Translations under genes and position numbers: made by a program
Notes under the pieces: model-generated
Database searches by the model: none
The model's input: only the letters and a program-made list of their open reading frames with translations
What the model was told of the DNA's origin: nothing
Shown here: one piece after another, positions 1 to 64,000 of the stretch
Layout: each line of letters starts with the position of its first letter
Numbering within the stretch: the stretch's first letter is position 1
Virus genome (UHGV): UHGV-0218015
Direction: 5' to 3' (one strand)
Origin: a virus
Length of the DNA stretch: 64,000 bases

Positions 1-1470
1 ATGGTCATGTCGTCGTTCCGTATTCCTGGCGACTCAAGGCCGATCTCAAGACCGATTAACTTGCCATTCATTCGTCGTGGTGGGTTGATGAACTATTACG
101 GGACAACGTACCACGTTGCGCCTGTTATTCATCAGCCGGGTATCTGTCGTGAGCATGGTGGGGTGTTTGTTAATTTTGACTTTAAACGTAAAGCGTCACT
201 AAAATTCTGTAAGCACCCGGTACGTATTTTAGTGAATGGGAAGAAAGAAGAGTTGTTCTTGCCCGGAACAAACAATTTGTTTAAAGCCAAAAACGCCACA
301 CATCCTGATACGGACGAGAAACCGTTAATGTACTGGTTATTCGGACGTTATGGATTTAAGGAAGCCATCAAACGTTATACTGGTGTGGATGTAGAGATAT
401 ATCCTGCATTCAAAGTACCTGAAATCGATCTCGATAAAAAAGTAGTAATCGGTTCAGGTGAACCTAAGCATAATCGGGCGATTATGTACGTAGTGACGGT
501 TCCTGCAGAGGCTTTACCGAATCTCGATAAAGCGGGATGGGATCAAAACGAACACTTATTACTCGTAGCGATTTCTGCATTCTTTAAAGCAGCGCACTAT
601 TATTGCGGAAAACAAGCGATTAAAAACGGCAACGTTGTTCCTTTACCGCCGTTGTTTACCGCTATTAATGAACTTGCAATGGAGGACGATGTTGTAAACC
701 TGAATTCCTCCGCAATTTGGCGGGAGATTTTGGGGAGAAGTATTGTTGGACTTAAACCGTCTGATATTGAACTGGCACACAGCATGACGAAACACTATAC
801 GGAGTGTGAACGCTACGTTAACTCAACATTCCGTGGCGAGTTAATGATGTCAGATCCCGATATCCCGGACGATATGGATATGTTTGATTTCTTCTGGTAC
901 GCGACGAAGTTGATGGTGAGAACGCGCCTCACGAAACAAGGCGATATTCCGTCAATGTATGGAAAACGTCTGACCGTAACAGATTACCTGTTATTAGGTG
1001 AGCGTGGTTTTACACCTACCATTGCTGCGATTCGTTTTCACTTGGGACAAACGGAGAATAGAACACCGGAGTCTTGTGCGAACATGATACGCAGTGCGTT
1101 GAATAAAGACATTGTAACCAGCCTGGTATTGCGGAACATTACCGGTAACGGCGGTGTAAGTTATTTCAACGCTTCTACAGAGTCTATGGTGCTGGGGGTT
1201 TCAACCCATGCTATCAGCCAGACAGAAACAGAATCAAAACGTAGCAGCAAGGGCGGTAAGACGGTTAACCTTAACGACCGGACAAAACATGCCTCTGCAT
1301 CTCATCTGGAATGTGGTAACGTGTATTACATTCCGAAATCATCACCGTTCAAATCGGGCATTCTCAATCCGTATATGAAGACGAATACCCAACTGGTGAT
1401 GGTACGTAATCCAAAACTCAACGACTTGATCCAAGCAACCGAAGAAGACATTGCGAAGATTGGCCGTTAA
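1..1470 (+). CDS. hypothetical protein (489 aa); ORF starts at window position 1, upstream extension cannot be excluded
   Basis: Long ORF in + strand gene array, followed after 40 nt by next gene with AGGAG RBS; no recognisable motif. Confidence 0.5.
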   Translation: MVMSSFRIPGDSRPISRPINLPFIRRGGLMNYYGTTYHVAPVIHQPGICREHGGVFVNFDFKRKASLKFCKHPVRILVNGKKEELFLPGTNNLFKAKNATHPDTDEKPLMYWLFGRYGFKEAIKRYTGVDVEIYPAFKVPEIDLDKKVVIGSGEPKHNRAIMYVVTVPAEALPNLDKAGWDQNEHLLLVAISAFFKAAHYYCGKQAIKNGNVVPLPPLFTAINELAMEDDVVNLNSSAIWREILGRSIVGLKPSDIELAHSMTKHYTECERYVNSTFRGELMMSDPDIPDDMDMFDFFWYATKLMVRTRLTKQGDIPSMYGKRLTVTDYLLLGERGFTPTIAAIRFHLGQTENRTPESCANMIRSALNKDIVTSLVLRNITGNGGVSYFNASTESMVLGVSTHAISQTETESKRSSKGGKTVNLNDRTKHASASHLECGNVYYIPKSSPFKSGILNPYMKTNTQLVMVRNPKLNDLIQATEEDIAKIGR

Positions 1471-1509
1471 CGAATTAAATTATAGAAAAGACGTAACAGG
1501 AGTATAATA

Positions 1510-3150
1510 ATGGCAACTGTCAATAAAGACGCAATTCGTAACCACATCTATAGCACAATCTCTAGTGGCCGCGACGAACTTTTATCATACCTTTGTAATC
1601 AAGCACGTGCTGCCGGAATGAATGACGACAAATACATGGATAATGCTGTTACCGTCGCCACGTGGTTTGTATACAACCGTCGTCCAGATAACGAAACTGC
1701 ATCGGCGATTCTGGCAACATTTAAATCGACGCTGTATAGTGACTTACTGGGGCGTGGTATGCAGCCATTGGACCCGCGTATTCACAGCCAGCTGGAACAG
1801 GAATTCCGTACGGCGAATCAGTATGCGGTACAAGCTAAACAGCTTATGGGACATTCGAGCTCTTTCGCTGGCCCAACAATGCCCGCTTCGCCGAGCTTAG
1901 CGATGCCCGCGTCTAGCTTTACAGGCAGTGGCCACGGTAGCCCACGACCAGCAACAGCGGTAGAAGGGGGTTCTATCCCAATGTCAACTTACGATCCGCG
2001 CACAGCGGAACAGAAGCAAACAGCGCAACCGCAAGGTAACTTCGGTCAGCCTGCACAACAACCAGTGCAACAGGCACAGCTACAACCGACTGTTTCGCAC
2101 TCTATGGTGGAAGCTAACAAGCCGCGTGAGCTCGACGAGAAAACCATCGAAGAACTTGTCGAACGTTACAATAAACCTATCATCGATCATTTCCGGGTAG
2201 AAATTGTGGAAGACTATTTAGATCACGAACTTAGAGAACAGATTAAGAAAAACATTCTTACGCCAAAAGAACTCAACGAACGCATCAAAAATTCACCGTA
2301 TTCAAGCCACCGCAATTGGTCTGAAAAGGTTGACGAAATCATCGATAATAAAGACATCGATTATTGCGTCTATGATGAAGCGGACGTGATGGTGAAAACC
2401 GAAAGCGAGTATAAATTGTTCCCGATGGTAAGTACGGACTCGAGCAAAACTTACCTTCAAGAATTTTATACCGCCACCCGTCAGGCAATTGATGGTATTG
2501 AAGACATTCGCGATATTGACGATCCGGAAGAGATGCTGAAGAATACTATCGAAATGGTGTTCCACATCCGTAAAATGTCTGAATGCCTACTGCAATATTT
2601 CAATAGCCAGGCTGAGGAGCCAGAAACGTTGAAACAAAGCTGTGTGGAGTTCTGTCAGCAGTTTAACGCAACACTCACTGTTTTGGTTCACAACGCTATT
2701 TCTGTTGCGACAAACTACGGTAAAGGTATCCCAGGTACGAAATTTGTGCAATTCGATTGCAACTTAAGCGATCTCGAATATTTCCGTGACACTCTGTTCC
2801 CGCGCACCATCGGTGAAAATGGCGTAACCACGGCTGCGGATTTCTTCCGCGAACTGTGCTTGCTGGTCGCACGTTCTGTTCGTAAGCTACATTTCCGTCT
2901 GAAATCTAACGATCATGCTATTGAAATTTGCCGCGTAACGTACACCATTCAGCTGCCTGCGGATTATCCGTCTGCGAAAGGACGCAATATCGTAGAGATT
3001 TCCTCATTCGGTAATGCGTTTGAACCTATCGTCGGTATCTATGAAGCAATTAACCAACGCGCACCTGAAGCTATTGTGAAGCTGGCTACGCCGTCGGCAT
3101 CGTACACGCTGCTTAGCAATGGTGAAATTACCGCGCCGGTGCGTTACTAA
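1510..3150 (+). CDS. hypothetical protein (546 aa) with central Ala/Pro/Ser/Gln-rich low-complexity linker
   Basis: ATG preceded by AGGAG RBS (1497-1501); long ORF; disordered segment MPASPSLAMPASS...QPAQQPVQQAQLQ. Confidence 0.6.
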   Translation: MATVNKDAIRNHIYSTISSGRDELLSYLCNQARAAGMNDDKYMDNAVTVATWFVYNRRPDNETASAILATFKSTLYSDLLGRGMQPLDPRIHSQLEQEFRTANQYAVQAKQLMGHSSSFAGPTMPASPSLAMPASSFTGSGHGSPRPATAVEGGSIPMSTYDPRTAEQKQTAQPQGNFGQPAQQPVQQAQLQPTVSHSMVEANKPRELDEKTIEELVERYNKPIIDHFRVEIVEDYLDHELREQIKKNILTPKELNERIKNSPYSSHRNWSEKVDEIIDNKDIDYCVYDEADVMVKTESEYKLFPMVSTDSSKTYLQEFYTATRQAIDGIEDIRDIDDPEEMLKNTIEMVFHIRKMSECLLQYFNSQAEEPETLKQSCVEFCQQFNATLTVLVHNAISVATNYGKGIPGTKFVQFDCNLSDLEYFRDTLFPRTIGENGVTTAADFFRELCLLVARSVRKLHFRLKSNDHAIEICRVTYTIQLPADYPSAKGRNIVEISSFGNAFEPIVGIYEAINQRAPEAIVKLATPSASYTLLSNGEITAPVRY

Positions 3151-3194
3151 GGGGCTTCGTGCCCCCTAATCTATAGACACCACAGGACAGTATC

Positions 3195-3443
3195 ATGGCA
3201 GCCTATGTTGATTATAGTAAAACAAAAATTGAGTTAAAGGAGATTGATACCGCCGCTCGTTTAAAACAACAACTTAATCTGGAGTTATACCAACTCCAAG
3301 TTCGGATACATGAACGCGAACAGCTCATTGAAAAACGCCCAATTTTCATTGACGAACGCCAAGTGAAACTGATCACTGCGGAACTGGAGGTAATGGCCGC
3401 AGAGAAATTGTTGTTAGAAGAACGCATTGCCGCTATTGTTTAA
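3195..3443 (+). CDS. small coiled-coil-like protein (82 aa)
   Basis: ORF ends just before hairpin terminator at 3455-3487; heptad-like Leu/Glu/Lys-rich sequence. Confidence 0.45.
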   Translation: MAAYVDYSKTKIELKEIDTAARLKQQLNLELYQLQVRIHEREQLIEKRPIFIDERQVKLITAELEVMAAEKLLLEERIAAIV

Positions 3444-3454
3444 TCGCCCCCACA

Positions 3455-3487
3455 GGAGAGCTTCGGCTCTCCTCCTTTATTTTTATT
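3455..3487 (+). terminator. rho-independent terminator
   Basis: Stem GGAGAGC / loop TTCG / GCTCTCC followed by TCCTTTATTTTTATT. Confidence 0.7.
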
Positions 3488-3531
3488 CCCCAATTTATTA
3501 TAGCCGCCCACTATAGTGAGGGAATGAGGAA

Positions 3532-3831
3532 ATGATTAAATATGTTGTTATTAATGTAAACTACGAACGTAGTCCACGTTTTCGCTTCGAATTACCTGAA
3601 ACCGAAGCAACCATGGAGTTTAATCGCTATTTATTAGAACATTCAAACACCAAAATCAATCACGGTAGATACTGGCTTATCTACTACAATGCCCGTAATG
3701 AATTACTGAAAGCAGTTGAGAAATCAGGTCAGTCGGAGCTGTTAGCGAAACTGATGGCGTACGATAACGATCCCTTAGCAATAGGAGTTATGTTAGACCT
3801 TGTTATTAAGAAAGATGAAATAGCGTGGTGA
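3532..3831 (+). CDS. hypothetical protein (99 aa)
   Basis: ATG with GAGGAA RBS; ORF ends before bidirectional terminator. Confidence 0.5.
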   Translation: MIKYVVINVNYERSPRFRFELPETEATMEFNRYLLEHSNTKINHGRYWLIYYNARNELLKAVEKSGQSELLAKLMAYDNDPLAIGVMLDLVIKKDEIAW

Positions 3832-3890
3832 AAAAAGAAAAGCTACTCCGACCCCAGAAGGGTCGGAGTAAGCTCGAATTATTTTTTTTT
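3831..3890. terminator. bidirectional terminator between convergent genes
   Basis: Stem CTCCGACCC / loop CAGAA / GGGTCGGAG flanked by an A-run (3830-3845) and a T-run (3882-3890). Confidence 0.7.
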
Positions 3891-3895
3891 GCTAT

Positions 3896-6613
3896 TTAGA
3901 GAGTTTCGTCGGTGTTGTCGTCTGTACCGGTATCCGTCTCGTCCGTGTCTTCAGCAGAAACGTCTTCTTCCGATGTCGTATCGGTTTCCGTCGTTTCTTC
4001 ATCAGACATGTCCAAGTCTTCATCACCACCCAGATCGTCACCACCTAAGTCCTCATCACCACCTAAGCCGCCGTCGTCTTCAGACCCGCCACCAAAGTCG
4101 CTACCCCCGCCGAAGTTATTGGCGTCCTCAGGATTCAAATCAGCCGCTTTTGCTAAGGTTTCAACTTTACCTGTTGCACGCTTAGCTAACTGAATCAACG
4201 TTTTAGATGCTGATGCGATTTCATCAGAAATCATCTTGACGTTTTCGCCACGTTTATCTTCGTCGTAGATCAAATCAAACAGATCGGTTTCTATGCCCTG
4301 ATTGCGTAGCCAGTTACGCGTATAGAACGATTTAATCATCGTCTTGAGATCATCAGGCTGCATTTCGATACCTTCATTCTGAAGCATATTTGAAATGTCG
4401 TCGGTAACAACCAGATCCGCCAGTTTCTCAATGAACTCATAGCGTTTGTCGAACAGATCCGCTTGTGAAGAAGAAGCTGATGTGTCTGGTGGTGGTAAGG
4501 TGACTTTCATGCCATTGATGAACTTCGCCAGATACTCTGACGTTTGCTTGGTCAAGTCTTCACTTGTTACGTTAGGATTTTGATTGCGAATATATTCAAC
4601 GATAATACGAATCAATTCTGCTTGTAACTTAGGAGAGGCTTGCAAACTGTTTGTCACGTAGCGTGTTAACGGCGTAGACAGGATTTCTTGTTTCTTCACG
4701 ATTTGCTGAGTCACCAGCAGTGACTTGGAATAAATCTGCGAAGCAAATTCCAGGTTTTCTGGTGTCAAAACAAGATCCGGGTCTACACACGCGATGTGGC
4801 AAGTACGACGGAGTAAGTTTTCATCGATTTGCTGATCGGGCACTTTATACTCAGGCGTTGTGTCCGAAACTGACACTTTATGACTGGCGTAGTATTCGTT
4901 ACCCGTCACGTTAAATGCAATCCCGGCATTAGCCCCCATTGACCAGGCATCGTTGATATCGCCCCACATCGGTAAACGACGATTATAGGAGTTGAGGATA
5001 TCCGATTTAACTTGGTCAACTGTTTTCTGACCGTTCATATCGTCCGGCGATAACTCAATGTCATATTGCATGTGACGCGCTGAGTTCAACACTGAAGAGT
5101 TCATTGTTGCGAACAACAGCGCCATCCTGACCGTGGAGATGATAAAGGAACGTTCGGTAATAGACACCCCGATACCATCTTCGTTAAAGTCGGTTGCAAA
5201 GTAGCATAAGTTATTAACCGGGATATAGACAACCTGTGTGTGACGTTTTGCGAGGTGACGTGCCAGTAGAATACGACCGAAGGTTTCGGTAATTTTCATG
5301 CTGATTTCGGCACCACCCAACGCTTGACTTAAAGCGCGGGTAAATTCGTTCTCAGCAATCTCGCTGCAACGTGCACTTAAACGGTTGGCGATTTCAGGCG
5401 TTATACGAGAGGTATTACCCAAGCCTAAATTAGAGCGGTTGATAATACTGTCTGTCATGCCGTCGTTATTAAGGTAGTTCATAAAGTTCGCGTCCCCGTA
5501 AAGTGAGGAACGTGAGTTGATGAAGTTACCCATATCGTCAATAATGGTCAGAAACCCAATAGGGTTACGAACGTCGTCACCAATAACCAACGGGGCGGTA
5601 GACTCAGCAGGGAGTAAACATTCGAAATAGTCGATCTGGTTGTTTTCATCCATCGAAATAATCGGGATGTTACCATAAAGCTGAGTTTTTGGTGTACTTT
5701 TGTACGCTTCGTTCAGATCACCTAAGTTGATGAAGCCTTTTTCAGCTGCATCACGCTGACGATCGTTAAACTGTTGATTAACTTCATACGGCGCAGCACC
5801 TGTCGGTGTGGCAGGCTTTTCATATGCGGCTTGCTCTAATTGGCCGTAGAGACCAGTACGAGCGTTCTCATGCGCGATTCGACGATAAGCATGGGGCAGT
5901 AACGTGATACGTGGGTTGTCGGTAATCGAGATGTCCATTTCGAACTTATCTGAGAACATCTTATCATGGTTACTGAAATTGATTTTCAGTGATTGTGGTC
6001 CTTTAACAGGTCCACGGACACGACTCAGAATAGATTCCACACCTACGCGTTGCCCGTCATCTTGCGAGTTGATTGGGCCGAGAATACCGAGTTGTTCTTC
6101 GAAATACGCGGCTTGAGAACGACGCATGGATTCGGTAGCGATTTTGGTGTCTAAACCGAACAGCTGGTCAAATCCATTGTCCGAGATTATCATCACTGGA
6201 CTTGCGCCTTTTGTTTTTAACGCGTCGTAAATCCACTGATATAATTTCTTAGGTAATTGACGTACGTTATCATGATAATCACGCGTTGGTGTCAGTAAGT
6301 CATTACGTAAGTCAATTGGAATGTCTGCGATGTTGTCGTAAATCAACGTGGTGTTGATTAAGTCTTTTGTCGACAGCAAGCTCGAAGTTGCAATGGTAAC
6401 AATCGTTTCGAGTTCAGGTAACGCATCAAAGATACGTTCCGCATTTTTGATAGTACGAATACGCGAACTTACAATTCCTGCAAGTTCCTGACGTGTTGGC
6501 GTAGAACCACCCTCGCTACGCGTACCGCGTTGTTGCTGGGGTGCTGGGCCCGTAGTTTTACGAAGAATTGCAGCTACGGCGGGGTCGCCCGTTAATTTAC
6601 TAATATCGTCCAT
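3896..6613 (-). CDS. large hypothetical protein (905 aa) with highly acidic Gly/Asp/Glu/Thr-rich C-terminal tail; possible virion or portal-like protein
   Basis: Long - strand ORF with GGAGA RBS 5 nt upstream of ATG; C-terminal GGDEDLGGDDLGGDEDL...TDETDTGTDD low-complexity tail. Confidence 0.6.
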   Translation of the reverse strand: MDDISKLTGDPAVAAILRKTTGPAPQQQRGTRSEGGSTPTRQELAGIVSSRIRTIKNAERIFDALPELETIVTIATSSLLSTKDLINTTLIYDNIADIPIDLRNDLLTPTRDYHDNVRQLPKKLYQWIYDALKTKGASPVMIISDNGFDQLFGLDTKIATESMRRSQAAYFEEQLGILGPINSQDDGQRVGVESILSRVRGPVKGPQSLKINFSNHDKMFSDKFEMDISITDNPRITLLPHAYRRIAHENARTGLYGQLEQAAYEKPATPTGAAPYEVNQQFNDRQRDAAEKGFINLGDLNEAYKSTPKTQLYGNIPIISMDENNQIDYFECLLPAESTAPLVIGDDVRNPIGFLTIIDDMGNFINSRSSLYGDANFMNYLNNDGMTDSIINRSNLGLGNTSRITPEIANRLSARCSEIAENEFTRALSQALGGAEISMKITETFGRILLARHLAKRHTQVVYIPVNNLCYFATDFNEDGIGVSITERSFIISTVRMALLFATMNSSVLNSARHMQYDIELSPDDMNGQKTVDQVKSDILNSYNRRLPMWGDINDAWSMGANAGIAFNVTGNEYYASHKVSVSDTTPEYKVPDQQIDENLLRRTCHIACVDPDLVLTPENLEFASQIYSKSLLVTQQIVKKQEILSTPLTRYVTNSLQASPKLQAELIRIIVEYIRNQNPNVTSEDLTKQTSEYLAKFINGMKVTLPPPDTSASSSQADLFDKRYEFIEKLADLVVTDDISNMLQNEGIEMQPDDLKTMIKSFYTRNWLRNQGIETDLFDLIYDEDKRGENVKMISDEIASASKTLIQLAKRATGKVETLAKAADLNPEDANNFGGGSDFGGGSEDDGGLGGDEDLGGDDLGGDEDLDMSDEETTETDTTSEEDVSAEDTDETDTGTDDNTDETL

Positions 6614-6624
6614 TGGGGTCTCCG

Positions 6625-8808
6625 ATGCAGAGATTTAACATATTTCGTGATCAGAACATCACGTTGGCGAAATCGCTGATTATTAAATCAGAATCAATCG
6701 CACAACAGATGAATCTGGCAATAACCGAGAACGGCGGTTTCGTTTCCGATAACCGTAGTACGTGGCGATACTACCTGCATTTAGCAGGACAACGTCACGA
6801 AATGGATAAACCCATTTACATAACGTCGCTCGACACGCAAGAGCAGATAGAATTAACGACAGCCAACCTGTCCCGTCATAAAAAGACCTCTAACGTTTTT
6901 CGTTCGAATGCTGAGTACATCGAGGCGTTGATCGCAAGTTATCCCGAATACGCGATTTATATTCGCGGCGTCTTTACGCCAATCGATTTAAAATACGCTT
7001 TACGTGTAGACGATTGTTCTATTTTGTATTACGACAGCTCGTTAGTAGAATCGCAAGAGACGTCATTGATTAGCCGACTGGAAGCGAGAATTCGTGCGGC
7101 ACATGTCCGTTACATGGCTGAGGGTTGGAAGGTCCACAACGATGCGTTTGTGTTAGCTTTCTATTGCATGTTGTTTCCTCAGTTACCAGGCATAATTGGT
7201 TATATACGTTCTTCTTTACAGCATACGACAGAAACGCACTCTTTCTTCGTTACCGAATTTTTAGCTTCGCATCAGGAACTGCATGAGTTTATGCCGTATC
7301 TGACTCAGAAACAAAAATTCATTCTTTATCGGAATATCCGATACTGGGAACGCAATTCAGGGAAAGAGGAGATCTTCGATTGGCAAATCGATGCGCTATT
7401 GACAGGTTGGGGAATGCCTGCGGTTGGGTATAATGTTGCACAGCAGATTCACGAACCGAAAGATAACGATGATAATTCCTTAACACCGTTACCTATCGGC
7501 TATCAGCAATCTTTAAACTACACAGAGAAAGACTCTGGACGCGATTTGGATATTGTTGCCACTACGGACATAATCCAAAAAGAGGTGGGGTTAGCGTATA
7601 ATAACCCGGCGTACGAACCGGAGTATCAAGAAGACTTAGACACCCGACTGAGTCTGACACAATACCCCAACTTAACGACGAAACTCGTAGAAGTCACCGC
7701 TGTTGACCCAGAAGCTATTGAGCGTTTTGAATACACACATAACCTCTTTAATGAATGGGTGCATTTGGTCGCGAAGGGAAAATACAGCATCTACCACGAG
7801 ATTCTTAACCCGACCAACGGCGACACGTTAAAAATGAGTTCGAAAGAGCTGTTGGCGTTGTTTTTGTACGCGGCGTATAAAGGCTACTCTGATGTCGCTC
7901 TTGAAGAAATCCCGGTATTTAACGTTTTTGATGTTTTGATTAAACGATGGGTTTCGTTCGATGAAATGGAACAACATCTTATCCCGAGTTGGGAACACCG
8001 TTTCGACGCACTGATTAACTACTACACCGATACCCACACCGAGGTAGTCGGAACCATTCTCAGTGCCGATGAACTTTACGATACGGTTAATGAAATTATT
8101 TTGCAGAAGCGCCGTCGTTGGCGTTACAGCCAAAACCGCCGTAAAATTCCCGACCGTGCAGCGGGCCTAATGTTGTTCGATTACCATTATCGCGATTACC
8201 GATGTGATTTAAAGTTAAAGTATCGTAACTACGATGAGTTCTTTAAGACCTTCGGTTTAGACTACACACTGGTCTCCGCAGAGACGTGGCAAGATATCGC
8301 AACTGATGCATTGAACACCGCAACAAACCTCGAAACGCGTGCAACTATTTCGCAATCTGAAATACAGCGTGCGATGGTTCGATTGATGACCAAGCTTTCG
8401 TCGTATACCGTACATTTTGCTGCGCGGATGGGGTCAGATTCTTACGACGTTATGGACCCGCTTTGTCCAATCTTAGGGGATATCCCTATGAGTGGGGAGG
8501 GTACAGTTACCATCATTGAACCTCTCTTAGGCGTACAGTCAGTTACGCGACATCAACACATGACGACGGACAAAGTGCTTCCCGCAGCGCCGGTGATTAA
8601 AGAGCTGTCCATGCCGCAACACATCAAACTACGGATGAACATTTACATGGGTATCCGTGTGAGAGTGAATCAGCAAGTCGTGGTGAATATTAATGAACCG
8701 ACCACCGGGGTTGTTAAGGTCAAGTCTTCACTTGACGACTGGGCGTTAAGCGAACAGGTGAAAATTAACGATCTCGAAGGGTTTACGTTAGACCAGCTAC
8801 CTAAGTGA
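6625..8808 (+). CDS. hypothetical protein (about 727 aa; ORF track start 6613 is TTG, ATG at 6625 preferred)
   Basis: Long ORF; ATG 6625 preceded by GGGG at 6615-6618; start lies within 12 nt of the divergent 905-aa gene start. Confidence 0.55.
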   Translation: MQRFNIFRDQNITLAKSLIIKSESIAQQMNLAITENGGFVSDNRSTWRYYLHLAGQRHEMDKPIYITSLDTQEQIELTTANLSRHKKTSNVFRSNAEYIEALIASYPEYAIYIRGVFTPIDLKYALRVDDCSILYYDSSLVESQETSLISRLEARIRAAHVRYMAEGWKVHNDAFVLAFYCMLFPQLPGIIGYIRSSLQHTTETHSFFVTEFLASHQELHEFMPYLTQKQKFILYRNIRYWERNSGKEEIFDWQIDALLTGWGMPAVGYNVAQQIHEPKDNDDNSLTPLPIGYQQSLNYTEKDSGRDLDIVATTDIIQKEVGLAYNNPAYEPEYQEDLDTRLSLTQYPNLTTKLVEVTAVDPEAIERFEYTHNLFNEWVHLVAKGKYSIYHEILNPTNGDTLKMSSKELLALFLYAAYKGYSDVALEEIPVFNVFDVLIKRWVSFDEMEQHLIPSWEHRFDALINYYTDTHTEVVGTILSADELYDTVNEIILQKRRRWRYSQNRRKIPDRAAGLMLFDYHYRDYRCDLKLKYRNYDEFFKTFGLDYTLVSAETWQDIATDALNTATNLETRATISQSEIQRAMVRLMTKLSSYTVHFAARMGSDSYDVMDPLCPILGDIPMSGEGTVTIIEPLLGVQSVTRHQHMTTDKVLPAAPVIKELSMPQHIKLRMNIYMGIRVRVNQQVVVNINEPTTGVVKVKSSLDDWALSEQVKINDLEGFTLDQLPK

Positions 8809-8815
8809 GAGAACC

Positions 8816-9343
8816 ATGGCATATCGTGTCGATTTAACGAAAGCACCTAAACAAATTTTAGTAGACCGGATTAACTACGTATTTAGTCTATCCTATACTG
8901 CTGATAACATCGAGTTTAACGCAAACGGCGTTCAACCACTAACTTTAGCAGAACGCCAACGTTACGGACTAGAATCAAAGGTTGCTGCCGTCTTCCGTAA
9001 CGGCGTTGTCGGTAACCAGGAATTCATTTTAACTCGCGTTGATTTGGCAACGTTCTTGGCCGATGAACCGGTGAGTGTACCGAAAGGCGCAGTAACGTCC
9101 AGCGAAGAGTTGGCTGATTATATCGTCGCACAAACAGGGCTCGACCTGCGTGCCGACGACATTATGATTGAGCCGATTTCAGAGGAACTGGATTCTTATG
9201 ATGTTCGTCTCGTCCCGAATCATTTGTCTTTTAAAGGAACGATTCCGGTCGTATTTACTGATTCCACTCCACGCAAATTGGCGTCTCTTGTGACGAAATT
9301 GGCGTTGGATGGGTTCCGCCCAGGAGAATTAATCAATGTCTAA
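8816..9343 (+). CDS. hypothetical protein (175 aa)
   Basis: ORF 8 nt after previous stop, same-strand array. Confidence 0.5.
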   Translation: MAYRVDLTKAPKQILVDRINYVFSLSYTADNIEFNANGVQPLTLAERQRYGLESKVAAVFRNGVVGNQEFILTRVDLATFLADEPVSVPKGAVTSSEELADYIVAQTGLDLRADDIMIEPISEELDSYDVRLVPNHLSFKGTIPVVFTDSTPRKLASLVTKLALDGFRPGELINV

Positions 9344-10223
9344 TGTCAAAGTTTACGACGGTAAACTCTCGACGGTAACGCTTAATGCGATGCGTTTAGC
9401 TACCGCATTAATTACCGGTGCTGACGTGCAATACCCACAAAAATCCACACTGAATGAGTTCTATAAACTCATGCAAACGCCAGTGCCGGATGGTAAAGCG
9501 CGTCCTCATTTGCAGTACATGGCAATTGGCAACCGTGGTCATATGGTCGACACCTCTGATGTGGTGGCTGACGTTGTACCTGTAGGTAAAGAACCTATTG
9601 CTTCCGGGATGTTTTCCCGCGTTCCGTTTGTCCTGCGTACAAAAGACAATGATCTGTCTGACGAACAGCGTAAGAAATACGCCTTCCGTACTCTGGAAAC
9701 CATCAATAAACGTCAGTATTGGGCGTATTACTTAAAACGTATCGACATGCGTGCTGTAAAAACGTCAGACTACGATATCAAGCGTGAGAACGGCGTTGAG
9801 ACGGTCGAAGACTTTGTGTACACAGACACGGAATTAAACCCCGTGCCGAAAGTATTGCCGGATTACGATTACGATGACGATGGTACTGTCGCAATTCCAG
9901 ACGGACGTTATGTCGAATCTGGTGCTGACCTGGTTATTCCGTGGACAGACTTTGATGTTCAGGAATACATGCACGTAACGAGCATTATGCGTGGTAGTCC
10001 GCGTAGTTCAATTATCTCTGAACTGGCACTCTGTTCTGGGTTAGACCAGGTAGCGTCCGGGGATTCTGCAGCTGGGTCTAAATTCAGCTATAACGAGGCG
10101 ATTGGGGTCCAGGCGCTGTACTATATTTCGATGTTTACCAACCTGGCACAGACGAATGACAAACTGTCTTTGACCATTCGCATCGGACAACCTGCGCCGT
10201 TCTTCCTGGGGACAGCTAACTGA
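9336..10223 (+). CDS. hypothetical protein (295 aa)
   Basis: ORF overlaps upstream stop by 8 nt (translational coupling). Confidence 0.5.
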   Translation: MSNVKVYDGKLSTVTLNAMRLATALITGADVQYPQKSTLNEFYKLMQTPVPDGKARPHLQYMAIGNRGHMVDTSDVVADVVPVGKEPIASGMFSRVPFVLRTKDNDLSDEQRKKYAFRTLETINKRQYWAYYLKRIDMRAVKTSDYDIKRENGVETVEDFVYTDTELNPVPKVLPDYDYDDDGTVAIPDGRYVESGADLVIPWTDFDVQEYMHVTSIMRGSPRSSIISELALCSGLDQVASGDSAAGSKFSYNEAIGVQALYYISMFTNLAQTNDKLSLTIRIGQPAPFFLGTAN

Positions 10224-10867
10224 TGTTGATACCCGAGCCGAGACTTCCAGATAAGATGGTAAGAATCGCGGCAATAGACCCCGGTACGAGCCATCTTGGT
10301 ATGGCAGTATTGGATTGGGAATACGGCAGCGATCAAGCCGAAGTGGTTTGGGCTGATACCATGCATGTATTAGACCCAACGCATCCAAATGCGTTCGCAG
10401 AGTGTGTCGGTAAACGTGACGATCGTTTAGTTAAGCTCGAAGCTTGTTACCGTGAATTTCTTCGGATTGCCTGCCCAACTTTCGTTGCAACTGAGACACC
10501 GTTCATGCGGAGAGCAAAACTCTCCGCTTATGAATCTGGCGTCGAACTACAATTAATGTTGCGACGTACTTTGTGGGATATTTACCCGGAGAAAATTTTA
10601 CACGGCTTCAATCCTATCATTGTAAAATCATTCGTTGGGGTGGAGGCGAAGGGGACGGATAAAACCGATATGTTTCGGGCCGTGACCAAGCTCTACCATG
10701 ATCATGCTTTGTTTGATATTACAACGTTAGATGAGCACAGCATTGATGCTGTGGCGGTGGGAAATATTTTCGTCAGGGTAAATCTGTTAAACTTAAACAG
10801 CTTGCTACCGCCTAAACAAAAGTCGACTAAGACCTCCAGGCGGAGAAGGCGTCGGAGAAAACGTTAA
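10223..10867 (+). CDS. putative RuvC-like Holliday junction resolvase (RNase H fold) with poly-Arg C-terminus
   Basis: RIAAIDPGTSHLGMAV matches the RuvC N-terminal catalytic Asp motif (IDPG); internal ATE and C-terminal DEHSIDAVAVG motifs; tail SRRRRRRRKR. Confidence 0.5.
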   Translation: MLIPEPRLPDKMVRIAAIDPGTSHLGMAVLDWEYGSDQAEVVWADTMHVLDPTHPNAFAECVGKRDDRLVKLEACYREFLRIACPTFVATETPFMRRAKLSAYESGVELQLMLRRTLWDIYPEKILHGFNPIIVKSFVGVEAKGTDKTDMFRAVTKLYHDHALFDITTLDEHSIDAVAVGNIFVRVNLLNLNSLLPPKQKSTKTSRRRRRRRKR

Positions 10868-11445
10868 TGGAACCAAGCACACAAGCACTACCCACTGAAA
10901 TACTTGACTTGCTGATTCAAGCTGGAAACAAAAAGTTAAGTAAAGAACAATCTGAACAGTTAACGAAACTCTTGAAAGCGGCGTATGGGGATGAAGTCGA
11001 TGTTGACGTTACCCGTTCGGGAACAAAGATTCTTTCCGACTTACGACCGACGTTAATTGATAATTTAGGCAAACTATCAGAACAATTCCATCAGCAGGCA
11101 ACTGATGCTGTGGAATCTCTCGGGGATGAGGTTAGTAAAGAAACCATGCTAACCTTATGGCCGAAATTAGCCGCTTCCCAGAAGTTCATTATTGCCATTC
11201 TGACGTTGGCGACGGTTATTGTAACGGGGTTCCTGGGTTACGACACACATCAGCATTTTCCAGAAGACAGTCTAGATGTTCTGATTGTGACGTTGGTACC
11301 GTTCTTTGCATTGGTTGTTTTTGCGACTTGGCCGATTAAAACGTTGGCTTATAAGTCTCTTGAGATAGCCACAAAAGTTGTTGAGAAGAAGCTTGAGAAA
11401 TCAGGCCAGCTTAAGTCGAAGACAGAAAGCCCAACAACGAAATAA
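10867..11445 (+). CDS. putative membrane protein (192 aa)
   Basis: Two hydrophobic segments (FIIAILTLATVIVTGFLGY, LIVTLVPFFALVVFATW). Confidence 0.5.
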   Translation: MEPSTQALPTEILDLLIQAGNKKLSKEQSEQLTKLLKAAYGDEVDVDVTRSGTKILSDLRPTLIDNLGKLSEQFHQQATDAVESLGDEVSKETMLTLWPKLAASQKFIIAILTLATVIVTGFLGYDTHQHFPEDSLDVLIVTLVPFFALVVFATWPIKTLAYKSLEIATKVVEKKLEKSGQLKSKTESPTTK

Positions 11446-11450
11446 TATTA

Positions 11451-11489
11451 ACCTCTACCTTCGGGTAGAGGTTACTTCTTTTTATTTTT
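11451..11489 (+). terminator. rho-independent terminator
   Basis: Stem ACCTCTACC / TTCG / GGTAGAGGT followed by TACTTCTTTTTATTTTT. Confidence 0.75.
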
Positions 11490-11526
11490 ACAATTTTTAA
11501 ACATAGTGTGAGACTTAAAAGAAGGA

Positions 11527-12189
11527 GTGTTAATTGTGGAACCGTTACGCTTAATGACCAGAACGTTGCTGATACCTATTCAGGAGCTGAAGGTTGGACC
11601 GTTGGTCGCCTCTAATGGGGAAATTGTTGATTTCGTTAAAGACGAAAAAATTGTTACGACCGCTTTTCAAGAGACGGTCCATCGCTATTATCGTGCAGTG
11701 CCTTTATCCGGCAGTTTAGATTGTCCGGGTGTGGAGGGGAGTACGTCTGCGTTAATAGCGGAGCACTTAGAAAAGAAAGGGTTTGGGGTTGGGAAGGGAC
11801 AGGTTTTTGTAGACGCTGTCGAATTGAACGAGTATCAGAACGACCTAAGACTTCAGATAAGGAGATTACTCACCCGCTATGGTATTTTCTCGATTAATTG
11901 TAAGTTTGACGACGTTCGGATGTTAGACCACGGTTTTACTACCGCCCTTAAAATCTGTCGCGGTAAAAGATTCATTCAGTTTGTTTGGTGGGTGCCGACC
12001 CTACGTGGTGAGAGAAAAACGGTGGAAGGGTTGTACGGTTGGGCTTTATGGAGCGAAGTTCCAGTAACGAAACTCGATGCAATTATTCCACAACATCGAA
12101 ACGTCCCACTTAGCAGTTTATTTACTTCTGGTGGGAACACCACGTGGGATGAATTTGTTAAAAATGTTTTATCGATAGGGGAACAATAA
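11527..12189 (+). CDS. hypothetical protein (about 217-220 aa; likely GTG start at 11536 after AAGGAG)
   Basis: ORF after terminator; AAGGAG at 11517-11522. Confidence 0.45.
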   Translation: MLIVEPLRLMTRTLLIPIQELKVGPLVASNGEIVDFVKDEKIVTTAFQETVHRYYRAVPLSGSLDCPGVEGSTSALIAEHLEKKGFGVGKGQVFVDAVELNEYQNDLRLQIRRLLTRYGIFSINCKFDDVRMLDHGFTTALKICRGKRFIQFVWWVPTLRGERKTVEGLYGWALWSEVPVTKLDAIIPQHRNVPLSSLFTSGGNTTWDEFVKNVLSIGEQ

Positions 12190-12665
12190 TGCAACCGTTA
12201 AATATTACCGAAGACAAAATCTCTGCTAAATTTCCTGAATTGTGCGAATATGTGAAAGACTTAAATTCGATTCGTGAAACGCCGGTTAGAATCACTTTGG
12301 CCGTTGAAGACGATATTACACATGGGGTTGCAATCTGGGAACCGGGGAATCTTATTTATCTGGTGGTGGCCGAGGGTTCTCGTCGCAGTGGTGTAGGTTC
12401 CTTTTTACTGAAATATGTTCAACTCAATTCAGATCGTCAAATGGTGATGTGTCGTGTTCATCCCTCAAACATCGACGGTCTATGTTTCTTTTCCAAAAAA
12501 GGCTTCCAAATAGACCGATGGTTTATTGCCAGTGACTCCCGTCGGTATTTTCGTATGACGAACAGTAACATTGATTCGTCATACACCCCGCCAGAAGAAG
12601 GATATTTGGTGGATTTTATTGAAAACACCCCCATCTTTCTCTCTGTTGCGGATAAGATTTATTAG
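12189..12665 (+). CDS. hypothetical protein, possible GNAT-like acetyltransferase (158 aa)
   Basis: Segment VVAEGSRRSGVGSFLL resembles the GNAT motif A acetyl-CoA loop (R-x-x-G-x-G); weak. Confidence 0.35.
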   Translation: MQPLNITEDKISAKFPELCEYVKDLNSIRETPVRITLAVEDDITHGVAIWEPGNLIYLVVAEGSRRSGVGSFLLKYVQLNSDRQMVMCRVHPSNIDGLCFFSKKGFQIDRWFIASDSRRYFRMTNSNIDSSYTPPEEGYLVDFIENTPIFLSVADKIY

Positions 12666-12684
12666 AAATGGTTGAGAGCCCAAA

Positions 12685-13161
12685 ATGATTCGTGTCGAAT
12701 ATGAGACGCGGTGCTTGGAAGGCAATAAAGCAAAAGTGTTACGTTGCGTTGAAGTTATCCCCGCTCACGAGATTGACTTGCGTACAGGTCGTGTTCGGGG
12801 TGTTCCTGTAACGATAATAGAACATAATCCTTGTTCGCAATTTAAAGAGAAGGCAACTCCAGTAGTACGTTCTCGGCGACGAGAGGACTTTTCTGATCTC
12901 CGCAAATCTTTTACACGGCACTACCGACGTAGTAAATGGAAAGCGCTGGTATTAATTTTAGTGGATGATTTTATTAAAGACTTGGTTTGGGAGGAGGTGC
13001 TAAAAGAGCGCGGTTTTACACCCAAGCCATTCTCGTATCACTGGGAACGTTTCAAAAAGAAATATCGCGAAGCGTTATGGTTTTCGCCGAACACGCGGAA
13101 CATGATTCCGCGCTTAGAGTCGAAACCATGGCTACGCGAACATCTTGATGAGGTATACTGA
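12685..13161 (+). CDS. hypothetical protein (158 aa)
   Basis: ORF in compact array. Confidence 0.45.
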   Translation: MIRVEYETRCLEGNKAKVLRCVEVIPAHEIDLRTGRVRGVPVTIIEHNPCSQFKEKATPVVRSRRREDFSDLRKSFTRHYRRSKWKALVLILVDDFIKDLVWEEVLKERGFTPKPFSYHWERFKKKYREALWFSPNTRNMIPRLESKPWLREHLDEVY

Positions 13162-13553
13162 TGAAAAGATCTGTTATTACCCTTTTTCTAACGTTACTTT
13201 CATTTTCCGCGATAGCGGAATTTAAACCGCACGATATTAGTCGTTTTGAACCTACGGTGCCAGGGGATAAACCTGTCGTATTTAAATCTACCGACCAACC
13301 AGTCGTTGCGGTTCAAAACGATGAGTTTGCCACGGTAAATTATGGCAAAACCGAACTGTGCCCAGCGGGTGGCTACTATTTGGTAAATATCAAACGACGT
13401 ACATATCAGTTTGTTGATCCTGGAAGCTGTTCTGCCGGTGTAAAGGTAATGTTAGAAACTGTACCCTATGTAAATAAAAGTATTAAAATACAACGTTTAA
13501 CTTTTTATGTCGGTGATGAGATCACCGCACGCTACCCGTTATACGGGTATTAG
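13161..13553 (+). CDS. putative secreted protein with N-terminal signal peptide (130 aa)
   Basis: MKRSVITLFLTLLSFSAIAEF: basic N-region, hydrophobic core, AIA-E cleavage-like site. Confidence 0.5.
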   Translation: MKRSVITLFLTLLSFSAIAEFKPHDISRFEPTVPGDKPVVFKSTDQPVVAVQNDEFATVNYGKTELCPAGGYYLVNIKRRTYQFVDPGSCSAGVKVMLETVPYVNKSIKIQRLTFYVGDEITARYPLYGY

Positions 13554-13576
13554 TGATTAACCCCCGCGGAGTTTGT

Positions 13577-14215
13577 ATGTCTTTTGTAATTGATTTTGAA
13601 GTTGGTCATAGACAGAACTTACTCAACCTCGTCAGCTACTGTAATAACGGCAGTGTACGTAAAAAGCTTTCGGCTGAGAAAGTGGATGTTTCTTTAATGG
13701 GTGCACCCACACCGGAAGGTCGGTATCGGGTAAAGTTAACTAACCGCAACGATATTAACGACGCGGTGATGGTATCTTACACAAAACTTCAACTAAACGA
13801 CTTTCTTGAGATTCCCGGTAAGTATCTGGATTGGTTCGATTTCGAAAACGGCCAACCGAAAAATTACGATAAATGGGCAAAGTCCGCGAAAGCGTCAGTA
13901 GAGAAGATGTGTCAAGATCGTGGTATGATTTTGTCACGTGCATGGGACACTGGCTCGCAGTGCCATGTTGAGTATGATGACGATCTTGAGCGCTATGCGG
14001 TAGTTTACGAATGTGATTCGTTTATTTATAGCGCACGAAATCGTTTTATTCTACCGCTTCATATTGGGCAAATTATTACGAATAAAACCCTTGACGGACT
14101 TAACTACAACAACGAACTGGATAAGCGCCCTTTAGCTGACTTAGATGGTGAGTTGGATGTCTGGATGGGTAAAGCGTTACTCGAAACTGCCGTTTTAAGT
14201 AGTTTAGAAGAGTGA
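13577..14215 (+). CDS. hypothetical protein (about 212 aa; ATG 13577 preferred over track start 13553)
   Basis: GCGGAG RBS 6 nt upstream of ATG at 13577; ORF ends before terminator. Confidence 0.45.
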   Translation: MSFVIDFEVGHRQNLLNLVSYCNNGSVRKKLSAEKVDVSLMGAPTPEGRYRVKLTNRNDINDAVMVSYTKLQLNDFLEIPGKYLDWFDFENGQPKNYDKWAKSAKASVEKMCQDRGMILSRAWDTGSQCHVEYDDDLERYAVVYECDSFIYSARNRFILPLHIGQIITNKTLDGLNYNNELDKRPLADLDGELDVWMGKALLETAVLSSLEE

Positions 14216-14228
14216 TATCGTCAACGAT

Positions 14229-14272
14229 AGGAGAGAACCTTTTCGGGGTTCTCTCCTGCTTTCTTTTTTTTT
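14229..14272 (+). terminator. rho-independent terminator
   Basis: Stem AGGAGAGAACC / loop / GGTTCTCTCCT followed by GCTTTCTTTTTTTTT. Confidence 0.75.
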
Positions 14273-14302
14273 CACTTCACAACTTCAGTATGGAGGTGAC
14301 AA

Positions 14303-14851
14303 ATGTATAAAATCGCTATTATTGGTTCTCGAGAAACGCCCGAAGACACGATGCAAGAAATGTTGGACGTGTTGCAACGCGGGTTCAAAATTCTTCGTAA
14401 TAAACAGCACAAAATCGAAACCCGTTCGGGTGGTTGTTATAAAGGGCCAGACCAATTACAGTTTATGTTAGCGCGTACTGAACCAGGTCCACATATTTGC
14501 TATTTGCCCGACGATCGTAAGTTGTGGTTACGTAAGTTACATCCGAATGTTGACTTTCGCGTTATCCCTCAAGACATTCGTTATCGTGGGATTGTGGCAT
14601 CGCTTCACCCTAATCCCGATAAGCTATCGGATATAGCTTGGGCTTTGCATGGACGAAACTTAAATATTGTATCCGGTGACGCTTTAGACAACCCCGTAGA
14701 TGCGGTCTATTATTACGCTGAACACGATAAAAAGGGAAATCCAAAAGGTGGTACAGCAATGGGTGTCCGCTATGCGCAGTCACTGAACATCCCTTGCTAT
14801 TATCATGTTACGGATGCATCTAAGTGGTTAGAAGACCTACGCTTATTATGA
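14303..14851 (+). CDS. hypothetical protein (182 aa), possible Rossmann-like SLOG/DprA-type domain
   Basis: N-terminal KIAIIGSRETP resembles the GSR nucleotide-binding loop of DprA/SLOG folds; weak. Confidence 0.35.
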   Translation: MYKIAIIGSRETPEDTMQEMLDVLQRGFKILRNKQHKIETRSGGCYKGPDQLQFMLARTEPGPHICYLPDDRKLWLRKLHPNVDFRVIPQDIRYRGIVASLHPNPDKLSDIAWALHGRNLNIVSGDALDNPVDAVYYYAEHDKKGNPKGGTAMGVRYAQSLNIPCYYHVTDASKWLEDLRLL

Positions 14852-14901
14852 AGTTAGTCAGGGCGGGCTTCTCCCCGCTTTAGCTTAAAATGGGGTAAAG
14901 G

Positions 14902-16035
14902 ATGTCAACATTAGATTCCGATTTAGAAGTCCTTTGCGATGACTACGATCGATTGGTCGCGTTAGAGTCGCTTAATGTTAAAGACAATTATCCGGCGATT
15001 GTCGCTATCCGAAAACGGTGGGTTTTAGACGATGTGCAGGTTGCGCTAGAGTCTGCAGCGATGATGGAACGCGCGCAATTTGTTGCGGACACTGAGCCTT
15101 ACGCAGGAGTAGGTAAAGCGGTCGCACGCGCGACCGGCAGAGCGGTTAAAGGGGCTAGTCGTGTTGCTGGAAAGGCAGCGGTAGCGGGGGCTAAGGCAAC
15201 TGGAAACTTCGCAGGTAAGCATTCTAAGCAACTTGCGTTACGTTTTGTCGACTTCGCGGAAGCCGCCGGTAAAGAAGTCATAAAGGAATTAAAAGAAGCG
15301 ACGTCTAAAGCGACGACTTTAGAACGCAAACTGCAAAAGTTAACCGCAAAGCTAAGTTTACTCGGCATCAAGGACACGTTAAAGCCTGTCGACTGCGACA
15401 CGGGAAGTTGGACAACCAAAGTTTGTTTAGAAGACAAGCCTAACGTAAAAGCATGTATTGAATTCAGTAAGAACCTGAGCGCAATGGATGCGATGGTCAA
15501 CGAGTATACCGTTAAAACACGCACTATTATCGGTAAGAGCAAGAAAGTTACCGAGAGCGGTTTGGAGAAAGTGGGTCGGTCGACGAACTGGGCGATTAAA
15601 CGAAGCGCAGGACTGTTCGGTATTATTGATCCGTTTAAAACGGTGAAAGCGTATCCGTGGCCTGGTAACGTGGTGGTCGTTGAACACGACAACGGTAAGA
15701 TTGAGTGGGCGATTGCCCGCGATGGTGATTTTGGCCACACAATCAAATCTCTGAACTTGCACGAAATCGGTTCAGCTCTAGACGCTGTTAGAAACATTAT
15801 CCGAGCGTTACGTCAGCGTGGTACGAAACGACGTAGTGTTGGTTATACCGGTATTTACGATGAAGTTCAGCGAATGAAAAAAGAGCTGAAATCGTTAGAT
15901 GGCCGTGAGTTACGCGATGCTACTGTCCGGTATAAAAACGCGCTGCGTTTAGAAGATGCCTTTACTACTTCGTTGGTGCGTGTTGCGGAGGGCTTACTGG
16001 AATGGTGCAGGTTGTCGCTGATTGAGGTTAAATAA
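14902..16035 (+). CDS. hypothetical protein (377 aa) with Ala/Lys/Gly-rich segment
   Basis: Long ORF; GGTAAAGGATG context. Confidence 0.5.
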   Translation: MSTLDSDLEVLCDDYDRLVALESLNVKDNYPAIVAIRKRWVLDDVQVALESAAMMERAQFVADTEPYAGVGKAVARATGRAVKGASRVAGKAAVAGAKATGNFAGKHSKQLALRFVDFAEAAGKEVIKELKEATSKATTLERKLQKLTAKLSLLGIKDTLKPVDCDTGSWTTKVCLEDKPNVKACIEFSKNLSAMDAMVNEYTVKTRTIIGKSKKVTESGLEKVGRSTNWAIKRSAGLFGIIDPFKTVKAYPWPGNVVVVEHDNGKIEWAIARDGDFGHTIKSLNLHEIGSALDAVRNIIRALRQRGTKRRSVGYTGIYDEVQRMKKELKSLDGRELRDATVRYKNALRLEDAFTTSLVRVAEGLLEWCRLSLIEVK

Positions 16036-16502
16036 TGCGTATTACTATTATTCTCAAACCCGACAGTAAATACGGAAAGTTATACGGCGACCAGGTACTC
16101 AAACTGCACAACATGCTGTTCGCAGAAGAGAAAGTGCGTATTAGTCAGTTAACCGGACGTGACACGTTCAACCCCATCGAACGTTTAGAAGAGATTTGGC
16201 CTCAAGATTATCTCTGTGCGTGTGCGGTGGACGACAACGAACAGCTTCTGGGATTTATGACGTTCTCAATGGGTTCTTGCTCAAAGGACACGTTTGTTTA
16301 CATCGGGAATTACTATGTGGTTCCTGAAGCACGCTCTCAAGGGGTAGGCCGTGCGCTTATGGACAAAGTCCGTGAATACGGAAAGTCCAAAGGCTGTGGT
16401 TGGATGAGTCTGGATGTGTTAGACAACAACGTTAAAGCTATCTCCTTGTATGAGAAGATGGGATTCCGTACCGAATGCAGGGAAATGATAAAGGAAATCT
16501 AA
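16035..16502 (+). CDS. GNAT family N-acetyltransferase (155 aa)
   Basis: VVPEARSQGVGRALM (motif A R/Q-x-x-G-x-G/A) and LYEKMGF (motif B) typical of GNAT. Confidence 0.6.
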   Translation: MRITIILKPDSKYGKLYGDQVLKLHNMLFAEEKVRISQLTGRDTFNPIERLEEIWPQDYLCACAVDDNEQLLGFMTFSMGSCSKDTFVYIGNYYVVPEARSQGVGRALMDKVREYGKSKGCGWMSLDVLDNNVKAISLYEKMGFRTECREMIKEI

Positions 16503-16503
16503 A

Positions 16504-17136
16504 ATGGCTGCAAGATTAGTACCGTTTCATGACGGGTCTAGATATACTTTTGGTGTAGAGCGTTACGCTGTGGGTTTTCGTCCTGGTTGGAGAGTGGTAC
16601 GAATCGATAAAGCGTGTTGGTGTTTACCGACCGGCATTTTTGATTACTTTACACCTGAAGCTTTAACGCGGTTTGTTTCTCTGGGTTCACCCACTCAACG
16701 TGCGGCGTGGGAAAAGAATATTCGTTGTCGTTATTTGGGTAAAACACGAAACGCGACAGTCCGTGGCGTTTATCACGTAAGAAGTCGTTGGTTACACGTC
16801 GAGCCGACACACCCACGATGTGCAGTCACACCCTTTAATGGGGAGTATAAAGGTCAGGTATACACAGGATTGCATTTTGCTTTTCCAGACAACCCCGATC
16901 TTAATTACTTTTTAGCCACCCAGAAAAACGTTACGTTGTCTACGTTCTATAAATACCTTTTGTTCTATCCTGCGTATGTCGTTGCAGAATATGAACACAA
17001 AGCATTTCCCCTACCTTACGGTAGAGACAGGAGATTAGCAGGATGTTCTATCGAGAACTTCAGCAATACACCGACGCTCTCCGAAAAGCGACCATCGATG
17101 CAGACAACAACCTCAGAGATGTCGTTAGCGCTATAG
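16504..17136 (+). CDS. hypothetical protein (210 aa); 3' end overlaps next ORF
   Basis: ORF 1 nt after previous stop; the last 94 nt overlap ORF 17043..17414 in another frame. Confidence 0.4.
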   Translation: MAARLVPFHDGSRYTFGVERYAVGFRPGWRVVRIDKACWCLPTGIFDYFTPEALTRFVSLGSPTQRAAWEKNIRCRYLGKTRNATVRGVYHVRSRWLHVEPTHPRCAVTPFNGEYKGQVYTGLHFAFPDNPDLNYFLATQKNVTLSTFYKYLLFYPAYVVAEYEHKAFPLPYGRDRRLAGCSIENFSNTPTLSEKRPSMQTTTSEMSLAL

Positions 17137-17414
17137 AACAGTGTTCGGATGTATTGTATGCGGAAACGATTGAATCGCCAACTCACGACGGTGTGAAATC
17201 GCTCCAGCTACACGTTTGTAGTAAACACGGTAGTCTGTCGTTAAACTTCCGTGTAGGTTTAGATTATTACATGGTTCGTAAGAGCTATTTAAGTTGTGAT
17301 GGCGACCTCTATCCGGTTGTCTGGAACAACGATTATTCTAAGTTTGTTTATCCGCTTGAAGAACACCGACGCACGGTTTACGAATTTGTGAAAGCTGTTC
17401 TTGAGGGGTTCTAA
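17043..17414 (+). CDS. hypothetical protein (123 aa)
   Basis: ATG preceded by GGAGATTAGCAGG; ORF ends 14 nt before next gene. Confidence 0.45.
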   Translation: MFYRELQQYTDALRKATIDADNNLRDVVSAIEQCSDVLYAETIESPTHDGVKSLQLHVCSKHGSLSLNFRVGLDYYMVRKSYLSCDGDLYPVVWNNDYSKFVYPLEEHRRTVYEFVKAVLEGF

Positions 17415-17428
17415 GAGAGGGCCTTGTA

Positions 17429-18034
17429 ATGTCAGAGATGATTCTCGATTCATTACTATTGATTACAGTATCGTATATCAACAAAACAGGCAAGTTGCCT
17501 AAACGTGGCGTTACTATCGAACGTGACGGGTTTAAACACCGCTATCCCTTAACGAAAATTTTGGATTTAGCTGCACGTTTAGCCAAGATGCGTCGACCGA
17601 ATAGCGAAGCGGCTCCGAAATACGTATTGCTGGTTTTACAACGCGCGATTTCTGAGGTGCGACGTAAACGTCGCCGTGCTGCGTTTCGATTTTATCCAAA
17701 CTCGACGCAACAAGTGGTGGGGGAATACAGCAATATGGTCGTTGATCTTCGTGCAGGTCGGAGTAATGTAACTGGGTTGGCGTATAACCGCCTTAAACGC
17801 ATTCTGGACGACAGTGATGCTTTAACCACACCGCAAGAGGGGCAAGCAGCTCTAACGCTTCTACGTGACGCTGAGCTCGTTATTGTGGACACCGCCGTGC
17901 AGGCAGCAAGAATGCAACATTATCTTGCTAAACAAGGGTTAGTCTTGCTGTGCGTAACTTCTGCACAGGCTGCTAACCTCACCTCACCGGAAACGTCAGA
18001 AGTGTGGAGTGGTCCGATTGTTGACCACCAATAA
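17429..18034 (+). CDS. hypothetical protein (201 aa)
   Basis: ORF followed by terminator hairpin 18042-18078. Confidence 0.5.
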   Translation: MSEMILDSLLLITVSYINKTGKLPKRGVTIERDGFKHRYPLTKILDLAARLAKMRRPNSEAAPKYVLLVLQRAISEVRRKRRRAAFRFYPNSTQQVVGEYSNMVVDLRAGRSNVTGLAYNRLKRILDDSDALTTPQEGQAALTLLRDAELVIVDTAVQAARMQHYLAKQGLVLLCVTSAQAANLTSPETSEVWSGPIVDHQ

Positions 18035-18041
18035 AACCTTA

Positions 18042-18078
18042 CCCCTACTTAACGGTAGGGGCGGGTTTCTTTTTTATT
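18042..18078 (+). terminator. rho-independent terminator
   Basis: Stem CCCCTAC / TTAACG / GTAGGGG followed by CGGGTTTCTTTTTTATT. Confidence 0.7.
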
Positions 18079-18083
18079 GTAAA

Positions 18084-18126
18084 TTATTACAACTGTTACC
18101 CTCATTGTGAGAAGTTTCACTTAACG
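18084..18126 (+). promoter_or_regulatory. degenerate copy of the conserved promoter-like motif plus hairpin
   Basis: ATTATTACAACTGTTACCCTCATTGTGAGAAGTTTCACTTAACG shares TTAC...GTGAGA...CACTTAACG with the 42262 copy. Confidence 0.3.
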
Positions 18127-18148
18127 TGCGTAAAAAGGTAAAACTATA

Positions 18149-18772
18149 ATGCTTAAGACAGTGTCTATTGATGGTCCTGACTTTTCTGGGAAATCAACGT
18201 TGTGTAAAATGGTAAAAGCGATGTTGGAATCCGCCGGATTAAAAGTTTGCGTTCGGAACCATCCGACATCTGAAACCGAGGCGGGCATTCGTGCACGCAG
18301 TTTGGTTGTACAGTCTGCTTCGAATACAAAAATTGCTGAAGCGATGTGTGATGATTTCCTTCACACGTTGGACCACGTTGTTGATGAATACGATGTTGTT
18401 ATTTTCGATCGCTTCTGTCCTTCAACGATTGTTTATCAGGGGACAGATGGTAAGGACGTGGTTTTCCAACGTAAGCTAACTCGTCATTTCCACACTCCTG
18501 ACCTTTATGTTTGGACAGATGTTGATTACCCAACAGCGTTAGCGCGATTTAAGAAACGTGTAGAAGAACAAGGTAAGAATTGGGATGATGAGGTACTTAC
18601 AGTTAAGTATCTAAAGGACAACCAATGTTGGGATGGTTTACGTGACCATTATCGATTCGCGCACCACATCCTAACAGAAGGCGGTTGTCTTCACACGTTA
18701 TTACCGGTAACGCAGAATGACGATTACCGTTTGAAAGCCGCAGAGATTGTTACGCACATTTTAGCGAACTAA
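18149..18772 (+). CDS. thymidylate kinase-like dNMP kinase (P-loop)
   Basis: Walker A SIDGPDFSGKST; DRFCPSTIVYQG and PDLYVWTDVD...ARFKKR parallel Tmk DRH..S..AYQG and lid regions (recalled alignment, not computed). Confidence 0.6.
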   Translation: MLKTVSIDGPDFSGKSTLCKMVKAMLESAGLKVCVRNHPTSETEAGIRARSLVVQSASNTKIAEAMCDDFLHTLDHVVDEYDVVIFDRFCPSTIVYQGTDGKDVVFQRKLTRHFHTPDLYVWTDVDYPTALARFKKRVEEQGKNWDDEVLTVKYLKDNQCWDGLRDHYRFAHHILTEGGCLHTLLPVTQNDDYRLKAAEIVTHILAN

Positions 18773-18779
18773 CCGCTTA

Positions 18780-18816
18780 GGTACCACCCAACGGTGGTAC
18801 CTATATTTTATTTTTT
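18780..18816 (+). terminator. rho-independent terminator
   Basis: Stem GGTACCACC / CAAC / GGTGGTACC followed by TATATTTTATTTTTT. Confidence 0.8.
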
Positions 18817-18860
18817 CTCAGATATATATTACTTAGGTGAGAGTTACAATTAACTCTTTA
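18815..18860 (+). promoter_or_regulatory. conserved phage promoter-like motif with downstream hairpin (copy 1)
   Basis: TTTTCTCAGATATATATTACTTAGGTGAGAG followed by hairpin GAGAGTTA-CAAT-TAACTCTT; near-identical motif at 37886 and 42258. Confidence 0.55.
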
Positions 18861-18891
18861 CACCGACTTGTTAACCTAAAGGAGTATTACC

Positions 18892-19251
18892 GTGGCTTAC
18901 AATCACAATTCCATCGTTCTGGCAAAACGTAAATTTGGCCTTCATTTGTCTTACGTAGTTTGTCATTTGACCACGAAAGACATTACCCAGCGTGAGCTTG
19001 CCCAGCTTGCGAAAGTTTCACAACCCGTTATCTCATCTATTAAGAACGAACGCGTAGAACGTTTAAGCTTGCCGATTATGATGAAAGTTGCTGATGCGAT
19101 TCGTCTGAAATATCAGATTAGTTTTAATTCCGTTAAGGGTCGTTGCTCAGTAACCGTTCACGTAGAGTCCGCATTGGACTACGTTGCAAACACGTCCATT
19201 AAACGTACCAAGAAGAATGTGCGTTTTATCACTAACACTGTAACACACTAA
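18892..19251 (+). CDS. helix-turn-helix (XRE/Cro-like) transcriptional regulator (119 aa), GTG start
   Basis: ITQRELAQLAKVSQPVISSIKN matches the HTH_XRE pattern; GGAGTATTACC-GTG RBS context. Confidence 0.5.
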   Translation: MAYNHNSIVLAKRKFGLHLSYVVCHLTTKDITQRELAQLAKVSQPVISSIKNERVERLSLPIMMKVADAIRLKYQISFNSVKGRCSVTVHVESALDYVANTSIKRTKKNVRFITNTVTH

Positions 19252-19272
19252 TCAACCTGAAGGAGTAATATC

Positions 19273-19929
19273 ATGGCACCGAAAACTAAAGAAACTGTAA
19301 AGAACGAGACTAAAGCCAACGAAGTTCAACCGGCTGCGAAGGTTGAACTTTTACCCTGCGTTAATGAAATAATTGGGGTGAAATTCTTAACTTTTAATCC
19401 GTATACTGACCTGGTTTTCGATTTTTATCAAGACCAGCCTTTCAACTTATTCACACTTGTCTGCACTTATAATGGCGACATTTTGGCGGTTGCGCCTGGC
19501 CTTAATAGAGACAAGTTACTTACAGGTACGGTTATTACTGAAATTCTCCTGCGGTTAATGCATAAGTTTGAAGGGCCTGAACTTGACAAAATCGGTGTTA
19601 AGTTAGCTGACCTACTAGTCAATGCTGCCGACTGGTTGAGTTTTAACCCTTCTATCTATTTCCATTTCAATACAAATATTCTTCACGCCGTAACAGACGA
19701 TGGTAAAAAGTATCGCATCTTAATTAAGGGTGGGGTGCAACAACCTTTGTTCTCTAGACAAAACTGCCATATTAAGTTTTCGCCTGACTTGGTAGAAGTT
19801 TACGGCCAGCGAGTAGCGACTGGCCACTACGAGGTCCATCTCAGATTTTTCAATTACCTGTATGAAAAATTAGGGAAAGCTGGCATGACACCCAATCTTG
19901 CTTTCACAAGCTCTGCCCCTTTTGCGTGA
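19273..19929 (+). CDS. hypothetical protein (218 aa)
   Basis: GAAGGAGTAATATC-ATG RBS; ORF followed by terminator. Confidence 0.5.
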   Translation: MAPKTKETVKNETKANEVQPAAKVELLPCVNEIIGVKFLTFNPYTDLVFDFYQDQPFNLFTLVCTYNGDILAVAPGLNRDKLLTGTVITEILLRLMHKFEGPELDKIGVKLADLLVNAADWLSFNPSIYFHFNTNILHAVTDDGKKYRILIKGGVQQPLFSRQNCHIKFSPDLVEVYGQRVATGHYEVHLRFFNYLYEKLGKAGMTPNLAFTSSAPFA

Positions 19930-19941
19930 TGTTTAATAATT

Positions 19942-19975
19942 GGGGAACTTCGGTTCCCCTTTCTTTTTTGTTTTT
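19942..19975 (+). terminator. rho-independent terminator
   Basis: Stem GGGGAAC / TTCG / GTTCCCC followed by TTTCTTTTTTGTTTTT. Confidence 0.8.
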
Positions 19976-20023
19976 ACAGCTTTAGCGTATTGTTTTGAGA
20001 CGACCTTTTAAGGAGTAATTAAC

Positions 20024-21022
20024 ATGGCTTTTAGGAAGACTATAGAACGTACCGCCACGGATTTAACAGTAGGTCGGTTAGCACGTAGAGATATTCGCAA
20101 CCCTCAACTTCAGGCTTGTTTATCTGGCCCTAACGGTGCGGTGATTCGTGAGGCGTTGTGCAATAGTGAACTGAATACGTTCTCTTTACAAAAAGGAAAA
20201 ACAATTCAAGGGTTTATCATCACAAAACACATTTACGGCGATCCAACGTTACACTGCTTGTATATGCATGAAATTGTACCAGGTTGTTTGAACAAACTGA
20301 ACCTACTACTGGTACTCGACTACACCGGTTTTACGTATCTTAATCGAATCGCCAGTGGTGTAGAAGAAATCTCTGAGCTTAATGACTTAGGATTTAGACA
20401 CACCCACACCACATACCGTTTAGGTACACGCTCGTTATTGGATATCGCTCTACCAACGAACGTGAAGAACATCTCTGGTGATTTTTATAAAGAGTTAACC
20501 GCTGCACAACGAGAACAGCTTATGTTGCTTTTAGGCGCGAGCGTAGTTGAAAACATCAACGCTGACCCTGTGGGCCGCTCACGACAAATCATGCCACAAG
20601 TCGAAACGTTGGTGGAGTTAGTACGTCACGTCAACCACCACACCTATGTTTGGATGGACGGCAACGATGTTGTGGGCGTGGTGCAAGTTAAATTGCGTAA
20701 TCTTAACGAGTGTGAATTAAAAGCCATTGCGGTAAGTGAAACACATCGGGGGCGTGGTATCGGACGGACTTTGTTATACCGTGCTCTGCAGATTGCATCG
20801 ACAACAGCGGCACCATTGGAGATAGGGTGTTTCAATAACAACCCTGCATTTAGACACCTGGTCGTCGAATTATTTAAATTTCGGTCCTACGAGTACGAAT
20901 TTGTTTTAGTGCGCGACGATGACGTCGTCAGTTGGGAGCGTCGGAAAAATCGTGTCGAGCTGGTGTTAGGCGACGAAGTATCATCGTTACAAGGCGGATA
21001 TAATGCGGAAACCAATTATTAA
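20024..21022 (+). CDS. protein with C-terminal GNAT acetyltransferase domain (332 aa)
   Basis: C-terminal IAVSETHRGRGIGRTLLYRAL (GNAT motif A); AAGGAGTAATTAAC-ATG RBS. Confidence 0.5.
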   Translation: MAFRKTIERTATDLTVGRLARRDIRNPQLQACLSGPNGAVIREALCNSELNTFSLQKGKTIQGFIITKHIYGDPTLHCLYMHEIVPGCLNKLNLLLVLDYTGFTYLNRIASGVEEISELNDLGFRHTHTTYRLGTRSLLDIALPTNVKNISGDFYKELTAAQREQLMLLLGASVVENINADPVGRSRQIMPQVETLVELVRHVNHHTYVWMDGNDVVGVVQVKLRNLNECELKAIAVSETHRGRGIGRTLLYRALQIASTTAAPLEIGCFNNNPAFRHLVVELFKFRSYEYEFVLVRDDDVVSWERRKNRVELVLGDEVSSLQGGYNAETNY

Positions 21023-21818
21023 GTGGATGGGTGGGAAAACACGTGTTTTAGGGGAATTACAAAAGGTCTTGCCTAAACGTACAACCTTTGTAGAACCGTT
21101 TGTGGGTGCAGGGTCTGTTTTCCTAAATACGAATTACAGCCGGTATATTTTATCGGATTCTAACCCTGATTTGATACGCTTACTTTGTGTTGCGCGTGAA
21201 CAGCCTGAAGAACTGATCGCTGCGTCGCAGCCGTTGTTCTTAGACGGTAATACTACTGTAAAGTATATGGAGCGTCGTGAGCTGTTTAATAGCGGTAAAT
21301 CGATGTCAGAAGTTGAGCGTGCTGCGATGTTTTTATACTTAATGCGTCACGGTTATAACGGTATGTGTCGCTATAACAGTAGCGGTGGGTTCAATGTTCC
21401 GTTTGGACGTTACCCGAATGGGGTTTATTATCCATTAGAAGAAATTCGTGACTGGGCTAAACGTTGTGCGGAAGTTGATTATCTGGAAATTGTTTGTGAG
21501 GACTTTCGTTCTGTATTAGCACGGACACCTGAGGATGCTGTGATTTATGCTGATCCTCCGTATATTCCGTTATCGGATACTGCGAAACATGCGCAATACC
21601 ACCGTAAAGAATTCTCACAAACGGATCATCGTGAATTGGCCAAGTTACTACAGCAGCAGGTGGAACGTGGCAACAGTGTCGTGTTGTCAAATGCAGACAC
21701 CCTACTCACCCGAGAAATTTATTACGGTTTTGAGTGGCGCAGTATTGAGGTTGGTCGCTATATGGGTGCGTCTGGCGCTACTCGGAAAACGGTGACTGAA
21801 TTACTGGGAGTGCTCTAA
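21003..21818 (+). CDS. dam: DNA adenine methyltransferase (Dam family, GATC N6-adenine MTase)
   Basis: KWMGGK, EPFVGAGSVFLNT (SAM-binding FxGxG), YNGMCRYN, NVPFGRY and DPPY catalytic motif, collinear with E. coli/T4 Dam. Confidence 0.9.
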   Translation: MRKPIIKWMGGKTRVLGELQKVLPKRTTFVEPFVGAGSVFLNTNYSRYILSDSNPDLIRLLCVAREQPEELIAASQPLFLDGNTTVKYMERRELFNSGKSMSEVERAAMFLYLMRHGYNGMCRYNSSGGFNVPFGRYPNGVYYPLEEIRDWAKRCAEVDYLEIVCEDFRSVLARTPEDAVIYADPPYIPLSDTAKHAQYHRKEFSQTDHRELAKLLQQQVERGNSVVLSNADTLLTREIYYGFEWRSIEVGRYMGASGATRKTVTELLGVL

Positions 21819-22591
21819 TGCGTATAGTGGATATTGACGATTATCGTAATGACCATTTAGCAATTGGTGTGGGTGGTAGAATAGTTTCGCTAACCCGTCT
21901 ACGAAAAGGGTTGATAGAAAAAGACATCATTCGCGAATCTGAAGATCCGACCTTTATCATTCTTTCGAACACGAATCAGCTGCAATGTGTCTTCTCCGGT
22001 CGCGCCGATGGTAAGATTTTCTACATGTCGGCAATCGTTGTGTTTGCGAAGAAGAAAATTAATTTCGCACAACTCAAACGTTTGTTAAATGTAGAGGTGT
22101 TTGATGTCACATACCCTGCCAATGACCTAAAACGTCGCGATCAGTTAATGGCGTTCTTGCGTATGCAGCCGTCGTTCATCGATTATGAGCTGACGTTTAC
22201 TGAAAAACCTGAAGTTCGCACCGATTTGCCTGATGTAGATGATATTGAATCTCTAACGTTAGAAGAAACGTTTACGATCACTAAGGTGGTTAATGTCAGC
22301 TTGGATACGCGCTGCCTGGAATTGTTAGCGATTGGTGCAGCAGAAGGTTTGTGCTGCCGTAAAGATGGTAAAGTTGAAGGTATCTTAGTCTATTCGAAAA
22401 TCAACGAAAAGACGTTTGCCACCGAAGGTTTCTTCTATAACGATTGTACTTACGGGAATGCGCTCTTGACCACGTACTACCGTATTGCGTATTTAAAGGG
22501 CGCAACCGTGCGTCTTACTTTTCCATATTCAGCACCTCCATCGATGCCTGGTGTTGAGGCAGAAGCATTAACTGGTCATTTTATCTTTTAA
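21818..22591 (+). CDS. hypothetical protein (257 aa)
   Basis: ATG overlaps dam stop (ATGA coupling). Confidence 0.5.
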   Translation: MRIVDIDDYRNDHLAIGVGGRIVSLTRLRKGLIEKDIIRESEDPTFIILSNTNQLQCVFSGRADGKIFYMSAIVVFAKKKINFAQLKRLLNVEVFDVTYPANDLKRRDQLMAFLRMQPSFIDYELTFTEKPEVRTDLPDVDDIESLTLEETFTITKVVNVSLDTRCLELLAIGAAEGLCCRKDGKVEGILVYSKINEKTFATEGFFYNDCTYGNALLTTYYRIAYLKGATVRLTFPYSAPPSMPGVEAEALTGHFIF

Positions 22592-22600
22592 GGACATTGA

Positions 22601-22828
22601 ATGGAAATCAAACGTATTGTAACCAAAGACAAAAAGATTGCTTATGTTGCAGGTGATAACGAGTTCTCGGCGGTTATTAATGCTGAGAACGTGCTGATTA
22701 TCGGTTATCCAGGTAAAGATATTACTCGCAGTCATCAACGTGTGATTGACAAACTTATCGCCAAAGCAAAAGCGCGTGATGGTGTTGGTTCAGCACAAAC
22801 CCATACCGGGTTAACGTTGGTACTCTAG
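22601..22828 (+). CDS. hypothetical protein (75 aa)
   Basis: Short ORF in array. Confidence 0.4.
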   Translation: MEIKRIVTKDKKIAYVAGDNEFSAVINAENVLIIGYPGKDITRSHQRVIDKLIAKAKARDGVGSAQTHTGLTLVL

Positions 22829-22866
22829 CCAGCAGGTAATATGACCTCTTAACTGGAGACTTAGAG

Positions 22867-23373
22867 ATGAAAGAGACTCTGGATTTTAATCAGCTGGAGC
22901 AGCACGATTTTGATCTCGGTGTTCGCGACTTAGAAGCTGACTACGAAACACGTTGTAAAGAATTCTTTAATCGCTACGGGCAATTGATTACCGGGGCATC
23001 TGAAGACACAGAATTCTCGTTAGACGATTTCGAAAAGATTCTGTCTTGCTTTATCACAGACAGCTTAGCGAAACAGGCATTGCTGGTAGAACAGAACCTG
23101 CAAATGGTGGAGCCTACAGATGCTCACGCTGTGCTAAAAGAATCCATTATTCCGAACGACGAAATTATGGATGCGGTAGCAGGTATTCGTGGTACGTTCG
23201 ACGCAGCCGTGGAAGACTATGCCGAACAGCTTCGTGAGTCTGGGCTAACGTTGTGTGCGCCTGCGGGCGAACAGTTACCTTCTGAAGAAGAAACGGAAGA
23301 AGCACGTAATCGCTTAGCGCGTTATGTGATTACTTCTGTGTTAGTAGACGATCGCGAAGAAAACGTACTGTAA
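22867..23373 (+). CDS. hypothetical acidic protein (168 aa)
   Basis: ORF followed by terminator 23379-23416. Confidence 0.5.
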   Translation: MKETLDFNQLEQHDFDLGVRDLEADYETRCKEFFNRYGQLITGASEDTEFSLDDFEKILSCFITDSLAKQALLVEQNLQMVEPTDAHAVLKESIIPNDEIMDAVAGIRGTFDAAVEDYAEQLRESGLTLCAPAGEQLPSEEETEEARNRLARYVITSVLVDDREENVL

Positions 23374-23378
23374 ACCTT

Positions 23379-23416
23379 CCCTCTCTCCGTTTGGAGAGAG
23401 GGAGTATTTATTTTTA
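23379..23416 (+). terminator. rho-independent terminator
   Basis: Stem CCCTCTCTCC / GTTT / GGAGAGAGGG followed by AGTATTTATTTTT. Confidence 0.8.
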
Positions 23417-23471
23417 CGCTTTCGTGTCTAATTATGCACACGTAAACAAAATTAATTGAGGAACAGCTTAA

Positions 23472-23789
23472 ATGTGGTTAAGTGCGATTCACCGTGATTT
23501 ACCAAAACAAGAAATGGTATTTACCGTTGGGGAACCAGCAACTGTAGTAGGTGTTGCTAAGTTCGAAAGGGTGGAAGAAGGTCAATTCGTCGTAGTAGAC
23601 GACAACGAGAACGAATTCATGTTGTTCCACCCTGAGGTCGATACCTCTGAAATCTGTGAGGGTTCTCTTTTGTTATCCTGGCAAATCCCTGAAACTAAAG
23701 AATGGAAATGGTGTGTTGCTAAACCGACAAATGAAGCCGGAACCGCATACGTGTTTGGGGAAATCTATGTCGAACCAAAACCACACTAA
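23472..23789 (+). CDS. hypothetical protein (105 aa)
   Basis: ORF with GAGGAACAGCTTAA-ATG context. Confidence 0.45.
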   Translation: MWLSAIHRDLPKQEMVFTVGEPATVVGVAKFERVEEGQFVVVDDNENEFMLFHPEVDTSEICEGSLLLSWQIPETKEWKWCVAKPTNEAGTAYVFGEIYVEPKPH

Positions 23790-24075
23790 TACCGACGAAA
23801 CGAATTTACAGCGCTTGCAACGGACACTAACTGCACCGCTAGGTGGTGAGGTTCACGAACGTTGGGTAATTGGGAGGGTGGTAGAAATTGACTATCCTCA
23901 GGATCAGTTACTGTTAAAAAACTGCTCAACGAACGTGCCTTTCACGTTACCGCGCACTGTGTTCCGCCTTACACCCAACGTTGATGAAATACTGACTATT
24001 GACAGGAAACTTCTATCGATAGAACTTCAGCATTTCCCGCTGCCTGGTAAGTCGGTTAATATTGCGCTATGTTAA
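23767..24075 (+). CDS. hypothetical protein (about 102 aa; ATG 23767 preferred over track start 23656)
   Basis: ATG at 23767 overlaps the end of the previous gene; the track ORF from 23656 lies inside the previous gene in another frame. Confidence 0.4.
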   Translation: MSNQNHTNTDETNLQRLQRTLTAPLGGEVHERWVIGRVVEIDYPQDQLLLKNCSTNVPFTLPRTVFRLTPNVDEILTIDRKLLSIELQHFPLPGKSVNIALC

Positions 24076-24089
24076 TGGCTGTCTAAAAA

Positions 24090-24130
24090 ATTTAAGATAT
24101 ATTTCATCTATGTGAGAATTCTCACTTAAC
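24090..24130 (+). promoter_or_regulatory. variant copy of the conserved promoter-like motif plus hairpin
   Basis: AAGATATATTTCATCTATGTGAGAATTCTCACTTAAC: perfect palindrome GTGAGAA/TTCTCAC, 20 nt upstream of gene 24149. Confidence 0.45.
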
Positions 24131-24148
24131 TAAATGGAGTAATCTAAA

Positions 24149-24418
24149 ATGGCTAAGATCTATATTGTTGAAAAACGTGCAGGTAATGTACTTTCTTATT
24201 ACGAAGAAGGTAAACCTGAGAAAATCAAAACACTCAAACTCGACGGTTTCAATGTGAAGAGTTTACGTAAGGGCGTGAAGATTACCTTTAAAGGTCTGGT
24301 TCGCGCAGGTAACTTACAGATTGTTAAGGACGATGGTACGATGGTTGCATTAGCACCTGTCAGTGCTGCGAAAACGACAGCAGGTCGTGGCTGCTACGGT
24401 AGCAGTCGTAAGATTTAA
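24149..24418 (+). CDS. hypothetical basic protein (89 aa)
   Basis: TAAATGGAGTAATCTAAA-ATG; ORF followed by terminator. Confidence 0.5.
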   Translation: MAKIYIVEKRAGNVLSYYEEGKPEKIKTLKLDGFNVKSLRKGVKITFKGLVRAGNLQIVKDDGTMVALAPVSAAKTTAGRGCYGSSRKI

Positions 24419-24426
24419 GCAGTGCC

Positions 24427-24466
24427 CCTCTCTCCTAACGGAGAGAGGGTACTTTTATTTTTCTTC
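24427..24466 (+). terminator. rho-independent terminator (same stem sequence as 23379)
   Basis: Stem CCCTCTCTCC / TAAC / GGAGAGAGGG followed by TACTTTTATTTTTCTT. Confidence 0.8.
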
Positions 24467-24475
24467 GAGGTGTAT

Positions 24476-24965
24476 GATGACAACAGTTTTAGTAACAAAC
24501 GATTACATTTTAGCTGACCGACTTGTGGATTATGGTGGCACGGTTAAAGAATTGCCCAAACTGCACAAACACAAAAACAAGTTTGTTTTCTACACGGGAG
24601 AACTTGTACTGGACACCGAATTTTGGAAAATATCGATTACCGCTGCTATAGAAGAATATTTAGACGAGGATAAACGTCAGAAAGTTGAGCCCTTGCTTGC
24701 AGATCTTTTCGAAAAAGAGCGAATATTCGATCAAATAGTCATTTTTACGGTTAGAGAAACACATTGGCTGACATTAGTGGCAGATAAGTTTAAAACGTTT
24801 GTGATAAATAAAAATGCGGTTTGGGCAACGGGTTCTGGTGGAGGATTTGCGCGGGCTGCTTGGGCAACTGGAATATCAGAAAAGAAAATTATGCCATTGG
24901 TAGGTTCTATTGATCCGTCTAGCTCGACCACTTACGACTTGTTTTACAGGAAGGGTTTACGATGA
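24476..24965 (+). CDS. hypothetical protein (about 163 aa; ATG 24476 preferred because the track ORF from 24363 spans the terminator)
   Basis: ATGATG at 24476 after CGAGGTGT; upstream part of the track ORF overlaps gene 24149..24418 and the terminator. Confidence 0.45.
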
Positions 24966-25483
24966 AGATAAATGCGGTTTTAATCGGCGATGAAATATTC
25001 GTGAATACAAAAACACAATATTTGTATTACGAAGGTATTACCGTAATAGACGATTATTACGGTAAGTACGGTTGGTGGATTCCGTCCCCTAACTCTTTAC
25101 GATTAGAAGATGCATTAACCGCCGAAAAGAACAAATTGGATACCGATTGGACTTATATCAGTTCCGTAATTGACGCCAGTGGCCGAATTAAAGATGTCTA
25201 CTGGACTAAGGAGTCAGGTTGGCGCGTTACGCTACATCATCCCGCACCGGTAAGACTGCTGTACGACCACTCGGACAGTTCTGAATTAGCGTTTACCATT
25301 GAGACGCTCTCGCTACGTAAAGATTTAGATAACGTGGGTAAAGGGAAGTGGTCGATTGAACGTGTAGAGGAAATTCTTAGTCACTTTAAAGCCAACAACA
25401 AATTTAAACGTTGGTGTACATTACCTGAGCTAGTAGAGGAGTTGAAAAAGCGGGACTGCAAGCCGTTACCTTTTAACCCGTAG
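24962..25483 (+). CDS. hypothetical protein (173 aa)
   Basis: ATGA start/stop overlap with upstream gene. Confidence 0.5.
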   Translation: MKINAVLIGDEIFVNTKTQYLYYEGITVIDDYYGKYGWWIPSPNSLRLEDALTAEKNKLDTDWTYISSVIDASGRIKDVYWTKESGWRVTLHHPAPVRLLYDHSDSSELAFTIETLSLRKDLDNVGKGKWSIERVEEILSHFKANNKFKRWCTLPELVEELKKRDCKPLPFNP

Positions 25484-25528
25484 TCTTTTTTACAACTGTG
25501 GCTATTTTAATGATTAGGAGAAAAGAAA

Positions 25529-25993
25529 ATGAAATGTTTTGAATCTAAAGAAATTGTTGAGTTGTTTAAGCAGCGTGAGAAAACCGCTTTCCGTGACCTG
25601 TACGATTCTGACTATCGTCCTCTGTTTGCGGTATTAATGCGACTGGATAAAGAACCCGAAGTCGCGTTAGCAGAAGTCCAACACCACCACGTCAGTTTCG
25701 TATTAACCGAAAACATGAGCCGGTGGGTAGATGCTATGCTGATCCGTATTGGGCTCTTGGAAACGCCACACCGTTGGGAAGTGGTTATTCAGAAATCATT
25801 ATTCCCACGGGAAGACATTTTCAACAAATATCGTCCGAAACAGTATTACAACCACGACGGGTCGCCGAAACGTGCTTTCCTGGCACCGCAACACTTCGTA
25901 ACCTATGTAACGTTGCGTTACAAAGACACCGTGGTGCCGTTTGACACCTACCTGGAGATGCGTGAGATAATTTTAGGGAAGAATCCGATATGA
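25529..25993 (+). CDS. hypothetical protein (154 aa)
   Basis: TAGGAGAAAAGAAA-ATG RBS. Confidence 0.5.
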   Translation: MKCFESKEIVELFKQREKTAFRDLYDSDYRPLFAVLMRLDKEPEVALAEVQHHHVSFVLTENMSRWVDAMLIRIGLLETPHRWEVVIQKSLFPREDIFNKYRPKQYYNHDGSPKRAFLAPQHFVTYVTLRYKDTVVPFDTYLEMREIILGKNPI

Positions 25994-26472
25994 TTCAATT
26001 TTCTGTTGACGCAGAAAGATTGGCGTCATTTAAAGACCGTGCTCAGTTTGCAGTTAAAAACGGCTATATTGAAAAAGGTGTTCGTGATACCTGTAAACTA
26101 ATCAACGACCATCCGCATCTGGCGACAATGTGGAGTTGTGAAGGCCACGGTATGTATTCTAAATCGCCAGGAAACTTGCATATTGTTTTTGCAACAGATG
26201 GTATCGGAAGCCAGCTTCCAATGCAGGTTATGTCCGAACTTGCAAAGTCGGATTTACCTAATTTTTGGAATCTTAGTTTGTGTCGTCTTTATATACCGGA
26301 CGCATACACGGATTTGGTATATCTTGAACCTGATTACGGGCTAAACACCGACGACACGTCTTACTGGTCTTGGAAAATCGGATACATGTGCTTGATTAAT
26401 CGTCCAGTATTAATTGAGGCACGACAGGCTCTTTATAAAGCATTTCACACAGTATTAGTTGAGAATAAATAA
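25990..26472 (+). CDS. hypothetical protein (160 aa)
   Basis: 4-nt start/stop overlap with upstream gene. Confidence 0.5.
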   Translation: MIQFSVDAERLASFKDRAQFAVKNGYIEKGVRDTCKLINDHPHLATMWSCEGHGMYSKSPGNLHIVFATDGIGSQLPMQVMSELAKSDLPNFWNLSLCRLYIPDAYTDLVYLEPDYGLNTDDTSYWSWKIGYMCLINRPVLIEARQALYKAFHTVLVENK

Positions 26473-27164
26473 TGGCTACCAAACAAAAGAAACCTCGTAA
26501 CAAAAAGTATAACCCGAAAGCGGCTGCTAACCGTACCGCGCACACCATTGCTGAAAATGCGTTAAACCGCATTACTTTCGTCGGTAGCTCTATTCGTCCT
26601 ATCGGCCCGTACGCGGGCCGTGGTTTCCAGTTTACAACGTCACCGCGTATGCGCATGGCAGCGACTGATATGTTAATCGGTGGTTTGTTTGACGAACCGC
26701 GTAACTGGAAACTTTGGGTTGCGCATCTGTACGAAACAGATAACGGTGTACAAGCAGAAACCATCGTTGCAACGCTTGACGACTACACGTTAAGTGATTT
26801 CTGCCAACATGGTGACAAAATCATTAAATCGCTACGTGAGACAGAAGAAAACTACTTCGGTTATGCTTTTGTTGCTGCACCTAACGAACGTTATGATTTC
26901 GACCAGGGAGAAGAACGCTTACTGGAAAACTTCATGCATTCTGGGCTGTTAGACAAATCCCTACACCTACCTGAAGAAGAACTGATGGTTACGCGTAAGG
27001 ATATGGTAACGTTGCTGTTAGCCGATCGTGGTCGTTTTGATGTTACCGAATCCCATGTACGTAAAGTGCAGAAACTTGTGGATAAGGTAGACGAAACTGA
27101 TCTGGACACTAACGAAGTCGCAACCCGTATTCAATCGGTGGTCAATCAGGAAGAGGATTACTAA
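26472..27164 (+). CDS. hypothetical protein (230 aa), basic N-terminus
   Basis: ORF coupled to upstream stop. Confidence 0.5.
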   Translation: MATKQKKPRNKKYNPKAAANRTAHTIAENALNRITFVGSSIRPIGPYAGRGFQFTTSPRMRMAATDMLIGGLFDEPRNWKLWVAHLYETDNGVQAETIVATLDDYTLSDFCQHGDKIIKSLRETEENYFGYAFVAAPNERYDFDQGEERLLENFMHSGLLDKSLHLPEEELMVTRKDMVTLLLADRGRFDVTESHVRKVQKLVDKVDETDLDTNEVATRIQSVVNQEEDY

Positions 27165-27166
27165 AC

Positions 27167-27697
27167 GTGATAGCGCGACTTGTGAGTTGGTTTAAGCAAC
27201 GTCGTGCAAAGGCGGTCGAATGGCCGCCTATTACGCATGACGAGAAAGTGGCTCTTTTTTTGGGATATAACAAAGACTTGGGGAGATTAGGCGAGTTAAT
27301 GCACTTAACGGAACGCCAGGTTTTTGCTAAGATTTCGAGCACCGAGTTGCGTAAAGAAGTAATTCCCCACCTATCCTTTTTAGGGCAGGTTTATGCAAAG
27401 ACGACAGAGGAATTTTTATCAACCCAAGGTAGCGAACGGCCACATATTCGGTTTTCCGTCGTAGGTGAACCTGATACGGTAGGTGAAATCGATTTTAAGA
27501 TGCTGTATCGCAGAATAAAAGATGATGGGTTTATACATGTTAAACGATTATCAAAAACTTCTGTGGTGATTTATCATCGCGCTGATCAGGATTTGTTAGG
27601 GTGTGTTATAAGGCTAACAAATTTACATAGTTTTTACGTTGACTTACTTACAGAGTTTTATCCAGAACCTTGGTGTTTTATAGATGAAAATAAATGA
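27167..27697 (+). CDS. hypothetical protein (176 aa), GTG start
   Basis: GTG 2 nt after previous stop. Confidence 0.45.
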   Translation: MIARLVSWFKQRRAKAVEWPPITHDEKVALFLGYNKDLGRLGELMHLTERQVFAKISSTELRKEVIPHLSFLGQVYAKTTEEFLSTQGSERPHIRFSVVGEPDTVGEIDFKMLYRRIKDDGFIHVKRLSKTSVVIYHRADQDLLGCVIRLTNLHSFYVDLLTEFYPEPWCFIDENK

Positions 27698-27896
27698 CGG
27701 ATATATCATATCAGCAATTGTTTCGACTACACTGATTGTAGCGATGTTGATGTTCTACGTTAAGACGTCTGACGAATCACGTAGAGACTCCCTTTATCGT
27801 GAATGTATGTCAGACACTACTGTAGATAATCCACGTTACGCTGAATTAGTAATGGCGTGTACGGAATACGCTAATCGAATGGGAGGAGGGAAATGA
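27684..27896 (+). CDS. small single-pass membrane protein (70 aa), paralog of next gene
   Basis: TM segment IISAIVSTTLIVAMLMFYV; shares Y-x-x-C...A-C pattern with 27893..28090. Confidence 0.45.
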   Translation: MKINDGYIISAIVSTTLIVAMLMFYVKTSDESRRDSLYRECMSDTTVDNPRYAELVMACTEYANRMGGGK

Positions 27897-28090
27897 AAAT
27901 TTGGTTACCGATTCTAGTATTTATCCTTATCGCAGGGGCACTCGCAAGTGCTGAGTTAGACAACCGTACTTTAGAAACGAAACGTGAGTTGTATCAGGAC
28001 TGTATAAAGGATTATACTCCAGGTACAGAGCTTCATGCACAGGCTGTAAGAAGCTGTGCGTTGATGGCTGAAACGCAGACTCGTTCCTAA
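27893..28090 (+). CDS. small single-pass membrane protein (65 aa), paralog of previous gene
   Basis: TM segment IWLPILVFILIAGALASA; YQDCIKD...SCALMAE parallels YRECMSD...ACTEYA. Confidence 0.45.
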   Translation: MKIWLPILVFILIAGALASAELDNRTLETKRELYQDCIKDYTPGTELHAQAVRSCALMAETQTRS

Positions 28091-28464
28091 TGCGTATCTG
28101 GACGCTACAACTCGCTAAGTGGCGGTTAGCTAAGCAGAAAGGATTTCACGCGGTGGATATCACCGTGAAGTCAGGGCGAAAGGAACTCGCCCCCGACTGG
28201 GATTTCCTAATGGCGTATAAAAATTCTGCCCAAGACGCTGCCGCTGAGCGTGAATACACGATAAAGTATTTGTACAAACTCGAACGACTGTTAGATGCCG
28301 ATGCCGAAGTTTTAGTGTCGTTACTCAGACACGAAGACCTGGTTTTGATGTGTTATTGTCCTGCAGGTAAGTTTTGTCATCGTCACCTACTGGCGAACAA
28401 ACTTCAAGAAGTGGGAATGACGTTCGGTATCGATGTTGAGTTATGTGGAGAACTAACGGTCTGA
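28090..28464 (+). CDS. hypothetical protein (124 aa) with C-Y-C...C-H-R motif
   Basis: ORF coupled to upstream stop; MCYCPAGKFCHRHLL Cys/His cluster. Confidence 0.45.
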   Translation: MRIWTLQLAKWRLAKQKGFHAVDITVKSGRKELAPDWDFLMAYKNSAQDAAAEREYTIKYLYKLERLLDADAEVLVSLLRHEDLVLMCYCPAGKFCHRHLLANKLQEVGMTFGIDVELCGELTV

Positions 28465-28490
28465 TTTGATATTTAGCTGTAAAATGACTG

Positions 28491-28538
28491 TCTACCGCCC
28501 GATTCTATGGGCGGTAGATGTTTTTTATTTTTTTTTGA
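28491..28538 (+). terminator. rho-independent terminator
   Basis: Stem TCTACCGCCC / GATTCTAT / GGGCGGTAGA followed by TGTTTTTTATTTTTTTTT. Confidence 0.8.
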
Positions 28539-28552
28539 TCTGGGAGGCTATA

Positions 28553-29113
28553 GTGGCCACATACGTACCTGATTTAAGTCTGTCCTCAGCCGAATTGGTG
28601 GTCGCTTTAATCAACCACGATAACGGTTCACGGTTGTCTCTAAGCGAAATTCGTATTAGCAACACTATGGCAAACCTGTCCCCGACTACGTCGCGTCGTA
28701 ACACACTGACAGAGATTACAAAAATCAGGAAACCTGATGGTGCTTCTGTAGTTGTTTATTACGACCGCTTGGATGCGGACAAAGTGTTAGCGTCCGAACC
28801 TATTTTGATTTCGTTAGATGGTACCGAAGACAACCTTCGTGACATTTTAGGTGTTGTAAATGAATTCTGCGGAACGAACTTACAACCCGAGGATTTACAT
28901 GCTTCAGATATCACTTTAGGTAACGATCCTATTGCTGTCAACGTTGCTGACGATTCTCCAGCGTGGGTGAATGCGTTTATGGTGACGTTATTTGATAAAA
29001 CTGAACGGGCATTAGCAAACGAAGAAGATGCAATCTTCTGTATTGGTGACGATGCTGTTCTTACATTTGAGGTTCCAGATGGAGACTCCGCTGAAGAAAA
29101 CCCGGCTACATGA
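28553..29113 (+). CDS. tail-fibre-associated accessory protein (about 186 aa; GTG start after GGGAGG), paralog of 35204..35716
   Basis: VATYVPDLSLSSAELVVALINHDNG...VVYYDRL parallels MEKFTPDLSLTSLNMVISLVNHD...QIYYNRL; sits directly upstream of the fibre gene. Confidence 0.5.
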   Translation: MATYVPDLSLSSAELVVALINHDNGSRLSLSEIRISNTMANLSPTTSRRNTLTEITKIRKPDGASVVVYYDRLDADKVLASEPILISLDGTEDNLRDILGVVNEFCGTNLQPEDLHASDITLGNDPIAVNVADDSPAWVNAFMVTLFDKTERALANEEDAIFCIGDDAVLTFEVPDGDSAEENPAT

Positions 29114-29318
29114 ACTTGACGGTTTTTCTGGTAATGGAGGCCAAAGCAAACGTTTATCAAGACTTAGTAAACCCAGATCATGAGAACGCGGAGTTGGGCA
29201 TCACTTTCACGTTAGAAGATGATGGATTAAAACCAGTATAATAATCCGCTTATAAAAATGTTGGGGGAGGTGTTTTACCTTCCCAGATCTTTTAGCTCCA
29301 GATAGAGAATTAAATATC

Positions 29319-32300
29319 ATGGCTAAAGCGGTAAAGAAAATACGTTTACACGACTTACATCCGTACACCGGGGATATCGGTGAAGGCGTTTTACTTTTTT
29401 CGAAAGACGAAAAAGATTATAAGTTACCAGTCCGCGAGATCGTTGCGGACATTGACACCGTCAGAAGTGCGGTTGCTGATGCACAAACGGCTGCGGCCAA
29501 ATCACAACAGTCCGCAACAGAAGCTACGAAAGCTAAAGATTTAGCAGAAACAGCGAAGCAACAGACCACCACTTTAGCTTCCACAGTTAATGAGCAAGCG
29601 GGAACCGTCGCCACTAAAACTGCGGAGGTTAACAAAAAACACGCTGAAGTTTTAGCAGCGAAAACTGCCGTAGATACTGTTTCACAATCAGTAAATGAGA
29701 AGGCTCAAGCTGTCGCCGCAAGCGAACAATCTGTGACAGCTGTAGCGGCTGATGTAACTAAGAAAGCAGAAACGGTTACGCAACGGGCCGGACAGGTTCA
29801 ACAGACCGCTACCAGTATCGCAAATACTGCGGCTTCAATTGAGGCCAGTAAGGGCGCGGTGGAGAAGGTTGCTGCGCAGGTTACGAAAGATAAAGAAAGC
29901 TCAGAAGGCGCAGCTACACGCTCGGAGTCAGCCGCTCTGCGTGCGGAGAAAATCGCTGCACAGGGTTTAGTTGACGCTAGTACGACCGGTAAAGGTATCG
30001 TTAAACTTAACAATACCCTGACTAGCGAATCCGTGACGGAGGCTGCCACACCGTCCACGGTTAAACAGCTGAACGACGAATTACAGTTAAAAGCCGATAA
30101 ACATTCGCCGAATTTTACGGGTAACCCGACATCACCAACGCCTCCAAAGGACTCGAATGACACGAGCATCTCCACAACGGCCTGGGTGCGTGCTGCTATC
30201 GCGGAATTGGTTGGTTCTTCACCTGAGACGTTAGATACCTTAGCGGAATTAGCTACGGCGTTAGGTAATGACCCTAACTTCGCAACAACGATTACTGAGA
30301 AACTTGCACAGAAGCAACCTATCAGTCCACTACTTACTGCTATTGCCGCAGTCACAACCGCAGCAAACAAGCTCCCTTATTTCACTGGCACTAATAAAGT
30401 CGGGTTAACTGACTTTACAGAAACCGCCAGAACCTTGTTAGCAAAAGGGACAACTGCGGATATCATCAATTTCTTGGGATTAAAAGCCACTGTAGATAAA
30501 GCGAACTCTGCGTTACAGAAAAACTCTAACGGTGCTGATATCCCCAATAAAGAAACCTTTGCTCGCAATATTGGTCTATCTCCTGATACCTATCTGCGTT
30601 TCCGTGGTGAAATGCCCGCAGATGCTGATATTAACACATTTGCTCCAGATGCCAATTACACAGGAACATGGTCCAAGTCGACATCAACAAACGCATCGAT
30701 AGCAAAACACTTCCCGGAAGACGGTGCGGTAGGTTATCTAGAAGTGTATAAAGCGGGCAACTACAGTGGAGCGCAACGTTTTACCTGCCGTAATGGTAAC
30801 GTGTACAACCGCATGTTGTCAGCCGCGTGGAACGGAACTAATGGCCCGTGGTCACCGTGGAGAATGGTAACTACAGGTGTACGCCCGTTATCTACATCGA
30901 TCGATCTGAACTCCTTAGGCGGCGCTGAGCACATGGGTAACTGGCGTAACTCGTCCAGTTCGTTAGCGGTGTTCGACAGACATTATCCTGAAGAGGGCGG
31001 TAATGCGCAAGGCGTATTAGAAGTCATGGAAGGCGGTCTTTATGGACGTTTACAACGTTACACCACTCGTCGTGGTACGATGTATGTCCGTGGTTTGACT
31101 GCGACTTGGGATTCGTCTAATCCGCAGTGGGAAGATTGGATTCAGGTTGGGTATCAGGTAGACGGTGCCTACTATAAGGGTAGCTTTAACGACTTAACTA
31201 AACCGGGTCGCTTTAGTGTTACCGGCGAGGCTACAGACGGTCCGTTAACAGACTCTGCTGGCGCAACCTTGCTAGGCGTTTGCGAAGTTACCTTACGCTT
31301 AGACGGTTCAGGTGTTGAACAAAATTATACCACATACGGTACAGGCGCAACTTCGAAAGGTCGCAAGTTCCAACGAATTCGTACAGGAAATGCCTGGAGC
31401 GAATGGCGAGAGATTTTCACATCCTATTCACTCCCGTTGGCTTTAGGGATCGGTGGGGTTGCTGCTAAGGTAGATCCGTTAGACTGGCAAACCTTCGACT
31501 TCGTTCCTGGCCAGATGATAAGTACACCATTGAATACCATGAAAAACATTCCTGCGGGAATGGATTGGGGTGTTATCGACGGTAACTTGGTTACTATTCT
31601 TGTAGGGGCGTCGGAGGACACCGGTACTGGCCGGAGTATGTTGGTCTGGCGTGGTACAGTGTCTACTGCTAACTATCGCTTCTTTGCTGTTCGCGTCGCT
31701 GGTGAAAAGGGTAAACGTACTATTACTAGCCGCCAGATGCCCGTATTGAATGCAGCGCATACGTGGGCAGAAAAACAGACCTTTGCAAAAGGGTTATCAG
31801 GTGAGTTAACAGGCAATGCTGCTACGGCAACGAAACTGAAAACAGCCCGTTTAATCGGCGGTGTAAGTTTCGACGGTAGCGGAGACATTAGCCTCCCTGG
31901 TGTAAACCAACAGGGTAATCAAAACACCTCTGGGAACGCGGGAACCGCAACCAAATTACAAACGGCTCGAAACATCAACGGTGTGAAATTTGATGGGTCT
32001 AGAGACATCAATATCAACACGTTGGTAGGACGTGGACGTGTTACTGCACTGACTGGATCAAACAAAGGTACACCCGGTATTCAGATGTACGAAGTTTACA
32101 ATAACGGTTATCCAACCGCTTATGGTAACTTACTGCATTTGGGCGGTTCTGCTGCGCTAGGCGAAGGGGAACTGTTAATCGGATGGTCGGGGACGAGCGG
32201 TGCGCACGCACCCGTTTATATTCGTAGTCGACGTGATACTGCTGATGCGCCGTGGTCAGATTGGGCACAAGTTTATACTGCCCGTGATAGCATTCCTGGT

Positions 32301-33758
32301 GTAAATGCCACAGGTAATCAGGATACTACCGGCAACGCCGCTACCGCGACGAAACTGAAAACCGCTCGCAGGATCGGAGGCGTTAGCTTTGACGGTACAG
32401 GTGATATCAATTTACCGGGCGTTAACCAGCAAGGCAACCAGAATACGACAGGTAATGCAGCGACCGCTACTAAGTTACAAACCGCACGTAAGATCGGCGG
32501 TGTGGTGTTCGATGGGACAAAAGACGTTAATCTTCCTGGTGTAAACCAAACCGGTAACCAATCGACTACGGGGAATGCGGCGACAGCGACTAAGCTACAG
32601 ACTGCTCGAAATATAGGTGGCGTAGCTTTTGATGGTACTAAAGACATCAGTTTACCTGGAGTAAACCAAACAGGGAATCAGTCGACCACCGGAAACGCAG
32701 CCACGGCAACAAAGTTGCAAACCGCAAGAACCATCAATGGTATTGCGTTTGATGGCACTAGAAATATATCGTTAGGGCCAGCCGAAATAGGTTGTCCGGC
32801 ATCACCTAGTGGTTGGTTAGAAACTGGCGCTAATGGCGGTGCAATAACTACAGCACAGCTAGTGACGTTATTGAAAAATAACGGCGCATTTACCACAAGA
32901 TCGTGGGTTGCTCGCTGTGCGTGGGCTTATGCCGCCAGTGCGTCCATACCTCACAGCGAGACGGGTTGTGGTGTCATTCCGTTAGCTGGGGCCGTTATAG
33001 AAGTCATTAGTAACGGCAACAGCACAAACAACTACACGATCCGTATAACGACCGCCACAACGACGAGCGTCGGCGGAGCACTCACTAATGCGGAGTTTAT
33101 CTACGTATTTAACGGCGATGGATACTCACCAGGCTGGCGTCGTGCTTACAATACGAGAAACAAGCCAACTGCTGCGGAAGTGGGCGCGTTACCGTCAGGG
33201 GGCGGTACTGTAGGCGGTGATTTAACCGTTAATGGTAAATTGGCCACTAAATACCCTGATTTTCGAATCGCTTACGGTACCTACGGTTTTATTTTACGTA
33301 ACGACGGTGCCAATACCTATTTCTTAGTAACCGACGCCGGACAAGCCGCAGCGGGTTCCTGGAACGGATTACGCCCGTTGTCTTTTAATAATTCTAACGG
33401 CCAAGTAAACTTTGGACATAACGTTACTGGCAACGGTAACGGTTCGTTTAACGACGTACAGATTCGTTCTGACCGTCGTAACAAACGTAATCTGGTGAAG
33501 CTGGATAAAGCTTTGGATCGGTTAGAGTTACTAACCGGTTATTTGTACGAAATTCAGCATCCTGATGACGGTTGGCAGACTTCTGTAGGTCTAATTGCTC
33601 AGGACGCATTAGAAGCGTTACCTGAACTTGTGTCAGAGGACGACGATGCCATTTCAGGCGAAAAACGTTTACGTCTAAATTACAATGGCGTTATTGCGCT
33701 GTTAGTAGAGGGTATGAAGTCTCTTCGCCGAGAGCTTAAAGAACTCAAGGGGAATTAA
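29319..33758 (+). CDS. long tail fibre protein (1479 aa) with tandem fibre repeats and C-terminal intramolecular chaperone (peptidase S74) domain
   Basis: About six 38-aa repeats GNAATATKLxTAR-IGGV-FDG--DI-LPGVNQ-GNQ; C-terminal SDRRNKRNL...GLIAQDALEALPELV...LNYNGVIALLVEGMKSLRRELKELK matches the S74 autoproteolytic chaperone of endosialidase-type fibres. Confidence 0.85.
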   Translation: MAKAVKKIRLHDLHPYTGDIGEGVLLFSKDEKDYKLPVREIVADIDTVRSAVADAQTAAAKSQQSATEATKAKDLAETAKQQTTTLASTVNEQAGTVATKTAEVNKKHAEVLAAKTAVDTVSQSVNEKAQAVAASEQSVTAVAADVTKKAETVTQRAGQVQQTATSIANTAASIEASKGAVEKVAAQVTKDKESSEGAATRSESAALRAEKIAAQGLVDASTTGKGIVKLNNTLTSESVTEAATPSTVKQLNDELQLKADKHSPNFTGNPTSPTPPKDSNDTSISTTAWVRAAIAELVGSSPETLDTLAELATALGNDPNFATTITEKLAQKQPISPLLTAIAAVTTAANKLPYFTGTNKVGLTDFTETARTLLAKGTTADIINFLGLKATVDKANSALQKNSNGADIPNKETFARNIGLSPDTYLRFRGEMPADADINTFAPDANYTGTWSKSTSTNASIAKHFPEDGAVGYLEVYKAGNYSGAQRFTCRNGNVYNRMLSAAWNGTNGPWSPWRMVTTGVRPLSTSIDLNSLGGAEHMGNWRNSSSSLAVFDRHYPEEGGNAQGVLEVMEGGLYGRLQRYTTRRGTMYVRGLTATWDSSNPQWEDWIQVGYQVDGAYYKGSFNDLTKPGRFSVTGEATDGPLTDSAGATLLGVCEVTLRLDGSGVEQNYTTYGTGATSKGRKFQRIRTGNAWSEWREIFTSYSLPLALGIGGVAAKVDPLDWQTFDFVPGQMISTPLNTMKNIPAGMDWGVIDGNLVTILVGASEDTGTGRSMLVWRGTVSTANYRFFAVRVAGEKGKRTITSRQMPVLNAAHTWAEKQTFAKGLSGELTGNAATATKLKTARLIGGVSFDGSGDISLPGVNQQGNQNTSGNAGTATKLQTARNINGVKFDGSRDININTLVGRGRVTALTGSNKGTPGIQMYEVYNNGYPTAYGNLLHLGGSAALGEGELLIGWSGTSGAHAPVYIRSRRDTADAPWSDWAQVYTARDSIPGVNATGNQDTTGNAATATKLKTARRIGGVSFDGTGDINLPGVNQQGNQNTTGNAATATKLQTARKIGGVVFDGTKDVNLPGVNQTGNQSTTGNAATATKLQTARNIGGVAFDGTKDISLPGVNQTGNQSTTGNAATATKLQTARTINGIAFDGTRNISLGPAEIGCPASPSGWLETGANGGAITTAQLVTLLKNNGAFTTRSWVARCAWAYAASASIPHSETGCGVIPLAGAVIEVISNGNSTNNYTIRITTATTTSVGGALTNAEFIYVFNGDGYSPGWRRAYNTRNKPTAAEVGALPSGGGTVGGDLTVNGKLATKYPDFRIAYGTYGFILRNDGANTYFLVTDAGQAAAGSWNGLRPLSFNNSNGQVNFGHNVTGNGNGSFNDVQIRSDRRNKRNLVKLDKALDRLELLTGYLYEIQHPDDGWQTSVGLIAQDALEALPELVSEDDDAISGEKRLRLNYNGVIALLVEGMKSLRRELKELKGN
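31790..32770 (+). repeat. in-frame tandem coding repeats (about 114 nt units, about 6 copies) inside the tail fibre gene
   Basis: Repeated ACGAAACTGAAAAC/ACTAAGTTACAAACCGC... units encoding NAATATKLQTAR-GGV-FDG. Confidence 0.8.
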
Positions 33759-33762
33759 AGAT

Positions 33763-33790
33763 AGGGGGAGTAATCCCCCTAATTTAGTTT
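33763..33790 (+). terminator. putative terminator hairpin (weak T-run)
   Basis: Stem AGGGGGA / GTAA / TCCCCCT followed by AATTTAGTTT. Confidence 0.4.
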
Positions 33791-33799
33791 GGAGGATTT

Positions 33800-34345
33800 A
33801 TGGGGGTAGCATCCGGCTGGGTTGGAAGCTCAGCAAAGGCAGTAACCGGTCAGGAGTGGATGAGTGTGGCAGGTAATAAGCTTAAACTGAGCACGCCATT
33901 TAACATGTCGCAGATGGTCGGGCGTAGCGTAGAGGATCTTAAACTCGTTGTAGGCCGATCAACCTATGTTGTTTTGGTGCAGGCTACGAACACGCAGTGG
34001 GTTCCTATTACAAATACGTATGGGGGGTATTCGAACAACTCTACAACAACGGGTGCTGGTTCTACAGTATCGAATCGTGTGCAAACACAAAATGCGGCCG
34101 GTTCGGTGTCAGGTTCGATCTTGGGTTGTAGCGTCACACATCTTAGCCAAGTACAAAATACTGGTATTATCTACATGGCCCTAACCAATGGACCAAATCA
34201 GAATATTACGCTTTCGTTTAACGGAACGAAGATTACTTTTCTACCGTACTCCTACAGTAACGGCGTCCGGCGCTATGAGGCTAAGACGGCAACCAACTGG
34301 TTATTTAATCAGAACGGTGCAACAATTTCAATAAGTGTAGTCTAA
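33800..34345 (+). CDS. tail-fibre-module protein (181 aa), paralog of 34599..35105; possible distal adhesin
   Basis: N-terminus MGVASGWVGSSAKAVTGQEWMSVAGNKLKLSTPFNMSQMVGRS shared with the downstream paralog. Confidence 0.5.
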   Translation: MGVASGWVGSSAKAVTGQEWMSVAGNKLKLSTPFNMSQMVGRSVEDLKLVVGRSTYVVLVQATNTQWVPITNTYGGYSNNSTTTGAGSTVSNRVQTQNAAGSVSGSILGCSVTHLSQVQNTGIIYMALTNGPNQNITLSFNGTKITFLPYSYSNGVRRYEAKTATNWLFNQNGATISISVV

Positions 34346-34355
34346 GGACAGAAAG

Positions 34356-34586
34356 ATGTTAAGAAAAGTTTTACTGGGTTTCGCATTGCTTACAGTAAGT
34401 GGATGTCAACAACTACCCGAACCTGTATGTTACGGCACAGCTAAGCTGGGTAATGAAGAGACTACGATCAATATTTTCGACGTAAAAAAGCAGGGCAGAT
34501 ACACACTTTATAAAGCTGATCATCATTATAATTGGCGTTGGGTTGGGCGTGGTGCTTTCGATTCAATAACATGTAGAAAATCTTAA
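34356..34586 (+). CDS. small lipoprotein (76 aa), candidate Llp-like superinfection-exclusion or receptor-blocking lipoprotein
   Basis: Signal peptide with lipobox LTVSGC (MLRKVLLGFALLTVSG-C); located inside the fibre module. Confidence 0.55.
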   Translation: MLRKVLLGFALLTVSGCQQLPEPVCYGTAKLGNEETTINIFDVKKQGRYTLYKADHHYNWRWVGRGAFDSITCRKS

Positions 34587-34598
34587 CAGGAGATCGCG

Positions 34599-35105
34599 AT
34601 GGGGGGGGTAACCGGTTCGTGGGTCGGTTCTTCGGCCAAGAACGAAACGGGCGAACAATGGATGAGCGCTGCTGGTAGTAAATTAGGATTGGGTAGACCT
34701 TTTATGATGAGTCAAATGGTGGGACGATCTATGGGCTGTAAAATTGCAACCGCTGCATATAGCGATTCTTTAGGTAAGAAATGGGGCGCAGTAGGACCAA
34801 GCTGGCCGTTAAACCAGAAAAATCAGGGAACCATTCAAAACGCGGGTAACTGCGGGGTGGGAACTTTAGTAGGTATTGAGTTACAGTTAACGACGATAGT
34901 TGCCAACGCAAAGCCTACTTTAGCGGTTTACTTACAAGGAGGCAGAGCCTCTAACATTACCGTAAATTTAGGTGGTAACACCTGCGCGCTGGCCTATCAG
35001 CAGGTTATTAACGGACAGCATTATTACTGGACTAATAACATCAGCGCTGCGTTCCAAAACGTGATGAAATCGACAGGCGCACTGCGTGATTTGAGAATTA
35101 GCTAA
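34599..35105 (+). CDS. tail-fibre-module protein (168 aa), paralog of 33800..34345; start codon fused to a G8 tract
   Basis: MGGVTGSWVGSSAKNETGEQWMSAAGSKL...MSQMVGRS; ATG followed by GGGGGGG (34601-34608). Confidence 0.5.
   Translation: MGGVTGSWVGSSAKNETGEQWMSAAGSKLGLGRPFMMSQMVGRSMGCKIATAAYSDSLGKKWGAVGPSWPLNQKNQGTIQNAGNCGVGTLVGIELQLTTIVANAKPTLAVYLQGGRASNITVNLGGNTCALAYQQVINGQHYYWTNNISAAFQNVMKSTGALRDLRIS
34601..34608. repeat. G8 homopolymer inside the start of gene 34599
   Basis: ATGGGGGGGGTAACC read directly. Confidence 0.9.
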
Positions 35106-35139
35106 TTATTTTCAACTGAAAGCGGTTGAAAATAATCGT

Positions 35140-35149
35140 GGGGGGGGGG
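35140..35149. repeat. G10 homopolymer in the intergenic region upstream of gene 35204
   Basis: AATCGTGGGGGGGGGGTGAATG read directly. Confidence 0.9.
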
Positions 35150-35203
35150 TGAATGTTTTTTAGTCAATATTTTATGACCCCCAACCGTAGGAGGTAAACA
35201 TAC

Positions 35204-35716
35204 GTGGAAAAATTCACACCAGATTTATCACTAACTTCACTTAACATGGTTATTTCACTGGTTAACCATGACCTCCAACTTGACTTGCAAGAGAACGAGG
35301 TTGAAGTCAGTGACGTAAAAACCAGTGATGAAATGGATCGTGACTCCACTGCCATTGTAAAGATTAAACGTCCTGGAAACAGAACGTTGCAAATCTACTA
35401 CAACCGTTTAACCGCAGAGCGGTGGTTAAACCAACAACCTATTCTGGTAAAAGTAAGAGGTGAAGGGTTTAATGCACACGATCTTATCGAATCCGTCAAT
35501 GCCGTTTGTGGTGCTAACTTACAAACCGACGATTTAACCGACCAGTCGTTCACGGTAGGTAAAGACGCGGTAACGCTTAGCATCGCTCCGAATTCCATCG
35601 CTTATAAAGGACAGTTCTCCGTGGTGGTTTTCGGCCCAGATGAAACACCGTGTGGCATCGGTGATGATTCTGTCGTGTTGACGTTTGACAATAAAATCTT
35701 AACTTTTGGAGAGTAG
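35204..35716 (+). CDS. tail-fibre-associated accessory protein (170 aa, GTG start), paralog of 28553..29113
   Basis: TAGGAGGTAAACATAC-GTG RBS; sequence parallels the 28553 gene; directly upstream of the tailspike gene. Confidence 0.5.
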   Translation: MEKFTPDLSLTSLNMVISLVNHDLQLDLQENEVEVSDVKTSDEMDRDSTAIVKIKRPGNRTLQIYYNRLTAERWLNQQPILVKVRGEGFNAHDLIESVNAVCGANLQTDDLTDQSFTVGKDAVTLSIAPNSIAYKGQFSVVVFGPDETPCGIGDDSVVLTFDNKILTFGE

Positions 35717-35719
35717 TAG

Positions 35720-37840
35720 ATGAGTCAGCCAATTGGAAAGAAACGTATCCATGAACTCGACAATTTCTCTGGCGATCTCAAAGGTGCGTTAGTTCTTCTT
35801 TCTAAGGAAGAAAAAGAATATAAAATTGATATTGCAAAACTTCAGGGCACGACGGAGCCGGAGTATTACTTCGTGATTCCTATAGCCGGGCAATCTAATG
35901 CGATGAGTTATGGTGAAGGGTTGCCTCTACCGGCGACGTTGGACGCTCCCGATCCGCGAATTAAACAGATGGCGCGCCGTGCGAAGGTAACGCCTAATGG
36001 GGCTGATTGTAAATATAACGACGTCATTCCAGCGGATCACTGTCTGCACGACGTGCAAGATATGTCCAAATACTCGCATCCCAATGCCAATTTGAGCAAA
36101 GGTGAATACGGATGTGTGGGTCAAGGTCTACATATCGCGAAGCGTCTTCTCCCGTATATTCCTAAGAACGCCGGTATCTTACTAGTACCCTGCGCACGCG
36201 GCGGTTCTGCTTTCACGGGTGGTGCAGAAGGTACCTTCGATGAAGCCACAGGAGCCACTGAGTCGTCAATGCTATGGGGGGTGGAGAAACCGCTTTATAA
36301 AGATTTAGTTAGCCGGACCAAAAAAGCTCTAGAAGTTAATCCTAAAAATAAACTCTTGGCTGTAGTGTGGATGCAGGGAGAGTATGATCTGACTAAAGTA
36401 CAATACGCACAACAACCAGCGTTATTTAACGCAATGGTAGAGCGTTTCCGAACTGATCTCTCTGACCATCTCTCTCAGATGCCCGAGTACGACACCGCCG
36501 AAGTACCATGGATCTGCGGGGACACTACCTATTATTGGAAGGAAAAATATCCTGCCCAATATGAAACCGTATACGGTAATTATCGTAACAATGAACAAAA
36601 AAATATCTTTTTTGTTCCATTCATGTACGACGATAATGGCCAACGTGTACCGACTAATGATCCCACTGACGATCCTGATATCACTGGTGCGGCCTATTAC
36701 GGTGCTGCCTCCCGTACTGTTAAAAACTGGACGTCTGAAACAAGGAATAGCCATTTCAGTTCTTGGGCACGACGCGGTATTATCTCAGAGAGAATAGCTG
36801 CCGAGATATTATCAAGAACAGCGATTGGTGCAATGTTCCTGACGAAGAACGACACTAAGAGCTCCAAAGACAATAAGAATGTGGTAAGAAGCTATACCCC
36901 ATTAGTAGAGTCTGTGGGTTATAACGGACGTCGTGGGGATGGTTCCCTGAAAGGGCAAGGTTGGAACAATATCGTTGATTGTAACGTAACCGTGCAAGAT
37001 TCTGAGGATGGAAACGGGCATTTCGTCGAATTAAGAAAGGCTGTAAAGATGAAACCTTGGAATGTAACTAAGTCAATGACATCTGCTGCGGACATGATAC
37101 GTTACGGTGGACGTCTGACCGTTACTTTTAGACTAAAAGGTGATTTAGCAGCAGATCGTTTCGGATTAGGACTTTATTGGCGTATTTCCGCGTCCGACCT
37201 ACCTTCTGGTACTACATTTGCTGACGCTGGTGTGGCTGAGACGAACCCGTACCTAATGTCTTTTTTCTTACAGACCGACGCTACGAATCTTAATCTGATG
37301 CATCATAAAAAGCAAAATGCGAAATTAGGAACTTTTGGTGCGTACGATAATAACTGGCATACGCTTGAAATCATTTATCCTGGTGCCAATAAAACCACAG
37401 TCACACCTGTGCTGGACGGTACGAATGGTACTCCATTTGATCTGGCGAACAGTCCAGCTAAGACCGATTTGAACGAATTGGTTCTGACGGATATTACGAA
37501 AGTTACTGCCTATGATATCGATATTTCTAAGTTTGAGATCTCGGTCAATCGTGATTCTGGTAGCATAGTGTTATCTGAGGAAGATGTGTCGTCTTATGTG
37601 TATTTCCCACCCACCAACCGTGGCGGCCAACTTACTATTCCTGATCTAGAATATAGTGTGGGCAGAAATATTCAGATCGTGGCAAATAAGGCTGGTAAGA
37701 TCACCGTTAAACCGGAAAATTCAAACGTTCTCATCACTCCAAAGAGTGGGACAGAAGGTCTTGCCAAACCCATTGATACCAATGAAAGTATTACGCTAAT
37801 GCAGATTGGTTCCGATGGTAAAAGCTGGGTAGTTATTTAA
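35720..37840 (+). CDS. tailspike/tail fibre (706 aa) with putative SASA/SGNH-type carbohydrate esterase domain
   Basis: N-terminus MSQPIGKKRIHELDNFSGDLKGALVLLSKEEKEYK parallels the 1479-aa fibre N-terminus; FVIPIAGQSNAMSYGEG resembles the GQSN(M) active-site motif of sialate O-acetylesterase-like esterases. Confidence 0.6.
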   Translation: MSQPIGKKRIHELDNFSGDLKGALVLLSKEEKEYKIDIAKLQGTTEPEYYFVIPIAGQSNAMSYGEGLPLPATLDAPDPRIKQMARRAKVTPNGADCKYNDVIPADHCLHDVQDMSKYSHPNANLSKGEYGCVGQGLHIAKRLLPYIPKNAGILLVPCARGGSAFTGGAEGTFDEATGATESSMLWGVEKPLYKDLVSRTKKALEVNPKNKLLAVVWMQGEYDLTKVQYAQQPALFNAMVERFRTDLSDHLSQMPEYDTAEVPWICGDTTYYWKEKYPAQYETVYGNYRNNEQKNIFFVPFMYDDNGQRVPTNDPTDDPDITGAAYYGAASRTVKNWTSETRNSHFSSWARRGIISERIAAEILSRTAIGAMFLTKNDTKSSKDNKNVVRSYTPLVESVGYNGRRGDGSLKGQGWNNIVDCNVTVQDSEDGNGHFVELRKAVKMKPWNVTKSMTSAADMIRYGGRLTVTFRLKGDLAADRFGLGLYWRISASDLPSGTTFADAGVAETNPYLMSFFLQTDATNLNLMHHKKQNAKLGTFGAYDNNWHTLEIIYPGANKTTVTPVLDGTNGTPFDLANSPAKTDLNELVLTDITKVTAYDIDISKFEISVNRDSGSIVLSEEDVSSYVYFPPTNRGGQLTIPDLEYSVGRNIQIVANKAGKITVKPENSNVLITPKSGTEGLAKPIDTNESITLMQIGSDGKSWVVI

Positions 37841-37845
37841 TTTAA

Positions 37846-37889
37846 ACCGTAGGATGGACTTAGTCCATCCTACGGTTTTTATATTTTTT
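37846..37889 (+). terminator. rho-independent terminator
   Basis: Long palindromic stem CCGTAGGATGGAC...GTCCATCCTACGG followed by TTTTTATATTTTTT. Confidence 0.85.
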
Positions 37890-37936
37890 CTCAGATATAT
37901 ATTACCTAGGAGAGAGTGAAATTTACGTTCACTCCA
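37886..37936 (+). promoter_or_regulatory. conserved phage promoter-like motif with downstream hairpin (copy 2)
   Basis: TTTTCTCAGATATATATTACCTAGGAGAGAG followed by hairpin GAGTGAA-ATTTACG-TTCACTC (stem differs from copy 1 but pairing is preserved). Confidence 0.55.
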
Positions 37937-37963
37937 TTAGTTATAGCCGAAAAGGAGGATTAG

Positions 37964-38815
37964 ATGTCACACCCGTATTATCTCCCGCGCATTCTAGCAA
38001 ATAGGGACCCCAGTTATTACTACGAACAAACAAAGGGATTTGTTGAACGACTTTATATTCGTGAATTTAATACCGATGAAATGACAGATGGCCAGTATCT
38101 AGAGTATCTAAAAGACCTTTACGCTTTTTCAAAATCGAATAAAGGTAGGTTTGGACGTTACTCAGTCATTAGAGATGATGAATATCGTCATTTAGCTAAG
38201 CCTGTTACTTACCCTATTGTTACACGCGCCTATACATCGGATAGGCAATATATCGCTGAGCTAAAATTTCCATTGCGGATAGACGGGCCCCAAATTAGCG
38301 CTATAGAAGTAGAGATTCAACCAATTGCTGAAGACTATATTGAAGACTACTTCAAGAAAGCTAAAGACGTACTCGAGGAGGGTTTAAGCTACTCTGAAGA
38401 AGGAACGATCTGTCTTCTCTCGTTACTCACGAAGACTTATATCACAGCAAATTTCCGTATCTCCGATTCCAGTAACTACAATACACTTACCCCCTCTAAA
38501 ACAAAACCTGTTTATTGGGACGATCGGCTAGTCGACAGACAACGCTGGCTTACTATCTTAGATAGAGTAAAATTCGAGCCACCTAAACACACCGAAGACG
38601 ATTTTATTTTATTGCACAACTTCGAACCAATTTATATTCCAACGCATTTTGATCAAGCCTTACGTCATCGGTTGAAGTATGTGTTGGAATTACGGTACGG
38701 GAAGATAAATGGGCTGACCTGTTCTGGTGAATTGGGTGAAGAAGAACGCGAGAAGATAAAAATCGTGTATGATAAGTTGGTTGAAGATTACATTAAGAAG
38801 GAAGGGCAATTATGA
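37964..38815 (+). CDS. hypothetical protein (283 aa)
   Basis: AAAAGGAGGATTAG-ATG RBS downstream of promoter motif. Confidence 0.55.
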   Translation: MSHPYYLPRILANRDPSYYYEQTKGFVERLYIREFNTDEMTDGQYLEYLKDLYAFSKSNKGRFGRYSVIRDDEYRHLAKPVTYPIVTRAYTSDRQYIAELKFPLRIDGPQISAIEVEIQPIAEDYIEDYFKKAKDVLEEGLSYSEEGTICLLSLLTKTYITANFRISDSSNYNTLTPSKTKPVYWDDRLVDRQRWLTILDRVKFEPPKHTEDDFILLHNFEPIYIPTHFDQALRHRLKYVLELRYGKINGLTCSGELGEEEREKIKIVYDKLVEDYIKKEGQL

Positions 38816-39255
38816 AACCAAATACTACTAATGGCATTATGTTGCTTTGTGATTCTGAAACGTTAGCAAACCGTATTCGTGGTTTGATGCAAGTACGTTG
38901 GCAGCAGAAAGTTCTCGTGGATTACGATGCACCGTTTGTTCACATTACCTGGTTGCCAGAAGCTAGTGATTTCAAAGAACGTATAACCACGAGAAGAATT
39001 AAAGAATGGTTATCGGCAATCATTAATAAACAGATTACCGTTATCAATTTCCAACTTTTCGGTACCGCTGAAGAACATGAAATCTTGAAACAGTGTTTAA
39101 GAGACTTGGGTCTTTCCTCTTCTGTTCGTGGTAGCTGCTATACGGCTTACTTTATCGGTTCACTTGAACTGTTTAAGAATACACTAATGCTTCAACTAAA
39201 AGACGACTACAAACTTTTAGATAAAATCGATTTCGAATTCCCAGGCATGATTTAA
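38812..39255 (+). CDS. hypothetical protein (147 aa)
   Basis: ATGA overlap coupling. Confidence 0.5.
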   Translation: MKPNTTNGIMLLCDSETLANRIRGLMQVRWQQKVLVDYDAPFVHITWLPEASDFKERITTRRIKEWLSAIINKQITVINFQLFGTAEEHEILKQCLRDLGLSSSVRGSCYTAYFIGSLELFKNTLMLQLKDDYKLLDKIDFEFPGMI

Positions 39256-39266
39256 GGAACTATAAC

Positions 39267-40109
39267 ATGTTACGGTTCGAACTCACCGAAGAAGAAAAAG
39301 TCATCAGCAGGTTTAAGATCTCCCCTATCCCCACTGAAGAACAAATTAAGGAAATCGCTGAGTTACAAAAAACGTACACCTTTTACTATAAAGTTAAATC
39401 GGAATCGTTTAACATTTTCTGGGTAGAAGGTGATGTCGATTTTCCTAACAAACTCATTAGTGCGATTACGGATATTTTAGTACGATCTGTTGAGGTGTCT
39501 AAAGATCCAGAATTACACGATCAAATGACTTGTGGGCTAAAGGACAAGCCAACTACGAAAGGCAACGCTTACTACACAAAGGAGTTCCCACTTACCCCCA
39601 AACAAGCAGATAAAATTGGACCAATACTATACCATTTTTTCAGCGATAAATTCACGTATGTGATTGAAGACAACATGCTTAAAGTGAGCTATGAATATAC
39701 TGCTTATCGATCTCCTATAAATCAACTATTGAAAGATATAGAGGGCGAAAATATTCTGCTATTTACCGTTGAAAACATTACAGAAGCCGGTGCTGATGAG
39801 CTTATCAGTGTTGTGAAAGGTGAATACAAGCTCGCCGAAATAATGATTTATCAAAGCAGATATCTTAAAGGTGACTTGCATCTCCTGATCAAAAACGAAC
39901 CACGACTTCTTAAAACTTTGGAAACCCATGCGAAGAAAATTAAGAGAGACAGTGAATCTTTTAAACACGTTCTCGAGAAATACGAGAAAGAAGTCAGCGA
40001 ACGCCTTTCACGCCACCTTTTTGGGGAGTTCGAAAATCACATTGACAAATACGCCCAGTTGTTTGATAAGTTTTGTAACGAGATGAGAGAAATTCGAAAT
40101 CTCAAATAA
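39267..40109 (+). CDS. hypothetical protein (280 aa)
   Basis: AAGGAACTATAAC-ATG. Confidence 0.5.
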   Translation: MLRFELTEEEKVISRFKISPIPTEEQIKEIAELQKTYTFYYKVKSESFNIFWVEGDVDFPNKLISAITDILVRSVEVSKDPELHDQMTCGLKDKPTTKGNAYYTKEFPLTPKQADKIGPILYHFFSDKFTYVIEDNMLKVSYEYTAYRSPINQLLKDIEGENILLFTVENITEAGADELISVVKGEYKLAEIMIYQSRYLKGDLHLLIKNEPRLLKTLETHAKKIKRDSESFKHVLEKYEKEVSERLSRHLFGEFENHIDKYAQLFDKFCNEMREIRNLK

Positions 40110-40151
40110 CGAAGGCTTAATCACACCACCATTTACCTAAAGGAGCATTAA

Positions 40152-40667
40152 ATGTCAGTAAATATTAACATGAATCTTTATACTAAACGTGAACGTCAGA
40201 TTCTGGCGAATCAACCTGGTGTTACGACTATCGACGGTAAACCTATTGACCGTTTAAAAGTTATCGTTGCGCGAAATTGTCATGAACACGATTGGGACAT
40301 CACTTACTTCCGTTGTTGTTCGGTCGCAAACGCGCTTACTCAACTCTCTAACTACCACTCAGGACCGCTATTAAAAGACTGGGTTTGGTTAGTGCCTAGA
40401 ACACCCTCAGCAATTGAGTATCCCGCTGGACTAGTTTATATTCGACCTGTCGCTTATCCAGAGCGTCTGAAAGAATATCTTGAAGTTATCTGGAACCGTC
40501 CTCGTAAAGAGCTGGTGACGATTATTAATTTACTGCAGCAGATCGAAATCCCTGGCGTTTCGAATTTGAAACTCACGTCTCGCGATATTAACCAGGCTTA
40601 CTGGGAACTGGAGTGGACAGAACCGAAATTCGAAAACACTAACCGTATTTTCTTGCACCGGGGGTAA
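40152..40667 (+). CDS. hypothetical protein (171 aa)
   Basis: CCTAAAGGAGCATTAA-ATG conserved RBS context. Confidence 0.5.
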   Translation: MSVNINMNLYTKRERQILANQPGVTTIDGKPIDRLKVIVARNCHEHDWDITYFRCCSVANALTQLSNYHSGPLLKDWVWLVPRTPSAIEYPAGLVYIRPVAYPERLKEYLEVIWNRPRKELVTIINLLQQIEIPGVSNLKLTSRDINQAYWELEWTEPKFENTNRIFLHRG

Positions 40668-40669
40668 AA

Positions 40670-40951
40670 ATGTTAGATTGGTTGTTGGGTTTAATTAACT
40701 CACGTCAACAGGAGCTTTATAAAGAAAACACGCGATTACGGCAGGAGCTTAGTAACAATCGTCAAACCAAACGACAATTAATTCGGGTGGTAAAACAACA
40801 GGCGCGTTGTATACGTGATATCGATTATCAGTATCACCGTCTGAATACCTTAGACCCAACAACAAAAGCCCTCGGTGGAACAATCGGACACGCACGGAAA
40901 GTCAGTCACGATGCGTTAGTTCGATTAGATACAATAGAAGAGAAACTGTGA
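40670..40951 (+). CDS. hypothetical protein (93 aa)
   Basis: ORF coupled 2 nt after upstream stop. Confidence 0.45.
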   Translation: MLDWLLGLINSRQQELYKENTRLRQELSNNRQTKRQLIRVVKQQARCIRDIDYQYHRLNTLDPTTKALGGTIGHARKVSHDALVRLDTIEEKL

Positions 40952-40957
40952 TTAGCT

Positions 40958-40980
40958 CTCCCTCGGGAACACCGAGGGAG
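40958..40980 (+). promoter_or_regulatory. GC-rich stem-loop without T-run at intergenic junction (possible RNA processing or translational control element)
   Basis: Stem CTCCCTCGG / GAACA / CCGAGGGAG, 5 nt upstream of the GTG start of the next gene. Confidence 0.3.
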
Positions 40981-40985
40981 ATAAG

Positions 40986-41384
40986 GTGATTTACATGATA
41001 CGTTTATTTTACTTAAAAAGGCGTTTGTCATTAAAAGCCCAACTGTTTGTTAACGAGAAAGTTAAAAACTGGCTGTGCGGTAAAAGGGTACAATATGTCG
41101 TTAAAGAAGGCGACTGGTATACGGAGGTTGTGACTTCCCCTAACGGTGAACTTATAAACGTTACTATTCGTGACGTTATGGTTAAGGTTGGTAGGGGTGG
41201 CGGTCGGTTGTTTGAATCGGAAACTATAAGAGTCGCTGCTAAACAATTGAAAGATGGTCGAGTTTTATTCAATGTTACCGCCCAGAAATACTACGACAAT
41301 TTATTCGAGTGTCAACGAGCAATGGACAGAATGACCCGTGAGATGCGAAGAATGCACATTACGGAGATCACAATAGGAGTTTAA
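40986..41384 (+). CDS. hypothetical protein (132 aa)
   Basis: GTG start after AAGG; ATG at 40995 is an alternative. Confidence 0.45.
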   Translation: MIYMIRLFYLKRRLSLKAQLFVNEKVKNWLCGKRVQYVVKEGDWYTEVVTSPNGELINVTIRDVMVKVGRGGGRLFESETIRVAAKQLKDGRVLFNVTAQKYYDNLFECQRAMDRMTREMRRMHITEITIGV

Positions 41385-41695
41385 TGATGGAAAATAAAAT
41401 CGCGAACACATCGGCACCTGAGAACATTGTCAATTATATTCTCAGTGGCGGGTTATTAGAAGACAACAAAGAAACGTGCGATAAACTCGTTTCTCAACTA
41501 CTGCCTATTCGTTCAGAATACTGCGAAATCGTTATCTTAGGTTCCGAGTATTGTGTACGCTCTTACTGCCGACGTTTCGAAGCTTTACGCGTTCCACGTA
41601 CGTTAGGCGGCGTAATACTTTTAGTCTCTAACTTCCACAGTGCACACGTTCGTGTTGCAACCTGGATTGCAAACGGTGGCGATAATGGTTTTTAA
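41384..41695 (+). CDS. hypothetical protein (103 aa)
   Basis: ORF in array. Confidence 0.45.
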   Translation: MMENKIANTSAPENIVNYILSGGLLEDNKETCDKLVSQLLPIRSEYCEIVILGSEYCVRSYCRRFEALRVPRTLGGVILLVSNFHSAHVRVATWIANGGDNGF

Positions 41696-41981
41696 ACTAA
41701 TTCGACTATTTAAACGTAAGAAATGTCCTGTCTGCGAAATTAATGAAAAGATTATTGCTAAGCAAGACGAGCTAATCAAGCAACAAGATAAGTTGCTCAC
41801 TGAAATGGGCGAACGCTATTTTAAACTTTGTGCTATTACCGAACTGATTAGTGAAGGTGTGTTAACGAAAGACGGTGGGTTAGAGTTGGTCAAGAAGGCA
41901 ACGATTCACTGTCGCCCTGAAGTAGAAAAATATAAACTTGAAGTGAAACGTGAAATGTGGGAGATCATTAATGAAGCGTGA
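41685..41981 (+). CDS. hypothetical protein (about 98 aa; ATG 41685 preferred), C-P-V-C motif
   Basis: ATG at 41685 overlaps upstream stop; the track ORF from 41640 overlaps the previous gene by 56 nt. Confidence 0.4.
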   Translation: MVFKLIRLFKRKKCPVCEINEKIIAKQDELIKQQDKLLTEMGERYFKLCAITELISEGVLTKDGGLELVKKATIHCRPEVEKYKLEVKREMWEIINEA

Positions 41982-42252
41982 AACGGTTGTATTTCGTAGT
42001 AATGGTGATGTGGTTTTGTATCGTGGTAAGAAACGTATTCGTACGTTAGAATACCGAGAAGCAAAACGTTTCGTTGAAGAGTGTGCGTGGTTAATGCATT
42101 ACGAAGGGAACTATCGCGCCATCTTAGAAGCACCGCGTTTAGAACGTGCAGTTGCGCAGATGGCAATAGGTAATCCTAAGAACTGTTACCTGGCCCGTAA
42201 GCCCAAATACCTACAGCGTGTCTCGCTAGGCAGTTTTATTGCGGGTTTTTAA
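41950..42252 (+). CDS. hypothetical protein (100 aa)
   Basis: ORF overlapping upstream gene end. Confidence 0.4.
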   Translation: MKCGRSLMKRETVVFRSNGDVVLYRGKKRIRTLEYREAKRFVEECAWLMHYEGNYRAILEAPRLERAVAQMAIGNPKNCYLARKPKYLQRVSLGSFIAGF

Positions 42253-42257
42253 TAAAA

Positions 42258-42310
42258 ATATTTTCAGATATATATTACCTAGGTGAGAGTTCAGTTACTC
42301 TCACTTAACG
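42258..42310 (+). promoter_or_regulatory. conserved phage promoter-like motif with downstream hairpin (copy 3)
   Basis: ATTTTCAGATATATATTACCTAGGTGAGAG followed by hairpin GTGAGAG-TTCAGTTA-CTCTCAC, then CTTAACG. Confidence 0.55.
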
Positions 42311-42333
42311 AAACCATTTTAGGAGAATATACC

Positions 42334-42828
42334 ATGAACTTCACTAGACTTGATTACACTAACGAATTAGTCGACAAAGAAAAATACAAATTCACGATTG
42401 ACTTGGGTTACGGGCTGTGGGACGTAGAAAAAGATATTCTACACAAAGAATTCCGTGAGCAATTCGGTGCATTATTCTGCGCAGGATTCCGTAGAAATTC
42501 TATTGATATCGGTTATGGTGCAACACCGTATAGCGACGAAGAAATGTTTAAGCTGATAACACAGATTATCGGAACTCGTGTGGCTAAACGTTTTAATTAT
42601 TCTAACGAACTTGTTTCGAAAGAACATTACAAGTTCACTGTTAGACTACCTGTTCCTCTCTTTAAAGAAGATAAGAATAGACTCTATAAAGCCCTACAAA
42701 CCGAATTCGGTAAAACGCTCAAAGTAGGGTTCCGCAGTCGTAGTATCGATATCGGAATTAGCGTAGACGTGTGCAGTGACGATGACCTTTACGAATTAGT
42801 TTCGGAAGTTATCGGAAAACACCTCTAA
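42334..42828 (+). CDS. hypothetical protein (about 164 aa) built from an internal tandem duplication of an 80-aa module
   Basis: AGGAGAATATACC-ATG; halves NFTRLDYTNELVDKEKYKFTIDLG...GFRRNSIDIGYG and RFNYSNELVSKEHYKFTVRLP...GFRSRSIDIGIS align; the track start 42283 lies inside the promoter motif. Confidence 0.55.
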   Translation: MNFTRLDYTNELVDKEKYKFTIDLGYGLWDVEKDILHKEFREQFGALFCAGFRRNSIDIGYGATPYSDEEMFKLITQIIGTRVAKRFNYSNELVSKEHYKFTVRLPVPLFKEDKNRLYKALQTEFGKTLKVGFRSRSIDIGISVDVCSDDDLYELVSEVIGKHL

Positions 42829-42872
42829 GCGTAAATTAACGCTTCAGCTTGTAAAACCAAAAGGAAAATAAA

Positions 42873-43649
42873 ATGAAAACTATCGAGTTTAAGAATAGTA
42901 GTCTTTGGGCATACACGCACATCATTACGAGTTTCCTGAAAAACGTTACTCCACATCTTGCTTATCAGATTTATGGGAATGAGCTCACTATCGGTGGTTT
43001 TAACGAGGATGAATTAAAACGAGCAAAAGAGTTCATTGACGATGTTCTTCGTGGTGAAGCAACGTGTTTAGTTGCATGTTACGTTGCTAAAGACAAAGGA
43101 AGATTAAACGTCATGGCAATTTTCAGATCGTTCTCCGAAAAAGTATACGAAGTTGAGAAGATTAGTCATACCGTTTATATTGTTTACTTTAAACGTTCGG
43201 CGGAGAAAAACGCTGATAAAATTCTGGAGTATTTCGACTGTAACCCGGGGGAAGGTATGGATGTCTATACGCTCGGTTACGATGGGGTACCTCACCGGAA
43301 TAACCTTATTCGCATTGACGAACCTTTTTCAGTCAATGACGATTCCTCGCCTATAGAGATGGTTCTGGTACACAAAGATCGATTCGCGCATTACGATTCT
43401 GATACTATTCAACGTGTCCTGAACAACGTTAATATTCAGTTTTCACAAACCGAGCACTTAGTACGTGCATGTCTTAGGTCTAATGGCACAACATCATTTT
43501 TCTTCGAACGTCAAACTGTTTGGCATACTTATCTGGCTCTGATGGAAGAACTTGATAGGATCGAGCCAGTTCAGGTTGGTGCAAATTGCTTATATTGGAT
43601 AAAAACAAAAGGGTTCATGAATGAAAACGCTCAATTCAGATTTGCGTGA
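42873..43649 (+). CDS. hypothetical protein (258 aa)
   Basis: CCAAAAGGAAAATAAA-ATG RBS. Confidence 0.5.
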   Translation: MKTIEFKNSSLWAYTHIITSFLKNVTPHLAYQIYGNELTIGGFNEDELKRAKEFIDDVLRGEATCLVACYVAKDKGRLNVMAIFRSFSEKVYEVEKISHTVYIVYFKRSAEKNADKILEYFDCNPGEGMDVYTLGYDGVPHRNNLIRIDEPFSVNDDSSPIEMVLVHKDRFAHYDSDTIQRVLNNVNIQFSQTEHLVRACLRSNGTTSFFFERQTVWHTYLALMEELDRIEPVQVGANCLYWIKTKGFMNENAQFRFA

Positions 43650-44049
43650 TTACATCCGTCAGTACCCAGCCAGTATTCCTGTACTGGCGTCGCTTACGCT
43701 TTCAGGTACTGACGTTAACATCTTAACGGTGGAACAGTTCCACGAGATAATAAAAACCGCTTATAACTCCATTACCGCAACGTCAGTACGTAAACGTTGC
43801 GATTATCCCGACGGGGATTTCGGCACCGAGATGTTTACAGATTATGCGGTTGCGTTTCTGTTAGGGCGACACTGCCTCGATAAACTTAACACTGCTGTAG
43901 AAGGGGAAACAGTGACGGAAATAGTCAACGCTTGGCAGCAACGTATTCTGAGCGACGCTTACTGCCGACAGGCGTTAAAACGAATGTCCACAACGGCGAT
44001 TACAAACGACCAGCGTGCTTTAGAGTTCTTTAAGCACAATTACAGCTAA
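43621..44049 (+). CDS. hypothetical protein (142 aa), paralog of 44910..45341
   Basis: MKTLNSDLRDYIRQYPASIPVLASL parallels MFFVLNDEIRNYIRNNPIALGVLAGF. Confidence 0.5.
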   Translation: MKTLNSDLRDYIRQYPASIPVLASLTLSGTDVNILTVEQFHEIIKTAYNSITATSVRKRCDYPDGDFGTEMFTDYAVAFLLGRHCLDKLNTAVEGETVTEIVNAWQQRILSDAYCRQALKRMSTTAITNDQRALEFFKHNYS

Positions 44050-44071
44050 TTTACCAAAAGGAAAAAATGAC

Positions 44072-44833
44072 ATGTTTAATATCGAAATTACCCCGCTCGT
44101 TAAAACTGAAATCCGTCCGGTTCCTGAAGCACAGTTACTCGATCAACTTTATCGCATATTCCTGGATAAAGGTGTACATTTCCGTGTAGAGCAGGTCAAC
44201 GATGAAAGCATCGTATTCTACTGGACTCACTGCAACGATTATCTTTGCGACACTATTGCGAAAGAAATCGGTGAGTTACTCAACTCAGCAGAAGGTACCA
44301 CGAACACTCGGGTGGAAACGACCGAGACTGAACAACCGAAAGTAGAAGAACAGCAGAAAGACGAACCACACGTCCTCTGGTACGAAGGTAAGAAGATTAA
44401 GGAAATTAAAGAAGCGTTAGAGACCCTCTATCCCGACGATTTAGGCATTTATTCGGATAACGATAAGATCGTCGTTCGATTGAAGAAAGACGATCGTAAT
44501 CTCATGGAAGAAATTAGTTCTATCGCTGAGCTGATCGATAACGATGCCGTTCGACTTATTTCGATTCACGGTATCGGAAAAGATACCGCTGATGAACTCA
44601 TGCGTGTGGCTGTGCACGAACACAAGGAGAAAATTCGTCAATCCGTTTACAAAGGTGAAACACTCACCGTTTTGATCGACAACGATGTTGAGGTTTTCAA
44701 ATCATTAACGAACTTTTTGCGAATTGTTTCAACGGATTCTTATATCGAAAAAGCACGTGCCTTGGTTCTCGAAAAGCTTTTTAATATTTACAACAAAGAT
44801 TGCGATTGTCCTAATTGTCAAAAACGTCGTTAA
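44072..44833 (+). CDS. hypothetical protein (253 aa) with C-terminal CDCPNC zinc-ribbon-like motif
   Basis: ACCAAAAGGAAAAA-ATG; C-terminus NKDCDCPNCQKRR. Confidence 0.5.
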   Translation: MFNIEITPLVKTEIRPVPEAQLLDQLYRIFLDKGVHFRVEQVNDESIVFYWTHCNDYLCDTIAKEIGELLNSAEGTTNTRVETTETEQPKVEEQQKDEPHVLWYEGKKIKEIKEALETLYPDDLGIYSDNDKIVVRLKKDDRNLMEEISSIAELIDNDAVRLISIHGIGKDTADELMRVAVHEHKEKIRQSVYKGETLTVLIDNDVEVFKSLTNFLRIVSTDSYIEKARALVLEKLFNIYNKDCDCPNCQKRR

Positions 44834-44858
44834 TTAACGATATTCTAAATTCAACCAA

Positions 44859-44891
44859 GGGGTGGATTACCACCCCTCTATTATTGTATTT
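44859..44891 (+). terminator. rho-independent terminator
   Basis: Stem GGGGTGG / ATTA / CCACCCC followed by TCTATTATTGTATTT. Confidence 0.6.
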
Positions 44892-44909
44892 ACCTAAAGG
44901 AGTATTAAA

Positions 44910-45341
44910 ATGTTTTTCGTATTAAATGATGAAATCCGTAACTACATTCGTAACAATCCGATTGCTTTGGGCGTTCTAGCAGGTTTCTGTCGTCCAAATA
45001 CTGACTTCGATTTAGTTAAGTTAGAAGAATATCAGGAAATTGTGAATACTAACTACATGCACATCTGTAGCTGGGGTAAACGTCCTCGCGAAGAGTACCC
45101 TGTAGGTGAGTTAGGTGACACTATGCATCGTGACCAGAATCTGATGCACGAATTCGTTGAATACACACTGGAAAATCTTAACTATCCGCTTCTTGTCGAC
45201 ACTGTACCAGAAATGGTTGACGAATGGTTAAGTCGTGTTTACAATGACCCTACTGCCAACAAGTTACTGAGTCAGATGTCACAAACTTCTCGTGACATCG
45301 ACACTCGTACGCTGATGTACTTAGCACACAACGTTCGCTAA
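44910..45341 (+). CDS. hypothetical protein (143 aa), paralog of 43621..44049
   Basis: CCTAAAGGAGTATTAAA-ATG; paralogous N-terminus. Confidence 0.5.
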   Translation: MFFVLNDEIRNYIRNNPIALGVLAGFCRPNTDFDLVKLEEYQEIVNTNYMHICSWGKRPREEYPVGELGDTMHRDQNLMHEFVEYTLENLNYPLLVDTVPEMVDEWLSRVYNDPTANKLLSQMSQTSRDIDTRTLMYLAHNVR

Positions 45342-45348
45342 CCTTACT

Positions 45349-45402
45349 CCGCTATAGGCTTCGGTCTATAGCGGAATTAATTTTCTTTCCCTTTTCTTTT
45401 TT
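45349..45402 (+). terminator. rho-independent terminator
   Basis: Stem CCGCTATAG / GCTTCGGT / CTATAGCGG followed by a T-rich tract. Confidence 0.75.
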
Positions 45403-45508
45403 GTTATTTTGACGCTGCTTTACTTACCTTCTACTCGACTATTCCTATGCTGGCTGAGGGATGTAAAACGACCTCTTAAACCTTTTTTACTTATTGTGAG
45501 TTAACGCG

Positions 45509-46357
45509 ATGTCTCTTACGTCAAAACAGAAACTGCTAAAACTCATCAACACTGAAAACAATATTGTTCCGCCATTGACCTTCAGTGATGTTGATATCGG
45601 CGAACCTACTGGTACTGGGGTTGATACCCAGGTGGTTCTGACTTCTAAACTCAAAGGCGATGAGTCTACTACTTTAACGGTGACTTACCATCGTCGTAAT
45701 TTGCCCGAATACCTAACAGGTGAGTTGGTATTCGGTAACGACGGTGTTGTAACCGCCTCAGATTTGCTTAACGCAATCAACGCAAAATACGATTTAAATA
45801 TTCTGCCATCGGATATCGTTGATGCGAAAGTTGAAGGTAAAACCCACCAACTTACCGCTAACGAGAAATCTTACGAGTGGTGTGGCGAAGTGACGCTTAC
45901 GCTACGCGATCCTATTGATCTGGCTAAATTGCTACCTGTTACTCAATTAGAAAACCTGGTAGAGTATCCGTCCACTAAGAAAGGTAACGCTGCGGTTTAT
46001 TCTTACCCAATTGACTTCACCGCAGAAAAAGATTACCTTGATCCAATTACCATCAACGGCACCGTAGACTTAGTAGAGTTAGCTACTAAACTGACTAACG
46101 TTGTTGATGAGAAATGGGTAAGCGTACCTAAGAACGCTGCTAATAACTTGTTCGGTGCTAAGGTTATCTACGATGGCCCTACCGCAGGTTTCGAAGGCGC
46201 AAATGCGAAGTACACGCGTGTGCTGGTACTCGCCCTAAGCGGTATGTGTTCTAACCTGACCGGTAAACTGTTAATTCACTTTAACGGAACCGATCGTCCG
46301 AAGTCGAAGATTGAATTAGCCAAGACTAATTCGGTCTTACCGGGATTCTTAGATTAA
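45509..46357 (+). CDS. member 1 of a four-gene paralog family (282 aa), unknown function, possibly virion-associated
   Basis: N-terminus SKQKLLKLINTEN...LTFSDVDIGEPTG parallels 46371, 49515 and 50113 products. Confidence 0.55.
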   Translation: MSLTSKQKLLKLINTENNIVPPLTFSDVDIGEPTGTGVDTQVVLTSKLKGDESTTLTVTYHRRNLPEYLTGELVFGNDGVVTASDLLNAINAKYDLNILPSDIVDAKVEGKTHQLTANEKSYEWCGEVTLTLRDPIDLAKLLPVTQLENLVEYPSTKKGNAAVYSYPIDFTAEKDYLDPITINGTVDLVELATKLTNVVDEKWVSVPKNAANNLFGAKVIYDGPTAGFEGANAKYTRVLVLALSGMCSNLTGKLLIHFNGTDRPKSKIELAKTNSVLPGFLD

Positions 46358-46370
46358 GAGGATTACAGTA

Positions 46371-46847
46371 ATGACCAGTCAAGAAACTATTTTCGACCTT
46401 ATTAAAAAGGCTAACCCAGACGCCGAGCTCGACACCGCCAAAGTCACATTGGGTGAGCCCGTCGTAAGTACCGGTACGTACAACACCGAAATTACGGTTG
46501 TGCCGGTTAAAAATCTCGGTTATGTTAATAAGCAAACGTTCCAGTATAACCGCATTGATGCAGGTTTGTATTTCCTCAACGTATTGCCGAAACTGTTAGT
46601 TGAGACAGCAACCACGACTGCGGACCTGCTGCCTGTAATTAACGAGCAGTATGGCTTAACCCTTACCGAAGACGATGTGTGGGTAGAGCAGGTTGGTGCG
46701 TTGCCGCTAGACGGCAGTGCAATCGAGCACGGTATTTTCTTCCGCCCCGAGTGTCTAACCTGGGTCGGTGGTTTTACAGTGCGTGTTGCGCGTAAACCGT
46801 CTGTCGAGACACCGCCAGCTAAGCCATCGCGCGCTAAGAAGAAATAA
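46371..46847 (+). CDS. member 2 of paralog family (158 aa)
   Basis: TIFDLIKKANPDAELDTAKVTLGEPVV parallels family N-termini; GAGGATTACAGTA-ATG. Confidence 0.55.
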   Translation: MTSQETIFDLIKKANPDAELDTAKVTLGEPVVSTGTYNTEITVVPVKNLGYVNKQTFQYNRIDAGLYFLNVLPKLLVETATTTADLLPVINEQYGLTLTEDDVWVEQVGALPLDGSAIEHGIFFRPECLTWVGGFTVRVARKPSVETPPAKPSRAKKK

Positions 46848-46852
46848 CTACA

Positions 46853-46886
46853 GGGTGGGGTAATCCCACCCTCTTTTCTTTTTTTG
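46853..46886 (+). terminator. rho-independent terminator
   Basis: Stem GGGTGGG / GTAA / TCCCACCC followed by TCTTTTCTTTTTTT. Confidence 0.8.
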
Positions 46887-46909
46887 TGTAAAAAGAGGAG
46901 TTAAAGAAA

Positions 46910-47500
46910 ATGGCCGAACGTTGGACTAAAGAAGGTATTATTGAATCAAAAACAGATTTAGAGGGTGGGTACGTCAATGACCCTGACGATAAAGGTGGGG
47001 AAACCTGTCACGGGGTAACACTGACAACTGCACGCGAATACGGGTACAAAGGAAGAATGAAAGATCTGACCCGTGCGCAAGCGTTTGATATTTACGATCG
47101 TGGTTGGTGGAAGAAACTTAAACTCGATGAGATTTTCGCTATCTCGCCGATACTCGCCGACAGGATGTTTGATTTTGGTATTAACTCTGGTCGTGTTAAC
47201 TGTGTGAAATCGTTACAACGTATTCTCAACGTTTTAAATAACGAAGGGAAACTTTACGCAGATATTGACACCGATGGTGGTATGGGACCTAAAACACTAG
47301 GTGCTCTGAATGCTTATCTGAATTACCGTAAAGGCGAGGGATTAGGCATCTTAATCTTTGCGTTAATCTCACATCAGGTAACCTACTACACGGAAATCTC
47401 CGAAAAGCGTAAGAAGAATGAAAAATTCGCTTACGGCTGGTACGGACGCGTGTACAGGGAAATGCCGGATTATGTAGTGAAGGCGGGGTTAGTAAAATGA
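46910..47500 (+). CDS. endolysin, glycoside hydrolase family 108 (lysozyme-like) with C-terminal peptidoglycan-binding domain
   Basis: LEGGYVNDPDDKGGETCHGVT matches the GH108 catalytic-site signature; AGAGGAGTTAAAGAAA-ATG RBS. Confidence 0.8.
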   Translation: MAERWTKEGIIESKTDLEGGYVNDPDDKGGETCHGVTLTTAREYGYKGRMKDLTRAQAFDIYDRGWWKKLKLDEIFAISPILADRMFDFGINSGRVNCVKSLQRILNVLNNEGKLYADIDTDGGMGPKTLGALNAYLNYRKGEGLGILIFALISHQVTYYTEISEKRKKNEKFAYGWYGRVYREMPDYVVKAGLVK

Positions 47501-47601
47501 ATTGGTTTGCTAAACTCTTAGCACTATTGTGGAAAGCGTTAACGTCTGGACGGAAACGTAAAGACGAAAAGCGTGGGTACGAATTTTTCTGGTTTCTATA
47601 A
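47497..47601 (+). CDS. small hydrophobic peptide (34 aa), candidate lysis accessory (holin-like or spanin-like) protein; not in ORF track
   Basis: ATG overlaps endolysin stop (ATGA); MNWFAKLLALLWKALTSGRKRKDEKRGYEFFWFL, amphipathic N-terminus and basic C-terminus. Confidence 0.3.
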   Translation: MNWFAKLLALLWKALTSGRKRKDEKRGYEFFWFL

Positions 47602-47616
47602 GGGAAGGTGTGGGTA

Positions 47617-48282
47617 ATGGAGAAGCTTCAATATAAACGTTTAGACAATAAGTGGTTTGTATTAACGGAGGATTACCATTATCCGTTTACGTTACGCGAG
47701 ATTTATCACGACCACGTACACTTAGACCGTGCGGTTTATTTAACGGGTGTATTGCCTGACACGCAACTGTGGTTAACAGCACCGAAAGGGTTCGTTACCG
47801 ATTTAGCGTCAATTCCTGATCACCTCCAGGGAATTTTCCATCCTGACGGACCGTGGGCACCTGCGGCCTGTATTCACGACTTACTCTATCAAAAATGCAA
47901 CACGGAGCGTAGCTATCCCATGACACCGGGTGGTAACGTTTCGCGTTTCATCGATAAAGAGTTCTCTGACTTAACTTTCCTGCGTATTATGCAGTCGTTG
48001 GAAATCTCGCCTTATATCTGCCAAACATTTTATAAGGCCGTTGTTGAATTCGGCTGGGATGCCTACGTAGATCCTAATGCAAAGCCATCCTACAGCACTA
48101 ACGCGTTTCGTACGTTAGATTACAATCGAAACTATTTATTCGTTCGCGAGTTTAAGGAACCTGCAATCCCTGACCACGAACGTATTGATATCACCACAGA
48201 TTGTCCCGTTAATGTCAAATACCTGAACATCAAACGGGCTTTTCTGTCTGGGAGGGAAGATGTTTCATCCAAATCCGAGTAA
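47617..48282 (+). CDS. hypothetical protein (about 221 aa; ATG 47617 preferred over track start 47608)
   Basis: AGGGAAGG RBS before ATG 47617. Confidence 0.5.
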   Translation: MEKLQYKRLDNKWFVLTEDYHYPFTLREIYHDHVHLDRAVYLTGVLPDTQLWLTAPKGFVTDLASIPDHLQGIFHPDGPWAPAACIHDLLYQKCNTERSYPMTPGGNVSRFIDKEFSDLTFLRIMQSLEISPYICQTFYKAVVEFGWDAYVDPNAKPSYSTNAFRTLDYNRNYLFVREFKEPAIPDHERIDITTDCPVNVKYLNIKRAFLSGREDVSSKSE

Positions 48283-48775
48283 CTTTAAACTCAGAGAGTT
48301 AGTACCACAGTCCTATATTGCCAAATACGGCGATTCCGCAATTCGGTTTATGAATCCGTTGTTAATGATCTCCCTACAACAGATTCGTAATCGTTTCGGC
48401 AGAATGGTGATTAACTCAACTGCCGCACAACAGCGCGGACTAAGAACCTTAGATTTCTTTATTAATCAAGAAAAGCCTAAGGGTGGTAGTTATAAACAAC
48501 GTGCGTTGCAGCTTTACGCCGATTCAGGAAGTCAACACAAATTCGGTAACGCCATTGATGCAACGTTGTTGGATAGCACCGTAAAACAGGTTCACGACTA
48601 TATCGCTGCTAACCCTGACGAGTTTCCGTTCATTCACTTTATTGAATGTGACATCAGTTGGTTGCACATTGACGTTCGTAACCAGCCTAACATTACTTTC
48701 TGGTCACCAAATCGTGGTACTGTGAAAGTTGTTAAGCAAAAACCAATCGATTGGAGCGCCTTAGTCGAGATTTAA
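48260..48775 (+). CDS. putative peptidase M15-family cell-wall hydrolase (171 aa)
   Basis: SQHKFGNAIDA (H-x-x-G-x-A-x-D zinc-binding motif) and downstream WLHID histidine typical of M15 peptidases. Confidence 0.5.
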   Translation: MFHPNPSNFKLRELVPQSYIAKYGDSAIRFMNPLLMISLQQIRNRFGRMVINSTAAQQRGLRTLDFFINQEKPKGGSYKQRALQLYADSGSQHKFGNAIDATLLDSTVKQVHDYIAANPDEFPFIHFIECDISWLHIDVRNQPNITFWSPNRGTVKVVKQKPIDWSALVEI

Positions 48776-48860
48776 CTATTTCTAAGGTGTTTATACCTTA
48801 TTTTGTATAAAGACGCTCAGAATGCGTTTTACGCACGATTTGGCGGTTAAAATGAATATA

Positions 48861-48895
48861 CCCTACTCCCGATAAGGAGTAGGGTAGTTTTTATT
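48861..48895. terminator. terminator hairpin between convergent genes
   Basis: Stem CCCTACTCC / CGATAA / GGAGTAGGG followed by TAGTTTTTATT. Confidence 0.7.
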
Positions 48896-49382
48896 GTTCC
48901 GCAGGATGGAGCATTGTTCCAGTGTCAGACGCTACACCTTCTTTACAGTGGAAGAAAGTAATGCCTTTACCATCACCCGTTTTATATTCTAAAGTAGAAT
49001 ACGCAAACGTTGGCGTTTTTGAAAGTAAGCCATTTACACGATAGTAACGTTGTCCTGTGATAGGATCAATATTCCCATTAACTTTACCTAATAAATCTTT
49101 ATAAAGTTGCGGCGACTCAATCTTGCCGTTTGGCCAAGTGGCTACCCAGTTAGCACCAGTATCGAGTACAGTTACTGACCCTAGCATTATATTAGTCGAG
49201 CTGACGACAGGTTTGTAATTTGCAAAATCTTGCTCTGCACCCATACAGGTGTAAATAACCATATCATGTGGCTCCACCGGCACAGTCGAGAATTGGCCGT
49301 TACCATTCGGTTGTAAGGCACATCCTGCCAATGAAAAAACACCAACCATAACGATAAGAAAACGTTTTATCATACTCTTCAC
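48891..49382 (-). CDS. lipoprotein (163 aa), isolated - strand gene in a + strand region (moron-like)
   Basis: Signal peptide plus lipobox: MKSMIKRFLIVMVGVFSLAG-C; own upstream intergenic region (49383-49514) and downstream terminator. Confidence 0.7.
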   Translation of the reverse strand: MKSMIKRFLIVMVGVFSLAGCALQPNGNGQFSTVPVEPHDMVIYTCMGAEQDFANYKPVVSSTNIMLGSVTVLDTGANWVATWPNGKIESPQLYKDLLGKVNGNIDPITGQRYYRVNGLLSKTPTFAYSTLEYKTGDGKGITFFHCKEGVASDTGTMLHPAEQ

Positions 49383-49514
49383 CTTTTATAAAAAAGTTAA
49401 AGTTAATTAATTTTACAAGCAACCCTTCTGCCGCCTGTCATAACTATTAACACCGCTTCTATAATCCGAACAATACTATGCAAACCACCCATACTACTTA
49501 CGAGGTAAAAAACA

Positions 49515-50045
49515 ATGGCTAAAACTTTTCAACAGCAGCTTATCGAACTTATTAACACTAAAAACAGCTCTCTGAGCTCCGCTCTCACCGTAGCTGATGT
49601 TGACTTTAGTGCTGTCGCTGACTTCACCGGAGAAGCTGGCCGCAACACTAAAATTACTCTGACCGCCAAGGCAGAAAGCCAGAACTTCAAAGGCGAGAAA
49701 GAATTCCACTATACTCGTCTTTCCTGCGACATCGTTGGTGAAGTTGAAGTAACTGCACCTACTACCGATTTCGATTCACCAACGAAAATCCTGGCAAAAG
49801 TTAACGCAGCCATGGCTGAGAAAGGGTACACCGATGACGAGTTCGGTGAAAACGACCTGCAAACTATTTCCCGTGAAGAAGAAGGCAAAACCATTTACGT
49901 AGTAACTGTTGTGGCTGGACACCTGAAGTTCCTGCCAGGTACTGTTGCAACGTATAAAGTTACTCCTCCGGCTATTGAGAAAGTAGTATTGAACGGTTTG
50001 GAAGGTGAACTGGATGGCTTCACCGCACCAGCGCCTAAAGAGTAA
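49515..50045 (+). CDS. member 3 of paralog family (176 aa)
   Basis: FQQQLIELINTKNSSLSSALTVADVDF...NTKITLTAKAESQNFKGEKEFHYTRL parallels 50113 product. Confidence 0.55.
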   Translation: MAKTFQQQLIELINTKNSSLSSALTVADVDFSAVADFTGEAGRNTKITLTAKAESQNFKGEKEFHYTRLSCDIVGEVEVTAPTTDFDSPTKILAKVNAAMAEKGYTDDEFGENDLQTISREEEGKTIYVVTVVAGHLKFLPGTVATYKVTPPAIEKVVLNGLEGELDGFTAPAPKE

Positions 50046-50052
50046 TTGATTC

Positions 50053-50090
50053 GGGGGGGGGTGGTAACCTCCCCCGATATTTCTTTAACT
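50053..50090 (+). terminator. terminator-like hairpin containing a G9 tract
   Basis: GGGGGGGGGTGGTAACCTCCCCC hairpin followed by GATATTTCTTTAACTTTCATTTT. Confidence 0.5.
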
Positions 50091-50112
50091 TTCATTTTAA
50101 GGATTTAAGATA

Positions 50113-50643
50113 ATGGCAGCTACTAACCAGATGATGTTAGTTGCGCTTTATAATGCTGCTAACACAGAGCTACCGCATCAGGTCACTGATAAAGAGGTAA
50201 CTTTTGGTCAACCTGTCGCTCTTGAAAAGGGCGATAAAAATACCAAAGTTACCATGACCGCACGTACAGAGTCTGAAAATTTTAAAGGCGCAATCGAACT
50301 GCATTACGATCGTCTGGAACCTGGCGTTATCGGACGCATTGAGGTAACGGACGATTTGGCTCTCTGGACTGGAGAAAACGAACTACGCGACCGATTACAG
50401 TTCTACATCAATAAAGTAAAACCTGACGACTCTATCGCGCCTGGTGACGTTGAGTACACCACCGAAGACCAGAAAGACGAACACGATAGCGTCACTCTGC
50501 GTACGGTAACTTGTACCGTTACTGAAAAGAACCTCCGTTATAAACCGGGTGTAATGGCAACTTTCGTAATTACGCCGAAAGTTGTTGATAATCGTATTGA
50601 CCTGGCCACCACCGACGGTGAACTTGACGGCTTTACTGCTTAA
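50113..50643 (+). CDS. member 4 of paralog family (176 aa)
   Basis: NQMMLVALYNAANTELPHQVTDKEVTF...NTKVTMTARTESENFKGAIELHYDRL. Confidence 0.55.
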   Translation: MAATNQMMLVALYNAANTELPHQVTDKEVTFGQPVALEKGDKNTKVTMTARTESENFKGAIELHYDRLEPGVIGRIEVTDDLALWTGENELRDRLQFYINKVKPDDSIAPGDVEYTTEDQKDEHDSVTLRTVTCTVTEKNLRYKPGVMATFVITPKVVDNRIDLATTDGELDGFTA

Positions 50644-50667
50644 TCGCTAAGTCAACTACTACAACAA

Positions 50668-50720
50668 AAAATAATAAGTTTACCTACCTCCTTTACGGAG
50701 GTAGGTACTTTTTTATTTTA
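50668..50720. terminator. bidirectional terminator between convergent + and - gene blocks
   Basis: Stem TACCTACCTCC / TTTAC / GGAGGTAGGTA flanked by an A-run upstream and TTTTTTATTTTA downstream. Confidence 0.8.
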
Positions 50721-51387
50721 TCCCCATTTCCAAAGCGTACGCTCGGATGGTATCATAATCACGCCGCTCGGCTAAAAGCCGAAGCTCTTTTTTCTGCTCG
50801 GTTTTCTGCCCATGCAATTTCTGATCACGTTTCACAATCGCTGCCATCAGTTCTTTGCATTGTTCCAACGTGAACGGTTCTATTCGTGCATTCGACGTAT
50901 CCAACCAATATTCCGGGGCGGTTTCAGACTGAATATACTGACTTAACATCTGTCGCGATGCGTCGTCTGTTTGGAAATAACACCCATTTAACTTAATGGG
51001 TGCATAACGCTGTTCCTCATAAAGACGTTCCATCTCTATCATGATTTTCTGAACATCTTGATAGATATAACGTGCAGTTGATCGAACGTTGTTTCGTATT
51101 TCTTCTAAATCAATCTCAAGAACATCAGCGATAAATTCTTTCGCTTTCTGTAGAGTGAAATTAGCCTCAATCTCCGACATATCGTAACTACGCATCTGTT
51201 CGATTGCGGCCTTATCTTCCAACCCATCGATTAATTTGTAGTGTAGAAGCGCACAAAAACCCGCACGACCACGATCCTCGTTGCCAATTCGTTCCATGTA
51301 ATTACCGTGGCGATCGATTGGAAGCCCTCGTGAGAAATAACGTTGACGTATTTCCTCTTTCGTTAAGCCTTCGTCAATAACAGACAT
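50713..51387 (-). CDS. hypothetical protein (224 aa), last gene of the rSAM/Cys-rich operon
   Basis: - strand ORF overlapping upstream gene by 25 nt; ends at bidirectional terminator. Confidence 0.5.
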   Translation of the reverse strand: MSVIDEGLTKEEIRQRYFSRGLPIDRHGNYMERIGNEDRGRAGFCALLHYKLIDGLEDKAAIEQMRSYDMSEIEANFTLQKAKEFIADVLEIDLEEIRNNVRSTARYIYQDVQKIMIEMERLYEEQRYAPIKLNGCYFQTDDASRQMLSQYIQSETAPEYWLDTSNARIEPFTLEQCKELMAAIVKRDQKLHGQKTEQKKELRLLAERRDYDTIRAYALEMGIK

Positions 51388-51935
51388 TCATCTTCTCCTT
51401 TAACTAAACCTAGCTCAATTAACAATTCAAAATCGATTTGGCGAAATTTGTTATCAAAACCAGAATCCCAATCGATGTGTAATCCTTGTCGTTCTTCATC
51501 GGTAAGTTCAGGATAAATTAAATCATGGAACGCTTCACGTTCCTCGTAAAATCCATCGATAGTAGAATCTGGATTCCGCATTGCGTAAATCGTGATGCCC
51601 GGAAAGGATAATCCTAATGCTGTTATAGATTCGACGCTTGGTTCTTGCAAGGCCCTGCGTAATAGCACGATTTTATGTCGTGGAAAATCTAGTACACGTT
51701 GTTCAAACCCAGGATTCCGTTTCTCAATTTCTGTAACTGAAAGATCGGTGAGTTCTGTGCAATACATTGGGATAACTACAGTTACTCCGTGGCGAATTAA
51801 TAATCGTTTAACATCGTCAGTGAAGTCTTCACCATTAATTTGCACATAACAACCAAACAATTTTGTAGTTTCTAAAAATTTTTCCAGAAAACGGAATTTA
51901 CGCTTCGTAATATTGTGGATCAGAATTGGCTTCAT
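51363..51935 (-). CDS. hypothetical protein (190 aa) in rSAM/Cys-rich operon
   Basis: - strand ORF overlapping the SPASM rSAM gene end by 38 nt. Confidence 0.5.
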   Translation of the reverse strand: MKPILIHNITKRKFRFLEKFLETTKLFGCYVQINGEDFTDDVKRLLIRHGVTVVIPMYCTELTDLSVTEIEKRNPGFEQRVLDFPRHKIVLLRRALQEPSVESITALGLSFPGITIYAMRNPDSTIDGFYEEREAFHDLIYPELTDEERQGLHIDWDSGFDNKFRQIDFELLIELGLVKGEDECLLLTKA

Positions 51936-53220
51936 CTTTGGTTTCTCTCAATTGTTTTTCTTTCTGGGTACGTTCACGTACGCAACGAGGGCAATAACAC
52001 ATGCTATTGTCATGAAAATCTTTCACTGACGTCGTGCCCATTTTCTGTTTCCAATATTCCGCAACCATCAACTTTGCAGTTGTCCAGCCGCATTGACGGC
52101 GTTCAGCGTGATAAGCTTTGCGATCTTCTAGCGTCCCTTCTCCATTCTCGTAAGATGCAGCCGCACAACTACCACAAGCGTGCTTCATTGGACAACCTAA
52201 ACAGGTTTCAGGATAGTTGGTGTATTGCGTCTGAATCTCTTCCAGCAATTTCCCGTCATCTAAGCTAACGAATTCCCGGCCAACTAATTCAAATACGGCA
52301 GAACGTGATGTTACGGTTGACATGAAACGGTTACAACCGAAGATCTTACGATCAAATCCTAAGCAGGTCATGTGTGTTAACGTACCGCAGAACGGGCGTA
52401 AACGTTCTGGATTCAAACGTACAGTATCGTTATACAATAACTGATCACGCCAGTTTGGTTCCCAGATAGTATCAAAATCTAACCCGTCTGGAATGATGTG
52501 CGACAAAGTGTTACGTGGGTTGGTGTGTAAGCCCTTCTCAACCCAATAATCAACCACGTCCATCATCTGCAATGCGATTGAAGTAGCCATGCTCCGTGGC
52601 ATAATGTCTTCGAAGGTTACGTTGCCAGAAATAGTTCCGCCGCCAGTAATATCAATTAATGATTTCATTCCAGCAGCATAGAACGGTAACGTTTCCAACG
52701 TAAAGGTCGCTTTTACACCAAGTTCTGCAATACCGACTTCTTTTAAGTAGTTATAGCCCCGCACAGCGGCCTCGTAAGATCCTTCACGAGTTGTTGTAAA
52801 AATCCGGTACTTATCGTGCGATTCGGGCAATCCATCAATAGACACGCCGATAGAAAGCCTGTCTTTCCAACGTTCAATAATTTCTCTATTCAAAGGTCTA
52901 TCTAACAACGTTCCGTTAGTAGAGATGCTAAACATAAACGGCCGATTATGTTTTTCGCATAACTCTTCTGCGGTTTCAAATGCCGCCTTTAATAGTTTAG
53001 GCTGCATAAACGGCTCACCACCGATGATATCGATAACGACCTCGATGTTTGTCAGATCTTTATCTCGTTCAAAACAAGCGTGTAGAAAATCAACAATATC
53101 CGCCGCTTTGTTATTACGGGGATACTTACGTTCGTAACAATACTCACAGTCCAAGTTACACGATAAATTTGTAACAATTTGATAAGTCAGTTGTTTTGGA
53201 TAACTATTTTCTTGACTCAT
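51898..53220 (-). CDS. radical SAM enzyme with C-terminal SPASM-like auxiliary Cys cluster domain (440 aa), putative peptide-modifying maturase
   Basis: N-terminal CNLDCEYC (C-x3-C-x2-C), GGEP SAM-binding motif, C-terminal CGTLTHMTC...GC and CLGCPMKHACGSC (C-x2-C-x5-C-x2-C) clusters. Confidence 0.8.
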   Translation of the reverse strand: MSQENSYPKQLTYQIVTNLSCNLDCEYCYERKYPRNNKAADIVDFLHACFERDKDLTNIEVVIDIIGGEPFMQPKLLKAAFETAEELCEKHNRPFMFSISTNGTLLDRPLNREIIERWKDRLSIGVSIDGLPESHDKYRIFTTTREGSYEAAVRGYNYLKEVGIAELGVKATFTLETLPFYAAGMKSLIDITGGGTISGNVTFEDIMPRSMATSIALQMMDVVDYWVEKGLHTNPRNTLSHIIPDGLDFDTIWEPNWRDQLLYNDTVRLNPERLRPFCGTLTHMTCLGFDRKIFGCNRFMSTVTSRSAVFELVGREFVSLDDGKLLEEIQTQYTNYPETCLGCPMKHACGSCAAASYENGEGTLEDRKAYHAERRQCGWTTAKLMVAEYWKQKMGTTSVKDFHDNSMCYCPRCVRERTQKEKQLRETKDEANSDPQYYEA

Positions 53221-54142
53221 TTTCCGCCCCTCTATTACGCTCTGCCATCACTACACGACGAATGTACTCGTAAGCTTCTACACCTATTGAGGAGGCTAGT
53301 TGGTTACACCCTGCTTTTGTAGTTATTGGTACATTTTTAAGTTGGTTTTCTTCCCCGTCCGCGTCTATCCTGAGACTTTCGCTACAGACATTACAAGCAT
53401 GATCGAAGAATCTGTTTACAATAAAACCGCAGTCTCTAGAATTTAGAACGTTTAATCTTTCTATATTCTCCTGAATTCTAAAATACCCGTAAATAAAGTT
53501 CATAACGTGATCGGGAGATAACGGTTTTGGCATGTTTTTATCTAGTAATAAGGACATGGAACGAAAACCGTAATGATAGATAGCAGTATGTAATTGAATG
53601 ATATCTTCATGCCATCTTTTGTTGGATAAATTCTCCCTCGTAACAACAGCCCAAGTGTTAACATTATTCAAGCTGTAAATTACTTCTAACGCTTCATGAC
53701 AATTATCATCAATAAAGCGCTTAAAAGGCCGTTCGGAAAGATTAAACCCATCGATGCTAACATATATAGCATCGAATTGTTTTAACAACGGTAGATGCGA
53801 TTTACGCATTTTTAAACCGTTCGTGAACATCTGGTGTTTGAGTTCAGGACGGATCGTTTTTAATTCGTCGACAAACGCCTCAATCTTTCGAGTTGCCAGT
53901 AGCGGTTCACCGCCAGTCCACTGAATTTCAGTAATGGTTGGGTTAGACGCCAACGCTTTCAAAATTCGTTCACGTTGAAACTCTCGCGGAGAATCTTCAC
54001 GATGCATGTAATAGGCTCCGCCGCAGAAGCTACAGTCCAGATTACATTTGGATGTAGCAACTACGGACAATACGGTGGGTTTATTGTATAAACGATTCGA
54101 TAACCTTGGCTCTACGTCGGTTGTCATTGCAGGTGAGTCCAT
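53204..54142 (-). CDS. radical SAM enzyme (312 aa), paralog of 56177..57091
   Basis: SKCNLDCSFCGG (C-x3-C-x2-C), QWTGGEPLL; C-terminal C-x12-C-x2-C; three nucleotide-identical patches with the paralog. Confidence 0.8.
   Translation of the reverse strand: MDSPAMTTDVEPRLSNRLYNKPTVLSVVATSKCNLDCSFCGGAYYMHREDSPREFQRERILKALASNPTITEIQWTGGEPLLATRKIEAFVDELKTIRPELKHQMFTNGLKMRKSHLPLLKQFDAIYVSIDGFNLSERPFKRFIDDNCHEALEVIYSLNNVNTWAVVTRENLSNKRWHEDIIQLHTAIYHYGFRSMSLLLDKNMPKPLSPDHVMNFIYGYFRIQENIERLNVLNSRDCGFIVNRFFDHACNVCSESLRIDADGEENQLKNVPITTKAGCNQLASSIGVEAYEYIRRVVMAERNRGAENESRK
53457..53539. repeat. 83-nt patch 100% identical to 56421..56503 (between radical SAM paralogs)
   Basis: CTTTCTATATTCTCCTGAATTCTAAAATACCCGTAAATAAAGTTCATAACGTGATCGGGAGATAACGGTTTTGGCATGTTTTT present in both genes; further identical patches 53782..53818 = 56747..56783 and 54002..54055 = 56966..57019. 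Confidence 0.85.
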
Positions 54143-54149
54143 CTATTTT

Positions 54150-55037
54150 TTAAATATAGCCAATGGATAACAAAGGATCGTCGTAAGCGTTAACTCCAGG
54201 TTTTAATACAAACGGTGAATTGTAAGCCTCAATAATACGATTAAGGTCTTTATAACGCACGTTTAAACGTTCTAGATCCGCTAACGTTACGTTACGTTCC
54301 AATACCGCCGACACTGCCGCTTTTTCTTCATCAGTTAACGTGACTTTCGTCATTAAGAAACTAACAAGTTTCGCTAAATCTGCTTCCGATGACGGATGTT
54401 CACCAATACGTGTTTGAATTAAATGCTGCATCCATGGTTTACGAATACGTTTTGTGATTTCATGTTCATCTGTAAGGGCAACCCATACTGAACGTTCACG
54501 ATCCCACATAAATTTGTAACTGTACGCCATCAGATCTGCTAAACAGTTGATGCCAAGTTCCTCGTAACCTTCTATTTCAATATACGGTTCAGTATCAACA
54601 TAGTTTTTTGTTTCTACAGGAACCAGGGCATAAAAGTACGGGAATGAACCAAGATAGTCTGGAGACCACCAACGTCGTGCTACAGGCTTCGCATTCAACT
54701 CTTTAAATGGCGTAAAGAACAATTCCAAATCTACAGAATTATTCAGAATACCGTCACTAAAGAAATATTTACCGTCAACCAATTTACCGCGTAAATCTGA
54801 ATCACCGGTAAACACCACTACGCTTTCTGCTGTCAGATCGCGTATTTTAAAAGTGTTTTCTACTGAATAGTTATTGCGATCGGTAAAAAAACGACCACGC
54901 ACTTTGGGCCATTCGCCAGGTAACTGGGTTAACAAACGAACTTTATCTTCCAAATGAGCGCGTATTGAATCGGGGGAAGAAATATGAAGTGGGTGGTTGA
55001 AAATTGTTTTATAGGCTAAATGCAAATCGTTTTTCAT
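54150..55037 (-). CDS. hypothetical protein (295 aa) in rSAM/Cys-rich operon
   Basis: - strand ORF, 7 nt downstream gap to rSAM gene. Confidence 0.5.
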   Translation of the reverse strand: MKNDLHLAYKTIFNHPLHISSPDSIRAHLEDKVRLLTQLPGEWPKVRGRFFTDRNNYSVENTFKIRDLTAESVVVFTGDSDLRGKLVDGKYFFSDGILNNSVDLELFFTPFKELNAKPVARRWWSPDYLGSFPYFYALVPVETKNYVDTEPYIEIEGYEELGINCLADLMAYSYKFMWDRERSVWVALTDEHEITKRIRKPWMQHLIQTRIGEHPSSEADLAKLVSFLMTKVTLTDEEKAAVSAVLERNVTLADLERLNVRYKDLNRIIEAYNSPFVLKPGVNAYDDPLLSIGYI

Positions 55038-55049
55038 TGATTACTCCAA

Positions 55050-55568
55050 TTATTTTACGGTCAATCTGACGTTCAAGGTATAGAACCCGCCACGCCATTG
55101 CCTGCCGGTAACTTCAAATTCTGCAGTAAAGCCGTTTGATTTACTCGGTTGCTGCTTAATCGCCATGCTTCCGCCGGAATTACTTAATACTTCTAATGAG
55201 ATAGAAGCAGAAGATGCATTACCGATAGAGTCTATCTTAAAACTAGCCGCGTCTGTAAAATTAACAGTGATACCATTACCCATTGCAACTTGAGGGTAGG
55301 CGTAGGACTTTCCAGACAGTAACGATTTAAAGACCCTTATCGGTTTCTCTCTACCGGTTGACGTTACGCATTGAATAAAGACAGCCCCAGTAGAGAAATT
55401 GATACGAACAGTATCTTTAGCGTGTAGCTTAGACTCAACATAAACAACGGCTTTGTTGTCGTAGGTTGGTCTTGAAGGGGTTGGCGTAGAACCACCGCTA
55501 GAGGGCTTACTTACCCCCCCCCGCCCCCTTACTACAGCTACCGCTGCACGACCAACTACATCCGCCAT
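55050..55568 (-). CDS. hypothetical protein (172 aa) with Gly/Ser/Pro-rich N-terminal linker; 5' end overlaps Cys-rich peptide gene C across a G-homopolymer
   Basis: Only in-frame ATG is at 55568, 62 nt inside gene C; N-terminal codons span GGGGGCGGGGGGGGG (C9-G-C5 on + strand, 55514-55528). Confidence 0.4.
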   Translation of the reverse strand: MADVVGRAAVAVVRGRGGVSKPSSGGSTPTPSRPTYDNKAVVYVESKLHAKDTVRINFSTGAVFIQCVTSTGREKPIRVFKSLLSGKSYAYPQVAMGNGITVNFTDAASFKIDSIGNASSASISLEVLSNSGGSMAIKQQPSKSNGFTAEFEVTGRQWRGGFYTLNVRLTVK

Positions 55569-55716
55569 TACAATTATAATGACTTAAAGGTAATCCTGCG
55601 AGATTGTTGGTTGAGGAAACCGTTCCTTGGTTTGCAATATAGTTGTTTGCATTAGCGGTGGTGATATATCCCTCCGCCGTTACTAATCTGTCGCGTATGT
55701 TTTTAAGACTTATCAT
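55507..55716 (-). CDS. Cys-rich peptide C (69 aa): conserved leader plus short C-x-x-x repeat core; putative RiPP precursor
   Basis: MISLKNIRDRL leader; core HYNCNGGCSWSCSGSCSK parallels peptides A and B; starts 3 nt after the stop of peptide B. Confidence 0.55.
   Translation of the reverse strand: MISLKNIRDRLVTAEGYITTANANNYIANQGTVSSTNNLAGLPLSHYNCNGGCSWSCSGSCSKGAGGGK
55514..55528. repeat. homopolymeric tract C9-G-C5 (+ strand) at the junction of peptide C and the 172-aa ORF
   Basis: TTACCCCCCCCCGCCCCCTT read directly from sequence. Confidence 0.9.
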
Positions 55717-55719
55717 TTC

Positions 55720-56118
55720 TTATCTTCCAGTACACGATTGCTGACATCCGCCTCGACATGAACCTGAACATGTTCCGGTGCAACTACTTGAACAACCGCC
55801 CGAGCAATTACCTGTGCACCCTCCTGAGCAGGTACTGCTACAACCTGTGCAACCTGTACTACATCCTGAAACACAGTTCGCTGAACAGGAAGAACCGCAG
55901 CCGCCGGAGGCGTTGCCGGTACAGCCGCCCGAACAACTTGAGCACGTCCAGCTACAGCTACCTCCACAGTCATAGTGATTTCTCGGCTGTCCTCCAAACA
56001 GATCGCTATTATTAGTGGCTTTACCACGAATATAGTTCTGCACCGCACCTGTATTTTTTAATGCAGTAGAGTCTATGTTATCTAGCCGGGCCTTTAAAGA
56101 AGATAAACCAATCGCCAT
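55720..56118 (-). CDS. Cys-rich peptide B (132 aa): about 50-aa leader plus (C-x-x-x)n core with about 21 Cys; putative RiPP precursor
   Basis: Leader LSSLKARLDNID...; core DCGGSCSWTCSSCSGGCTGN...CSGGCSSSCTGTCSGSCRGGCQQSCTGR with Cys at nearly every fourth position. Confidence 0.65.
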   Translation of the reverse strand: MAIGLSSLKARLDNIDSTALKNTGAVQNYIRGKATNNSDLFGGQPRNHYDCGGSCSWTCSSCSGGCTGNASGGCGSSCSANCVSGCSTGCTGCSSTCSGGCTGNCSGGCSSSCTGTCSGSCRGGCQQSCTGR

Positions 56119-56176
56119 TTTAATACCTACTGGTTTAGTGCCCCCTAGGACACATTATAATTCACTTTCTGTAAAA

Positions 56177-57091
56177 TTATCGTAGTTTTTCTGAGACTCT
56201 ATTCTTAGCCCCTACCACACGACGTATATAGTCGTAAGCATCTAATCCAACCTTTCTGGCCAAGTCACTACAGCCGTGTTGCGTTACGATTTCAACGTTC
56301 TTTACTTGGTTCTGGGCACCGTCAGACTCAATGCGAAAACAACGACTACATGTGTTACAGGGTTCATCAAATAACGCATTTAGCGTAAACGCACATTCAC
56401 TTCGATTGGACGAATTCAGTCTTTCTATATTCTCCTGAATTCTAAAATACCCGTAAATAAAGTTCATAACGTGATCGGGAGATAACGGTTTTGGCATGTT
56501 TTTGTCCAAAACCAGCGACATCTCACAAAAACCATAATGGTAAATGTGGTTATGTAACGCAATTATATCTTCGTACCAACGTTTATCCCCAATACGCTCG
56601 CGTGTCAAAACCGCCCAAGTACGAATATTTTTCAATTCGTAAATTGTCTCCAAAACCTCGTATTGTTTTTCTTCGATAATCCGCATGAACGGACGCTCTG
56701 ATTCTTTGAATCCATCCATGCTAAAAAAGATACTATCAAAACCCTTTAACAACGGTAGATGCGATTTACGCATTTTTAAACCATTGGTATACAGGTAATG
56801 TTCGCAACGAGGATACTTCTCCCTTATCTCTTCTATAAGGGTATCAATTTTACGCGTGGCAAGTAATGGTTCGCCCCCTGACCATTGGATATTTGTGATA
56901 GTCGGGTTATTTTCCAGCGCCTCGATAATACTTTCCTTTTGTACTTCTGCGGTTGTATCCTCTCTATGCATGTAATAGGCTCCGCCGCAGAAGCTACAGT
57001 CCAGATTACATTTGGATGTTGTAATCACGTTTAACGTTCTCGGATTACTGTAAAGCTTATCGGATACCGTCGGTCTAGTAAGTTCTTCCAT
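56177..57091 (-). CDS. radical SAM enzyme (304 aa), paralog of 53204..54142
   Basis: SKCNLDCSFCGG, QWSGGEPLL; shares identical nucleotide patches and PKPLSPDHVMNFIYGYFRIQENIERLN with the paralog. Confidence 0.8.
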   Translation of the reverse strand: MEELTRPTVSDKLYSNPRTLNVITTSKCNLDCSFCGGAYYMHREDTTAEVQKESIIEALENNPTITNIQWSGGEPLLATRKIDTLIEEIREKYPRCEHYLYTNGLKMRKSHLPLLKGFDSIFFSMDGFKESERPFMRIIEEKQYEVLETIYELKNIRTWAVLTRERIGDKRWYEDIIALHNHIYHYGFCEMSLVLDKNMPKPLSPDHVMNFIYGYFRIQENIERLNSSNRSECAFTLNALFDEPCNTCSRCFRIESDGAQNQVKNVEIVTQHGCSDLARKVGLDAYDYIRRVVGAKNRVSEKLR

Positions 57092-57110
57092 TCGAATTGA
57101 TCCTTATTTT

Positions 57111-57506
57111 TTATGGGTTAGAACAACCACCTGCACAAGAACCACTACACCCCGAGGAACAACGTCCAGCACATCCCCCACTACAAGTCCCACTACATCC
57201 TGAACAACCACCCGAACACGTTCCGCTACAACCACTGCATTGATTACCACACGCAGAGGAACAGCTTCCTACGCACACCGATGTACATGTACCTGAACAA
57301 CTCGTACAACCATGCGTACAACCGTTTGAGCATGTCCAGCTACAGCTACCTCCACAATCTAATCGACCGGGTGTCCAACCTGAAAATGAATCAGCAGCGT
57401 TATGTGCTTTCGACGCAACTTGCGGATCAACACGTGGGCCAGTTGCCATTTGGTTCTCTACGTTGGTGATTCGGTCACGCACATTTTTAACACTGATCGC
57501 CATCAC
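57111..57506 (-). CDS. Cys-rich peptide A (131 aa; ATG at 57503 likely start): leader plus (C-x-x-x)n core with about 23 Cys; putative RiPP precursor
   Basis: Leader MAISVKNVRDRITNVENQ; core DCGGSCSWTCSNGCTHGCTSCSGTC...CSGGCAGRCSSGCSGSCAGGCSNP; AAGGA RBS. Confidence 0.65.
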   Translation of the reverse strand: MMAISVKNVRDRITNVENQMATGPRVDPQVASKAHNAADSFSGWTPGRLDCGGSCSWTCSNGCTHGCTSCSGTCTSVCVGSCSSACGNQCSGCSGTCSGGCSGCSGTCSGGCAGRCSSGCSGSCAGGCSNP

Positions 57507-57515
57507 GTATCCTTA

Positions 57516-57560
57516 AAATAAAAAAGAATGGAGGACTACGTCCATAAACATAGTTCCTCC
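57516..57560 (-). terminator. putative rho-independent terminator or attenuator (- strand) between fibre genes and the Cys-rich/rSAM cluster
   Basis: On - strand: GGAGGAACT...AGTCCTCC hairpin followed by ATTCTTTTTTATTTT. Confidence 0.5.
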
Positions 57561-57570
57561 TGTAATTAAA

Positions 57571-58770
57571 TTATTTCGTACCTGCTTCTGCCTGAACGTC
57601 ATCACGGGACGTCAGGTTAGCGTTAACGTGTACTGAAGCCTGAACCACACCACCGTATTTCTTGTGGAGATAACCTGTGTGTGGGTTATCTGCCGCAATA
57701 TGGTTTTGTAGGTTCTGATTCGCCTGACTGATTGCGTTCGTGTTATTCGCAACCTGTTGTTTAAGCGCATCCAAGTTTTGTTGCAGATTATCAATTTTCT
57801 GATCGGTCTCATTACCCCGCTGTTCTAACGCAGCAATGCGCTGAATCGCTTGGTTGAGTTTGGTGTTCAGATCGTTGATATTTTTCTGTAACTGTAACAC
57901 TAACGAGTTTAGGTTCGCCAGCGCCAGTGCCATTTTCTGATAGTTTTGTGCAACGACGTTAAGTTGGTCGTTCCACGCTTCCAGAGATTTGACAACAGCA
58001 TCAATACGTTTTCCTAACGCTTCGTCCGCTTTCTTCAATGCATTGATATCGGCAATCGTTGCATCAATGGCTGTCTGAACACTGCGAATTAAAGCGCGGA
58101 TCTCCGTTTCCGTTAACCCGTTAACCTGATGAATATCCAGATGGTGGACATTACCAGTAGAGTTAATGTGCGCGTTCAGCGCGTCCAGGAAATCGTTTTT
58201 CAGGCTATCGAGAATCGCTTTGATGTTCTCAAGCTGTACAGCATCACCCGCAGTTATCGCATCTTTAATGCCAGCGAGCACTGTAATGATATATTCGAAG
58301 CCGTAAATATCACCGACGTCTTTATACGTTGGTGCTGAAGGAAACGTGTCCGGCACATTTCGCAAGTCTTTAAAGCCAACAGTTCGATTATCGAGTTTCA
58401 ACTCGGCAATCGCTTGCTCAATCGCGGTCACATTTGCAGACTGAGGACCACCAACTACTTGCGCCGATACCGTGATATCGGTCGGAATCGCGGTGTTCGT
58501 TACAACAACCGCCATTACCACTTCCCGGTTCTTCGTCAATTTCTCATAAGCCGGGTGTGCAAAAATCAGTTCATAGTCCGTTCCACGCTCATATGTCGCT
58601 CCAGGTCGATTGGCAACCCGCAAGCGGAACGTATCGGCATAAAACGGACCATCAGGGAAAGCAAACGCACGGTTAACTTTGCCTGTACCTAACGTAATCT
58701 GACGCTCCACGGCGTTAGAGGTTAGGGTTCCCGTTAAATCTAAAGGGTATTGGTATACAATGGAGGCCAT
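57571..58770 (-). CDS. fibre-like structural protein with long C-terminal coiled coil (about 399 aa from ATG 58770; track ORF extends to 58896)
   Basis: AAGGAGAG RBS 6 nt upstream of ATG 58770; N-terminal FPDGPFY motif shared with the 1728-aa protein; heptad-rich region (LEQRGNETDQKIDNLQQNLDALKQQV). Confidence 0.6.
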   Translation of the reverse strand: MASIVYQYPLDLTGTLTSNAVERQITLGTGKVNRAFAFPDGPFYADTFRLRVANRPGATYERGTDYELIFAHPAYEKLTKNREVVMAVVVTNTAIPTDITVSAQVVGGPQSANVTAIEQAIAELKLDNRTVGFKDLRNVPDTFPSAPTYKDVGDIYGFEYIITVLAGIKDAITAGDAVQLENIKAILDSLKNDFLDALNAHINSTGNVHHLDIHQVNGLTETEIRALIRSVQTAIDATIADINALKKADEALGKRIDAVVKSLEAWNDQLNVVAQNYQKMALALANLNSLVLQLQKNINDLNTKLNQAIQRIAALEQRGNETDQKIDNLQQNLDALKQQVANNTNAISQANQNLQNHIAADNPHTGYLHKKYGGVVQASVHVNANLTSRDDVQAEAGTK

Positions 58771-58810
58771 GGCCACTCTCCTTAATCCGAGACGTCCTTG
58801 TCTCGTGGCG

Positions 58811-61800
58811 TTAAGATGTAAACATAAGATTGAACTGGAGTTTATCGATATCGCGAGTTTGTGCTGGGTTAACCGCATCGTACGTGGTTGCCACATAGAC
58901 CGTTAACGTGCCGTCAGAATACGCGGTTTTCACCGGTGGTGTAGTCCCTGTCTGTCCATCAGTTACAATGACGACAGGTTGAGCCGGGAGTTGACGAAAC
59001 TGACTCTTAACCGCTTTATAGACCAAACCAGATTGTGCCGCTTGCTCTGTGGCGGTGTACACGATAAACGGTGTGTCGATATCTGTCTGTTTAATGACAG
59101 TGTTCGTCTCAACGTCAATCAGCTGAACAGCACCAAATTTGGTCCGGTAACTATCGTATTCATTTTTTGGAATGACAAACGTAGCATGAAGGCGGACTTC
59201 GGCGGCTGGCTTAAATCCCGCGTGTTCTTTTTCCAGGTAACTGTTAGCAGTTAGCGTTACTGTCTGTTCAGTCATCGTACCGCCAGACTGATTTAGCCCG
59301 TAACGAACTTGAGTTATACCTGTCGGGGCCGCAAGCCTGATTTTCAGTCTACGATTAGCAGTACCAGGATCGCCAGGTACTTTAACACGCAGACTCAATG
59401 CCAGATATGCATACTCGCCAGTAGTCGGTTTCGTATACGCGCCCAACCACTTCATGTTCGCGGTTGCTGCTTGTTTGTTCTCAGAAGCAGTAGCCGCTGC
59501 AACGTTCGCAGCAACCGCTTTCTGCCAGAACTGGTCAGCGCAGTTCTCATACGCCACCCTGCTGATACTTTTATAACCTGAATAGGTTTCCTGTACCGGC
59601 AACCTGGAACGTGTTGTAATCCCGGACAACGTATTCCATTTCTGACCATCGACATACCCAGCACCCTTGCTCGCAGATGCTGTAACGACTTTAACGGGTT
59701 TATTAACCAGCGTTAATAGTGGGCCAGTTTTCCTGTCGAATGCCTGCGCCACATCGTGTTGATCAACAATCGATGCATGATTTTCCAGCTCTTTTACGCG
59801 ACCTAACCGTTTTACTTTATCGATACTGATATCCGTAATACGGTTCGAATCAGTGGTTACAGTCCCAACAAACAGTCTCGACGAGGTATCAGCTAACTGC
59901 TCTAAACCGATGCGGTATTGGGCAGTAGAACCGACCACTTCAGCATAAACGTAGAACGTCTGGTTAGCATGATTAGTCGGGAATTCATCGCTTAAATCAA
60001 CGGACCATCTTGGAACGGTATATCTTTTATTTCCAAAACTTAACTCGGTTTCCTCCGTCAGATAGAAATTCCAACCGCTCTGTGTTTGTACGCCGCCAAT
60101 AATAATCTTATCGATAACAGTATATTTTTTGTTAAACAAATCAGAGATTCTATACTGTTCGCCACCGAGATACAACTCGTTTAAATCTTCCGAGTTACAA
60201 GTCAATAGCGCGATGCCCGAGAGATCGGGTATATAGACTTCAGATGTATTATTCAGCTTATACGTATAGCCCCACGCCCGATGAATTTCGCCGGTAAACC
60301 ATTCGCCTTTTTTAGTCAAGTTTATCCCAAAAGCAAAAGAAATCTCTGATCCTACAAGATTCCCACCAACCAGGTTATGTATTGAGAATCTGAACTTTTG
60401 TCCGTCTTGCGAATAAAGGAAAACTTGACCGGAGCGTTGTTTAAGTTCACCATTAAAAGCTGTGGGTGAGAGATTAATGGCGTTACTGGCCACTTTTTCC
60501 CTGAACGTCATCATTCTCGCTTCCGAACTAACGAACCTTATGACCCCGTTGGTTATAGTCGGTTTTACCTGAAAGAAGTAAAAAGCAAACTTATTTACCC
60601 CGTCAGTGTCTTTATAGATAAGACTCACTATCGCGATACAAAGCGGACCACCAGACATCGTTTGACCAAGCACCCAAAAGGACAAACTGTAGTTGTTCTT
60701 TTTGGTCTTAGCTACGCTAATCCGCTCATAGGCGTTGCCGTTAGATGCCCCGGAGAACTGGCTGGACTGAACAATATTAGTCAGCTTCGCCCATTCTGCC
60801 GCATCGATAGACAACCGATCACTACCCACCGTAGTGGTACCGTAAACAACTGTACACGGTTTACTTTCGGCACCGATAAAATAAGCCCCTTCTAGTAGGC
60901 CGTTCGGTATTTCTGGCGTAACAACCAGCGGTATATTTGTCAATATGCCGTATTCGTTCGCTGTTTTTTCAACACGGCGGGATGTTGGTCCAAAACCACC
61001 GTATCCAGGATAACCATAGGTCGTATTTTTATCATATTCGGCTTCAATGAAATAAGCCGATTTTTGATGTTTAAGCCATACTTTGTTTGTTCCTGGGAAG
61101 AACAATGGGAAGGTCATAGACGGTTTCCACACCGAACCCACCACAGGGTTTATCCGATTTTCAAACGTAGATTGCCCCTCATACCCCACACTCAACTTAA
61201 CATAGTCCAGATAACTAACTCCTTCTGGGAGTTTCTGGTAATGGAGAGATGGTGCGAGTTGTTTTTCTGTCGAACAGCAGCAAGAATAAACCATATCACC
61301 GACACAGATTCTATTGTCGGCCATATAGCCAGAACTTCGAGTAGCCCATTTCCATTTCAGCTCTATTTTTGTTCCGTCTTTTAAGTAACAACCTGTAGTA
61401 TCGATTTTGATTGGGAAGACGTTAGTTGTCTCTAACCCAACCTCCCCGGTTAATAGGTCAAGACGATAAGCACCATTCCATGGCCCGAATGTGGTACCTT
61501 TCGTTGAAGAAAAACCAAGACAAACACCAGACACGCCGACGGTTAACAAGTGACCGTCCTTAACAACGGGCGTTATCCATCTTGACGACCCTCTAGTTAA
61601 TTGTAAGTTCACTGTCCACAACGCTTTGCCTTCCGCAGTGAAGTAGGCAAGACGCTTCGTATTCGGATTATCTACATCGAACGCGCCAGGTTCAACCAAA
61701 TCGGCACACTTACCGATTTTTCGTGTAGACCTTAAATCAACCTGTTCAAACCGATCGGTTTTATTAAGCCGCAATAAGCCAACACGGAACATGGGTTGTG

Positions 61801-63997
61801 GGGTATCCTTAATGTAGTCCACCAGAGTATTGTTTTTCAGATCGGCCATTAGCATCGTACGCAAAACATAGACGCCGTTATCGGCTATGACCACACGATC
61901 CATGAACATATTCGGCACAAATTCCCATGTTGTTTCTGAAACAAATTCTGAGAAAGTTACCAACCTGACATCGGTATGTTTGGTGTAATCCATTGAACCG
62001 TTCAGTTTAACTAAATAATAATTATTGTCGCTGCCCTTCGCTATAAATGCTTCGGTACCAGTAACGGTAATTTCTTTTAGTTCCACCCCCGGATAATTCG
62101 TCTCTAACCCTTTCGGCTTATAACGGAAAGTTGTTTTGTAAATTTCACCGAGACTTTTGTCGTTTTTTAACCCAGCAACAGCGTAATAAATACCCTCAGT
62201 TCCCGGAAGGGCGGATTTAGAGCTAATTAAAGCATAAAGCTTACCTTGTTGTACCCCTATAACCATCTGGAGCGCATCCATGTTTTTACCATAACCTTCG
62301 TAATTACCCATCGACAAGATCGGCAATATCGAATTGTTGGTATATTTGCTCCCGGCCGTTGTCCATGAGGGCAAGAGGGTATTCAGTTTATCAGAGACCT
62401 TCTTAATCTCTTTTGCGAACAGCCACCCTTGGCGTGATGTGACGGCTTTATCATTCGTGGTATCAATCGCATCCCACAGCTGTAAGATACCGTCCACTGT
62501 TGCGCTACCAATCGGGACATTATCCAAATCAGCGGTAGTGTGCGTGTGTACCTTCAAACTTTTATTTTTCAGCACGTTCGCTAATGCTTTTGTTACCGGT
62601 TTAGCGATGGGTGTGGTGTTATTCATCTTATCGATACCGAAATCGGCCTTCGTTAAGGTTAACACCATGTTGTCGCCTGTCTTAACAAACCCTTTACCGT
62701 TAACCGTGTAGTCGTCGTCAACGTACAAGTCCAACCGGTTTTTTAACTCGGTCACAGCCTTTTGGGAAATAGCAGTGCCTAGCGCTACAGAGGTTGCGAT
62801 ATTCGTAATCGAAAACACCCCATAAACCGACTCGGTTGCTGTGGGAATATTCGCGTTCAACGTTAGTGGGTTAGACTGCTTCGCTGTACCGTACGGTTTT
62901 ACGGTATCTGACGATTTGAAATAGGCATTCGCTTCAAGTAACGTTACAGACGTCAGGTACATGTTCACCATTTCTGGTGTAACGAGATACACAGAGTTAT
63001 AGACCGGTGCTAATACATCCTGTTCTGACCCAGAGTGTACCCAAAGCGTATTCAGACCCGCACTGAACTCAACCGCTAAACCGGATTCGTTGTTGTCCTG
63101 GTCTGCTTTAATCACTAACGGCTGCGGTGAGGTAATTAACCACTTATCACCACGGATGCTGATGATGTGTCCGCCCGGCGTTTTAAACGTTAATTCATTA
63201 CCGTTCGTGGTGCCCCAACGACCGTAAACGGTACCGAGGGCTTCACCCATTAGCTGTTCAACGTCTGATTGCTCAATGCCCGCCGAACCCATCAGCGTAG
63301 CCAGTTGGTCAATTGTCAACCCAAACGCTTTTGTAGCGTCAACAGCACGTCCTAAAACCGGAAGGGCCCCAACGTCATTGGTCGTATACTGGTGAGCGTT
63401 AGGATTAAGGTGGTGTTGGTATAGTTCTTCATCGAAAATCTTTTTACCGTTCTCGTAAATCAGGTTAGTGACTTCGGTGAAGGCCGCATCTAACTCTGTT
63501 GAACGCTGAACGATTTTCTTACGGATATCGTTCAACGCTTTAACGACCTCGTCCCTCAGAATAGCTTCTTCTAAGTTAGCAGGGGGGTCGATTGGTTGAA
63601 TAACCGGCGCGTACGCCATTAACTCCGACCAGTCCACGTTACGCGGGTCTTTCAGGTCAGTACGAACTAAGAACTTCCCGATTTCAGATTGCGGTACACG
63701 ATACTGCCGTGCTACCCCTAAAATCTCATATTCGATTTCTGTTGCAGTAAGCAACATAAACCCGCCATAAATCTGATCTTGTTCAGCTTCTGCGAGTTCT
63801 TTAAAGTAATAGCCTAAATAGTAGTCCAACCCCTCAATCAGAGTACGACGTCCGTTAGGCGCGGTATCGTCGGCTACTGTGAGTTTTAATCCGATACGAT
63901 AAAAAGGTCCTTCAGGCGGAATGACCACGTTAAATCGGTTAGGGTACGTCGTTGTGCTTAGCGTACCGTTAAACTGCGCCGCGTCTTCTCTCGGCAT
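58811..63997 (-). CDS. very large tail fibre or baseplate-like structural protein (1728 aa); start is 3 nt from window edge so N-terminus may be incomplete
   Basis: 5.2-kb ORF, Gly/Thr/Tyr/Asn-rich; N-terminal PPEGPFY...GLDYYLGYYFKEL parallels the N-terminus of the 57571 protein. Confidence 0.6.
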   Translation of the reverse strand: MPREDAAQFNGTLSTTTYPNRFNVVIPPEGPFYRIGLKLTVADDTAPNGRRTLIEGLDYYLGYYFKELAEAEQDQIYGGFMLLTATEIEYEILGVARQYRVPQSEIGKFLVRTDLKDPRNVDWSELMAYAPVIQPIDPPANLEEAILRDEVVKALNDIRKKIVQRSTELDAAFTEVTNLIYENGKKIFDEELYQHHLNPNAHQYTTNDVGALPVLGRAVDATKAFGLTIDQLATLMGSAGIEQSDVEQLMGEALGTVYGRWGTTNGNELTFKTPGGHIISIRGDKWLITSPQPLVIKADQDNNESGLAVEFSAGLNTLWVHSGSEQDVLAPVYNSVYLVTPEMVNMYLTSVTLLEANAYFKSSDTVKPYGTAKQSNPLTLNANIPTATESVYGVFSITNIATSVALGTAISQKAVTELKNRLDLYVDDDYTVNGKGFVKTGDNMVLTLTKADFGIDKMNNTTPIAKPVTKALANVLKNKSLKVHTHTTADLDNVPIGSATVDGILQLWDAIDTTNDKAVTSRQGWLFAKEIKKVSDKLNTLLPSWTTAGSKYTNNSILPILSMGNYEGYGKNMDALQMVIGVQQGKLYALISSKSALPGTEGIYYAVAGLKNDKSLGEIYKTTFRYKPKGLETNYPGVELKEITVTGTEAFIAKGSDNNYYLVKLNGSMDYTKHTDVRLVTFSEFVSETTWEFVPNMFMDRVVIADNGVYVLRTMLMADLKNNTLVDYIKDTPQPMFRVGLLRLNKTDRFEQVDLRSTRKIGKCADLVEPGAFDVDNPNTKRLAYFTAEGKALWTVNLQLTRGSSRWITPVVKDGHLLTVGVSGVCLGFSSTKGTTFGPWNGAYRLDLLTGEVGLETTNVFPIKIDTTGCYLKDGTKIELKWKWATRSSGYMADNRICVGDMVYSCCCSTEKQLAPSLHYQKLPEGVSYLDYVKLSVGYEGQSTFENRINPVVGSVWKPSMTFPLFFPGTNKVWLKHQKSAYFIEAEYDKNTTYGYPGYGGFGPTSRRVEKTANEYGILTNIPLVVTPEIPNGLLEGAYFIGAESKPCTVVYGTTTVGSDRLSIDAAEWAKLTNIVQSSQFSGASNGNAYERISVAKTKKNNYSLSFWVLGQTMSGGPLCIAIVSLIYKDTDGVNKFAFYFFQVKPTITNGVIRFVSSEARMMTFREKVASNAINLSPTAFNGELKQRSGQVFLYSQDGQKFRFSIHNLVGGNLVGSEISFAFGINLTKKGEWFTGEIHRAWGYTYKLNNTSEVYIPDLSGIALLTCNSEDLNELYLGGEQYRISDLFNKKYTVIDKIIIGGVQTQSGWNFYLTEETELSFGNKRYTVPRWSVDLSDEFPTNHANQTFYVYAEVVGSTAQYRIGLEQLADTSSRLFVGTVTTDSNRITDISIDKVKRLGRVKELENHASIVDQHDVAQAFDRKTGPLLTLVNKPVKVVTASASKGAGYVDGQKWNTLSGITTRSRLPVQETYSGYKSISRVAYENCADQFWQKAVAANVAAATASENKQAATANMKWLGAYTKPTTGEYAYLALSLRVKVPGDPGTANRRLKIRLAAPTGITQVRYGLNQSGGTMTEQTVTLTANSYLEKEHAGFKPAAEVRLHATFVIPKNEYDSYRTKFGAVQLIDVETNTVIKQTDIDTPFIVYTATEQAAQSGLVYKAVKSQFRQLPAQPVVIVTDGQTGTTPPVKTAYSDGTLTVYVATTYDAVNPAQTRDIDKLQFNLMFTS

Positions 63998-64000
63998 CGT

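What the first reader, a model, noticed from the sequence alone, without database searches (positions are those of the whole stretch)
34356..34586. Small lipoprotein gene inside the fibre module: candidate Llp-like receptor-blocking / superinfection-exclusion protein
The 76-aa product has a typical lipoprotein signal peptide and lipobox (LTVSG-C). Its size and position between receptor-binding-module genes mirror phage T5 Llp, a small lipoprotein encoded next to the receptor-binding protein gene that inactivates the host receptor.
Basis: partly seen in the sequence, partly recalled or inferred. Interest (0 to 1): 0.5.

Follow-up and report, generated by a model that had tools for sequence, protein, structure and literature searches.

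The report
Cor exclusion lipoprotein in jumbo phage
The small gene is a real, intact member of the known Cor family of phage lipoproteins, which jam the host's outer-membrane receptor from inside so that no further phage can attach; the protein is ordinary, but finding it in a giant phage, next to a fibre-tip adhesin, is unusual.

Summary
The 76-aa ORF at 34356-34586 (+) exists as described, and its lipoprotein signal (Cys17) passes two lipobox rules.

**What it is.** It belongs to the Cor superinfection-exclusion family:
- PHROG 1119, E = 1.3e-25.
- NCBIfam NF047972 "phage exclusion lipoprotein Cor", 69 bits against a cut-off of 31.
- 40-44% identity to the FhuA-blocking Cor of phi80 and N15.

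**What is less ordinary is the context.**
- The window comes from a Chimalliviridae-type jumbo phage. No listed Cor-bearing phage record exceeds 104 kb.
- The canonical J-gp22-gp23 partners of cor are absent.
- cor sits 10 bp after a Gp38_N-type fibre-tip adhesin. That adhesin-cor pair recurs in Stx2 phage 86 relatives (adjacent) and in SSU5-like phage-plasmids (two genes apart).
- The nearest jumbo relative lacks the pair.

**Limits.** The target receptor (FhuA most likely) and any match between Cor and the adhesin are inferred, not shown.

**Verdict.** New member of a known kind, of modest interest.

The parts
34356..34586 (+). cor gene: 76-aa precursor of a Cor-family superinfection-exclusion lipoprotein (the mature protein is 60 aa)
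   Evidence: ORF confirmed. Hits PHROG 1119 at E = 1.3e-25 and NCBIfam NF047972 at 69 bits against a cut-off of 31. Identity is 61.5% to Cor of Stx2 phage 86, 54% to SSU5, 44% to N15 and 40% to phi80. AF2 model has pLDDT 84, about 95 in the mature part.
34356..34403 (+). Signal peptide, residues 1-16 (MLRKVLLGFALLTVSG), predicted to be removed by signal peptidase II
   Evidence: Passes the lipobox rules. This region has low pLDDT in the model.
34404..34406 (+). Codon of Cys17, the residue predicted to be lipidated. The following residue is Gln, so outer-membrane sorting is expected.
   Evidence: Cys17 is nearly invariant in the Cor alignment A1 and aligns with Cys1 of mature Llp.
34428..34574 (+). 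Segment from the Cys25 codon (34428-34430) to the Cys73 codon (34572-34574). This is the predicted intramolecular disulfide that closes the small beta-barrel domain and includes the NWRWV motif.
   Evidence: C25 and the T72-C73 position are nearly invariant. They align with Llp Cys11 and Cys58, which form a disulfide in the crystal structure (PMC9586334).
34344..34348 (+). Ribosome-binding site AAGGA, overlapping the stop codon of the upstream adhesin gene
   Evidence: Read directly from the sequence.
33800..34345 (+). Adhesin 1: a 181-aa Gp38_N-type fibre-tip adhesin, the upstream cassette partner of cor
   Evidence: PF21721 at E = 2.4e-20 and PHROG 1121 at E = 7e-53. Identity is 69% to Stx2-86 gp22 and 50% to SSU5_022. 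All 12 phage records with a full-length relative above 45% identity also carry this cor clade.
34599..35105 (+). Adhesin 2: a 168-aa second Gp38_N-type adhesin, a paralogue of adhesin 1. Elsewhere its type occurs without cor.
   Evidence: PF21721 at E = 1.3e-18. hhalign against the adhesin 1 type gives 99% probability over 137 columns. Identity is 62-63% to 170-aa proteins of the E. ludwigii element and of E. coli p09EL50, neither of which has cor nearby.
29319..33758 (+). Long tail fibre, 1479 aa, with a C-terminal Peptidase_S74 intramolecular chaperone. It presumably carries the adhesins at its tip.
   Evidence: Pfam hits Phage_fiber_2, Gp34_trimer and Peptidase_S74, plus PHROG tail-fibre hits. 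Identity is 77% to the fibre of the E. ludwigii element. The last 110 aa are 69% identical to the fibre of Stx2-86.
35204..35716 (+). DUF7941 virion structural protein, in the same gene string
   Evidence: PF25613 at E = 1.3e-13 and PHROG 2935.
35720..37840 (+). 706-aa protein with a SASA carbohydrate-esterase domain and DUF6645, the last gene of the string
   Evidence: PF03629 and PF20350. Absent from the E. ludwigii relative.
37844..37878 (+). Strong intrinsic-terminator-like hairpin (16-bp stem followed by a T run). It is the likely 3' end of the transcription unit from the fibre gene through cor to the esterase gene.
   Evidence: No sigma-70-like site on the + strand and no comparably strong terminator-like hairpin lies between 33800 and 35070; only a weak 5-bp-stem match at 34751-34764.

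Best explanation
The ORF encodes a Cor-family lipoprotein.

**Proposed steps.**
1. After Sec export, the Cys17 thiol is diacylglycerol-modified.
2. Signal peptidase II removes residues 1-16.
3. [quoted passage not shown]
4. There its disulfide-stapled (Cys25-Cys73) SH3/Tudor-like beta-barrel binds the periplasmic face of an outer-membrane receptor.
5. As shown for T5 Llp, this locks the receptor in a state whose extracellular loops no longer accept phage receptor-binding proteins.

**Target.** The receptor is most probably the TonB-dependent ferrichrome transporter FhuA.

**Biological role.** In this virulent-type jumbo phage the gene lies in the tail-fibre gene string, 10 bp after a fibre-tip adhesin gene. 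It would therefore be made together with the fibres. Its main pay-off would be twofold:
- Keeping progeny from adsorbing uselessly to the infected cell and its debris.
- Shutting out competing phages that use the same receptor.

**What is shown.** The gene is intact, the lipobox is present, Cor family membership is clear, the fold resembles Llp, the cysteine pattern is conserved, and the gene lies inside a receptor-binding module.

**What is inferred.** Processing and localisation, the identity of the receptor, the timing of expression, and whether adhesin 1 uses the same receptor.
For: **Family.**
- PHROG 1119 "Cor superinfection exclusion protein", E = 1.3e-25 over residues 6-75.
- NCBIfam equivalog NF047972 "phage exclusion lipoprotein Cor", 69 bits against a cut-off of 31.
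- tblastn finds 83 phage records. Nearly all the listed annotated ones are called Cor or super-infection exclusion protein, and they include phi80, N15, HK022, ES18 and T1-like phages.

**Lipoprotein signal.** Two independent lipobox rules pass.

**Conserved features.** Cys17, Cys25, the C-terminal T-C and the NWRWV motif are conserved across 14 representatives of 29-57% identity.

**Structure.**
- AF2 model: pLDDT 84, about 95 in the mature part.
- In Foldseek against the PDB, 8a60_B has the best TM-score.
- In BFVD the top hits are the exclusion protein of a T1-like phage (E = 6e-5, TM 0.69) and a T5-like small protein.
- hhalign of Cor against Llp gives 92% probability with all three Cys aligned.

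**Mechanism precedent.**
- Llp is periplasmic, binds the FhuA plug and folds loops EL7 and EL8 inward; it has a Cys11-Cys58 disulfide (PMC9586334).
- Cor and Llp were judged to be one family (bioRxiv 10.64898/2026.03.26.714494).
- AF3 places T1-type Cor on the periplasmic face of FhuA (PMC13164509).

**FhuA as target.** All characterised relatives named (T1, HK022, N15, ES18, phi80) belong to FhuA-dependent phages. The window protein is closer to phi80 and N15 Cor (40-44%) than T1-like Cor is to them (36-37%).

**Operon context.** Intergenic gaps are 10 and 12 bp, no promoter-like or strong terminator-like site lies between the adhesin genes, and a strong terminator follows at 37844.
Against: - **No experiment.** Processing, localisation and exclusion are all untested.
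- **Missing companions.** The two small proteins that accompany cor in FhuA-dependent siphophages (N15 gp22/gp23 type) have no homologue in the 64-kb window.
- **Other targets exist.** Cor/Llp-like proteins also occur in BtuB-using phages, and an unrelated lipoprotein does the same job on LptD. The family name alone does not fix the target.
- **Clade difference.** This clade has a shorter tether between the lipid Cys and the next Cys (7 residues against 10 in phi80 and N15) and HHY in place of YPF before NWRWV.
- **Receptor data for the adhesin type.** SSU5 is the only phage with this adhesin type for which receptor data turned up, and it is reported to need LPS core (Kim 2014, as cited in PMC10972627). 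Adhesin 1 may therefore not bind the protein that Cor blocks.
- **Timing.** Co-transcription with late structural genes would be too late to exclude early superinfection. Promoters of the phage's own RNA polymerases were not searched for.
Confidence: 0.8

Rival explanations
1. It has the same mechanism and family, but the target is not FhuA. In this reading the short-tether Cor clade (this window, the Stx2-86 group and SSU5-like elements) jams a different outer-membrane protein. That would be another TonB-dependent transporter or the protein recognised by adhesin 1.
For: - Cor/Llp-like proteins occur in BtuB-dependent phages (PMC13164509).
- The PNAS 2022 authors expect the jamming mechanism to apply to many TonB-dependent transporters.
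- The clade differs from the phi80/N15 type in tether length and in the motif before NWRWV.
- The FhuA-associated gp22/gp23 companions are absent from the window.
Against: Every characterised relative within BLAST reach belongs to a FhuA-dependent phage. At 40-44% identity to phi80 and N15 Cor, the protein lies inside the divergence spanned by Cor proteins that all act on FhuA; T1-type and phi80-type are only about 37% identical to each other.
Confidence: 0.25
2. It is a passenger gene. cor came in with the adhesin cassette, perhaps derived from an SSU5-like adhesin-023-024-cor string by loss of the two middle genes, and has no functional match to this phage's own receptor. If active, it only excludes unrelated competitor phages that use FhuA.
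For: - In about 24 SSU5-like loci, cor stays behind the 023/024 pair even where the adhesin 1 type is missing. In that lineage cor therefore follows 023/024, not the adhesin.
- cor has a lower GC content (0.39) than its neighbours (0.47), consistent with foreign origin.
- SSU5 is reported as LPS-core specific.
Against: - In the phage collection, every full-length adhesin 1-type gene is followed by cor within about 1 kb, on three unrelated virion backbones.
- The gene is intact, has a good ribosome-binding site, and differs by only 1 aa in 76 in the 225-kb metagenomic relative.
- Adhesin 2-type genes occur without cor.
Confidence: 0.3
3. It is an o-spanin (Rz1-like outer-membrane lipoprotein) or another lysis-associated lipoprotein, not an exclusion factor.
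For: It has the small size and outer-membrane lipoprotein signal typical of o-spanins. In SSU5, cor lies directly upstream of the holin, endolysin and spanin genes.
Against: - There are no hits to spanin families; the only PHROG hit and the only significant NCBIfam hit are to Cor.
- Its neighbours are adhesins, not an i-spanin, holin or endolysin.
- The mature part has only 2 Pro in 60 residues and folds as a compact beta-barrel.
- SSU5 has separate annotated spanins.
Confidence: 0.03

Closest known systems
Cor of lambdoid and N15-like temperate phages (phi80, HK022, N15, mEp167; NCBIfam NF047972, PHROG 1119)
   Same: - Same family by curated profiles, at 40-44% identity.
- Same size, lipobox, three-Cys pattern and NWRWV motif.
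- Encoded at the distal end of the tail and receptor-binding gene block, on the same strand.
   Different: - In those phages cor follows the J tail tip plus the gp22/gp23 pair, with a gap of about 110 bp. Here it follows a Gp38_N adhesin by 10 bp, and gp22/gp23 are absent.
- The tether is 3 residues shorter.
- The host genome is a jumbo phage of a virulent family, not a 40-46-kb temperate phage.
Cor of Stx2-converting phage 86 (gp23) and its relatives (POCJ13, phi296 group), and SSU5_025 of Salmonella phage SSU5
   Same: - These are the closest sequences: 61.5% and 54% identity.
- The same short-tether clade.
- The same upstream partner, a 178-181-aa adhesin of the adhesin 1 type, at 69% and 50% identity.
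   Different: - The virion backbones differ: Traversvirus podophage and 103-kb siphophage/phage-plasmid.
- SSU5 has two extra genes (023 and 024) between the adhesin and cor.
- None of these Cor proteins appears to have been tested experimentally; no paper was found.
Cor of virulent T1-like phages (Drexlerviridae)
   Same: - The same family, with the same presumed FhuA jamming.
- A precedent for cor in a strictly lytic phage, where it protects progeny from debris (PMC13164509; PMC11990801).
- The BFVD structural top hit is a T1-like exclusion protein.
   Different: - Identity is only 27%.
- In T1-like genomes cor is transcribed convergently to the J-gp46-gp47 genes, and it is described as acting early.
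- Here it is co-directional and packed tightly among fibre genes.
T5 Llp (lytic conversion lipoprotein; PDB 8A60, 7QJF)
   Same: - Same architecture: lipid Cys, a short tether, and a disulfide linking the N- and C-terminal ends of a small beta-barrel.
- Best structural match in the PDB.
- Encoded next to the receptor-binding protein gene.
- A virulent phage.
   Different: - No significant direct sequence similarity (BLASTP E = 0.09; profile against the PDB E = 0.1).
- The partner receptor-binding protein in T5 is pb5, not a Gp38-type adhesin (PMC9586334).
Rtp45 / Oekolampad exclusion lipoprotein acting on LptDE
   Same: Shares the general principle: a periplasmic lipoprotein of about 6 kDa, encoded beside the receptor-binding protein, changes the receptor's extracellular loops (PMC12685063).
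   Different: - It targets a different receptor.
- It did not appear among the structural or sequence matches here.
- The similarity is analogous, not demonstrably homologous.

Membership tests
Cor superinfection-exclusion lipoprotein (NCBIfam NF047972 / PHROG 1119) | Scores above the curated family threshold | tested here: met
   NF047972 scores 69.0 bits against a cut-off of 31, E = 2.6e-19, covering residues 6-75 of 76. PHROG 1119 gives E = 1.3e-25. No Pfam model matches at E of 1 or lower.
Cor superinfection-exclusion lipoprotein (NCBIfam NF047972 / PHROG 1119) | Precursor of about 75-80 aa with a signal peptidase II signal and a lipobox Cys | tested here: met
   76 aa. LTVSG-C17 passes the PS51257-type and G+LPPv2 rules. 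The Cys is nearly invariant in the family alignment. Actual processing cannot be tested with these tools.
Cor superinfection-exclusion lipoprotein (NCBIfam NF047972 / PHROG 1119) | Two further conserved Cys (one near the N-terminus of the mature protein, one near the C-terminus) and the aromatic N-W-R-W-V motif | tested here: met
   C25, C73 and NWRWV at residues 59-63 are present and conserved.
Cor superinfection-exclusion lipoprotein (NCBIfam NF047972 / PHROG 1119) | Encoded beside the receptor-binding genes at the end of the tail module | tested here: met
   It lies between two Gp38_N adhesin genes, downstream of the tail fibre gene.
Extended cor cassette of FhuA-dependent siphophages (J, gp22-like, gp23-like, cor) | The two small companion proteins (N15 gp22/gp23 type) lie immediately upstream of cor | tested here: not met
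   tblastn with the phi80, N15, T1-like, SSU5 and Stx2-86 versions finds nothing in the window better than E = 0.02. hhalign finds no relation between the adhesins and gp22/gp23.
Cor superinfection-exclusion lipoprotein (NCBIfam NF047972 / PHROG 1119) | Expression excludes FhuA-dependent phages and inactivates FhuA functions | not testable with these tools
   This needs plating, adsorption and albomycin assays. Only homology to Cor proteins of FhuA-dependent phages is available.
T5 Llp (lytic conversion lipoprotein), narrow family | Significant direct sequence similarity to Llp | tested here: not met
   BLASTP gives E = 0.092 at 22% identity. The Cor profile against PDB sequences has Llp as best hit, but at E = 0.1.
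Cor/Llp superfamily | Shared fold and a shared lipid-Cys plus disulfide architecture | tested here: met
- hhalign: 92% probability over 73 columns, with the three Cys aligned.
- The Llp disulfide is Cys11-Cys58.
- The literature reaches the same conclusion for other Cor proteins.
T5 Llp (lytic conversion lipoprotein), narrow family | Paired with a pb5-type receptor-binding protein | tested here: not met
   The neighbours are Gp38_N adhesins (PHROG 1121), a DUF7941 protein and a SASA esterase protein. None of the PHROG or Pfam hits of the flanking genes is pb5-type.
o-spanin (Rz1-like) | Outer-membrane lipoprotein gene embedded in or adjacent to an i-spanin gene in a lysis cassette, with a proline-rich, largely unstructured mature part | tested here: not met
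   - A lipoprotein signal is present.
- No lysis genes are adjacent.
- The mature part has 2 Pro in 60 residues.
- The fold is a confident beta-barrel.
- There are no spanin family hits.

The most novel reading that the evidence does not exclude
The roughly 0.8-kb pair of adhesin 1 and cor may be a self-contained cassette that both binds a receptor and jams it.

- It would move between unrelated virion types: Stx podophages, SSU5-like sipho phage-plasmids, and this Chimalliviridae-type jumbo myophage.
- The route would be recombination in the conserved Gp38_N linker and the fibre C-terminus.
- If Cor is truly matched to the adhesin, a Gp38-type fibre-tip adhesin recognises FhuA or another TonB-dependent transporter.
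- It would also mean that a nucleus-forming jumbo phage practises periplasmic receptor jamming. Neither has been described, as far as the searches here show.
Probability: 0.3. Interest if true: 0.5.

Novelty: new member of a known kind. Interest (0 to 1): 0.3.

Why it matters
For annotation, the ORF can be named: Cor-family exclusion lipoprotein.

**Biological interest lies in the context.**
- Receptor-jamming lipoproteins are known from small and medium siphophages (T1, T5, lambdoids). Here one sits in a jumbo phage of about 225 kb, related to phiEaH2 and SPN3US, directly behind a Gp38-type adhesin.
- If adhesin and Cor are matched, the cassette predicts this phage's protein receptor. It would also offer a simple rule for reading receptor specificity from fibre-tip modules: an adhesin followed by a small lipoprotein means a protein receptor that can be jammed.
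- That would be useful for choosing phages for cocktails and for anticipating cross-exclusion between phages.
- The case also documents gene flow between temperate E. coli/Shigella/Salmonella elements and a virulent jumbo phage lineage.

Tried and rejected
**Searches that found little or nothing.**
- The search for homologous proteins with the 76-aa query returned only one protein, the 99% identical copy on a 225-kb scaffold. The word index is too coarse for so short a query.
- The search for related loci failed with the 14-sequence alignment because no stretch was conserved enough. With the single protein it found nothing in IMG/VR. A 4-sequence alignment of the closest relatives worked.
- Scans of genome contigs and metagenome contigs found only SSU5-like and Stx-like loci, and no further jumbo-phage copy.
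- Literature searches linking Gp38-type adhesins, Cor and FhuA, or Stx phages and Cor, found nothing relevant.
- The SSU5 receptor paper (PMC3911222) is not held.

**Analyses that were uninformative.**
- dN/dS against distant Cor genes was uninformative because synonymous sites are saturated. Only the near-identical relative gave numbers (dN 0.006, dS 0.020), and they rest on very few changes.
- The sigma-70 promoter scan showed no enrichment. It is of little value for a phage expected to use its own RNA polymerases.

**Hypotheses rejected.**
- I tested whether the adhesins are related to the gp22/gp23 "hand-like" proteins that accompany cor elsewhere. They are not; hhalign probability is below 1%.
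- An o-spanin reading was rejected (see the rival explanations).

Full report
**Observation**

The ORF reported at 34356-34586 (+) is present exactly as described. It starts with ATG, ends with TAA and encodes 76 codons: MLRKVLLGFALLTVSGCQQLPEPVCYGTAKLGNEETTINIFDVKKQGRYTLYKADHHYNWRWVGRGAFDSITCRKS.

- An AAGGA ribosome-binding site lies 7 nt upstream and overlaps the stop codon of the preceding gene.
- The N-terminus passes a PROSITE PS51257-type lipoprotein rule and the G+LPPv2 pattern, with Cys17 as the lipidated residue.
- Gln at +2 implies outer-membrane sorting by the established Lol rule.
- Only 3 of 437 Met-started ORF candidates of 50 aa or more in the window pass the rule.

**Family**

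- The protein matches PHROG 1119 "Cor superinfection exclusion protein" at E = 1.3e-25.
- It matches the NCBIfam equivalog NF047972 "phage exclusion lipoprotein Cor" at 69 bits against a curated cut-off of 31.
- Pfam has no matching model.
- tblastn against 50,697 phage records finds 83 records, nearly all of the listed annotated ones called Cor or super-infection exclusion protein:

| Relative | Identity |
|---|---|
| Stx2-converting phage 86, POCJ13 and the phi296 group | 61.5% |
| Salmonella phage SSU5 | 54% |
| N15 | 44% |
| phi80, HK022 and the mEp phages | 40% |
| ES18 | 36% |
| T1-like phages | 27% |

- An exhaustive HMMER search of 1.84 billion cluster representatives found only 14 relatives.
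- Their alignment shows the lipobox Cys, a second Cys (C25), a C-terminal T-C (C73) and the motif N-W-R-W-V as the conserved core.
- The window protein and its closest relatives form a sub-clade. It has a tether 3 residues shorter between the lipid Cys and the second Cys, and HHY or a variant in place of YPF before NWRWV.

**Relation to T5 Llp**

*Sequence.*
- Direct sequence similarity is not significant (BLASTP E = 0.09).
- A Cor profile picks Llp as the best PDB sequence, but only at E = 0.1.
- Profile-profile comparison gives 92% probability over 73 columns. Cys17, Cys25 and Cys73 align with Llp Cys1, Cys11 and Cys58 in mature numbering.
- Cys11-Cys58 is the disulfide seen in the crystal structure (PMC9586334).

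*Structure.*
- An AlphaFold2 model built on the family alignment is confident: pLDDT 84 overall and about 95 for the mature domain.
- Foldseek against BFVD puts the exclusion protein of a T1-like phage and a small protein of a T5-like phage on top.

*Literature.* This agrees with two recent papers that conclude from predicted structures that Cor and Llp form one family.

**Mechanism**

For Llp the mechanism is solved (PMC9586334):
- The lipoprotein sits in the periplasm, anchored in the inner leaflet of the outer membrane.
- It binds a non-native state of the FhuA plug.
- By reverse allostery it folds loops EL7 and EL8 inward over the phage-binding site.

Cor proteins inactivate FhuA functions (Uc-Mass 2004, as cited). 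AF3 places T1-type Cor at the same periplasmic site.

The best-supported reading is therefore that the window protein does the same. The steps of lipidation, sorting, binding and loop closure are inferred from homology.

FhuA is the most likely target. All characterised relatives belong to FhuA-dependent phages, and the window protein lies within their divergence range.

It is not certain:
- Cor/Llp-like proteins occur in BtuB-using phages.
- The FhuA-associated companion genes are missing here.

**Genomic context**

*The phage lineage.*
- The window is not from a T1-, T5- or lambda-like phage. Its 905-aa portal-like virion protein is 72-73% identical to those of Erwinia phiEaH2 and Asesino and of Salmonella SPN3US-like phages.
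- Those phages belong to the Chimalliviridae.
- The closest DNA relative is a 222-kb circular "plasmid" of Enterobacter ludwigii, at 84% identity over 73% of a 24-kb query.
- A 225-kb metagenomic scaffold carries a nearly identical fibre-adhesin-cor region.
- None of the Cor-bearing phage records listed exceeds 104 kb. Scans of IMG/VR, GTDB genomes and JGI metagenomes found no other jumbo copy.

*The gene string.* The order is:
1. Fibre, 1479 aa with an S74 chaperone.
2. Adhesin 1, 181 aa.
3. cor.
4. Adhesin 2, 168 aa.
5. DUF7941 protein.
6. SASA esterase protein.

The genes are closely spaced, with gaps of 10 and 12 bp on either side of cor, and a strong terminator-like hairpin follows at 37844-37878.

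*Comparison with the E. ludwigii relative.* That element has the same fibre (77% identity) and an adhesin 2 homologue (62%). In place of adhesin 1 plus cor it has a single 261-aa glycine-rich Gp38-type protein.

**The cassette**

*Evidence for an adhesin 1-cor unit.*
- Adhesin 1 and cor are 69% and 61.5% identical to gp22 and gp23 of Stx2 phage 86, which are also adjacent. They are 50% and 54% identical to SSU5_022 and SSU5_025.
- In the phage collection, the 12 records with a full-length adhesin 1-type gene above 45% identity are the same 12 that head the Cor list.
- Adhesin 2-type genes occur without cor in the E. ludwigii element and in E. coli O104:H4 plasmid p09EL50.
- The N-terminal 45 residues of all these adhesins (Gp38_N) are conserved.
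- The DNA encoding that part of adhesin 2 (34620-34754) is 96% identical to E. coli and Shigella SSU5-like phage-plasmids. This points to that segment as a recombination linker.
- cor has a lower GC content (0.39) than its neighbours (0.47).

*Evidence against a strict adhesin-Cor match.*
- About two dozen SSU5-like loci keep cor behind two small genes (023/024, distant relatives of N15 gp22/gp23) while lacking the adhesin 1 type.
- SSU5 itself is reported to need LPS core.
- In the canonical FhuA-dependent siphophages, cor follows J-gp22-gp23. A 2025 modelling paper proposes that gp23-like proteins are the real FhuA binders.
- The adhesins here are unrelated to gp22/gp23.

Whether Cor in this phage protects against its own receptor use, or only against competitors, therefore remains open.

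**Rivals considered**

- An o-spanin is rejected: no lysis neighbours, no spanin hits, a compact fold and few prolines.
- A non-FhuA target and a passenger role cannot be excluded. Both are listed with the tests that would settle them.

**Verdict**

The protein is a new member of a well-known kind.

The modest interest lies in three points:
- Its presence in a Chimalliviridae-type jumbo phage.
- Its pairing with a Gp38-type adhesin instead of the canonical J-gp22-gp23 module.
- The evidence that this pair travels between very different phages.

Noticed in passing
window 33800-34345 and 34599-35105: Two tandem Gp38_N-type adhesin paralogues follow one fibre gene. Their first 45 or so residues are 67% identical and their C-terminal parts have diverged, though the two are still homologous (hhalign 99%). 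This suggests alternative tips on the same fibre, and so dual receptor specificity. The E. ludwigii relative also has two adhesins, but its first is a different, 261-aa glycine-rich type.
   Followed up: partly
window 34620-34754: A 135-bp stretch encoding the N-terminal attachment domain of adhesin 2 is 96% identical to SSU5-like phage-plasmids of about 108 kb from E. coli O104:H4, Shigella sonnei and Escherichia phage CMS-2020a. The rest of the window has no near match to them. It looks like a recombination linker for swapping fibre tips, and it hints at an Escherichia/Shigella-related host pool.
   Followed up: partly
L003 (NZ_CP134650.1, Enterobacter ludwigii 51A:C 'plasmid unnamed1', 222,441 bp circular): The closest relative of this Chimalliviridae-type jumbo phage region is deposited as a complete circular plasmid of a bacterial isolate from a gull cloaca. 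This suggests a carrier or pseudolysogenic state, or a phage co-assembled with its host.
   Followed up: no
window 35720-37840: A 706-aa protein with a SASA (sialate/carbohydrate O-acetylesterase) domain and DUF6645 closes the fibre gene string. It has no DNA match in the E. ludwigii relative. It may be a surface-glycan-deacetylating tail protein.
   Followed up: no
window 29131-29203 versus L003 12313-15321: The E. ludwigii relative carries a gene of about 3 kb, annotated "phage tail protein", just upstream of the fibre gene. It has no counterpart in the window.
   Followed up: no
window 48891-49382 (-): This is a second predicted lipoprotein: an internal Met start at 49373 gives 160 aa beginning MIKRFLIVMVGVFSLAGC. 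It matches PHROG 9559 of unknown function (E = 1.4e-65) and no Pfam family.
   Followed up: partly
window 51898-57091 (-): A cluster of three radical-SAM-type proteins lies on the minus strand, at 51898-53220, 53204-54142 and 56177-57091. Their function in the phage is unknown.
   Followed up: no
L004 6248-6751 (metagenomic scaffold ERZ28646475 scaffold_10): In the 225-kb metagenomic relative, the adhesin 2 gene is 100% identical at protein level over residues 2-168, but the gene caller reported only a 124-aa product. The first codon may differ, or the start may have been called differently. Its Cor differs from the window's by one residue, R65P.
   Followed up: no
L014 and about 24 other SSU5-like loci (IMG/VR, metagenomes): In many SSU5-like elements the side fibre ends in its own S74 chaperone with no Gp38-type adhesin. 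The string of 023-like, 024-like and cor genes is still kept directly upstream of the holin and endolysin genes. In p09EL50 the whole 023-024-cor string is absent. The three genes therefore come and go as a unit.
   Followed up: partly

What the first reader, a model, noticed from the sequence alone, without database searches (positions are those of the whole stretch)
34601..55528. Four long G/C homopolymeric tracts (8-10 nt) at gene boundaries of fibre-module and cluster genes
G8 at 34601..34608 immediately follows the ATG of a fibre-module gene, so a +/-1 change would truncate it. G10 at 35140..35149 lies in the upstream region of the accessory gene 35204, and G9 at 50053..50061 is in the terminator hairpin after paralog gene 49515..50045. 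C9-G-C5 at 55514..55528 is at the peptide C / 172-aa ORF junction. Tracts this long are expected less than once by chance in 64 kb at this base composition and are classic sites of slipped-strand phase variation, which in phages can diversify host range, or of systematic sequencing error.
Basis: partly seen in the sequence, partly recalled or inferred. Interest (0 to 1): 0.55.

Follow-up and report, generated by a model that had tools for sequence, protein, structure and literature searches.

The report
Length-variable poly-G switches in gut jumbo phage
Four long runs of G (or C) in this ~225-kb gut phage are real and change length between otherwise identical copies of the phage; two of them turn a spare host-binding protein and part of another protein on or off, a trick so far documented in only a few phages.

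Summary
The window is part of an uncultivated ~225-kb phiKZ/SPN3US-related jumbo phage seen in many gut metagenomes and in Salmonella/E. coli isolate assemblies. Across 36 independent contigs every tract varies in length (G7-10, G9-13, G9-12, G9-11). Runs of 7 nt or fewer hardly vary. Two pairs of ~20-kb loci differ almost only by tract indels.

Tract 1 gates a second gp38-type adhesin: G8 is in frame, G7/9/10 are not, and about 20% of contigs are ON. Tract 4 encodes a poly-Gly linker. Only G8 or G11 fuses a Cys-rich (CXXX-repeat) peptide to a 154-codon C-terminal domain that stays intact and shows an excess of synonymous changes. Sister lineages carry the fused gene.

Tracts 2 and 3 are the G arms of conserved intergenic hairpins; tract 3 is a terminator whose stability barely changes from G8 to G13.

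The phase-variation reading is supported for tracts 1 and 4. For tracts 2 and 3 the length drift is probably near-neutral. This is a new member of a known kind, alongside Campylobacter phage polyG tracts and T2/T4 contingency loci. No reads were available, so switching within a single clone is unproven.

The parts
34601..34608 (+). Tract 1: G8, made of the G of the ATG plus 7 more G. It is the frame switch of adhesin B. G8 is in frame; G7, G9 and G10 truncate the product after 2-26 residues.
   Evidence: The tract is G7-G10 among relatives. It is specific to this lineage, since homologues elsewhere start ATGGGGGTAGC.
34599..35105 (+). Adhesin B, 168 aa: a short adhesin with a Gp38_N domain, and the second adhesin gene of the fibre module.
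   Evidence: phrog_1121 tail fiber adhesin at 6.6e-44. Precomputed Pfam PF21721 Gp38_N. N-terminus aligned with homologues. The coding sequence after the tract is intact in all 31 loci and identical in 29 of them.
29319..33758 (+). Long tail-fibre protein, gp37-like distal subunit, 1479 aa.
   Evidence: PHROG tail-fibre families. Pfam Phage_fiber_2, Gp34_trimer and Peptidase_S74 on the identical protein in relatives.
33800..34345 (+). Adhesin A, 181 aa, with a Gp38_N domain: the first, constitutive adhesin. It has only a G5 at its start.
   Evidence: phrog_1121 at 6.9e-53, PF21721, start sequence.
34356..34586 (+). Cor exclusion lipoprotein gene, lying between the two adhesin genes.
   Evidence: NCBIfam NF047972 at 69 bits against a cut-off of 31; phrog_1119.
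35140..35149 (+). Tract 2: G10 in the leader of the DUF7941 gene. It is the 5' arm of a predicted long hairpin whose 3' arm is the CCCCC at 35178-35182.
   Evidence: It is G9-G13 among relatives. It is conserved as G9-G11 in sister lineages and as G10 in E. coli 98232, and is interrupted (GGAGGGGG) in the E. ludwigii element.
35204..35716 (+). DUF7941 virion-structural paralogue, 170 aa, downstream of tract 2.
   Evidence: phrog_2935 virion structural protein; PF25613.
50051..50077 (+). Intrinsic-terminator-like hairpin. Its 5' arm is tract 3 (G9, 50053-50061), its 3' arm is CCTCCCCCGA, and its tail is TATTTCTTT.
   Evidence: Terminator scan, 10 pairs. Fold of -25.6 kcal/mol for the 81-nt region. 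The 3' arm and tail are identical in five lineages. Hairpin energy stays at -21 to -23 kcal/mol from G8 to G13. The tract is G9-G12 among relatives.
50113..50643 (+). DUF7941 paralogue, 176 aa, downstream of tract 3.
   Evidence: Pfam PF25613 at 3.4e-09.
55514..55522 (-). Tract 4: G9 on the coding strand (C9 on the + strand), encoding the poly-Gly linker. G9 or G10 gives a stop after the peptide. G8 or G11 fuses the peptide to the downstream domain.
   Evidence: G9 x7, G10 x5, G11 x1 (the 222-aa fusion in L039) and one interrupted allele, G4AG5.
55507..55716 (-). Peptide C, 69 aa: a leader plus a Cys-X3-repeat core (CNGGCSWSCSGSCS) ending in KGAGGGK*.
   Evidence: Translation. The neighbouring 132-aa paralogue hits TIGR04114. 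Three radical SAM genes lie alongside.
55050..55511 (-). C-terminal domain ORF, 154 codons, predicted all-beta. It is in the +1 frame relative to peptide C in this window and has no start or ribosome-binding site of its own after the tract.
   Evidence: intact in all 14 genomes, with 17 synonymous against 8 non-synonymous and 14 against 5 codon differences in the divergent alleles. AlphaFold model of low confidence.
40110..40151 (+). Site of a fifth tract in sister alleles (GCATTAACTA-C8-10-ACACC). This window instead carries GGCTTAATCACACCACC, with no run.
28528..28536 (+). Control: T9 U-tail of the strong terminator 28489-28520. It also occurs as T10 in about half of the relatives.

Best explanation
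The four tracts are genuine hypermutable homopolymers in a ~225-kb enterobacterial jumbo phage. They gain and lose single G's by replication slippage far faster than the surrounding DNA acquires substitutions. The consequences differ by position.

(1) Tract 1 is a frameshift switch at codons 1-3 of a second gp38-type fibre-tip adhesin. G8 (and, by inference, G11) makes full-length adhesin B. G7, G9 and G10 stop translation within 2-26 residues. A phage population therefore holds a minority of genomes (about 20%) able to display adhesin B in addition to the constitutive adhesin A. I infer that this bet-hedges receptor use.

(2) Tract 4 encodes the poly-glycine linker of a modular protein: an N-terminal leader, a Cys-X3-repeat core that is a probable radical-SAM target, and a variable C-terminal beta domain. 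Only G8 or G11 join the two halves. G9 (this window) and G10 yield the 68/69-aa peptide alone.

(3) Tracts 2 and 3 are the G-rich 5' arms of conserved intergenic RNA hairpins in front of two DUF7941 virion-protein paralogues. Tract 3 is an intrinsic terminator. Once the run reaches about 8 G, extra G's only enlarge the loop, so length drifts almost neutrally. Any effect on read-through is speculative.

Shown: presence, enrichment, population polymorphism, frame consequences, intact OFF alleles, fused orthologues. Inferred: slippage as the cause, reversibility within a lineage, effect on host range, adaptive value.
For: Real and more than chance.

Polymorphism: the lengths are t1 G7-10, t2 G9-13, t3 G9-12 and t4 G9-11 across 36 independent contigs from three assembly sources and from isolate genomes. 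Of 1,843 observations of runs of 7 nt or fewer, only 19 differ from the window.

Far faster than substitution:
- L002 vs L015: 19,903 bp, 0 mismatches; the only differences are 1-nt indels at t1 and t2.
- L003 vs L017: 2 mismatches, plus indels only at t1, t2 and t5.
- L031 vs L033: 0 SNPs in 6.1 kb, with t4 at G10 vs G9.
- ON and OFF states of t1 occur in several haplotype clades.

Not decaying pseudogenes:
- The adhesin B coding sequence after the tract is intact in 31 of 31 loci and identical in 29.
- The C-domain ORF is intact in 14 of 14 genomes, with an excess of synonymous changes.

Fused form of t4:
- L039 (G11) encodes a 222-aa fusion.
- Sister lineages encode fusions of 226 aa and 210 aa with the same N-module and unrelated C-domains.
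- One of these is joined by a pure G11, the other by interrupted Gly codons.

ON/OFF census for t1: the 168-aa product is on 21 contigs, and the 124-aa OFF-state gene call is in 89 index blocks.

Tracts 2 and 3:
- In the complete 221,873-bp relative from E. coli 98232, the only G/C runs of 7 nt or more are the orthologues of t2 and t3.
- The 3' arm and tail of t3 are invariant across lineages.
- The terminator scan flags t3 and its folding energy is flat from G8 to G13.

Precedent: polyG tracts giving phase-variable receptor-binding proteins in Campylobacter Fletchervirus phages (Sorensen 2021, as described in PMC11959909 and PMC10579305), and contingency loci in T2/T4 (bioRxiv 10.1101/2025.10.21.683753).
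Against: - No reads were available. All lengths are assembly consensus values, and homopolymers are the weakest point of short-read assemblies.
- Two contigs end at or inside a tract: L025 at t4 and L064 in t2.
- Both coding switches are OFF in most genomes: t1 ON in 1 of 10 unbiased loci, and the t4 fusion in 1 of 14. That also fits relaxed selection.
- Tract 1 exists only in this lineage and sits exactly where the sequence upstream of adhesin B was replaced. It could be a by-product of that recombination rather than an evolved switch.
- The one long A/T control, the T9 run, is also polymorphic (T9 x12, T10 x10), so variability is a property of any long run.
- The hairpin proposed for t2 has no compensatory covariation.
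- No phenotype was tested.
Confidence: 0.65

Rival explanations
1. Sequencing or assembly artefact. The tract lengths differ between contigs because short-read chemistry and assemblers miscount long G/C homopolymers; the phage genomes themselves are invariant.
For: All comparison sequences are short-read metagenome or draft assemblies. Contigs break at or in tracts: L025 at t4 and L064 in t2. Only long runs vary, which is also what an error model predicts.
Against: - Lengths span 3-4 values per tract, and each is reported as a clean consensus in contigs of up to 226 kb from several independent assembly sources (ENA 'scaffold' and 'k141' contigs, Logan, NCBI).
- An ENA contig and a Logan contig with identical 15.3-kb sequence agree on both tracts (L001 vs L008).
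- Orthologous tracts of 9-10 nt are present in two finished circular records.
- A substitution-interrupted allele (G4AG5, L021) and a codon-interrupted orthologue (L051) show real evolutionary turnover at the t4 site.
- Consensus calling normally recovers the modal length at G8-G10.
Confidence: 0.1
2. Neutral mutational hot spots on dispensable genes. The tracts really do slip, but this has no adaptive use. Adhesin B became redundant when the adhesin A + cor cassette arrived, and the C-domain after tract 4 is being lost. The switches are simply the first lesions of pseudogenisation.
For: - Most genomes are OFF at both coding tracts.
- Tract 1 is lineage-specific and lies at a recombination joint.
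- Relatives with a single B-type adhesin have no tract there.
- In E. coli 98232 the t4 C-domain is largely deleted.
Against: - There is no second disabling mutation in any OFF allele of adhesin B (31 loci) or of the C-domain (14 genomes).
- The C-domain shows a clear excess of synonymous change, 17:8 and 14:5.
- ON alleles recur in several haplotype backgrounds, including backgrounds identical to OFF genomes.
- A pure tract at the t4 site persists in three lineages with different C-domains.
Confidence: 0.25
3. Recoding at the RNA or ribosome level. The G runs are slippery sites at which the transcribing polymerase or the ribosome shifts frame. Each genome, whatever its DNA length, would then make both the short and the long product, as with phage tail-chaperone G/GT or dnaX-type slippage.
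For: The C-domain is under purifying selection even in genomes where it is out of frame, and it has no start or Shine-Dalgarno of its own after the tract. Runs of 9-11 identical bases are slippage-prone in general (established knowledge, not tested here).
Against: - Programmed recoding sites keep a fixed length, whereas here the DNA occupies all three frames.
- One lineage has replaced the run by mixed Gly codons and is simply in frame (L051), so the fusion needs no recoding.
- No structure stands out after tract 4: the fold z-score is -1.35.
- This idea can add to DNA-level switching rather than replace it.
Confidence: 0.15
4. Tracts 2 and 3 are regulatory switches. Their length sets terminator read-through or leader structure, and so the dosage of the downstream DUF7941 virion-protein paralogues.
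For: - Both lie immediately upstream of DUF7941 paralogues.
- They are the only long G/C runs in a whole 222-kb relative.
- They stay pure across lineages whose flanks have diverged.
Against: - Predicted stability of the t3 hairpin is flat from G8 to G13.
- The t2 helix has no covariation support, and its G arm is interrupted in one lineage.
- No promoter motif was found around either tract.
- There are no Rfam matches.
Confidence: 0.15

Closest known systems
Hypermutable polyG tracts in Campylobacter Fletchervirus phages (Sorensen et al. 2021, Cell Rep 35:109214; described in PMC11959909, PMC10579305)
   Same: Poly-G runs inside phage structural or receptor-binding genes. The phage population holds ON and OFF subpopulations and so varied receptor recognition.
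   Different: That case was shown experimentally in cultured phages of a host that itself relies on polyG switching. Here the phage is an uncultivated enterobacterial phiKZ/SPN3US-like jumbo phage and the evidence is comparative only. The switch sits at the initiation codon of a second gp38-type adhesin, and further tracts lie in intergenic hairpins.
Phage contingency loci in T2/T4 (Gomez, Barrick & Waters, bioRxiv 10.1101/2025.10.21.683753)
   Same: Homopolymer slippage gives reversible frameshifts in phage genes and population heterogeneity used as bet-hedging. Such repeats were reported in every functional class of phage genes.
   Different: Those are mainly poly-A runs of 6-9 nt, for example in agt, which affect evasion of restriction. 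Mutant frequencies of about 7e-4 were measured in reads. Here the runs are G8-G13, they affect an adhesin and a modular Cys-rich protein, and no frequencies were measured.
Bacterial simple-sequence contingency loci (Campylobacter, Neisseria, Haemophilus; reviewed in PMC4235727)
   Same: The same mechanism and the same two placements: inside the 5' end of an ORF, or in non-coding DNA upstream of a gene.
   Different: Those are cellular genomes with mismatch-repair contexts of their own. In this phage there is no evidence that the upstream tracts sit in a promoter spacer.
Other phage tropism switches: Mu/P1 invertible G/C segments and Bordetella phage diversity-generating retroelements (cited in PMC10579305)
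   Same: One genome can produce virions with alternative fibre tips.
   Different: Those use site-specific inversion or mutagenic retrohoming, with dedicated enzymes. Here no enzyme is needed, only a slippery run.
T2/T6/S16-type gp38 tail-fibre adhesins
   Same: Adhesins A and B carry the Gp38_N domain and follow a gp37-like fibre gene.
   Different: Both are short (181 and 168 aa) and lack the Pfam GP38 (PF05268) glycine-rich receptor-binding domain found in the 261-aa adhesin of relative L054. Two adhesin genes are separated by a cor gene.

Membership tests
Simple-sequence-repeat contingency locus (phase variation by slipped-strand mispairing) | A homopolymer of about 7 nt or more lies inside an ORF or its control region. 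| tested here: met
   t1 is within codons 1-3 of adhesin B, and t4 is within the last codons of peptide C.
Simple-sequence-repeat contingency locus (phase variation by slipped-strand mispairing) | A change of +/-1 repeat unit switches between a full-length and a truncated product. | tested here: met
   t1: G8 gives 168 aa, G10 gives MGGG*, G9 gives a 26-aa peptide, and G7 gives MGG*. t4: G9 gives 69 aa, G10 gives 68 aa, and G11 gives the 222-aa fusion.
Simple-sequence-repeat contingency locus (phase variation by slipped-strand mispairing) | Repeat length changes at a rate far above the point-mutation rate, and does so recurrently. | tested here: met
   Population level only. Loci with 0-2 substitutions in 19.9 kb differ at 2-3 tracts. 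ON and OFF states are spread over several haplotype clades. Each tract has 3-4 length alleles.
Simple-sequence-repeat contingency locus (phase variation by slipped-strand mispairing) | Reversible switching is measurable within a clonal lineage. | not testable with these tools
   No reads and no cultured phage. Amplicon or UMI sequencing of a plaque-purified stock is needed.
Simple-sequence-repeat contingency locus (phase variation by slipped-strand mispairing) | OFF alleles otherwise keep an intact, conserved ORF. | tested here: met
   Adhesin B is intact in 31 of 31 loci. The C-domain is intact in 14 of 14 genomes, with more synonymous than non-synonymous changes.
Simple-sequence-repeat contingency locus (phase variation by slipped-strand mispairing) | The switch changes a phenotype under fluctuating selection, such as host range. 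| not testable with these tools
   Inferred only, from the adhesin annotation.
gp38-type tail-fibre tip adhesin | An N-terminal Gp38_N fibre-attachment domain, with the gene directly downstream of a gp37-like fibre gene. | tested here: met
   PF21721 on both adhesins, phrog_1121, invariant N-terminal residues, and the fibre gene at 29319-33758.
gp38-type tail-fibre tip adhesin | The C-terminal GP38 glycine-rich receptor-binding domain (Pfam PF05268). | tested here: not met
   Only PF21721 is on record for the 168-aa and 181-aa proteins, whereas the 261-aa adhesin of relative L054 carries PF05268. They are best called short Gp38_N-domain adhesins.
Intrinsic (rho-independent) terminator (tract 3) | A GC-rich stem-loop directly followed by a U-rich tail, placed after a stop codon. 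| tested here: met
   50051-50077 has a 10-bp stem and the tail TATTTCTTT, 8 nt after the stop. The 3' arm and tail are invariant in five lineages.
Intrinsic (rho-independent) terminator (tract 3) | Transcripts actually end there. | not testable with these tools
   Needs Term-seq or 3' RACE.
CXXX-repeat radical-SAM target peptide system (TIGR04114 / TIGR04115) | A peptide with Cys-X3 repeats that matches the repeat model. | tested here: inconclusive
   The neighbouring 132-aa peptide scores 22.3 bits on TIGR04114 against a cut-off of 20. The protein tested for peptide C, the 222-aa L039 fusion, hits no NCBIfam model, although peptide C shows CNGGCSWSCSGSCS.
CXXX-repeat radical-SAM target peptide system (TIGR04114 / TIGR04115) | An adjacent maturase reaching the TIGR04115 equivalog cut-off. 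| tested here: not met
   The 440-aa radical SAM protein has TIGR04115 as its best hit, but at 118.9 bits against a cut-off of 350. It is related to that family, not a member by NCBI's rule.
Programmed frameshift / transcriptional slippage site | The length of the slippery run is conserved among relatives. | tested here: not met
   t4 is G9, G10 or G11 in near-identical genomes, and is replaced by mixed Gly codons in L051.

The most novel reading that the evidence does not exclude
The poly-G runs may be more than switches: they may mark module-exchange joints, and perhaps help create them.

At tract 4, three unrelated C-terminal domains are attached to the same Cys-rich N-module exactly at the poly-G/poly-Gly run. 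At tract 1, the run sits exactly where the DNA upstream of adhesin B was replaced when the adhesin A + cor cassette arrived.

If homopolymer runs serve as microhomology for cassette swapping, and then double as ON/OFF gates for the newly joined module, this phage family would couple domain shuffling to phase variation in one sequence element.
Probability: 0.15. Interest if true: 0.75.

Novelty: new member of a known kind. Interest (0 to 1): 0.55.

Why it matters
Phase variation used by phages themselves has been called an exceptional case (PMC11959909). Until a 2025 preprint on T-even phages, it rested on Campylobacter phages alone.

Here the same device appears in a widespread but uncultivated jumbo phage of Enterobacteriaceae from the human gut, and it gates a fibre-tip adhesin. 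The natural experiment already exists. Hundreds of public metagenomes carry this phage, many apparently from one cohort, so ON/OFF dynamics could be read directly from existing data and related to the resident E. coli or Salmonella strains.

There are practical consequences too. Gene callers split or truncate these genes: 124 aa instead of 168 aa, and 68/69 + 77/96/172 aa instead of 222 aa. Host-range predictions and phage-therapy cocktails built on such phages would need to take account of the tract state.

Tried and rejected
- Close cultured relatives. Megablast of 46 kb of the window against 50,697 phage records gave only short patches, so tract comparison with named phages was impossible.
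- IMG/VR scan with the 706-aa neighbour protein: no relatives found.
- Sigma-70 promoter reading of tracts 2 and 3, with the run as a -35/-10 spacer as in Neisseria or Bordetella. No convincing hexamers flank either run, and promoter-like hits are no more frequent than in shuffled sequence. Rejected for lack of support.
- Known RNA families around the tracts: no Rfam match at E <= 1 in 28-57 kb.
- Conserved structure for the tract 2 leader. RNAalifold draws a G-run:C-run helix, but 0 of 20 pairs covary. Left as unproven.
- Structure of the C-domain after tract 4. The AlphaFold2 model from a 3-sequence alignment has mean pLDDT 54.9 and is all-beta. That is too poor for a fold search, so none was run.
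- The 172-aa ORF (55568-55050) as a real gene. Its ATG arises from the Asn-Gly codons of the conserved Cys-rich motif read in another frame, it has no ribosome-binding site, and it exists only in the G9 state. I regard it as a gene-caller artefact.
- A first enrichment simulation by explicit Markov sampling timed out. It was replaced by analytical expectations.

Full report
**Observation**

The window contains exactly four G/C homopolymers of 7 nt or more: G8 at 34601-34608, G10 at 35140-35149, G9 at 50053-50061 and C9 at 55514-55522. The last is followed by G and C5. The next longest are three G6 runs, and there is no C run of 6-8 nt. Analytical expectations for G/C runs of at least 8 nt are 0.56, 0.36 and 0.20 under order-0, order-1 and order-2 models, against 4 observed (P = 3e-3 to 6e-5). 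A/T runs are not enriched. The three T9 runs are the U-tails of strong terminators.

**What the window is**

The region encodes a gp37-like long tail fibre (29319-33758) and two short Gp38_N-domain adhesins (33800-34345 and 34599-35105). A Cor exclusion lipoprotein gene (34356-34586) separates the adhesins. There are also many virion proteins of phiKZ/SPN3US-type PHROG families and six DUF7941 paralogues. A cluster of three radical SAM genes lies next to three Cys-X3-repeat peptides.

No cultured phage is close. Proteins identical to those of the window, however, occur on contigs of ~225 kb in many gut metagenomes, in Logan assemblies and in an NCBI isolate assembly. Homologues are named from Salmonella Enteritidis, Typhimurium and Chester, from E. 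coli and from Shigella. Two finished circular records of ~222 kb, deposited as plasmids of E. coli 98232 and Enterobacter ludwigii, are sister lineages.

**Tract lengths in relatives**

I read every tract in 36 independent contigs plus the window.

| Tract | Lengths observed |
|---|---|
| Tract 1 | G7 x1, G8 x11, G9 x5, G10 x6 (ten of the G8 contigs were retrieved through the ON protein, so they are a biased sample) |
| Tract 2 | G9 x8, G10 x10, G11 x4, G13 x1 |
| Tract 3 | G9 x7, G10 x10, G11 x1, G12 x1 |
| Tract 4 | G9 x7, G10 x5, G11 x1, plus one allele interrupted by a substitution (G4AG5) |

A fifth tract (C8-10) exists in an alternative allele of the intergenic region 40110-40151, which in this window reads CACACCACC.

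As a control, of 1,843 observations of runs of 5-7 nt only 19 differ from the window. The T9 terminator tail at 28528 is T9 or T10, so variability rises steeply with run length, as slippage predicts.

The strongest evidence comes from near-identical pairs.
- L002 and L015 align over 19,903 bp with no mismatch, and differ only by one G at tract 1 and one G at tract 2.
- L003 and L017 have 2 mismatches, plus indels only at tracts 1, 2 and 5.
- L001 (ENA) and L008 (Logan) are identical over 15.3 kb, tracts included.
- L031 and L033 have no SNP in 6.1 kb but differ at tract 4.
- In the 9-kb and 6-kb alignments, short indels occur only in the tracts and at three short sites in the 37.9-kb intergenic region and one at the T6 run at 54146.

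**Tract 1**

The run includes the G of the start codon: ATG GGG GGG GTA. G8 gives the 168-aa adhesin B. G9 gives a 26-residue peptide, G10 reads MGGG-stop and G7 reads MGG-stop.
- In ten loci retrieved through the neighbouring gene, an unbiased sample, one is G8 and nine are G9 or G10.
- In the index, the exact ON product is on 21 contigs and the 124-aa OFF-state gene call is in 89 blocks.
- ON and OFF occur in the same haplotypes.
- The coding sequence after the tract is intact in 31 of 31 loci and identical in 29.
- All homologues elsewhere, and adhesin A itself, begin MGVASGW, encoded ATGGGGGTAGC with only G5.
- The window lineage diverges from them from the first codons upstream. The tract therefore sits at the joint created when the adhesin A + cor cassette came to lie in front of adhesin B.
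- Relatives have either the B-type adhesin alone or a full GP38 adhesin plus the B type, without a tract.

I infer that the population carries a minority of genomes that can put a second adhesin on the fibre tips.

**Tract 4**

On the coding strand the sequence is AAG GGG GCG GGG GGG GGT AAG TAA (KGAGGGK-stop). It ends a 69-aa peptide with a leader and the core CNGGCSWSCSGSCS. After the run, in the +1 frame, lies a 154-codon ORF beginning VSKPSSGGSTPTPSRP. This looks like a linker followed by a beta-rich domain, and it has no start or ribosome-binding site of its own.
- G10 gives a 68-aa peptide. G11 (L039) gives a 222-aa fusion.
- Sister lineages encode fusions of 226 aa and 210 aa with the same N-module and two other, unrelated C-domains.
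- One of these is joined by a pure G11. The other is joined by GGC GGA GGG GGA GGG, a run locked by mixed codons.
- The E. ludwigii element has G9, the split state.
- The C-domain ORF is intact in all 14 genomes. Its divergent alleles differ from the window by 17 synonymous against 8 non-synonymous, and 14 against 5, codons.

The fused protein is therefore the functional design, and the run, which encodes its glycine linker, decides whether the C-domain is made.

**Tracts 2 and 3**

Tract 3 is the 5' arm of a hairpin with the 3' arm CCTCCCCCGA, followed by TATTTCTTT. The terminator scan flags it.
- The 3' arm and tail are identical in five lineages, while the loop and the upstream flank differ.
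- The all-G arm pairs with the T of the 3' arm only as G-U, which suggests that the element works as RNA.
- Predicted stability is -21 to -23 kcal/mol for G8-G13 and falls below G8.

Length drift above 8 therefore costs almost nothing.

Tract 2 lies 54 nt before the start of a DUF7941 gene. It is predicted to pair with a downstream C/U-rich segment around a small AT hairpin, but no pair covaries. In E. ludwigii the arm is GGAGGGGG, opposite CCCCCT.

In the complete 221,873-bp E. coli 98232 relative, the only G/C runs of 7 nt or more are the orthologues of tracts 2 and 3. This argues that these two runs are maintained rather than random. Other lineages carry a similar G9-10 hairpin arm in front of the fibre gene. 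I found no promoter motif and no Rfam family at either site.

**Mechanism and rivals**

The best-supported account is replication slippage at long G runs. It produces two true frame switches (tracts 1 and 4) and two tolerated length polymorphisms in hairpin arms (tracts 2 and 3).

- *Sequencing error.* The arguments against it are agreement between assemblers, clean sample-specific consensus lengths, finished genomes with orthologous runs, and substitution-interrupted alleles. Without reads it cannot be excluded. Two contigs do break at tracts.
- *Neutral decay of dispensable genes.* This fits the OFF majority and the recombination-joint origin of tract 1. It does not fit the intact ORFs or the purifying selection on the C-domain.
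- *Transcriptional or ribosomal slippage.* This may add to DNA-level switching at tract 4. It is not required, and the variable length is unlike programmed recoding sites.

**Comparison with what is known**

Phage-encoded polyG phase variation of receptor-binding proteins is established for Campylobacter Fletchervirus phages (Sorensen 2021, as summarised in PMC11959909 and PMC10579305). A 2025 preprint demonstrates poly-A contingency loci in T2/T4 and proposes that they are widespread (10.1101/2025.10.21.683753).

The present case works in the same way and meets the sequence-level criteria of a contingency locus. Clonal switching rates and phenotype remain untested. It is a new member of a known kind. 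It is notable for its host group, for the jumbo-phage background, for the adhesin-start position, and for a linker-encoded switch in a modular Cys-rich protein. It is also notable because public metagenomes already hold the data for a direct test.

Noticed in passing
window 51898-57506 (minus strand): A RiPP-like cluster inside a jumbo phage. It has three radical SAM genes (56177-57091, 53204-54142, 51898-53220) and three Cys-X3-repeat proteins (57111-57506, 55720-56118, 55507-55716). The best NCBIfam hit of the 440-aa enzyme is the CXXX-repeat-target maturase TIGR04115, below its cut-off. The 132-aa peptide passes the TIGR04114 cut-off. The cluster is conserved in the ~222-kb sister lineages.
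   Followed up: partly
window 34356-34586: A Cor-type exclusion lipoprotein gene (NF047972, 69 bits) lies between the two adhesin genes. This suggests that adhesin A targets the receptor that Cor blocks (FhuA in T1/phi80-type phages, from general knowledge). Sister lineages lack both cor and adhesin A.
   Followed up: partly
NZ_CP173450.1 (L058-L062); NZ_CP134650.1 (L063); L025, L057; P0002, P0009: Relatives of this lytic-looking jumbo phage are deposited as circular 222-kb 'plasmids' of E. coli 98232 (urine) and Enterobacter ludwigii (gull cloaca). They also occur in draft assemblies of Salmonella isolates. This suggests a carrier state, pseudolysogeny or plasmid-like persistence.
   Followed up: no
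window 55568-55050 and 34731-35105: Gene callers give different gene models according to tract state: 172, 96 or 77 aa instead of the fused 222 aa, and 124 aa instead of 168 aa. Protein databases therefore hold several artefactual versions of the same genes.
   Followed up: yes
window ~31.8 kb within 29319-33758: The fibre gene exists in two forms, 1479 and 1439 aa, differing by a 120-bp in-frame indel among otherwise close genomes (alignment columns 2565-2684).
   Followed up: no
window 18773-18891 and 37841-37963: A repeated intergenic motif, TTTTTTCTCAGATATATATTAC(C/T)TAGG(A/T)GAGAG, follows terminator hairpins. It also occurs in relatives. From memory it resembles the AT-rich early-promoter consensus of phiKZ-like phages; this was not tested.
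   Followed up: no
window ~53,510 (inside radical SAM gene 53204-54142); L027, L028, L029: Contigs from three different assemblies all end at the same position inside this gene (each locus stops 3,397 nt after the start of 50113-50643). It may be a repeat shared by the radical SAM paralogues or a genome terminus.
   Followed up: no
window 34599-35105 versus flanks: The 498-nt adhesin B coding sequence after the tract is identical in 29 of 31 loci, although the flanking 9 kb differ by up to ~2% (195 SNPs). L006 vs L019 shows clustered, mosaic differences. Both point to frequent recombination or a recent sweep of this cassette.
   Followed up: partly
window 41384-42252 and the six DUF7941 genes (28553-29113, 35204-35716, 45509-46357, 46371-46847, 49515-50045, 50113-50643): Several small tandem paralogue families, of ~100-aa genes and of DUF7941 virion proteins, vary in length between genomes (98/102/103 aa; 154/158/159 aa). 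Several Logan contigs break near 42.3 kb.
   Followed up: no

What the first reader, a model, noticed from the sequence alone, without database searches (positions are those of the whole stretch)
35720..37840. Second fibre/tailspike shares the N-terminal anchor with the long fibre but carries an esterase-like (GQSN) domain
The N-termini MAKAVKKIRLHDLHPYTGDIGEGVLLFSKDEKDYK and MSQPIGKKRIHELDNFSGDLKGALVLLSKEEKEYK are clearly homologous, implying both proteins dock to the same tail adaptor. The 706-aa protein then has IAGQSNAMSYGEG, resembling the catalytic-serine motif of SASA/SGNH-type carbohydrate esterases, so it is a candidate receptor-modifying enzyme such as an O-antigen or capsule deacetylase.
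Basis: partly seen in the sequence, partly recalled or inferred. Interest (0 to 1): 0.5.

Follow-up and report, generated by a model that had tools for sequence, protein, structure and literature searches.

The report
Tail-anchored sialic-acid esterase of jumbo phage
A giant phage of enteric bacteria has fused a known sialic-acid de-acetylating enzyme, with its sugar-binding domain, to the short N-terminal plug that its tail fibres carry, so the enzyme probably sits on the virion rather than serving as a bacterial nutrient-release factor.

Summary
ORF 35720-37840 (+) encodes 706 aa. Its first ~41 residues are homologous to the start of the 1479-aa long fibre, and it contains GQSN.

Residues 45-364 are 57% identical to E. 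coli NanS (PDB 3pt5), a 9-O-acetyl-sialic-acid esterase, and all four NanS sequence blocks are kept (Ser59, His345). Residues 400-610 match the lectin-like domain of prophage NanS-p (6yp6). An extra 95-aa beta-sandwich at the C-terminus resembles phage fibre and spike domains.

The window comes from a ~225-kb jumbo phage related to SPN3US. The N-terminal plug is the start of SPN3US gp123, a virion protein not listed among SPN3US head proteins. The plug is rare: 15 clusters in 1.84 billion representatives. It carries different payloads in different phages. Close relatives have a 206-aa protein, or nothing, in the esterase slot.

Best reading: an accessory, tail-displayed sialate O-acetylesterase plus lectin, in which the capsid-binding DUF1737 of NanS-p is replaced by a tail plug. 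The substrate is probably O-acetylated sialoglycans, mucin more likely than a host capsule, but this is inferred. I rate it a new variant of a known kind, of moderate interest.

The parts
35720..37840 (+). 706-aa ORF made of a plug, a NanS-type esterase, a lectin-like jelly roll and a C-terminal beta-sandwich.
   Evidence: Identical or 89-98% identical orthologues occur in >20 public contigs with the same synteny.
35720..35851 (+). N-terminal plug (aa 1-44), homologous to the starts of the long fibre and of SPN3US gp123.
   Evidence: pLDDT is below 30 in the monomer model.
35852..36814 (+). SASA/NanS-type esterase domain (aa 45-365). Ser59 codon is 35894-35896; His345 codon is 36752-36754.
   Evidence: 57% identical to 3pt5. 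Blocks GQSNA 57-61, RGGSAF 160-165, MQGEYD 218-223 and R342-N-SHFS correspond to the 3PT5 blocks listed in PMC10792757. These residues are invariant in 67 homologues. Foldseek TM 0.88.
36902..37552 (+). Lectin-like jelly-roll domain (aa 395-611; Pfam DUF6645).
   Evidence: Pfam E 2e-30. 6yp6 matches at E 2e-38 by sequence and TM 0.90 by fold. It also resembles the sialic-acid-binding domain of V. cholerae sialidase, 2w68, TM 0.72-0.75.
37553..37837 (+). C-terminal ~95-aa beta-sandwich domain, absent from E. coli Stx-phage NanS-p.
35204..35716 (+). DUF7941 gene (170 aa), a paralogue of SPN3US gp122. It lies directly upstream of the esterase gene, 3 nt before its ATG.
37844..37878 (+). Intrinsic-terminator-like hairpin (16-bp stem followed by a T run) 4 nt after the stop codon. 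It closes the fibre module.
   Evidence: Homology with relative L021 resumes exactly here.
29319..33758 (+). Long fibre (1479 aa) carrying the paralogous plug at aa 1-41 (29319-29441).
28553..29113 (+). DUF7941 gene of the first module. The mechanical ORF starts at 28466, but a terminator-like hairpin at 28489-28520 and the length of the orthologue suggest a later start.
29079..29232 (+). Relics of a deleted gp123-like gene (first 19 codons, 29079-29135) and a deleted gp124-like gene (last 28 codons, 29149-29232).
   Evidence: Intact copies of both genes are present in relative L022.

Best explanation
The gene encodes a NanS/NanS-p-type sialate O-acetylesterase whose virion-attachment end has been exchanged.

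**Domains**
- Residues 45-365 form an SGNH/SASA esterase with Ser59 as nucleophile and His345 as base. Block V has no Asp, as in NanS.
- Residues 395-611 form the lectin-like jelly roll that accompanies the esterase in prophage NanS-p.
- Residues 612-706 form an additional beta-sandwich.
- Stx-phage NanS-p starts with DUF1737, which binds the capsid in phi24B. This protein instead starts with the ~41-residue plug found at the N-terminus of the long fibre and of SPN3US gp123.

**Inferred mechanism**
- The plug mounts the enzyme on the tail or baseplate of a ~225-kb SPN3US-like jumbo phage of enteric bacteria. It is an optional payload in a slot that other relatives fill with other proteins or leave empty.
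- On the virion, the lectin domain binds sialoglycans and the esterase removes 7/8/9-O-acetyl groups.
- The most likely substrate is O-acetylated sialic acid on intestinal mucin. It would work in the manner of a receptor-destroying enzyme, letting the phage engage and disengage mucus.
- Less likely, the substrate is an O-acetylated sialic-acid capsule or O-antigen of the host.

**Status of each step**
- Shown: domain identities, catalytic residues, plug homology, and payload swapping.
- Inferred: location on the virion, enzymatic activity, and substrate.
For: **Enzyme identity**
- Pfam SASA and DUF6645 both hit.
- 3pt5 matches at E 3e-122 with 57% identity; 6yp6 matches at E 2e-38.
- The predicted structure matches 3pt5 at TM 0.88 and 6yp6 at TM 0.90.
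- The four NanS blocks, including Ser59 and His345, are invariant in 67 homologues.
- Against orthologues, dN/dS is 0.32 in the esterase domain and 0.43 overall.

**Family function**
- NanS and NanS-p de-O-acetylate free and mucin-bound sialic acids (PMC8319020).
- The C-terminal domain of vb_24B_21 is a proposed carbohydrate-binding module (PMC10462455). Three of its four aromatic site residues map to F481, Y486 and F516 (alignment).

**Virion display**
- phi24B NanS-p (gp84) is a capsid decoration protein attached through DUF1737 (bioRxiv 10.64898/2026.04.10.717836).
- The esterase core occurs with many different N-termini, including a lambda Stf N-terminal domain in P0006.

**Plug**
- It is shared with the long fibre and with SPN3US gp123 and Asesino gp140.
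- SPN3US gp123 and gp124 were detected in virions by mass spectrometry and are not flagged as head proteins.
- Only 15 N-terminal matches exist among 1.84 billion representative proteins, with payloads ranging from 55 to 1494 aa.

**Slot variability**
- Relative L021 has a 206-aa payload in the slot. The E. coli 98232 element has none.

**Expression**
- The gene is tightly coupled to the upstream DUF7941 gene and is followed by a strong terminator.
Against: - There are no proteomic or structural data for this phage, so virion location rests on homology of a 41-residue segment.
- The plug is unstructured in the monomer model. The Ser59 loop (residues 59-68) has pLDDT below 50, so active-site geometry was not verified.
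- The fourth aromatic residue of the phi24B lectin site (F611) aligns to a gap.
- In phi24B the catalytic and lectin domains appear to be cleaved off the capsid anchor, so stable display is not guaranteed.
- DUF7941 paralogues are head proteins in SPN3US. gp122, the counterpart of the upstream gene, was not detected in virions.
- Nothing tested here distinguishes mucin from bacterial sialoglycans as the substrate.
Confidence: 0.6

Rival explanations
1. This is the first reader's version: a true receptor-modifying tail enzyme. It would strip O-acetyl groups from a bacterial surface polysaccharide that contains sialic acid (for example O-acetylated K1 or K92 polysialic acid, or sialylated O-antigens). 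That would expose or create the receptor, or allow access to the outer membrane.
For: - It has the same tail plug as the long fibre.
- Tailspike SGNH/SASA esterases that deacetylate capsules or O-antigens are known or predicted in other phages (PMC11126041 and PMC11058221).
- E. coli K1 polysialic acid is 7/9-O-acetylated (PMC8319020).
- A related phage genome sits in a urinary E. coli isolate.
Against: - The same esterase-lectin core is widespread in prophages of Salmonella and of Stx-phage-carrying E. coli. To my knowledge these hosts, such as E. coli O157, mostly lack surface sialic acid.
- Close relatives infect without it, since the slot can be empty or hold another payload.
- One orthologue is labelled Shigella sonnei. 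From my own knowledge, its O-antigen has no sialic acid.
- No activity of NanS-p on polysialic acid was found in the papers read.
Confidence: 0.2
2. The protein is a soluble enzyme released at lysis and is not part of the virion. It would play the classical NanS-p role of making mucin-derived Neu5,9Ac2 usable as a carbon source for surviving or carrier-state hosts.
For: - NanS-p supports growth on Neu5,9Ac2 in EHEC (PMC8319020).
- Related jumbo-phage genomes are recorded as circular 'plasmids' in E. coli and Enterobacter assemblies. This suggests a carrier state in which a host benefit could be selected.
Against: - The N-terminus is a structural plug shared only with fibre-type proteins.
- The gene lies inside the fibre module, between a DUF7941 gene and the module's terminator.
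- Even the prophage enzyme turns out to be virion-associated in phi24B.
Confidence: 0.12
3. The protein is a head decoration protein, as in phi24B, attached to the capsid or to head-located DUF7941 paralogues.
For: - phi24B gp84 decorates capsid hexons.
- DUF7941 ('paralog family B') proteins are head proteins in SPN3US.
Against: - No DUF1737 domain is present.
- The plug is shared with a T4-like long tail fibre and with gp123, which is not flagged 'Head' in the SPN3US mass-spectrometry table.
Confidence: 0.05

Closest known systems
NanS-p (933W L0105; phi24B vb_24B_21/gp84), the prophage sialate O-acetylesterase of Stx phages
   Same: It has the same esterase core and lectin-like jelly roll. 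tblastn identity is ~50-53% over aa 41-622, and PHROG 143 matches at E 1e-251. The SGNH block variants are the same. An N-terminal virion-attachment module precedes the conserved PEYY(F/Y)VIP..GQSN start of the core.
   Different: The N-terminal DUF1737 capsid binder is replaced by the SPN3US-type tail plug. An extra 95-aa C-terminal domain is present. The gene lies in the fibre module of a jumbo phage rather than downstream of stx or the lysis genes of a lambdoid prophage.
E. coli NanS (YjhS), PDB 3pt5
   Same: 57% identity over 320 aa. It shares the catalytic Ser/His, the MQGE(F/Y)D block and the absence of a Block V Asp.
   Different: NanS is a single-domain protein of about 320-340 aa (3pt5 chain: 337 aa). 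It has no plug, no lectin domain and no C-terminal domain.
Salmonella prophage 'sialate O-acetylesterase' proteins of 680-780 aa, and P0006 (lambda Stf N-terminal domain plus esterase)
   Same: They match the query from about aa 45 to its C-terminus at ~52-62% identity, including the extra C-terminal domain. Their N-termini vary. Some are encoded next to tail-fibre genes.
   Different: They have different N-terminal modules and are found in temperate lambdoid or Mu-like prophages.
SPN3US gp123 / Asesino gp140 (small 'tail fiber protein', PHROG 9017)
   Same: The first ~41 residues are homologous (44-54% identity). Each is preceded by a DUF7941 gene.
   Different: Its payload is a 110-aa domain followed by a separate 1005-aa tail protein (gp124). 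It carries no enzyme.
Tailspike or tail-fibre SGNH/SASA esterases (Acinetobacter phage Aristophanes gp41; predicted SASA tail fibres of SH-Ab 15497, DMU1 and Phab24) and, as a functional analogue, viral haemagglutinin-esterases
   Same: An esterase of the SGNH superfamily is displayed on a virion to de-O-acetylate a glycan. HE proteins also pair a sialate O-acetylesterase with a lectin domain (the HE comparison comes from my own knowledge).
   Different: Homology with these does not extend beyond the superfamily or SASA level. Those tailspikes are trimeric spike proteins that act on host capsule. HE proteins belong to eukaryotic viruses.

Membership tests
SASA / SGNH-hydrolase esterases (Pfam PF03629) | Profile match above the curated cut-off. 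| tested here: met
   45.7 bits against a cut-off of 24.8, E 8e-12.
SASA / SGNH-hydrolase esterases (Pfam PF03629) | Block I GQSN with the nucleophilic Ser and the oxyanion Gln; Block II Gly; Block III (H)QGE; Block V His. | tested here: met
   GQSNA 57-61, RGGSAF 160-165, MQGEYD 218-223 and R342-N-S-H345-FS are all present. They align with the 3PT5 blocks and are invariant in 67 homologues.
SASA / SGNH-hydrolase esterases (Pfam PF03629) | SGNH alpha/beta/alpha fold. | tested here: met
   The AF2 model matches 3pt5 at TM 0.88 and E 1e-35, and also matches 2apj and 1zmb. Caveat: the loop at residues 59-68 has pLDDT below 50.
SASA / SGNH-hydrolase esterases (Pfam PF03629) | Esterase activity. 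| not testable with these tools
   Requires an enzyme assay.
NanS-p (prophage sialate O-acetylesterase) | NanS-homologous catalytic domain followed by a lectin-like jelly roll (DUF6645). | tested here: met
NanS-p (prophage sialate O-acetylesterase) | N-terminal DUF1737 (capsid-binding) domain. | tested here: not met
   No PF08410 hit in this protein, whereas 20 of 67 homologues have one. The N-terminus is the SPN3US-type plug instead.
NanS-p (prophage sialate O-acetylesterase) | Encoded in the late region of a lambdoid (Stx) prophage. | tested here: not met
   The window is an SPN3US-like jumbo phage, with ~71% nucleotide identity in conserved genes, and the gene lies in its fibre module.
NanS-p (prophage sialate O-acetylesterase) | De-O-acetylation of Neu5,9Ac2 or mucin sialic acids. 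| not testable with these tools
   Inferred only from 50-57% identity to characterised enzymes.
Phage tail fibre / tailspike | N-terminal virion-attachment module shared with known tail proteins. | tested here: met
   The plug is homologous to those of the long fibre and of SPN3US gp123, a virion protein not flagged as head.
Phage tail fibre / tailspike | Elongated shaft, or a beta-helix or triple-stranded spike body. | tested here: not met
   The AF2 monomer shows three globular domains joined by linkers. There are no fibre repeats, no Pfam fibre domains and no S74 chaperone. Oligomeric state was not tested.
Phage tail fibre / tailspike | Physical presence on the tail. | not testable with these tools
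   Needs virion proteomics or EM.

The most novel reading that the evidence does not exclude
A bacteriophage carries on its tail the functional equivalent of an animal-virus haemagglutinin-esterase. This is a lectin plus sialate O-acetylesterase that binds and then destroys O-acetyl-sialic-acid decoys in intestinal mucus, tuning how the phage moves through mucus to reach its host. NanS-p esterases in general would then be virion glycan-interaction modules with interchangeable capsid or tail anchors, rather than lysogenic-conversion nutrient genes.
Probability: 0.3. Interest if true: 0.7.

Novelty: new variant of a known kind. Interest (0 to 1): 0.48.

Why it matters
NanS-p esterases have been treated as prophage 'morons' that feed EHEC on mucin sialic acid. 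A 2026 preprint shows that the phi24B enzyme is a capsid decoration protein.

Here the same esterase-lectin cassette sits on a tail-fibre plug in a jumbo phage. No integrase or lysogeny genes were looked for in this window. Related cassettes sit on a lambda Stf N-terminal domain and on other N-termini in Salmonella prophages. Together these support the view that the cassette is a virion-displayed module that moves between attachment sites.

The system is also experimentally convenient. Natural relatives with the esterase, with another payload, or with an empty slot could be compared to test what a phage-borne sialate esterase does in mucus.

Finally, it defines a rare ~41-residue docking plug with swappable payloads. 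This may be useful for understanding, or engineering, how SPN3US-like phages recognise their hosts.

Tried and rejected
- Megablast of the esterase region against 50,697 phage records found nothing. No deposited phage in that collection has the plug-esterase fusion.
- NCBIfam gave no hit for the esterase, the DUF7941 gene, the 283-aa neighbour or the L021 payload.
- A PDB sequence search with SPN3US gp123 and with DUF7941-2 found no solved relative. The docking partner of the plug therefore could not be identified.
- The papers by Rangarajan 2011 and Rangel 2016 are not held. The catalytic blocks were taken from PMC10792757 and PMC9487903 instead.
- My first estimate of ~65% identity to NanS was wrong; counting gave 57%.
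- I considered strict one-to-one pairing of each plug with its own DUF7941 gene and rejected it. In L022 one DUF7941 gene precedes gp123, gp124 and the long fibre. In the window, DUF7941-1 abuts the long fibre only because gp123 and gp124 were deleted.
- A regex search for a shared promoter motif upstream of both modules was uninformative.
Full report
**1. Observation**

The ORF at 35720-37840 (+) encodes 706 aa. The long fibre at 29319-33758 (+) encodes 1479 aa. The quoted N-termini and the IAGQSNAMSYGEG string (aa 55-67) are exact.

The two N-termini align residue 1 to residue 1 over 41 positions, with 14 identities and 73% positives, pairwise E 1e-6. Three further results put this beyond chance:
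- Both N-termini match the first ~41 residues of SPN3US gp123 and Asesino gp140 better than they match each other: 44-59% identity, E 1e-9 to 1e-11.
- An HMM of the segment, searched against all six frames of the window, finds only these two genes plus one truncated relic.
- Each of the two genes stands in a module headed by a DUF7941 gene.

**2. The replicon**

Conserved genes in the window (virion RNA polymerase subunit, virion structural proteins) are ~71% identical at the DNA level to the jumbo phages Erwinia phiEaH2, Asesino and Stratton, and to Salmonella SPN3US. No deposited phage matches the fibre region closely.

The identical 706-aa protein occurs on at least 24 public contigs, up to 225-227 kb long, from metagenomes and sequencing runs. 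Orthologues that are 89-98% identical sit in the same gene order. One orthologue is labelled Shigella sonnei in NCBI.

Related genomes are deposited as circular 'plasmids' of E. coli 98232 (221,873 bp, urine) and Enterobacter ludwigii (222,441 bp). The gp38-like adhesin next door is 69% identical to adhesins of phi24B-type Stx phages. The host is therefore very probably Escherichia, Shigella or a close relative.

**3. Anatomy of the protein**

- **aa 1-44, the plug.** It is unstructured in a monomer AlphaFold model, with pLDDT below 30.
- **aa 45-365, the esterase.** Pfam SASA hits. It is 57% identical to E. coli O157 NanS, 3pt5, E 3e-122. The model superposes on 3pt5 with TM 0.88.
 - The four sequence blocks listed for 3PT5 (GQSNA, RGGSAF, MQGEFD, R-x-SHFS; PMC10792757) are present as GQSNA 57-61, RGGSAF 160-165, MQGEYD 218-223 and R342-N-S-H345-F-S.
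 - These residues are invariant across 67 homologues.
 - NanS has no Block V Asp, and a main-chain oxygen takes the acid role (PMC9487903 and PMC10792757). A missing Asp is therefore the family norm and not evidence against catalysis.
 - Caveat: the loop around Ser59 has low model confidence, so geometry was not checked.
- **aa 366-394, a low-confidence linker.**
- **aa 395-611, the lectin-like jelly roll.** Pfam DUF6645 hits at E 2e-30. It matches the crystallised C-terminal domain of phi24B NanS-p, 6yp6, at E 2e-38 and TM 0.90. It also resembles the sialic-acid-binding module of V. cholerae sialidase, 2w68, TM 0.72-0.75.
 - The four aromatic residues proposed for carbohydrate binding in vb_24B_21 are Y510, Y515, Y540 and F611 (PMC10462455).
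 - Through the alignment, three of them map to F481, Y486 and F516. The fourth falls in a one-residue gap.
- **aa 612-706, an extra beta-sandwich.** A separate model has pLDDT 83.
 - It is present in the jumbo-phage and Salmonella-prophage homologues and missing from E. coli Stx-phage NanS-p.
 - Its role, protein docking or glycan binding, is unresolved.

Against two orthologues, dN/dS is 0.43 overall, 0.32 in the esterase domain and 0.56-0.59 in the lectin domain. dS is only ~0.12-0.14, so power is limited.

**4. The plug is a general docking module with exchangeable payloads**

In SPN3US the order is DUF7941 (gp122), then gp123 (plug plus a 110-aa domain), then gp124 (1005 aa).

By mass spectrometry, gp123 (16.5 kDa) and gp124 (113.7 kDa) are virion proteins that are not marked 'Head', whereas gp122 was not detected (PMC5694885 text and Supplementary Table 1). 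I matched the gene numbers to the ORFs by size and position.

A profile of the two window plugs, searched against 1.84 billion representative proteins, finds 18 hits. Fifteen of them carry the match at residues 1 to about 42. Their total lengths include:
- 154-156 aa (gp123 type);
- 188, 259 and 273 aa;
- 706 aa (this esterase);
- 710 aa (Ig-like repeats plus a propeller-like region);
- 1494 aa (long fibre).

In IMG/VR relative L021 (224.8 kb) the esterase slot holds a 206-aa plug-bearing protein. DNA homology with the window breaks inside the 3' end of the DUF7941 gene (35634) and resumes at the terminator (37849). In the E. coli 98232 element the slot is empty apart from a 3' relic of that 206-aa gene. 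The esterase is thus an accessory payload that was swapped in as a unit together with its plug.

**5. The esterase core is itself a mobile module with exchangeable anchors**

Among 120 homologues, the conserved core always begins at PEYY(F/Y)VIP(V/I)AGQSN. It is preceded by one of the following:
- DUF1737 (Stx phages and some Salmonella prophages);
- several unrelated N-termini found in Salmonella homologues;
- very short leaders;
- a lambda Stf N-terminal domain (P0006, 917 aa);
- the SPN3US plug.

A 2026 preprint shows that phi24B NanS-p (gp84) is a capsid decoration protein and that DUF1737 is its capsid-binding domain. It also reports signs of proteolytic release of the catalytic part. The window protein therefore looks like the same cassette re-addressed from capsid to tail.

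**6. Mechanism**

Shown:
- The protein is a NanS/NanS-p homologue with an intact catalytic apparatus and a lectin domain.
- Its N-terminus is the fibre plug.
- It is the last gene of the fibre module. It is coupled to the DUF7941 gene (3-nt gap, GGAG ribosome-binding site) and followed by a 16-bp-stem terminator.

Inferred:
- It is mounted on the tail or baseplate.
- It de-O-acetylates sialic acids at O7/8/9, as NanS and NanS-p do on free and mucin-bound sialic acids (PMC8319020).

I favour mucin sialoglycans over a host capsule or O-antigen as the target, for two reasons. First, the cassette is common in prophages of Salmonella and of Stx-phage-carrying E. coli; to my knowledge these hosts, such as E. 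coli O157, mostly lack surface sialic acid. Second, close relatives of this phage manage without the cassette. This preference is not tested. O-acetylated K1 polysialic acid remains a plausible alternative.

Pairing a lectin with a sialate O-acetylesterase on a virion recalls the haemagglutinin-esterases of influenza C and some coronaviruses. That is an analogy from my own knowledge and not a claim of homology.

**7. Comparison and novelty**

The enzyme family is known, and NCBI already names an orthologue 'sialate O-acetylesterase'. Tail-borne SGNH/SASA esterases are known or predicted in other phages.

What I did not find reported, in the phage records searched or in the literature searches, is a NanS-p-type esterase-lectin on a tail-fibre plug of a jumbo phage. 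I rate it a new variant of a known kind, of moderate interest.

**8.

The homologous anchor and the SASA-type esterase are both correct. Three points need revision: the 'fibre/tailspike' label, the guess of a generic O-antigen or capsule target, and the catalytic-triad criterion. Docking of both proteins to the same adaptor remains untested.

Noticed in passing
window 29079-29232: Two gene scars lie between DUF7941-1 and the long fibre. The first is the opening 19 codons of a gp123-like plug gene (METPLKKTRLHELDGFSG...). The second is the last 28 codons of a gp124-like 1005-aa tail protein. Relative L022 still has both genes intact upstream of its long fibre, so this phage lost gp123 and gp124 by an internal deletion.
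   Followed up: yes
window 35140-35149 (intergenic, ~55 nt upstream of DUF7941-2): A poly-G tract of 10 G varies between 8 and 13 G among nine other contigs that encode the identical esterase and have identical flanks (L012-L020). It may be a hypermutable tract affecting expression of the DUF7941-esterase pair, or a homopolymer assembly error. Similar G-tract and C-tract hairpins occur in other intergenic spots (50053; upstream of the long fibre in L022 and L024).
   Followed up: partly
window 37964-38815 (+): This 283-aa ORF has no Pfam, PHROG or NCBIfam hit. It is present directly after the esterase terminator in all esterase-bearing relatives examined. It is absent from L021 and from the E. 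coli 98232 element, which lack the esterase, so it appears to co-vary with the esterase.
   Followed up: partly
window 33800-35105 (+): Two Gp38_N-type adhesin genes (181 and 168 aa) flank a Cor-like superinfection-exclusion lipoprotein gene (34356-34586, PHROG 1119). They lie downstream of a long fibre that itself ends in a Peptidase_S74 intramolecular chaperone domain. A Cor-like exclusion gene sits inside the fibre module of a jumbo phage, which is unexpected. The first adhesin is 69% identical to adhesins of phi24B-type Stx phages. The gene upstream of DUF7941-2 differs between contigs that share the identical esterase (124-aa versus 168-aa product).
   Followed up: partly
NZ_CP173450.1 (L026) and NZ_CP134650.1: Genomes related to this jumbo phage are deposited as circular 'plasmids' of 221.9 and 222.4 kb, in a complete E. 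coli genome (urine, Egypt) and an Enterobacter ludwigii record (gull cloaca). This hints at a carrier or pseudolysogenic state for SPN3US-like phages.
   Followed up: partly
window 28466-28552: The mechanically listed TTG start of DUF7941-1 lies upstream of a strong terminator-like hairpin (28489-28520), and the orthologue in L003 is 188 aa. The real start is probably near 28550.
   Followed up: partly
window 51898-54142 (-): Two adjacent radical-SAM-domain genes (440 and 312 aa, both PHROG 1802) are present.
   Followed up: no
L010/L011 (Salmonella Mu-like prophage) and L007 (lambdoid prophage end): Homologous esterase-lectin proteins sit immediately after tail-fibre and tail-fibre-assembly genes (P0074, 778 aa) or are fused to a lambda Stf N-terminal domain (P0006, 917 aa). 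Several recurring N-terminal domains of ~90-120 aa in the Salmonella homologues have no Pfam family and may be further virion anchors.
   Followed up: partly
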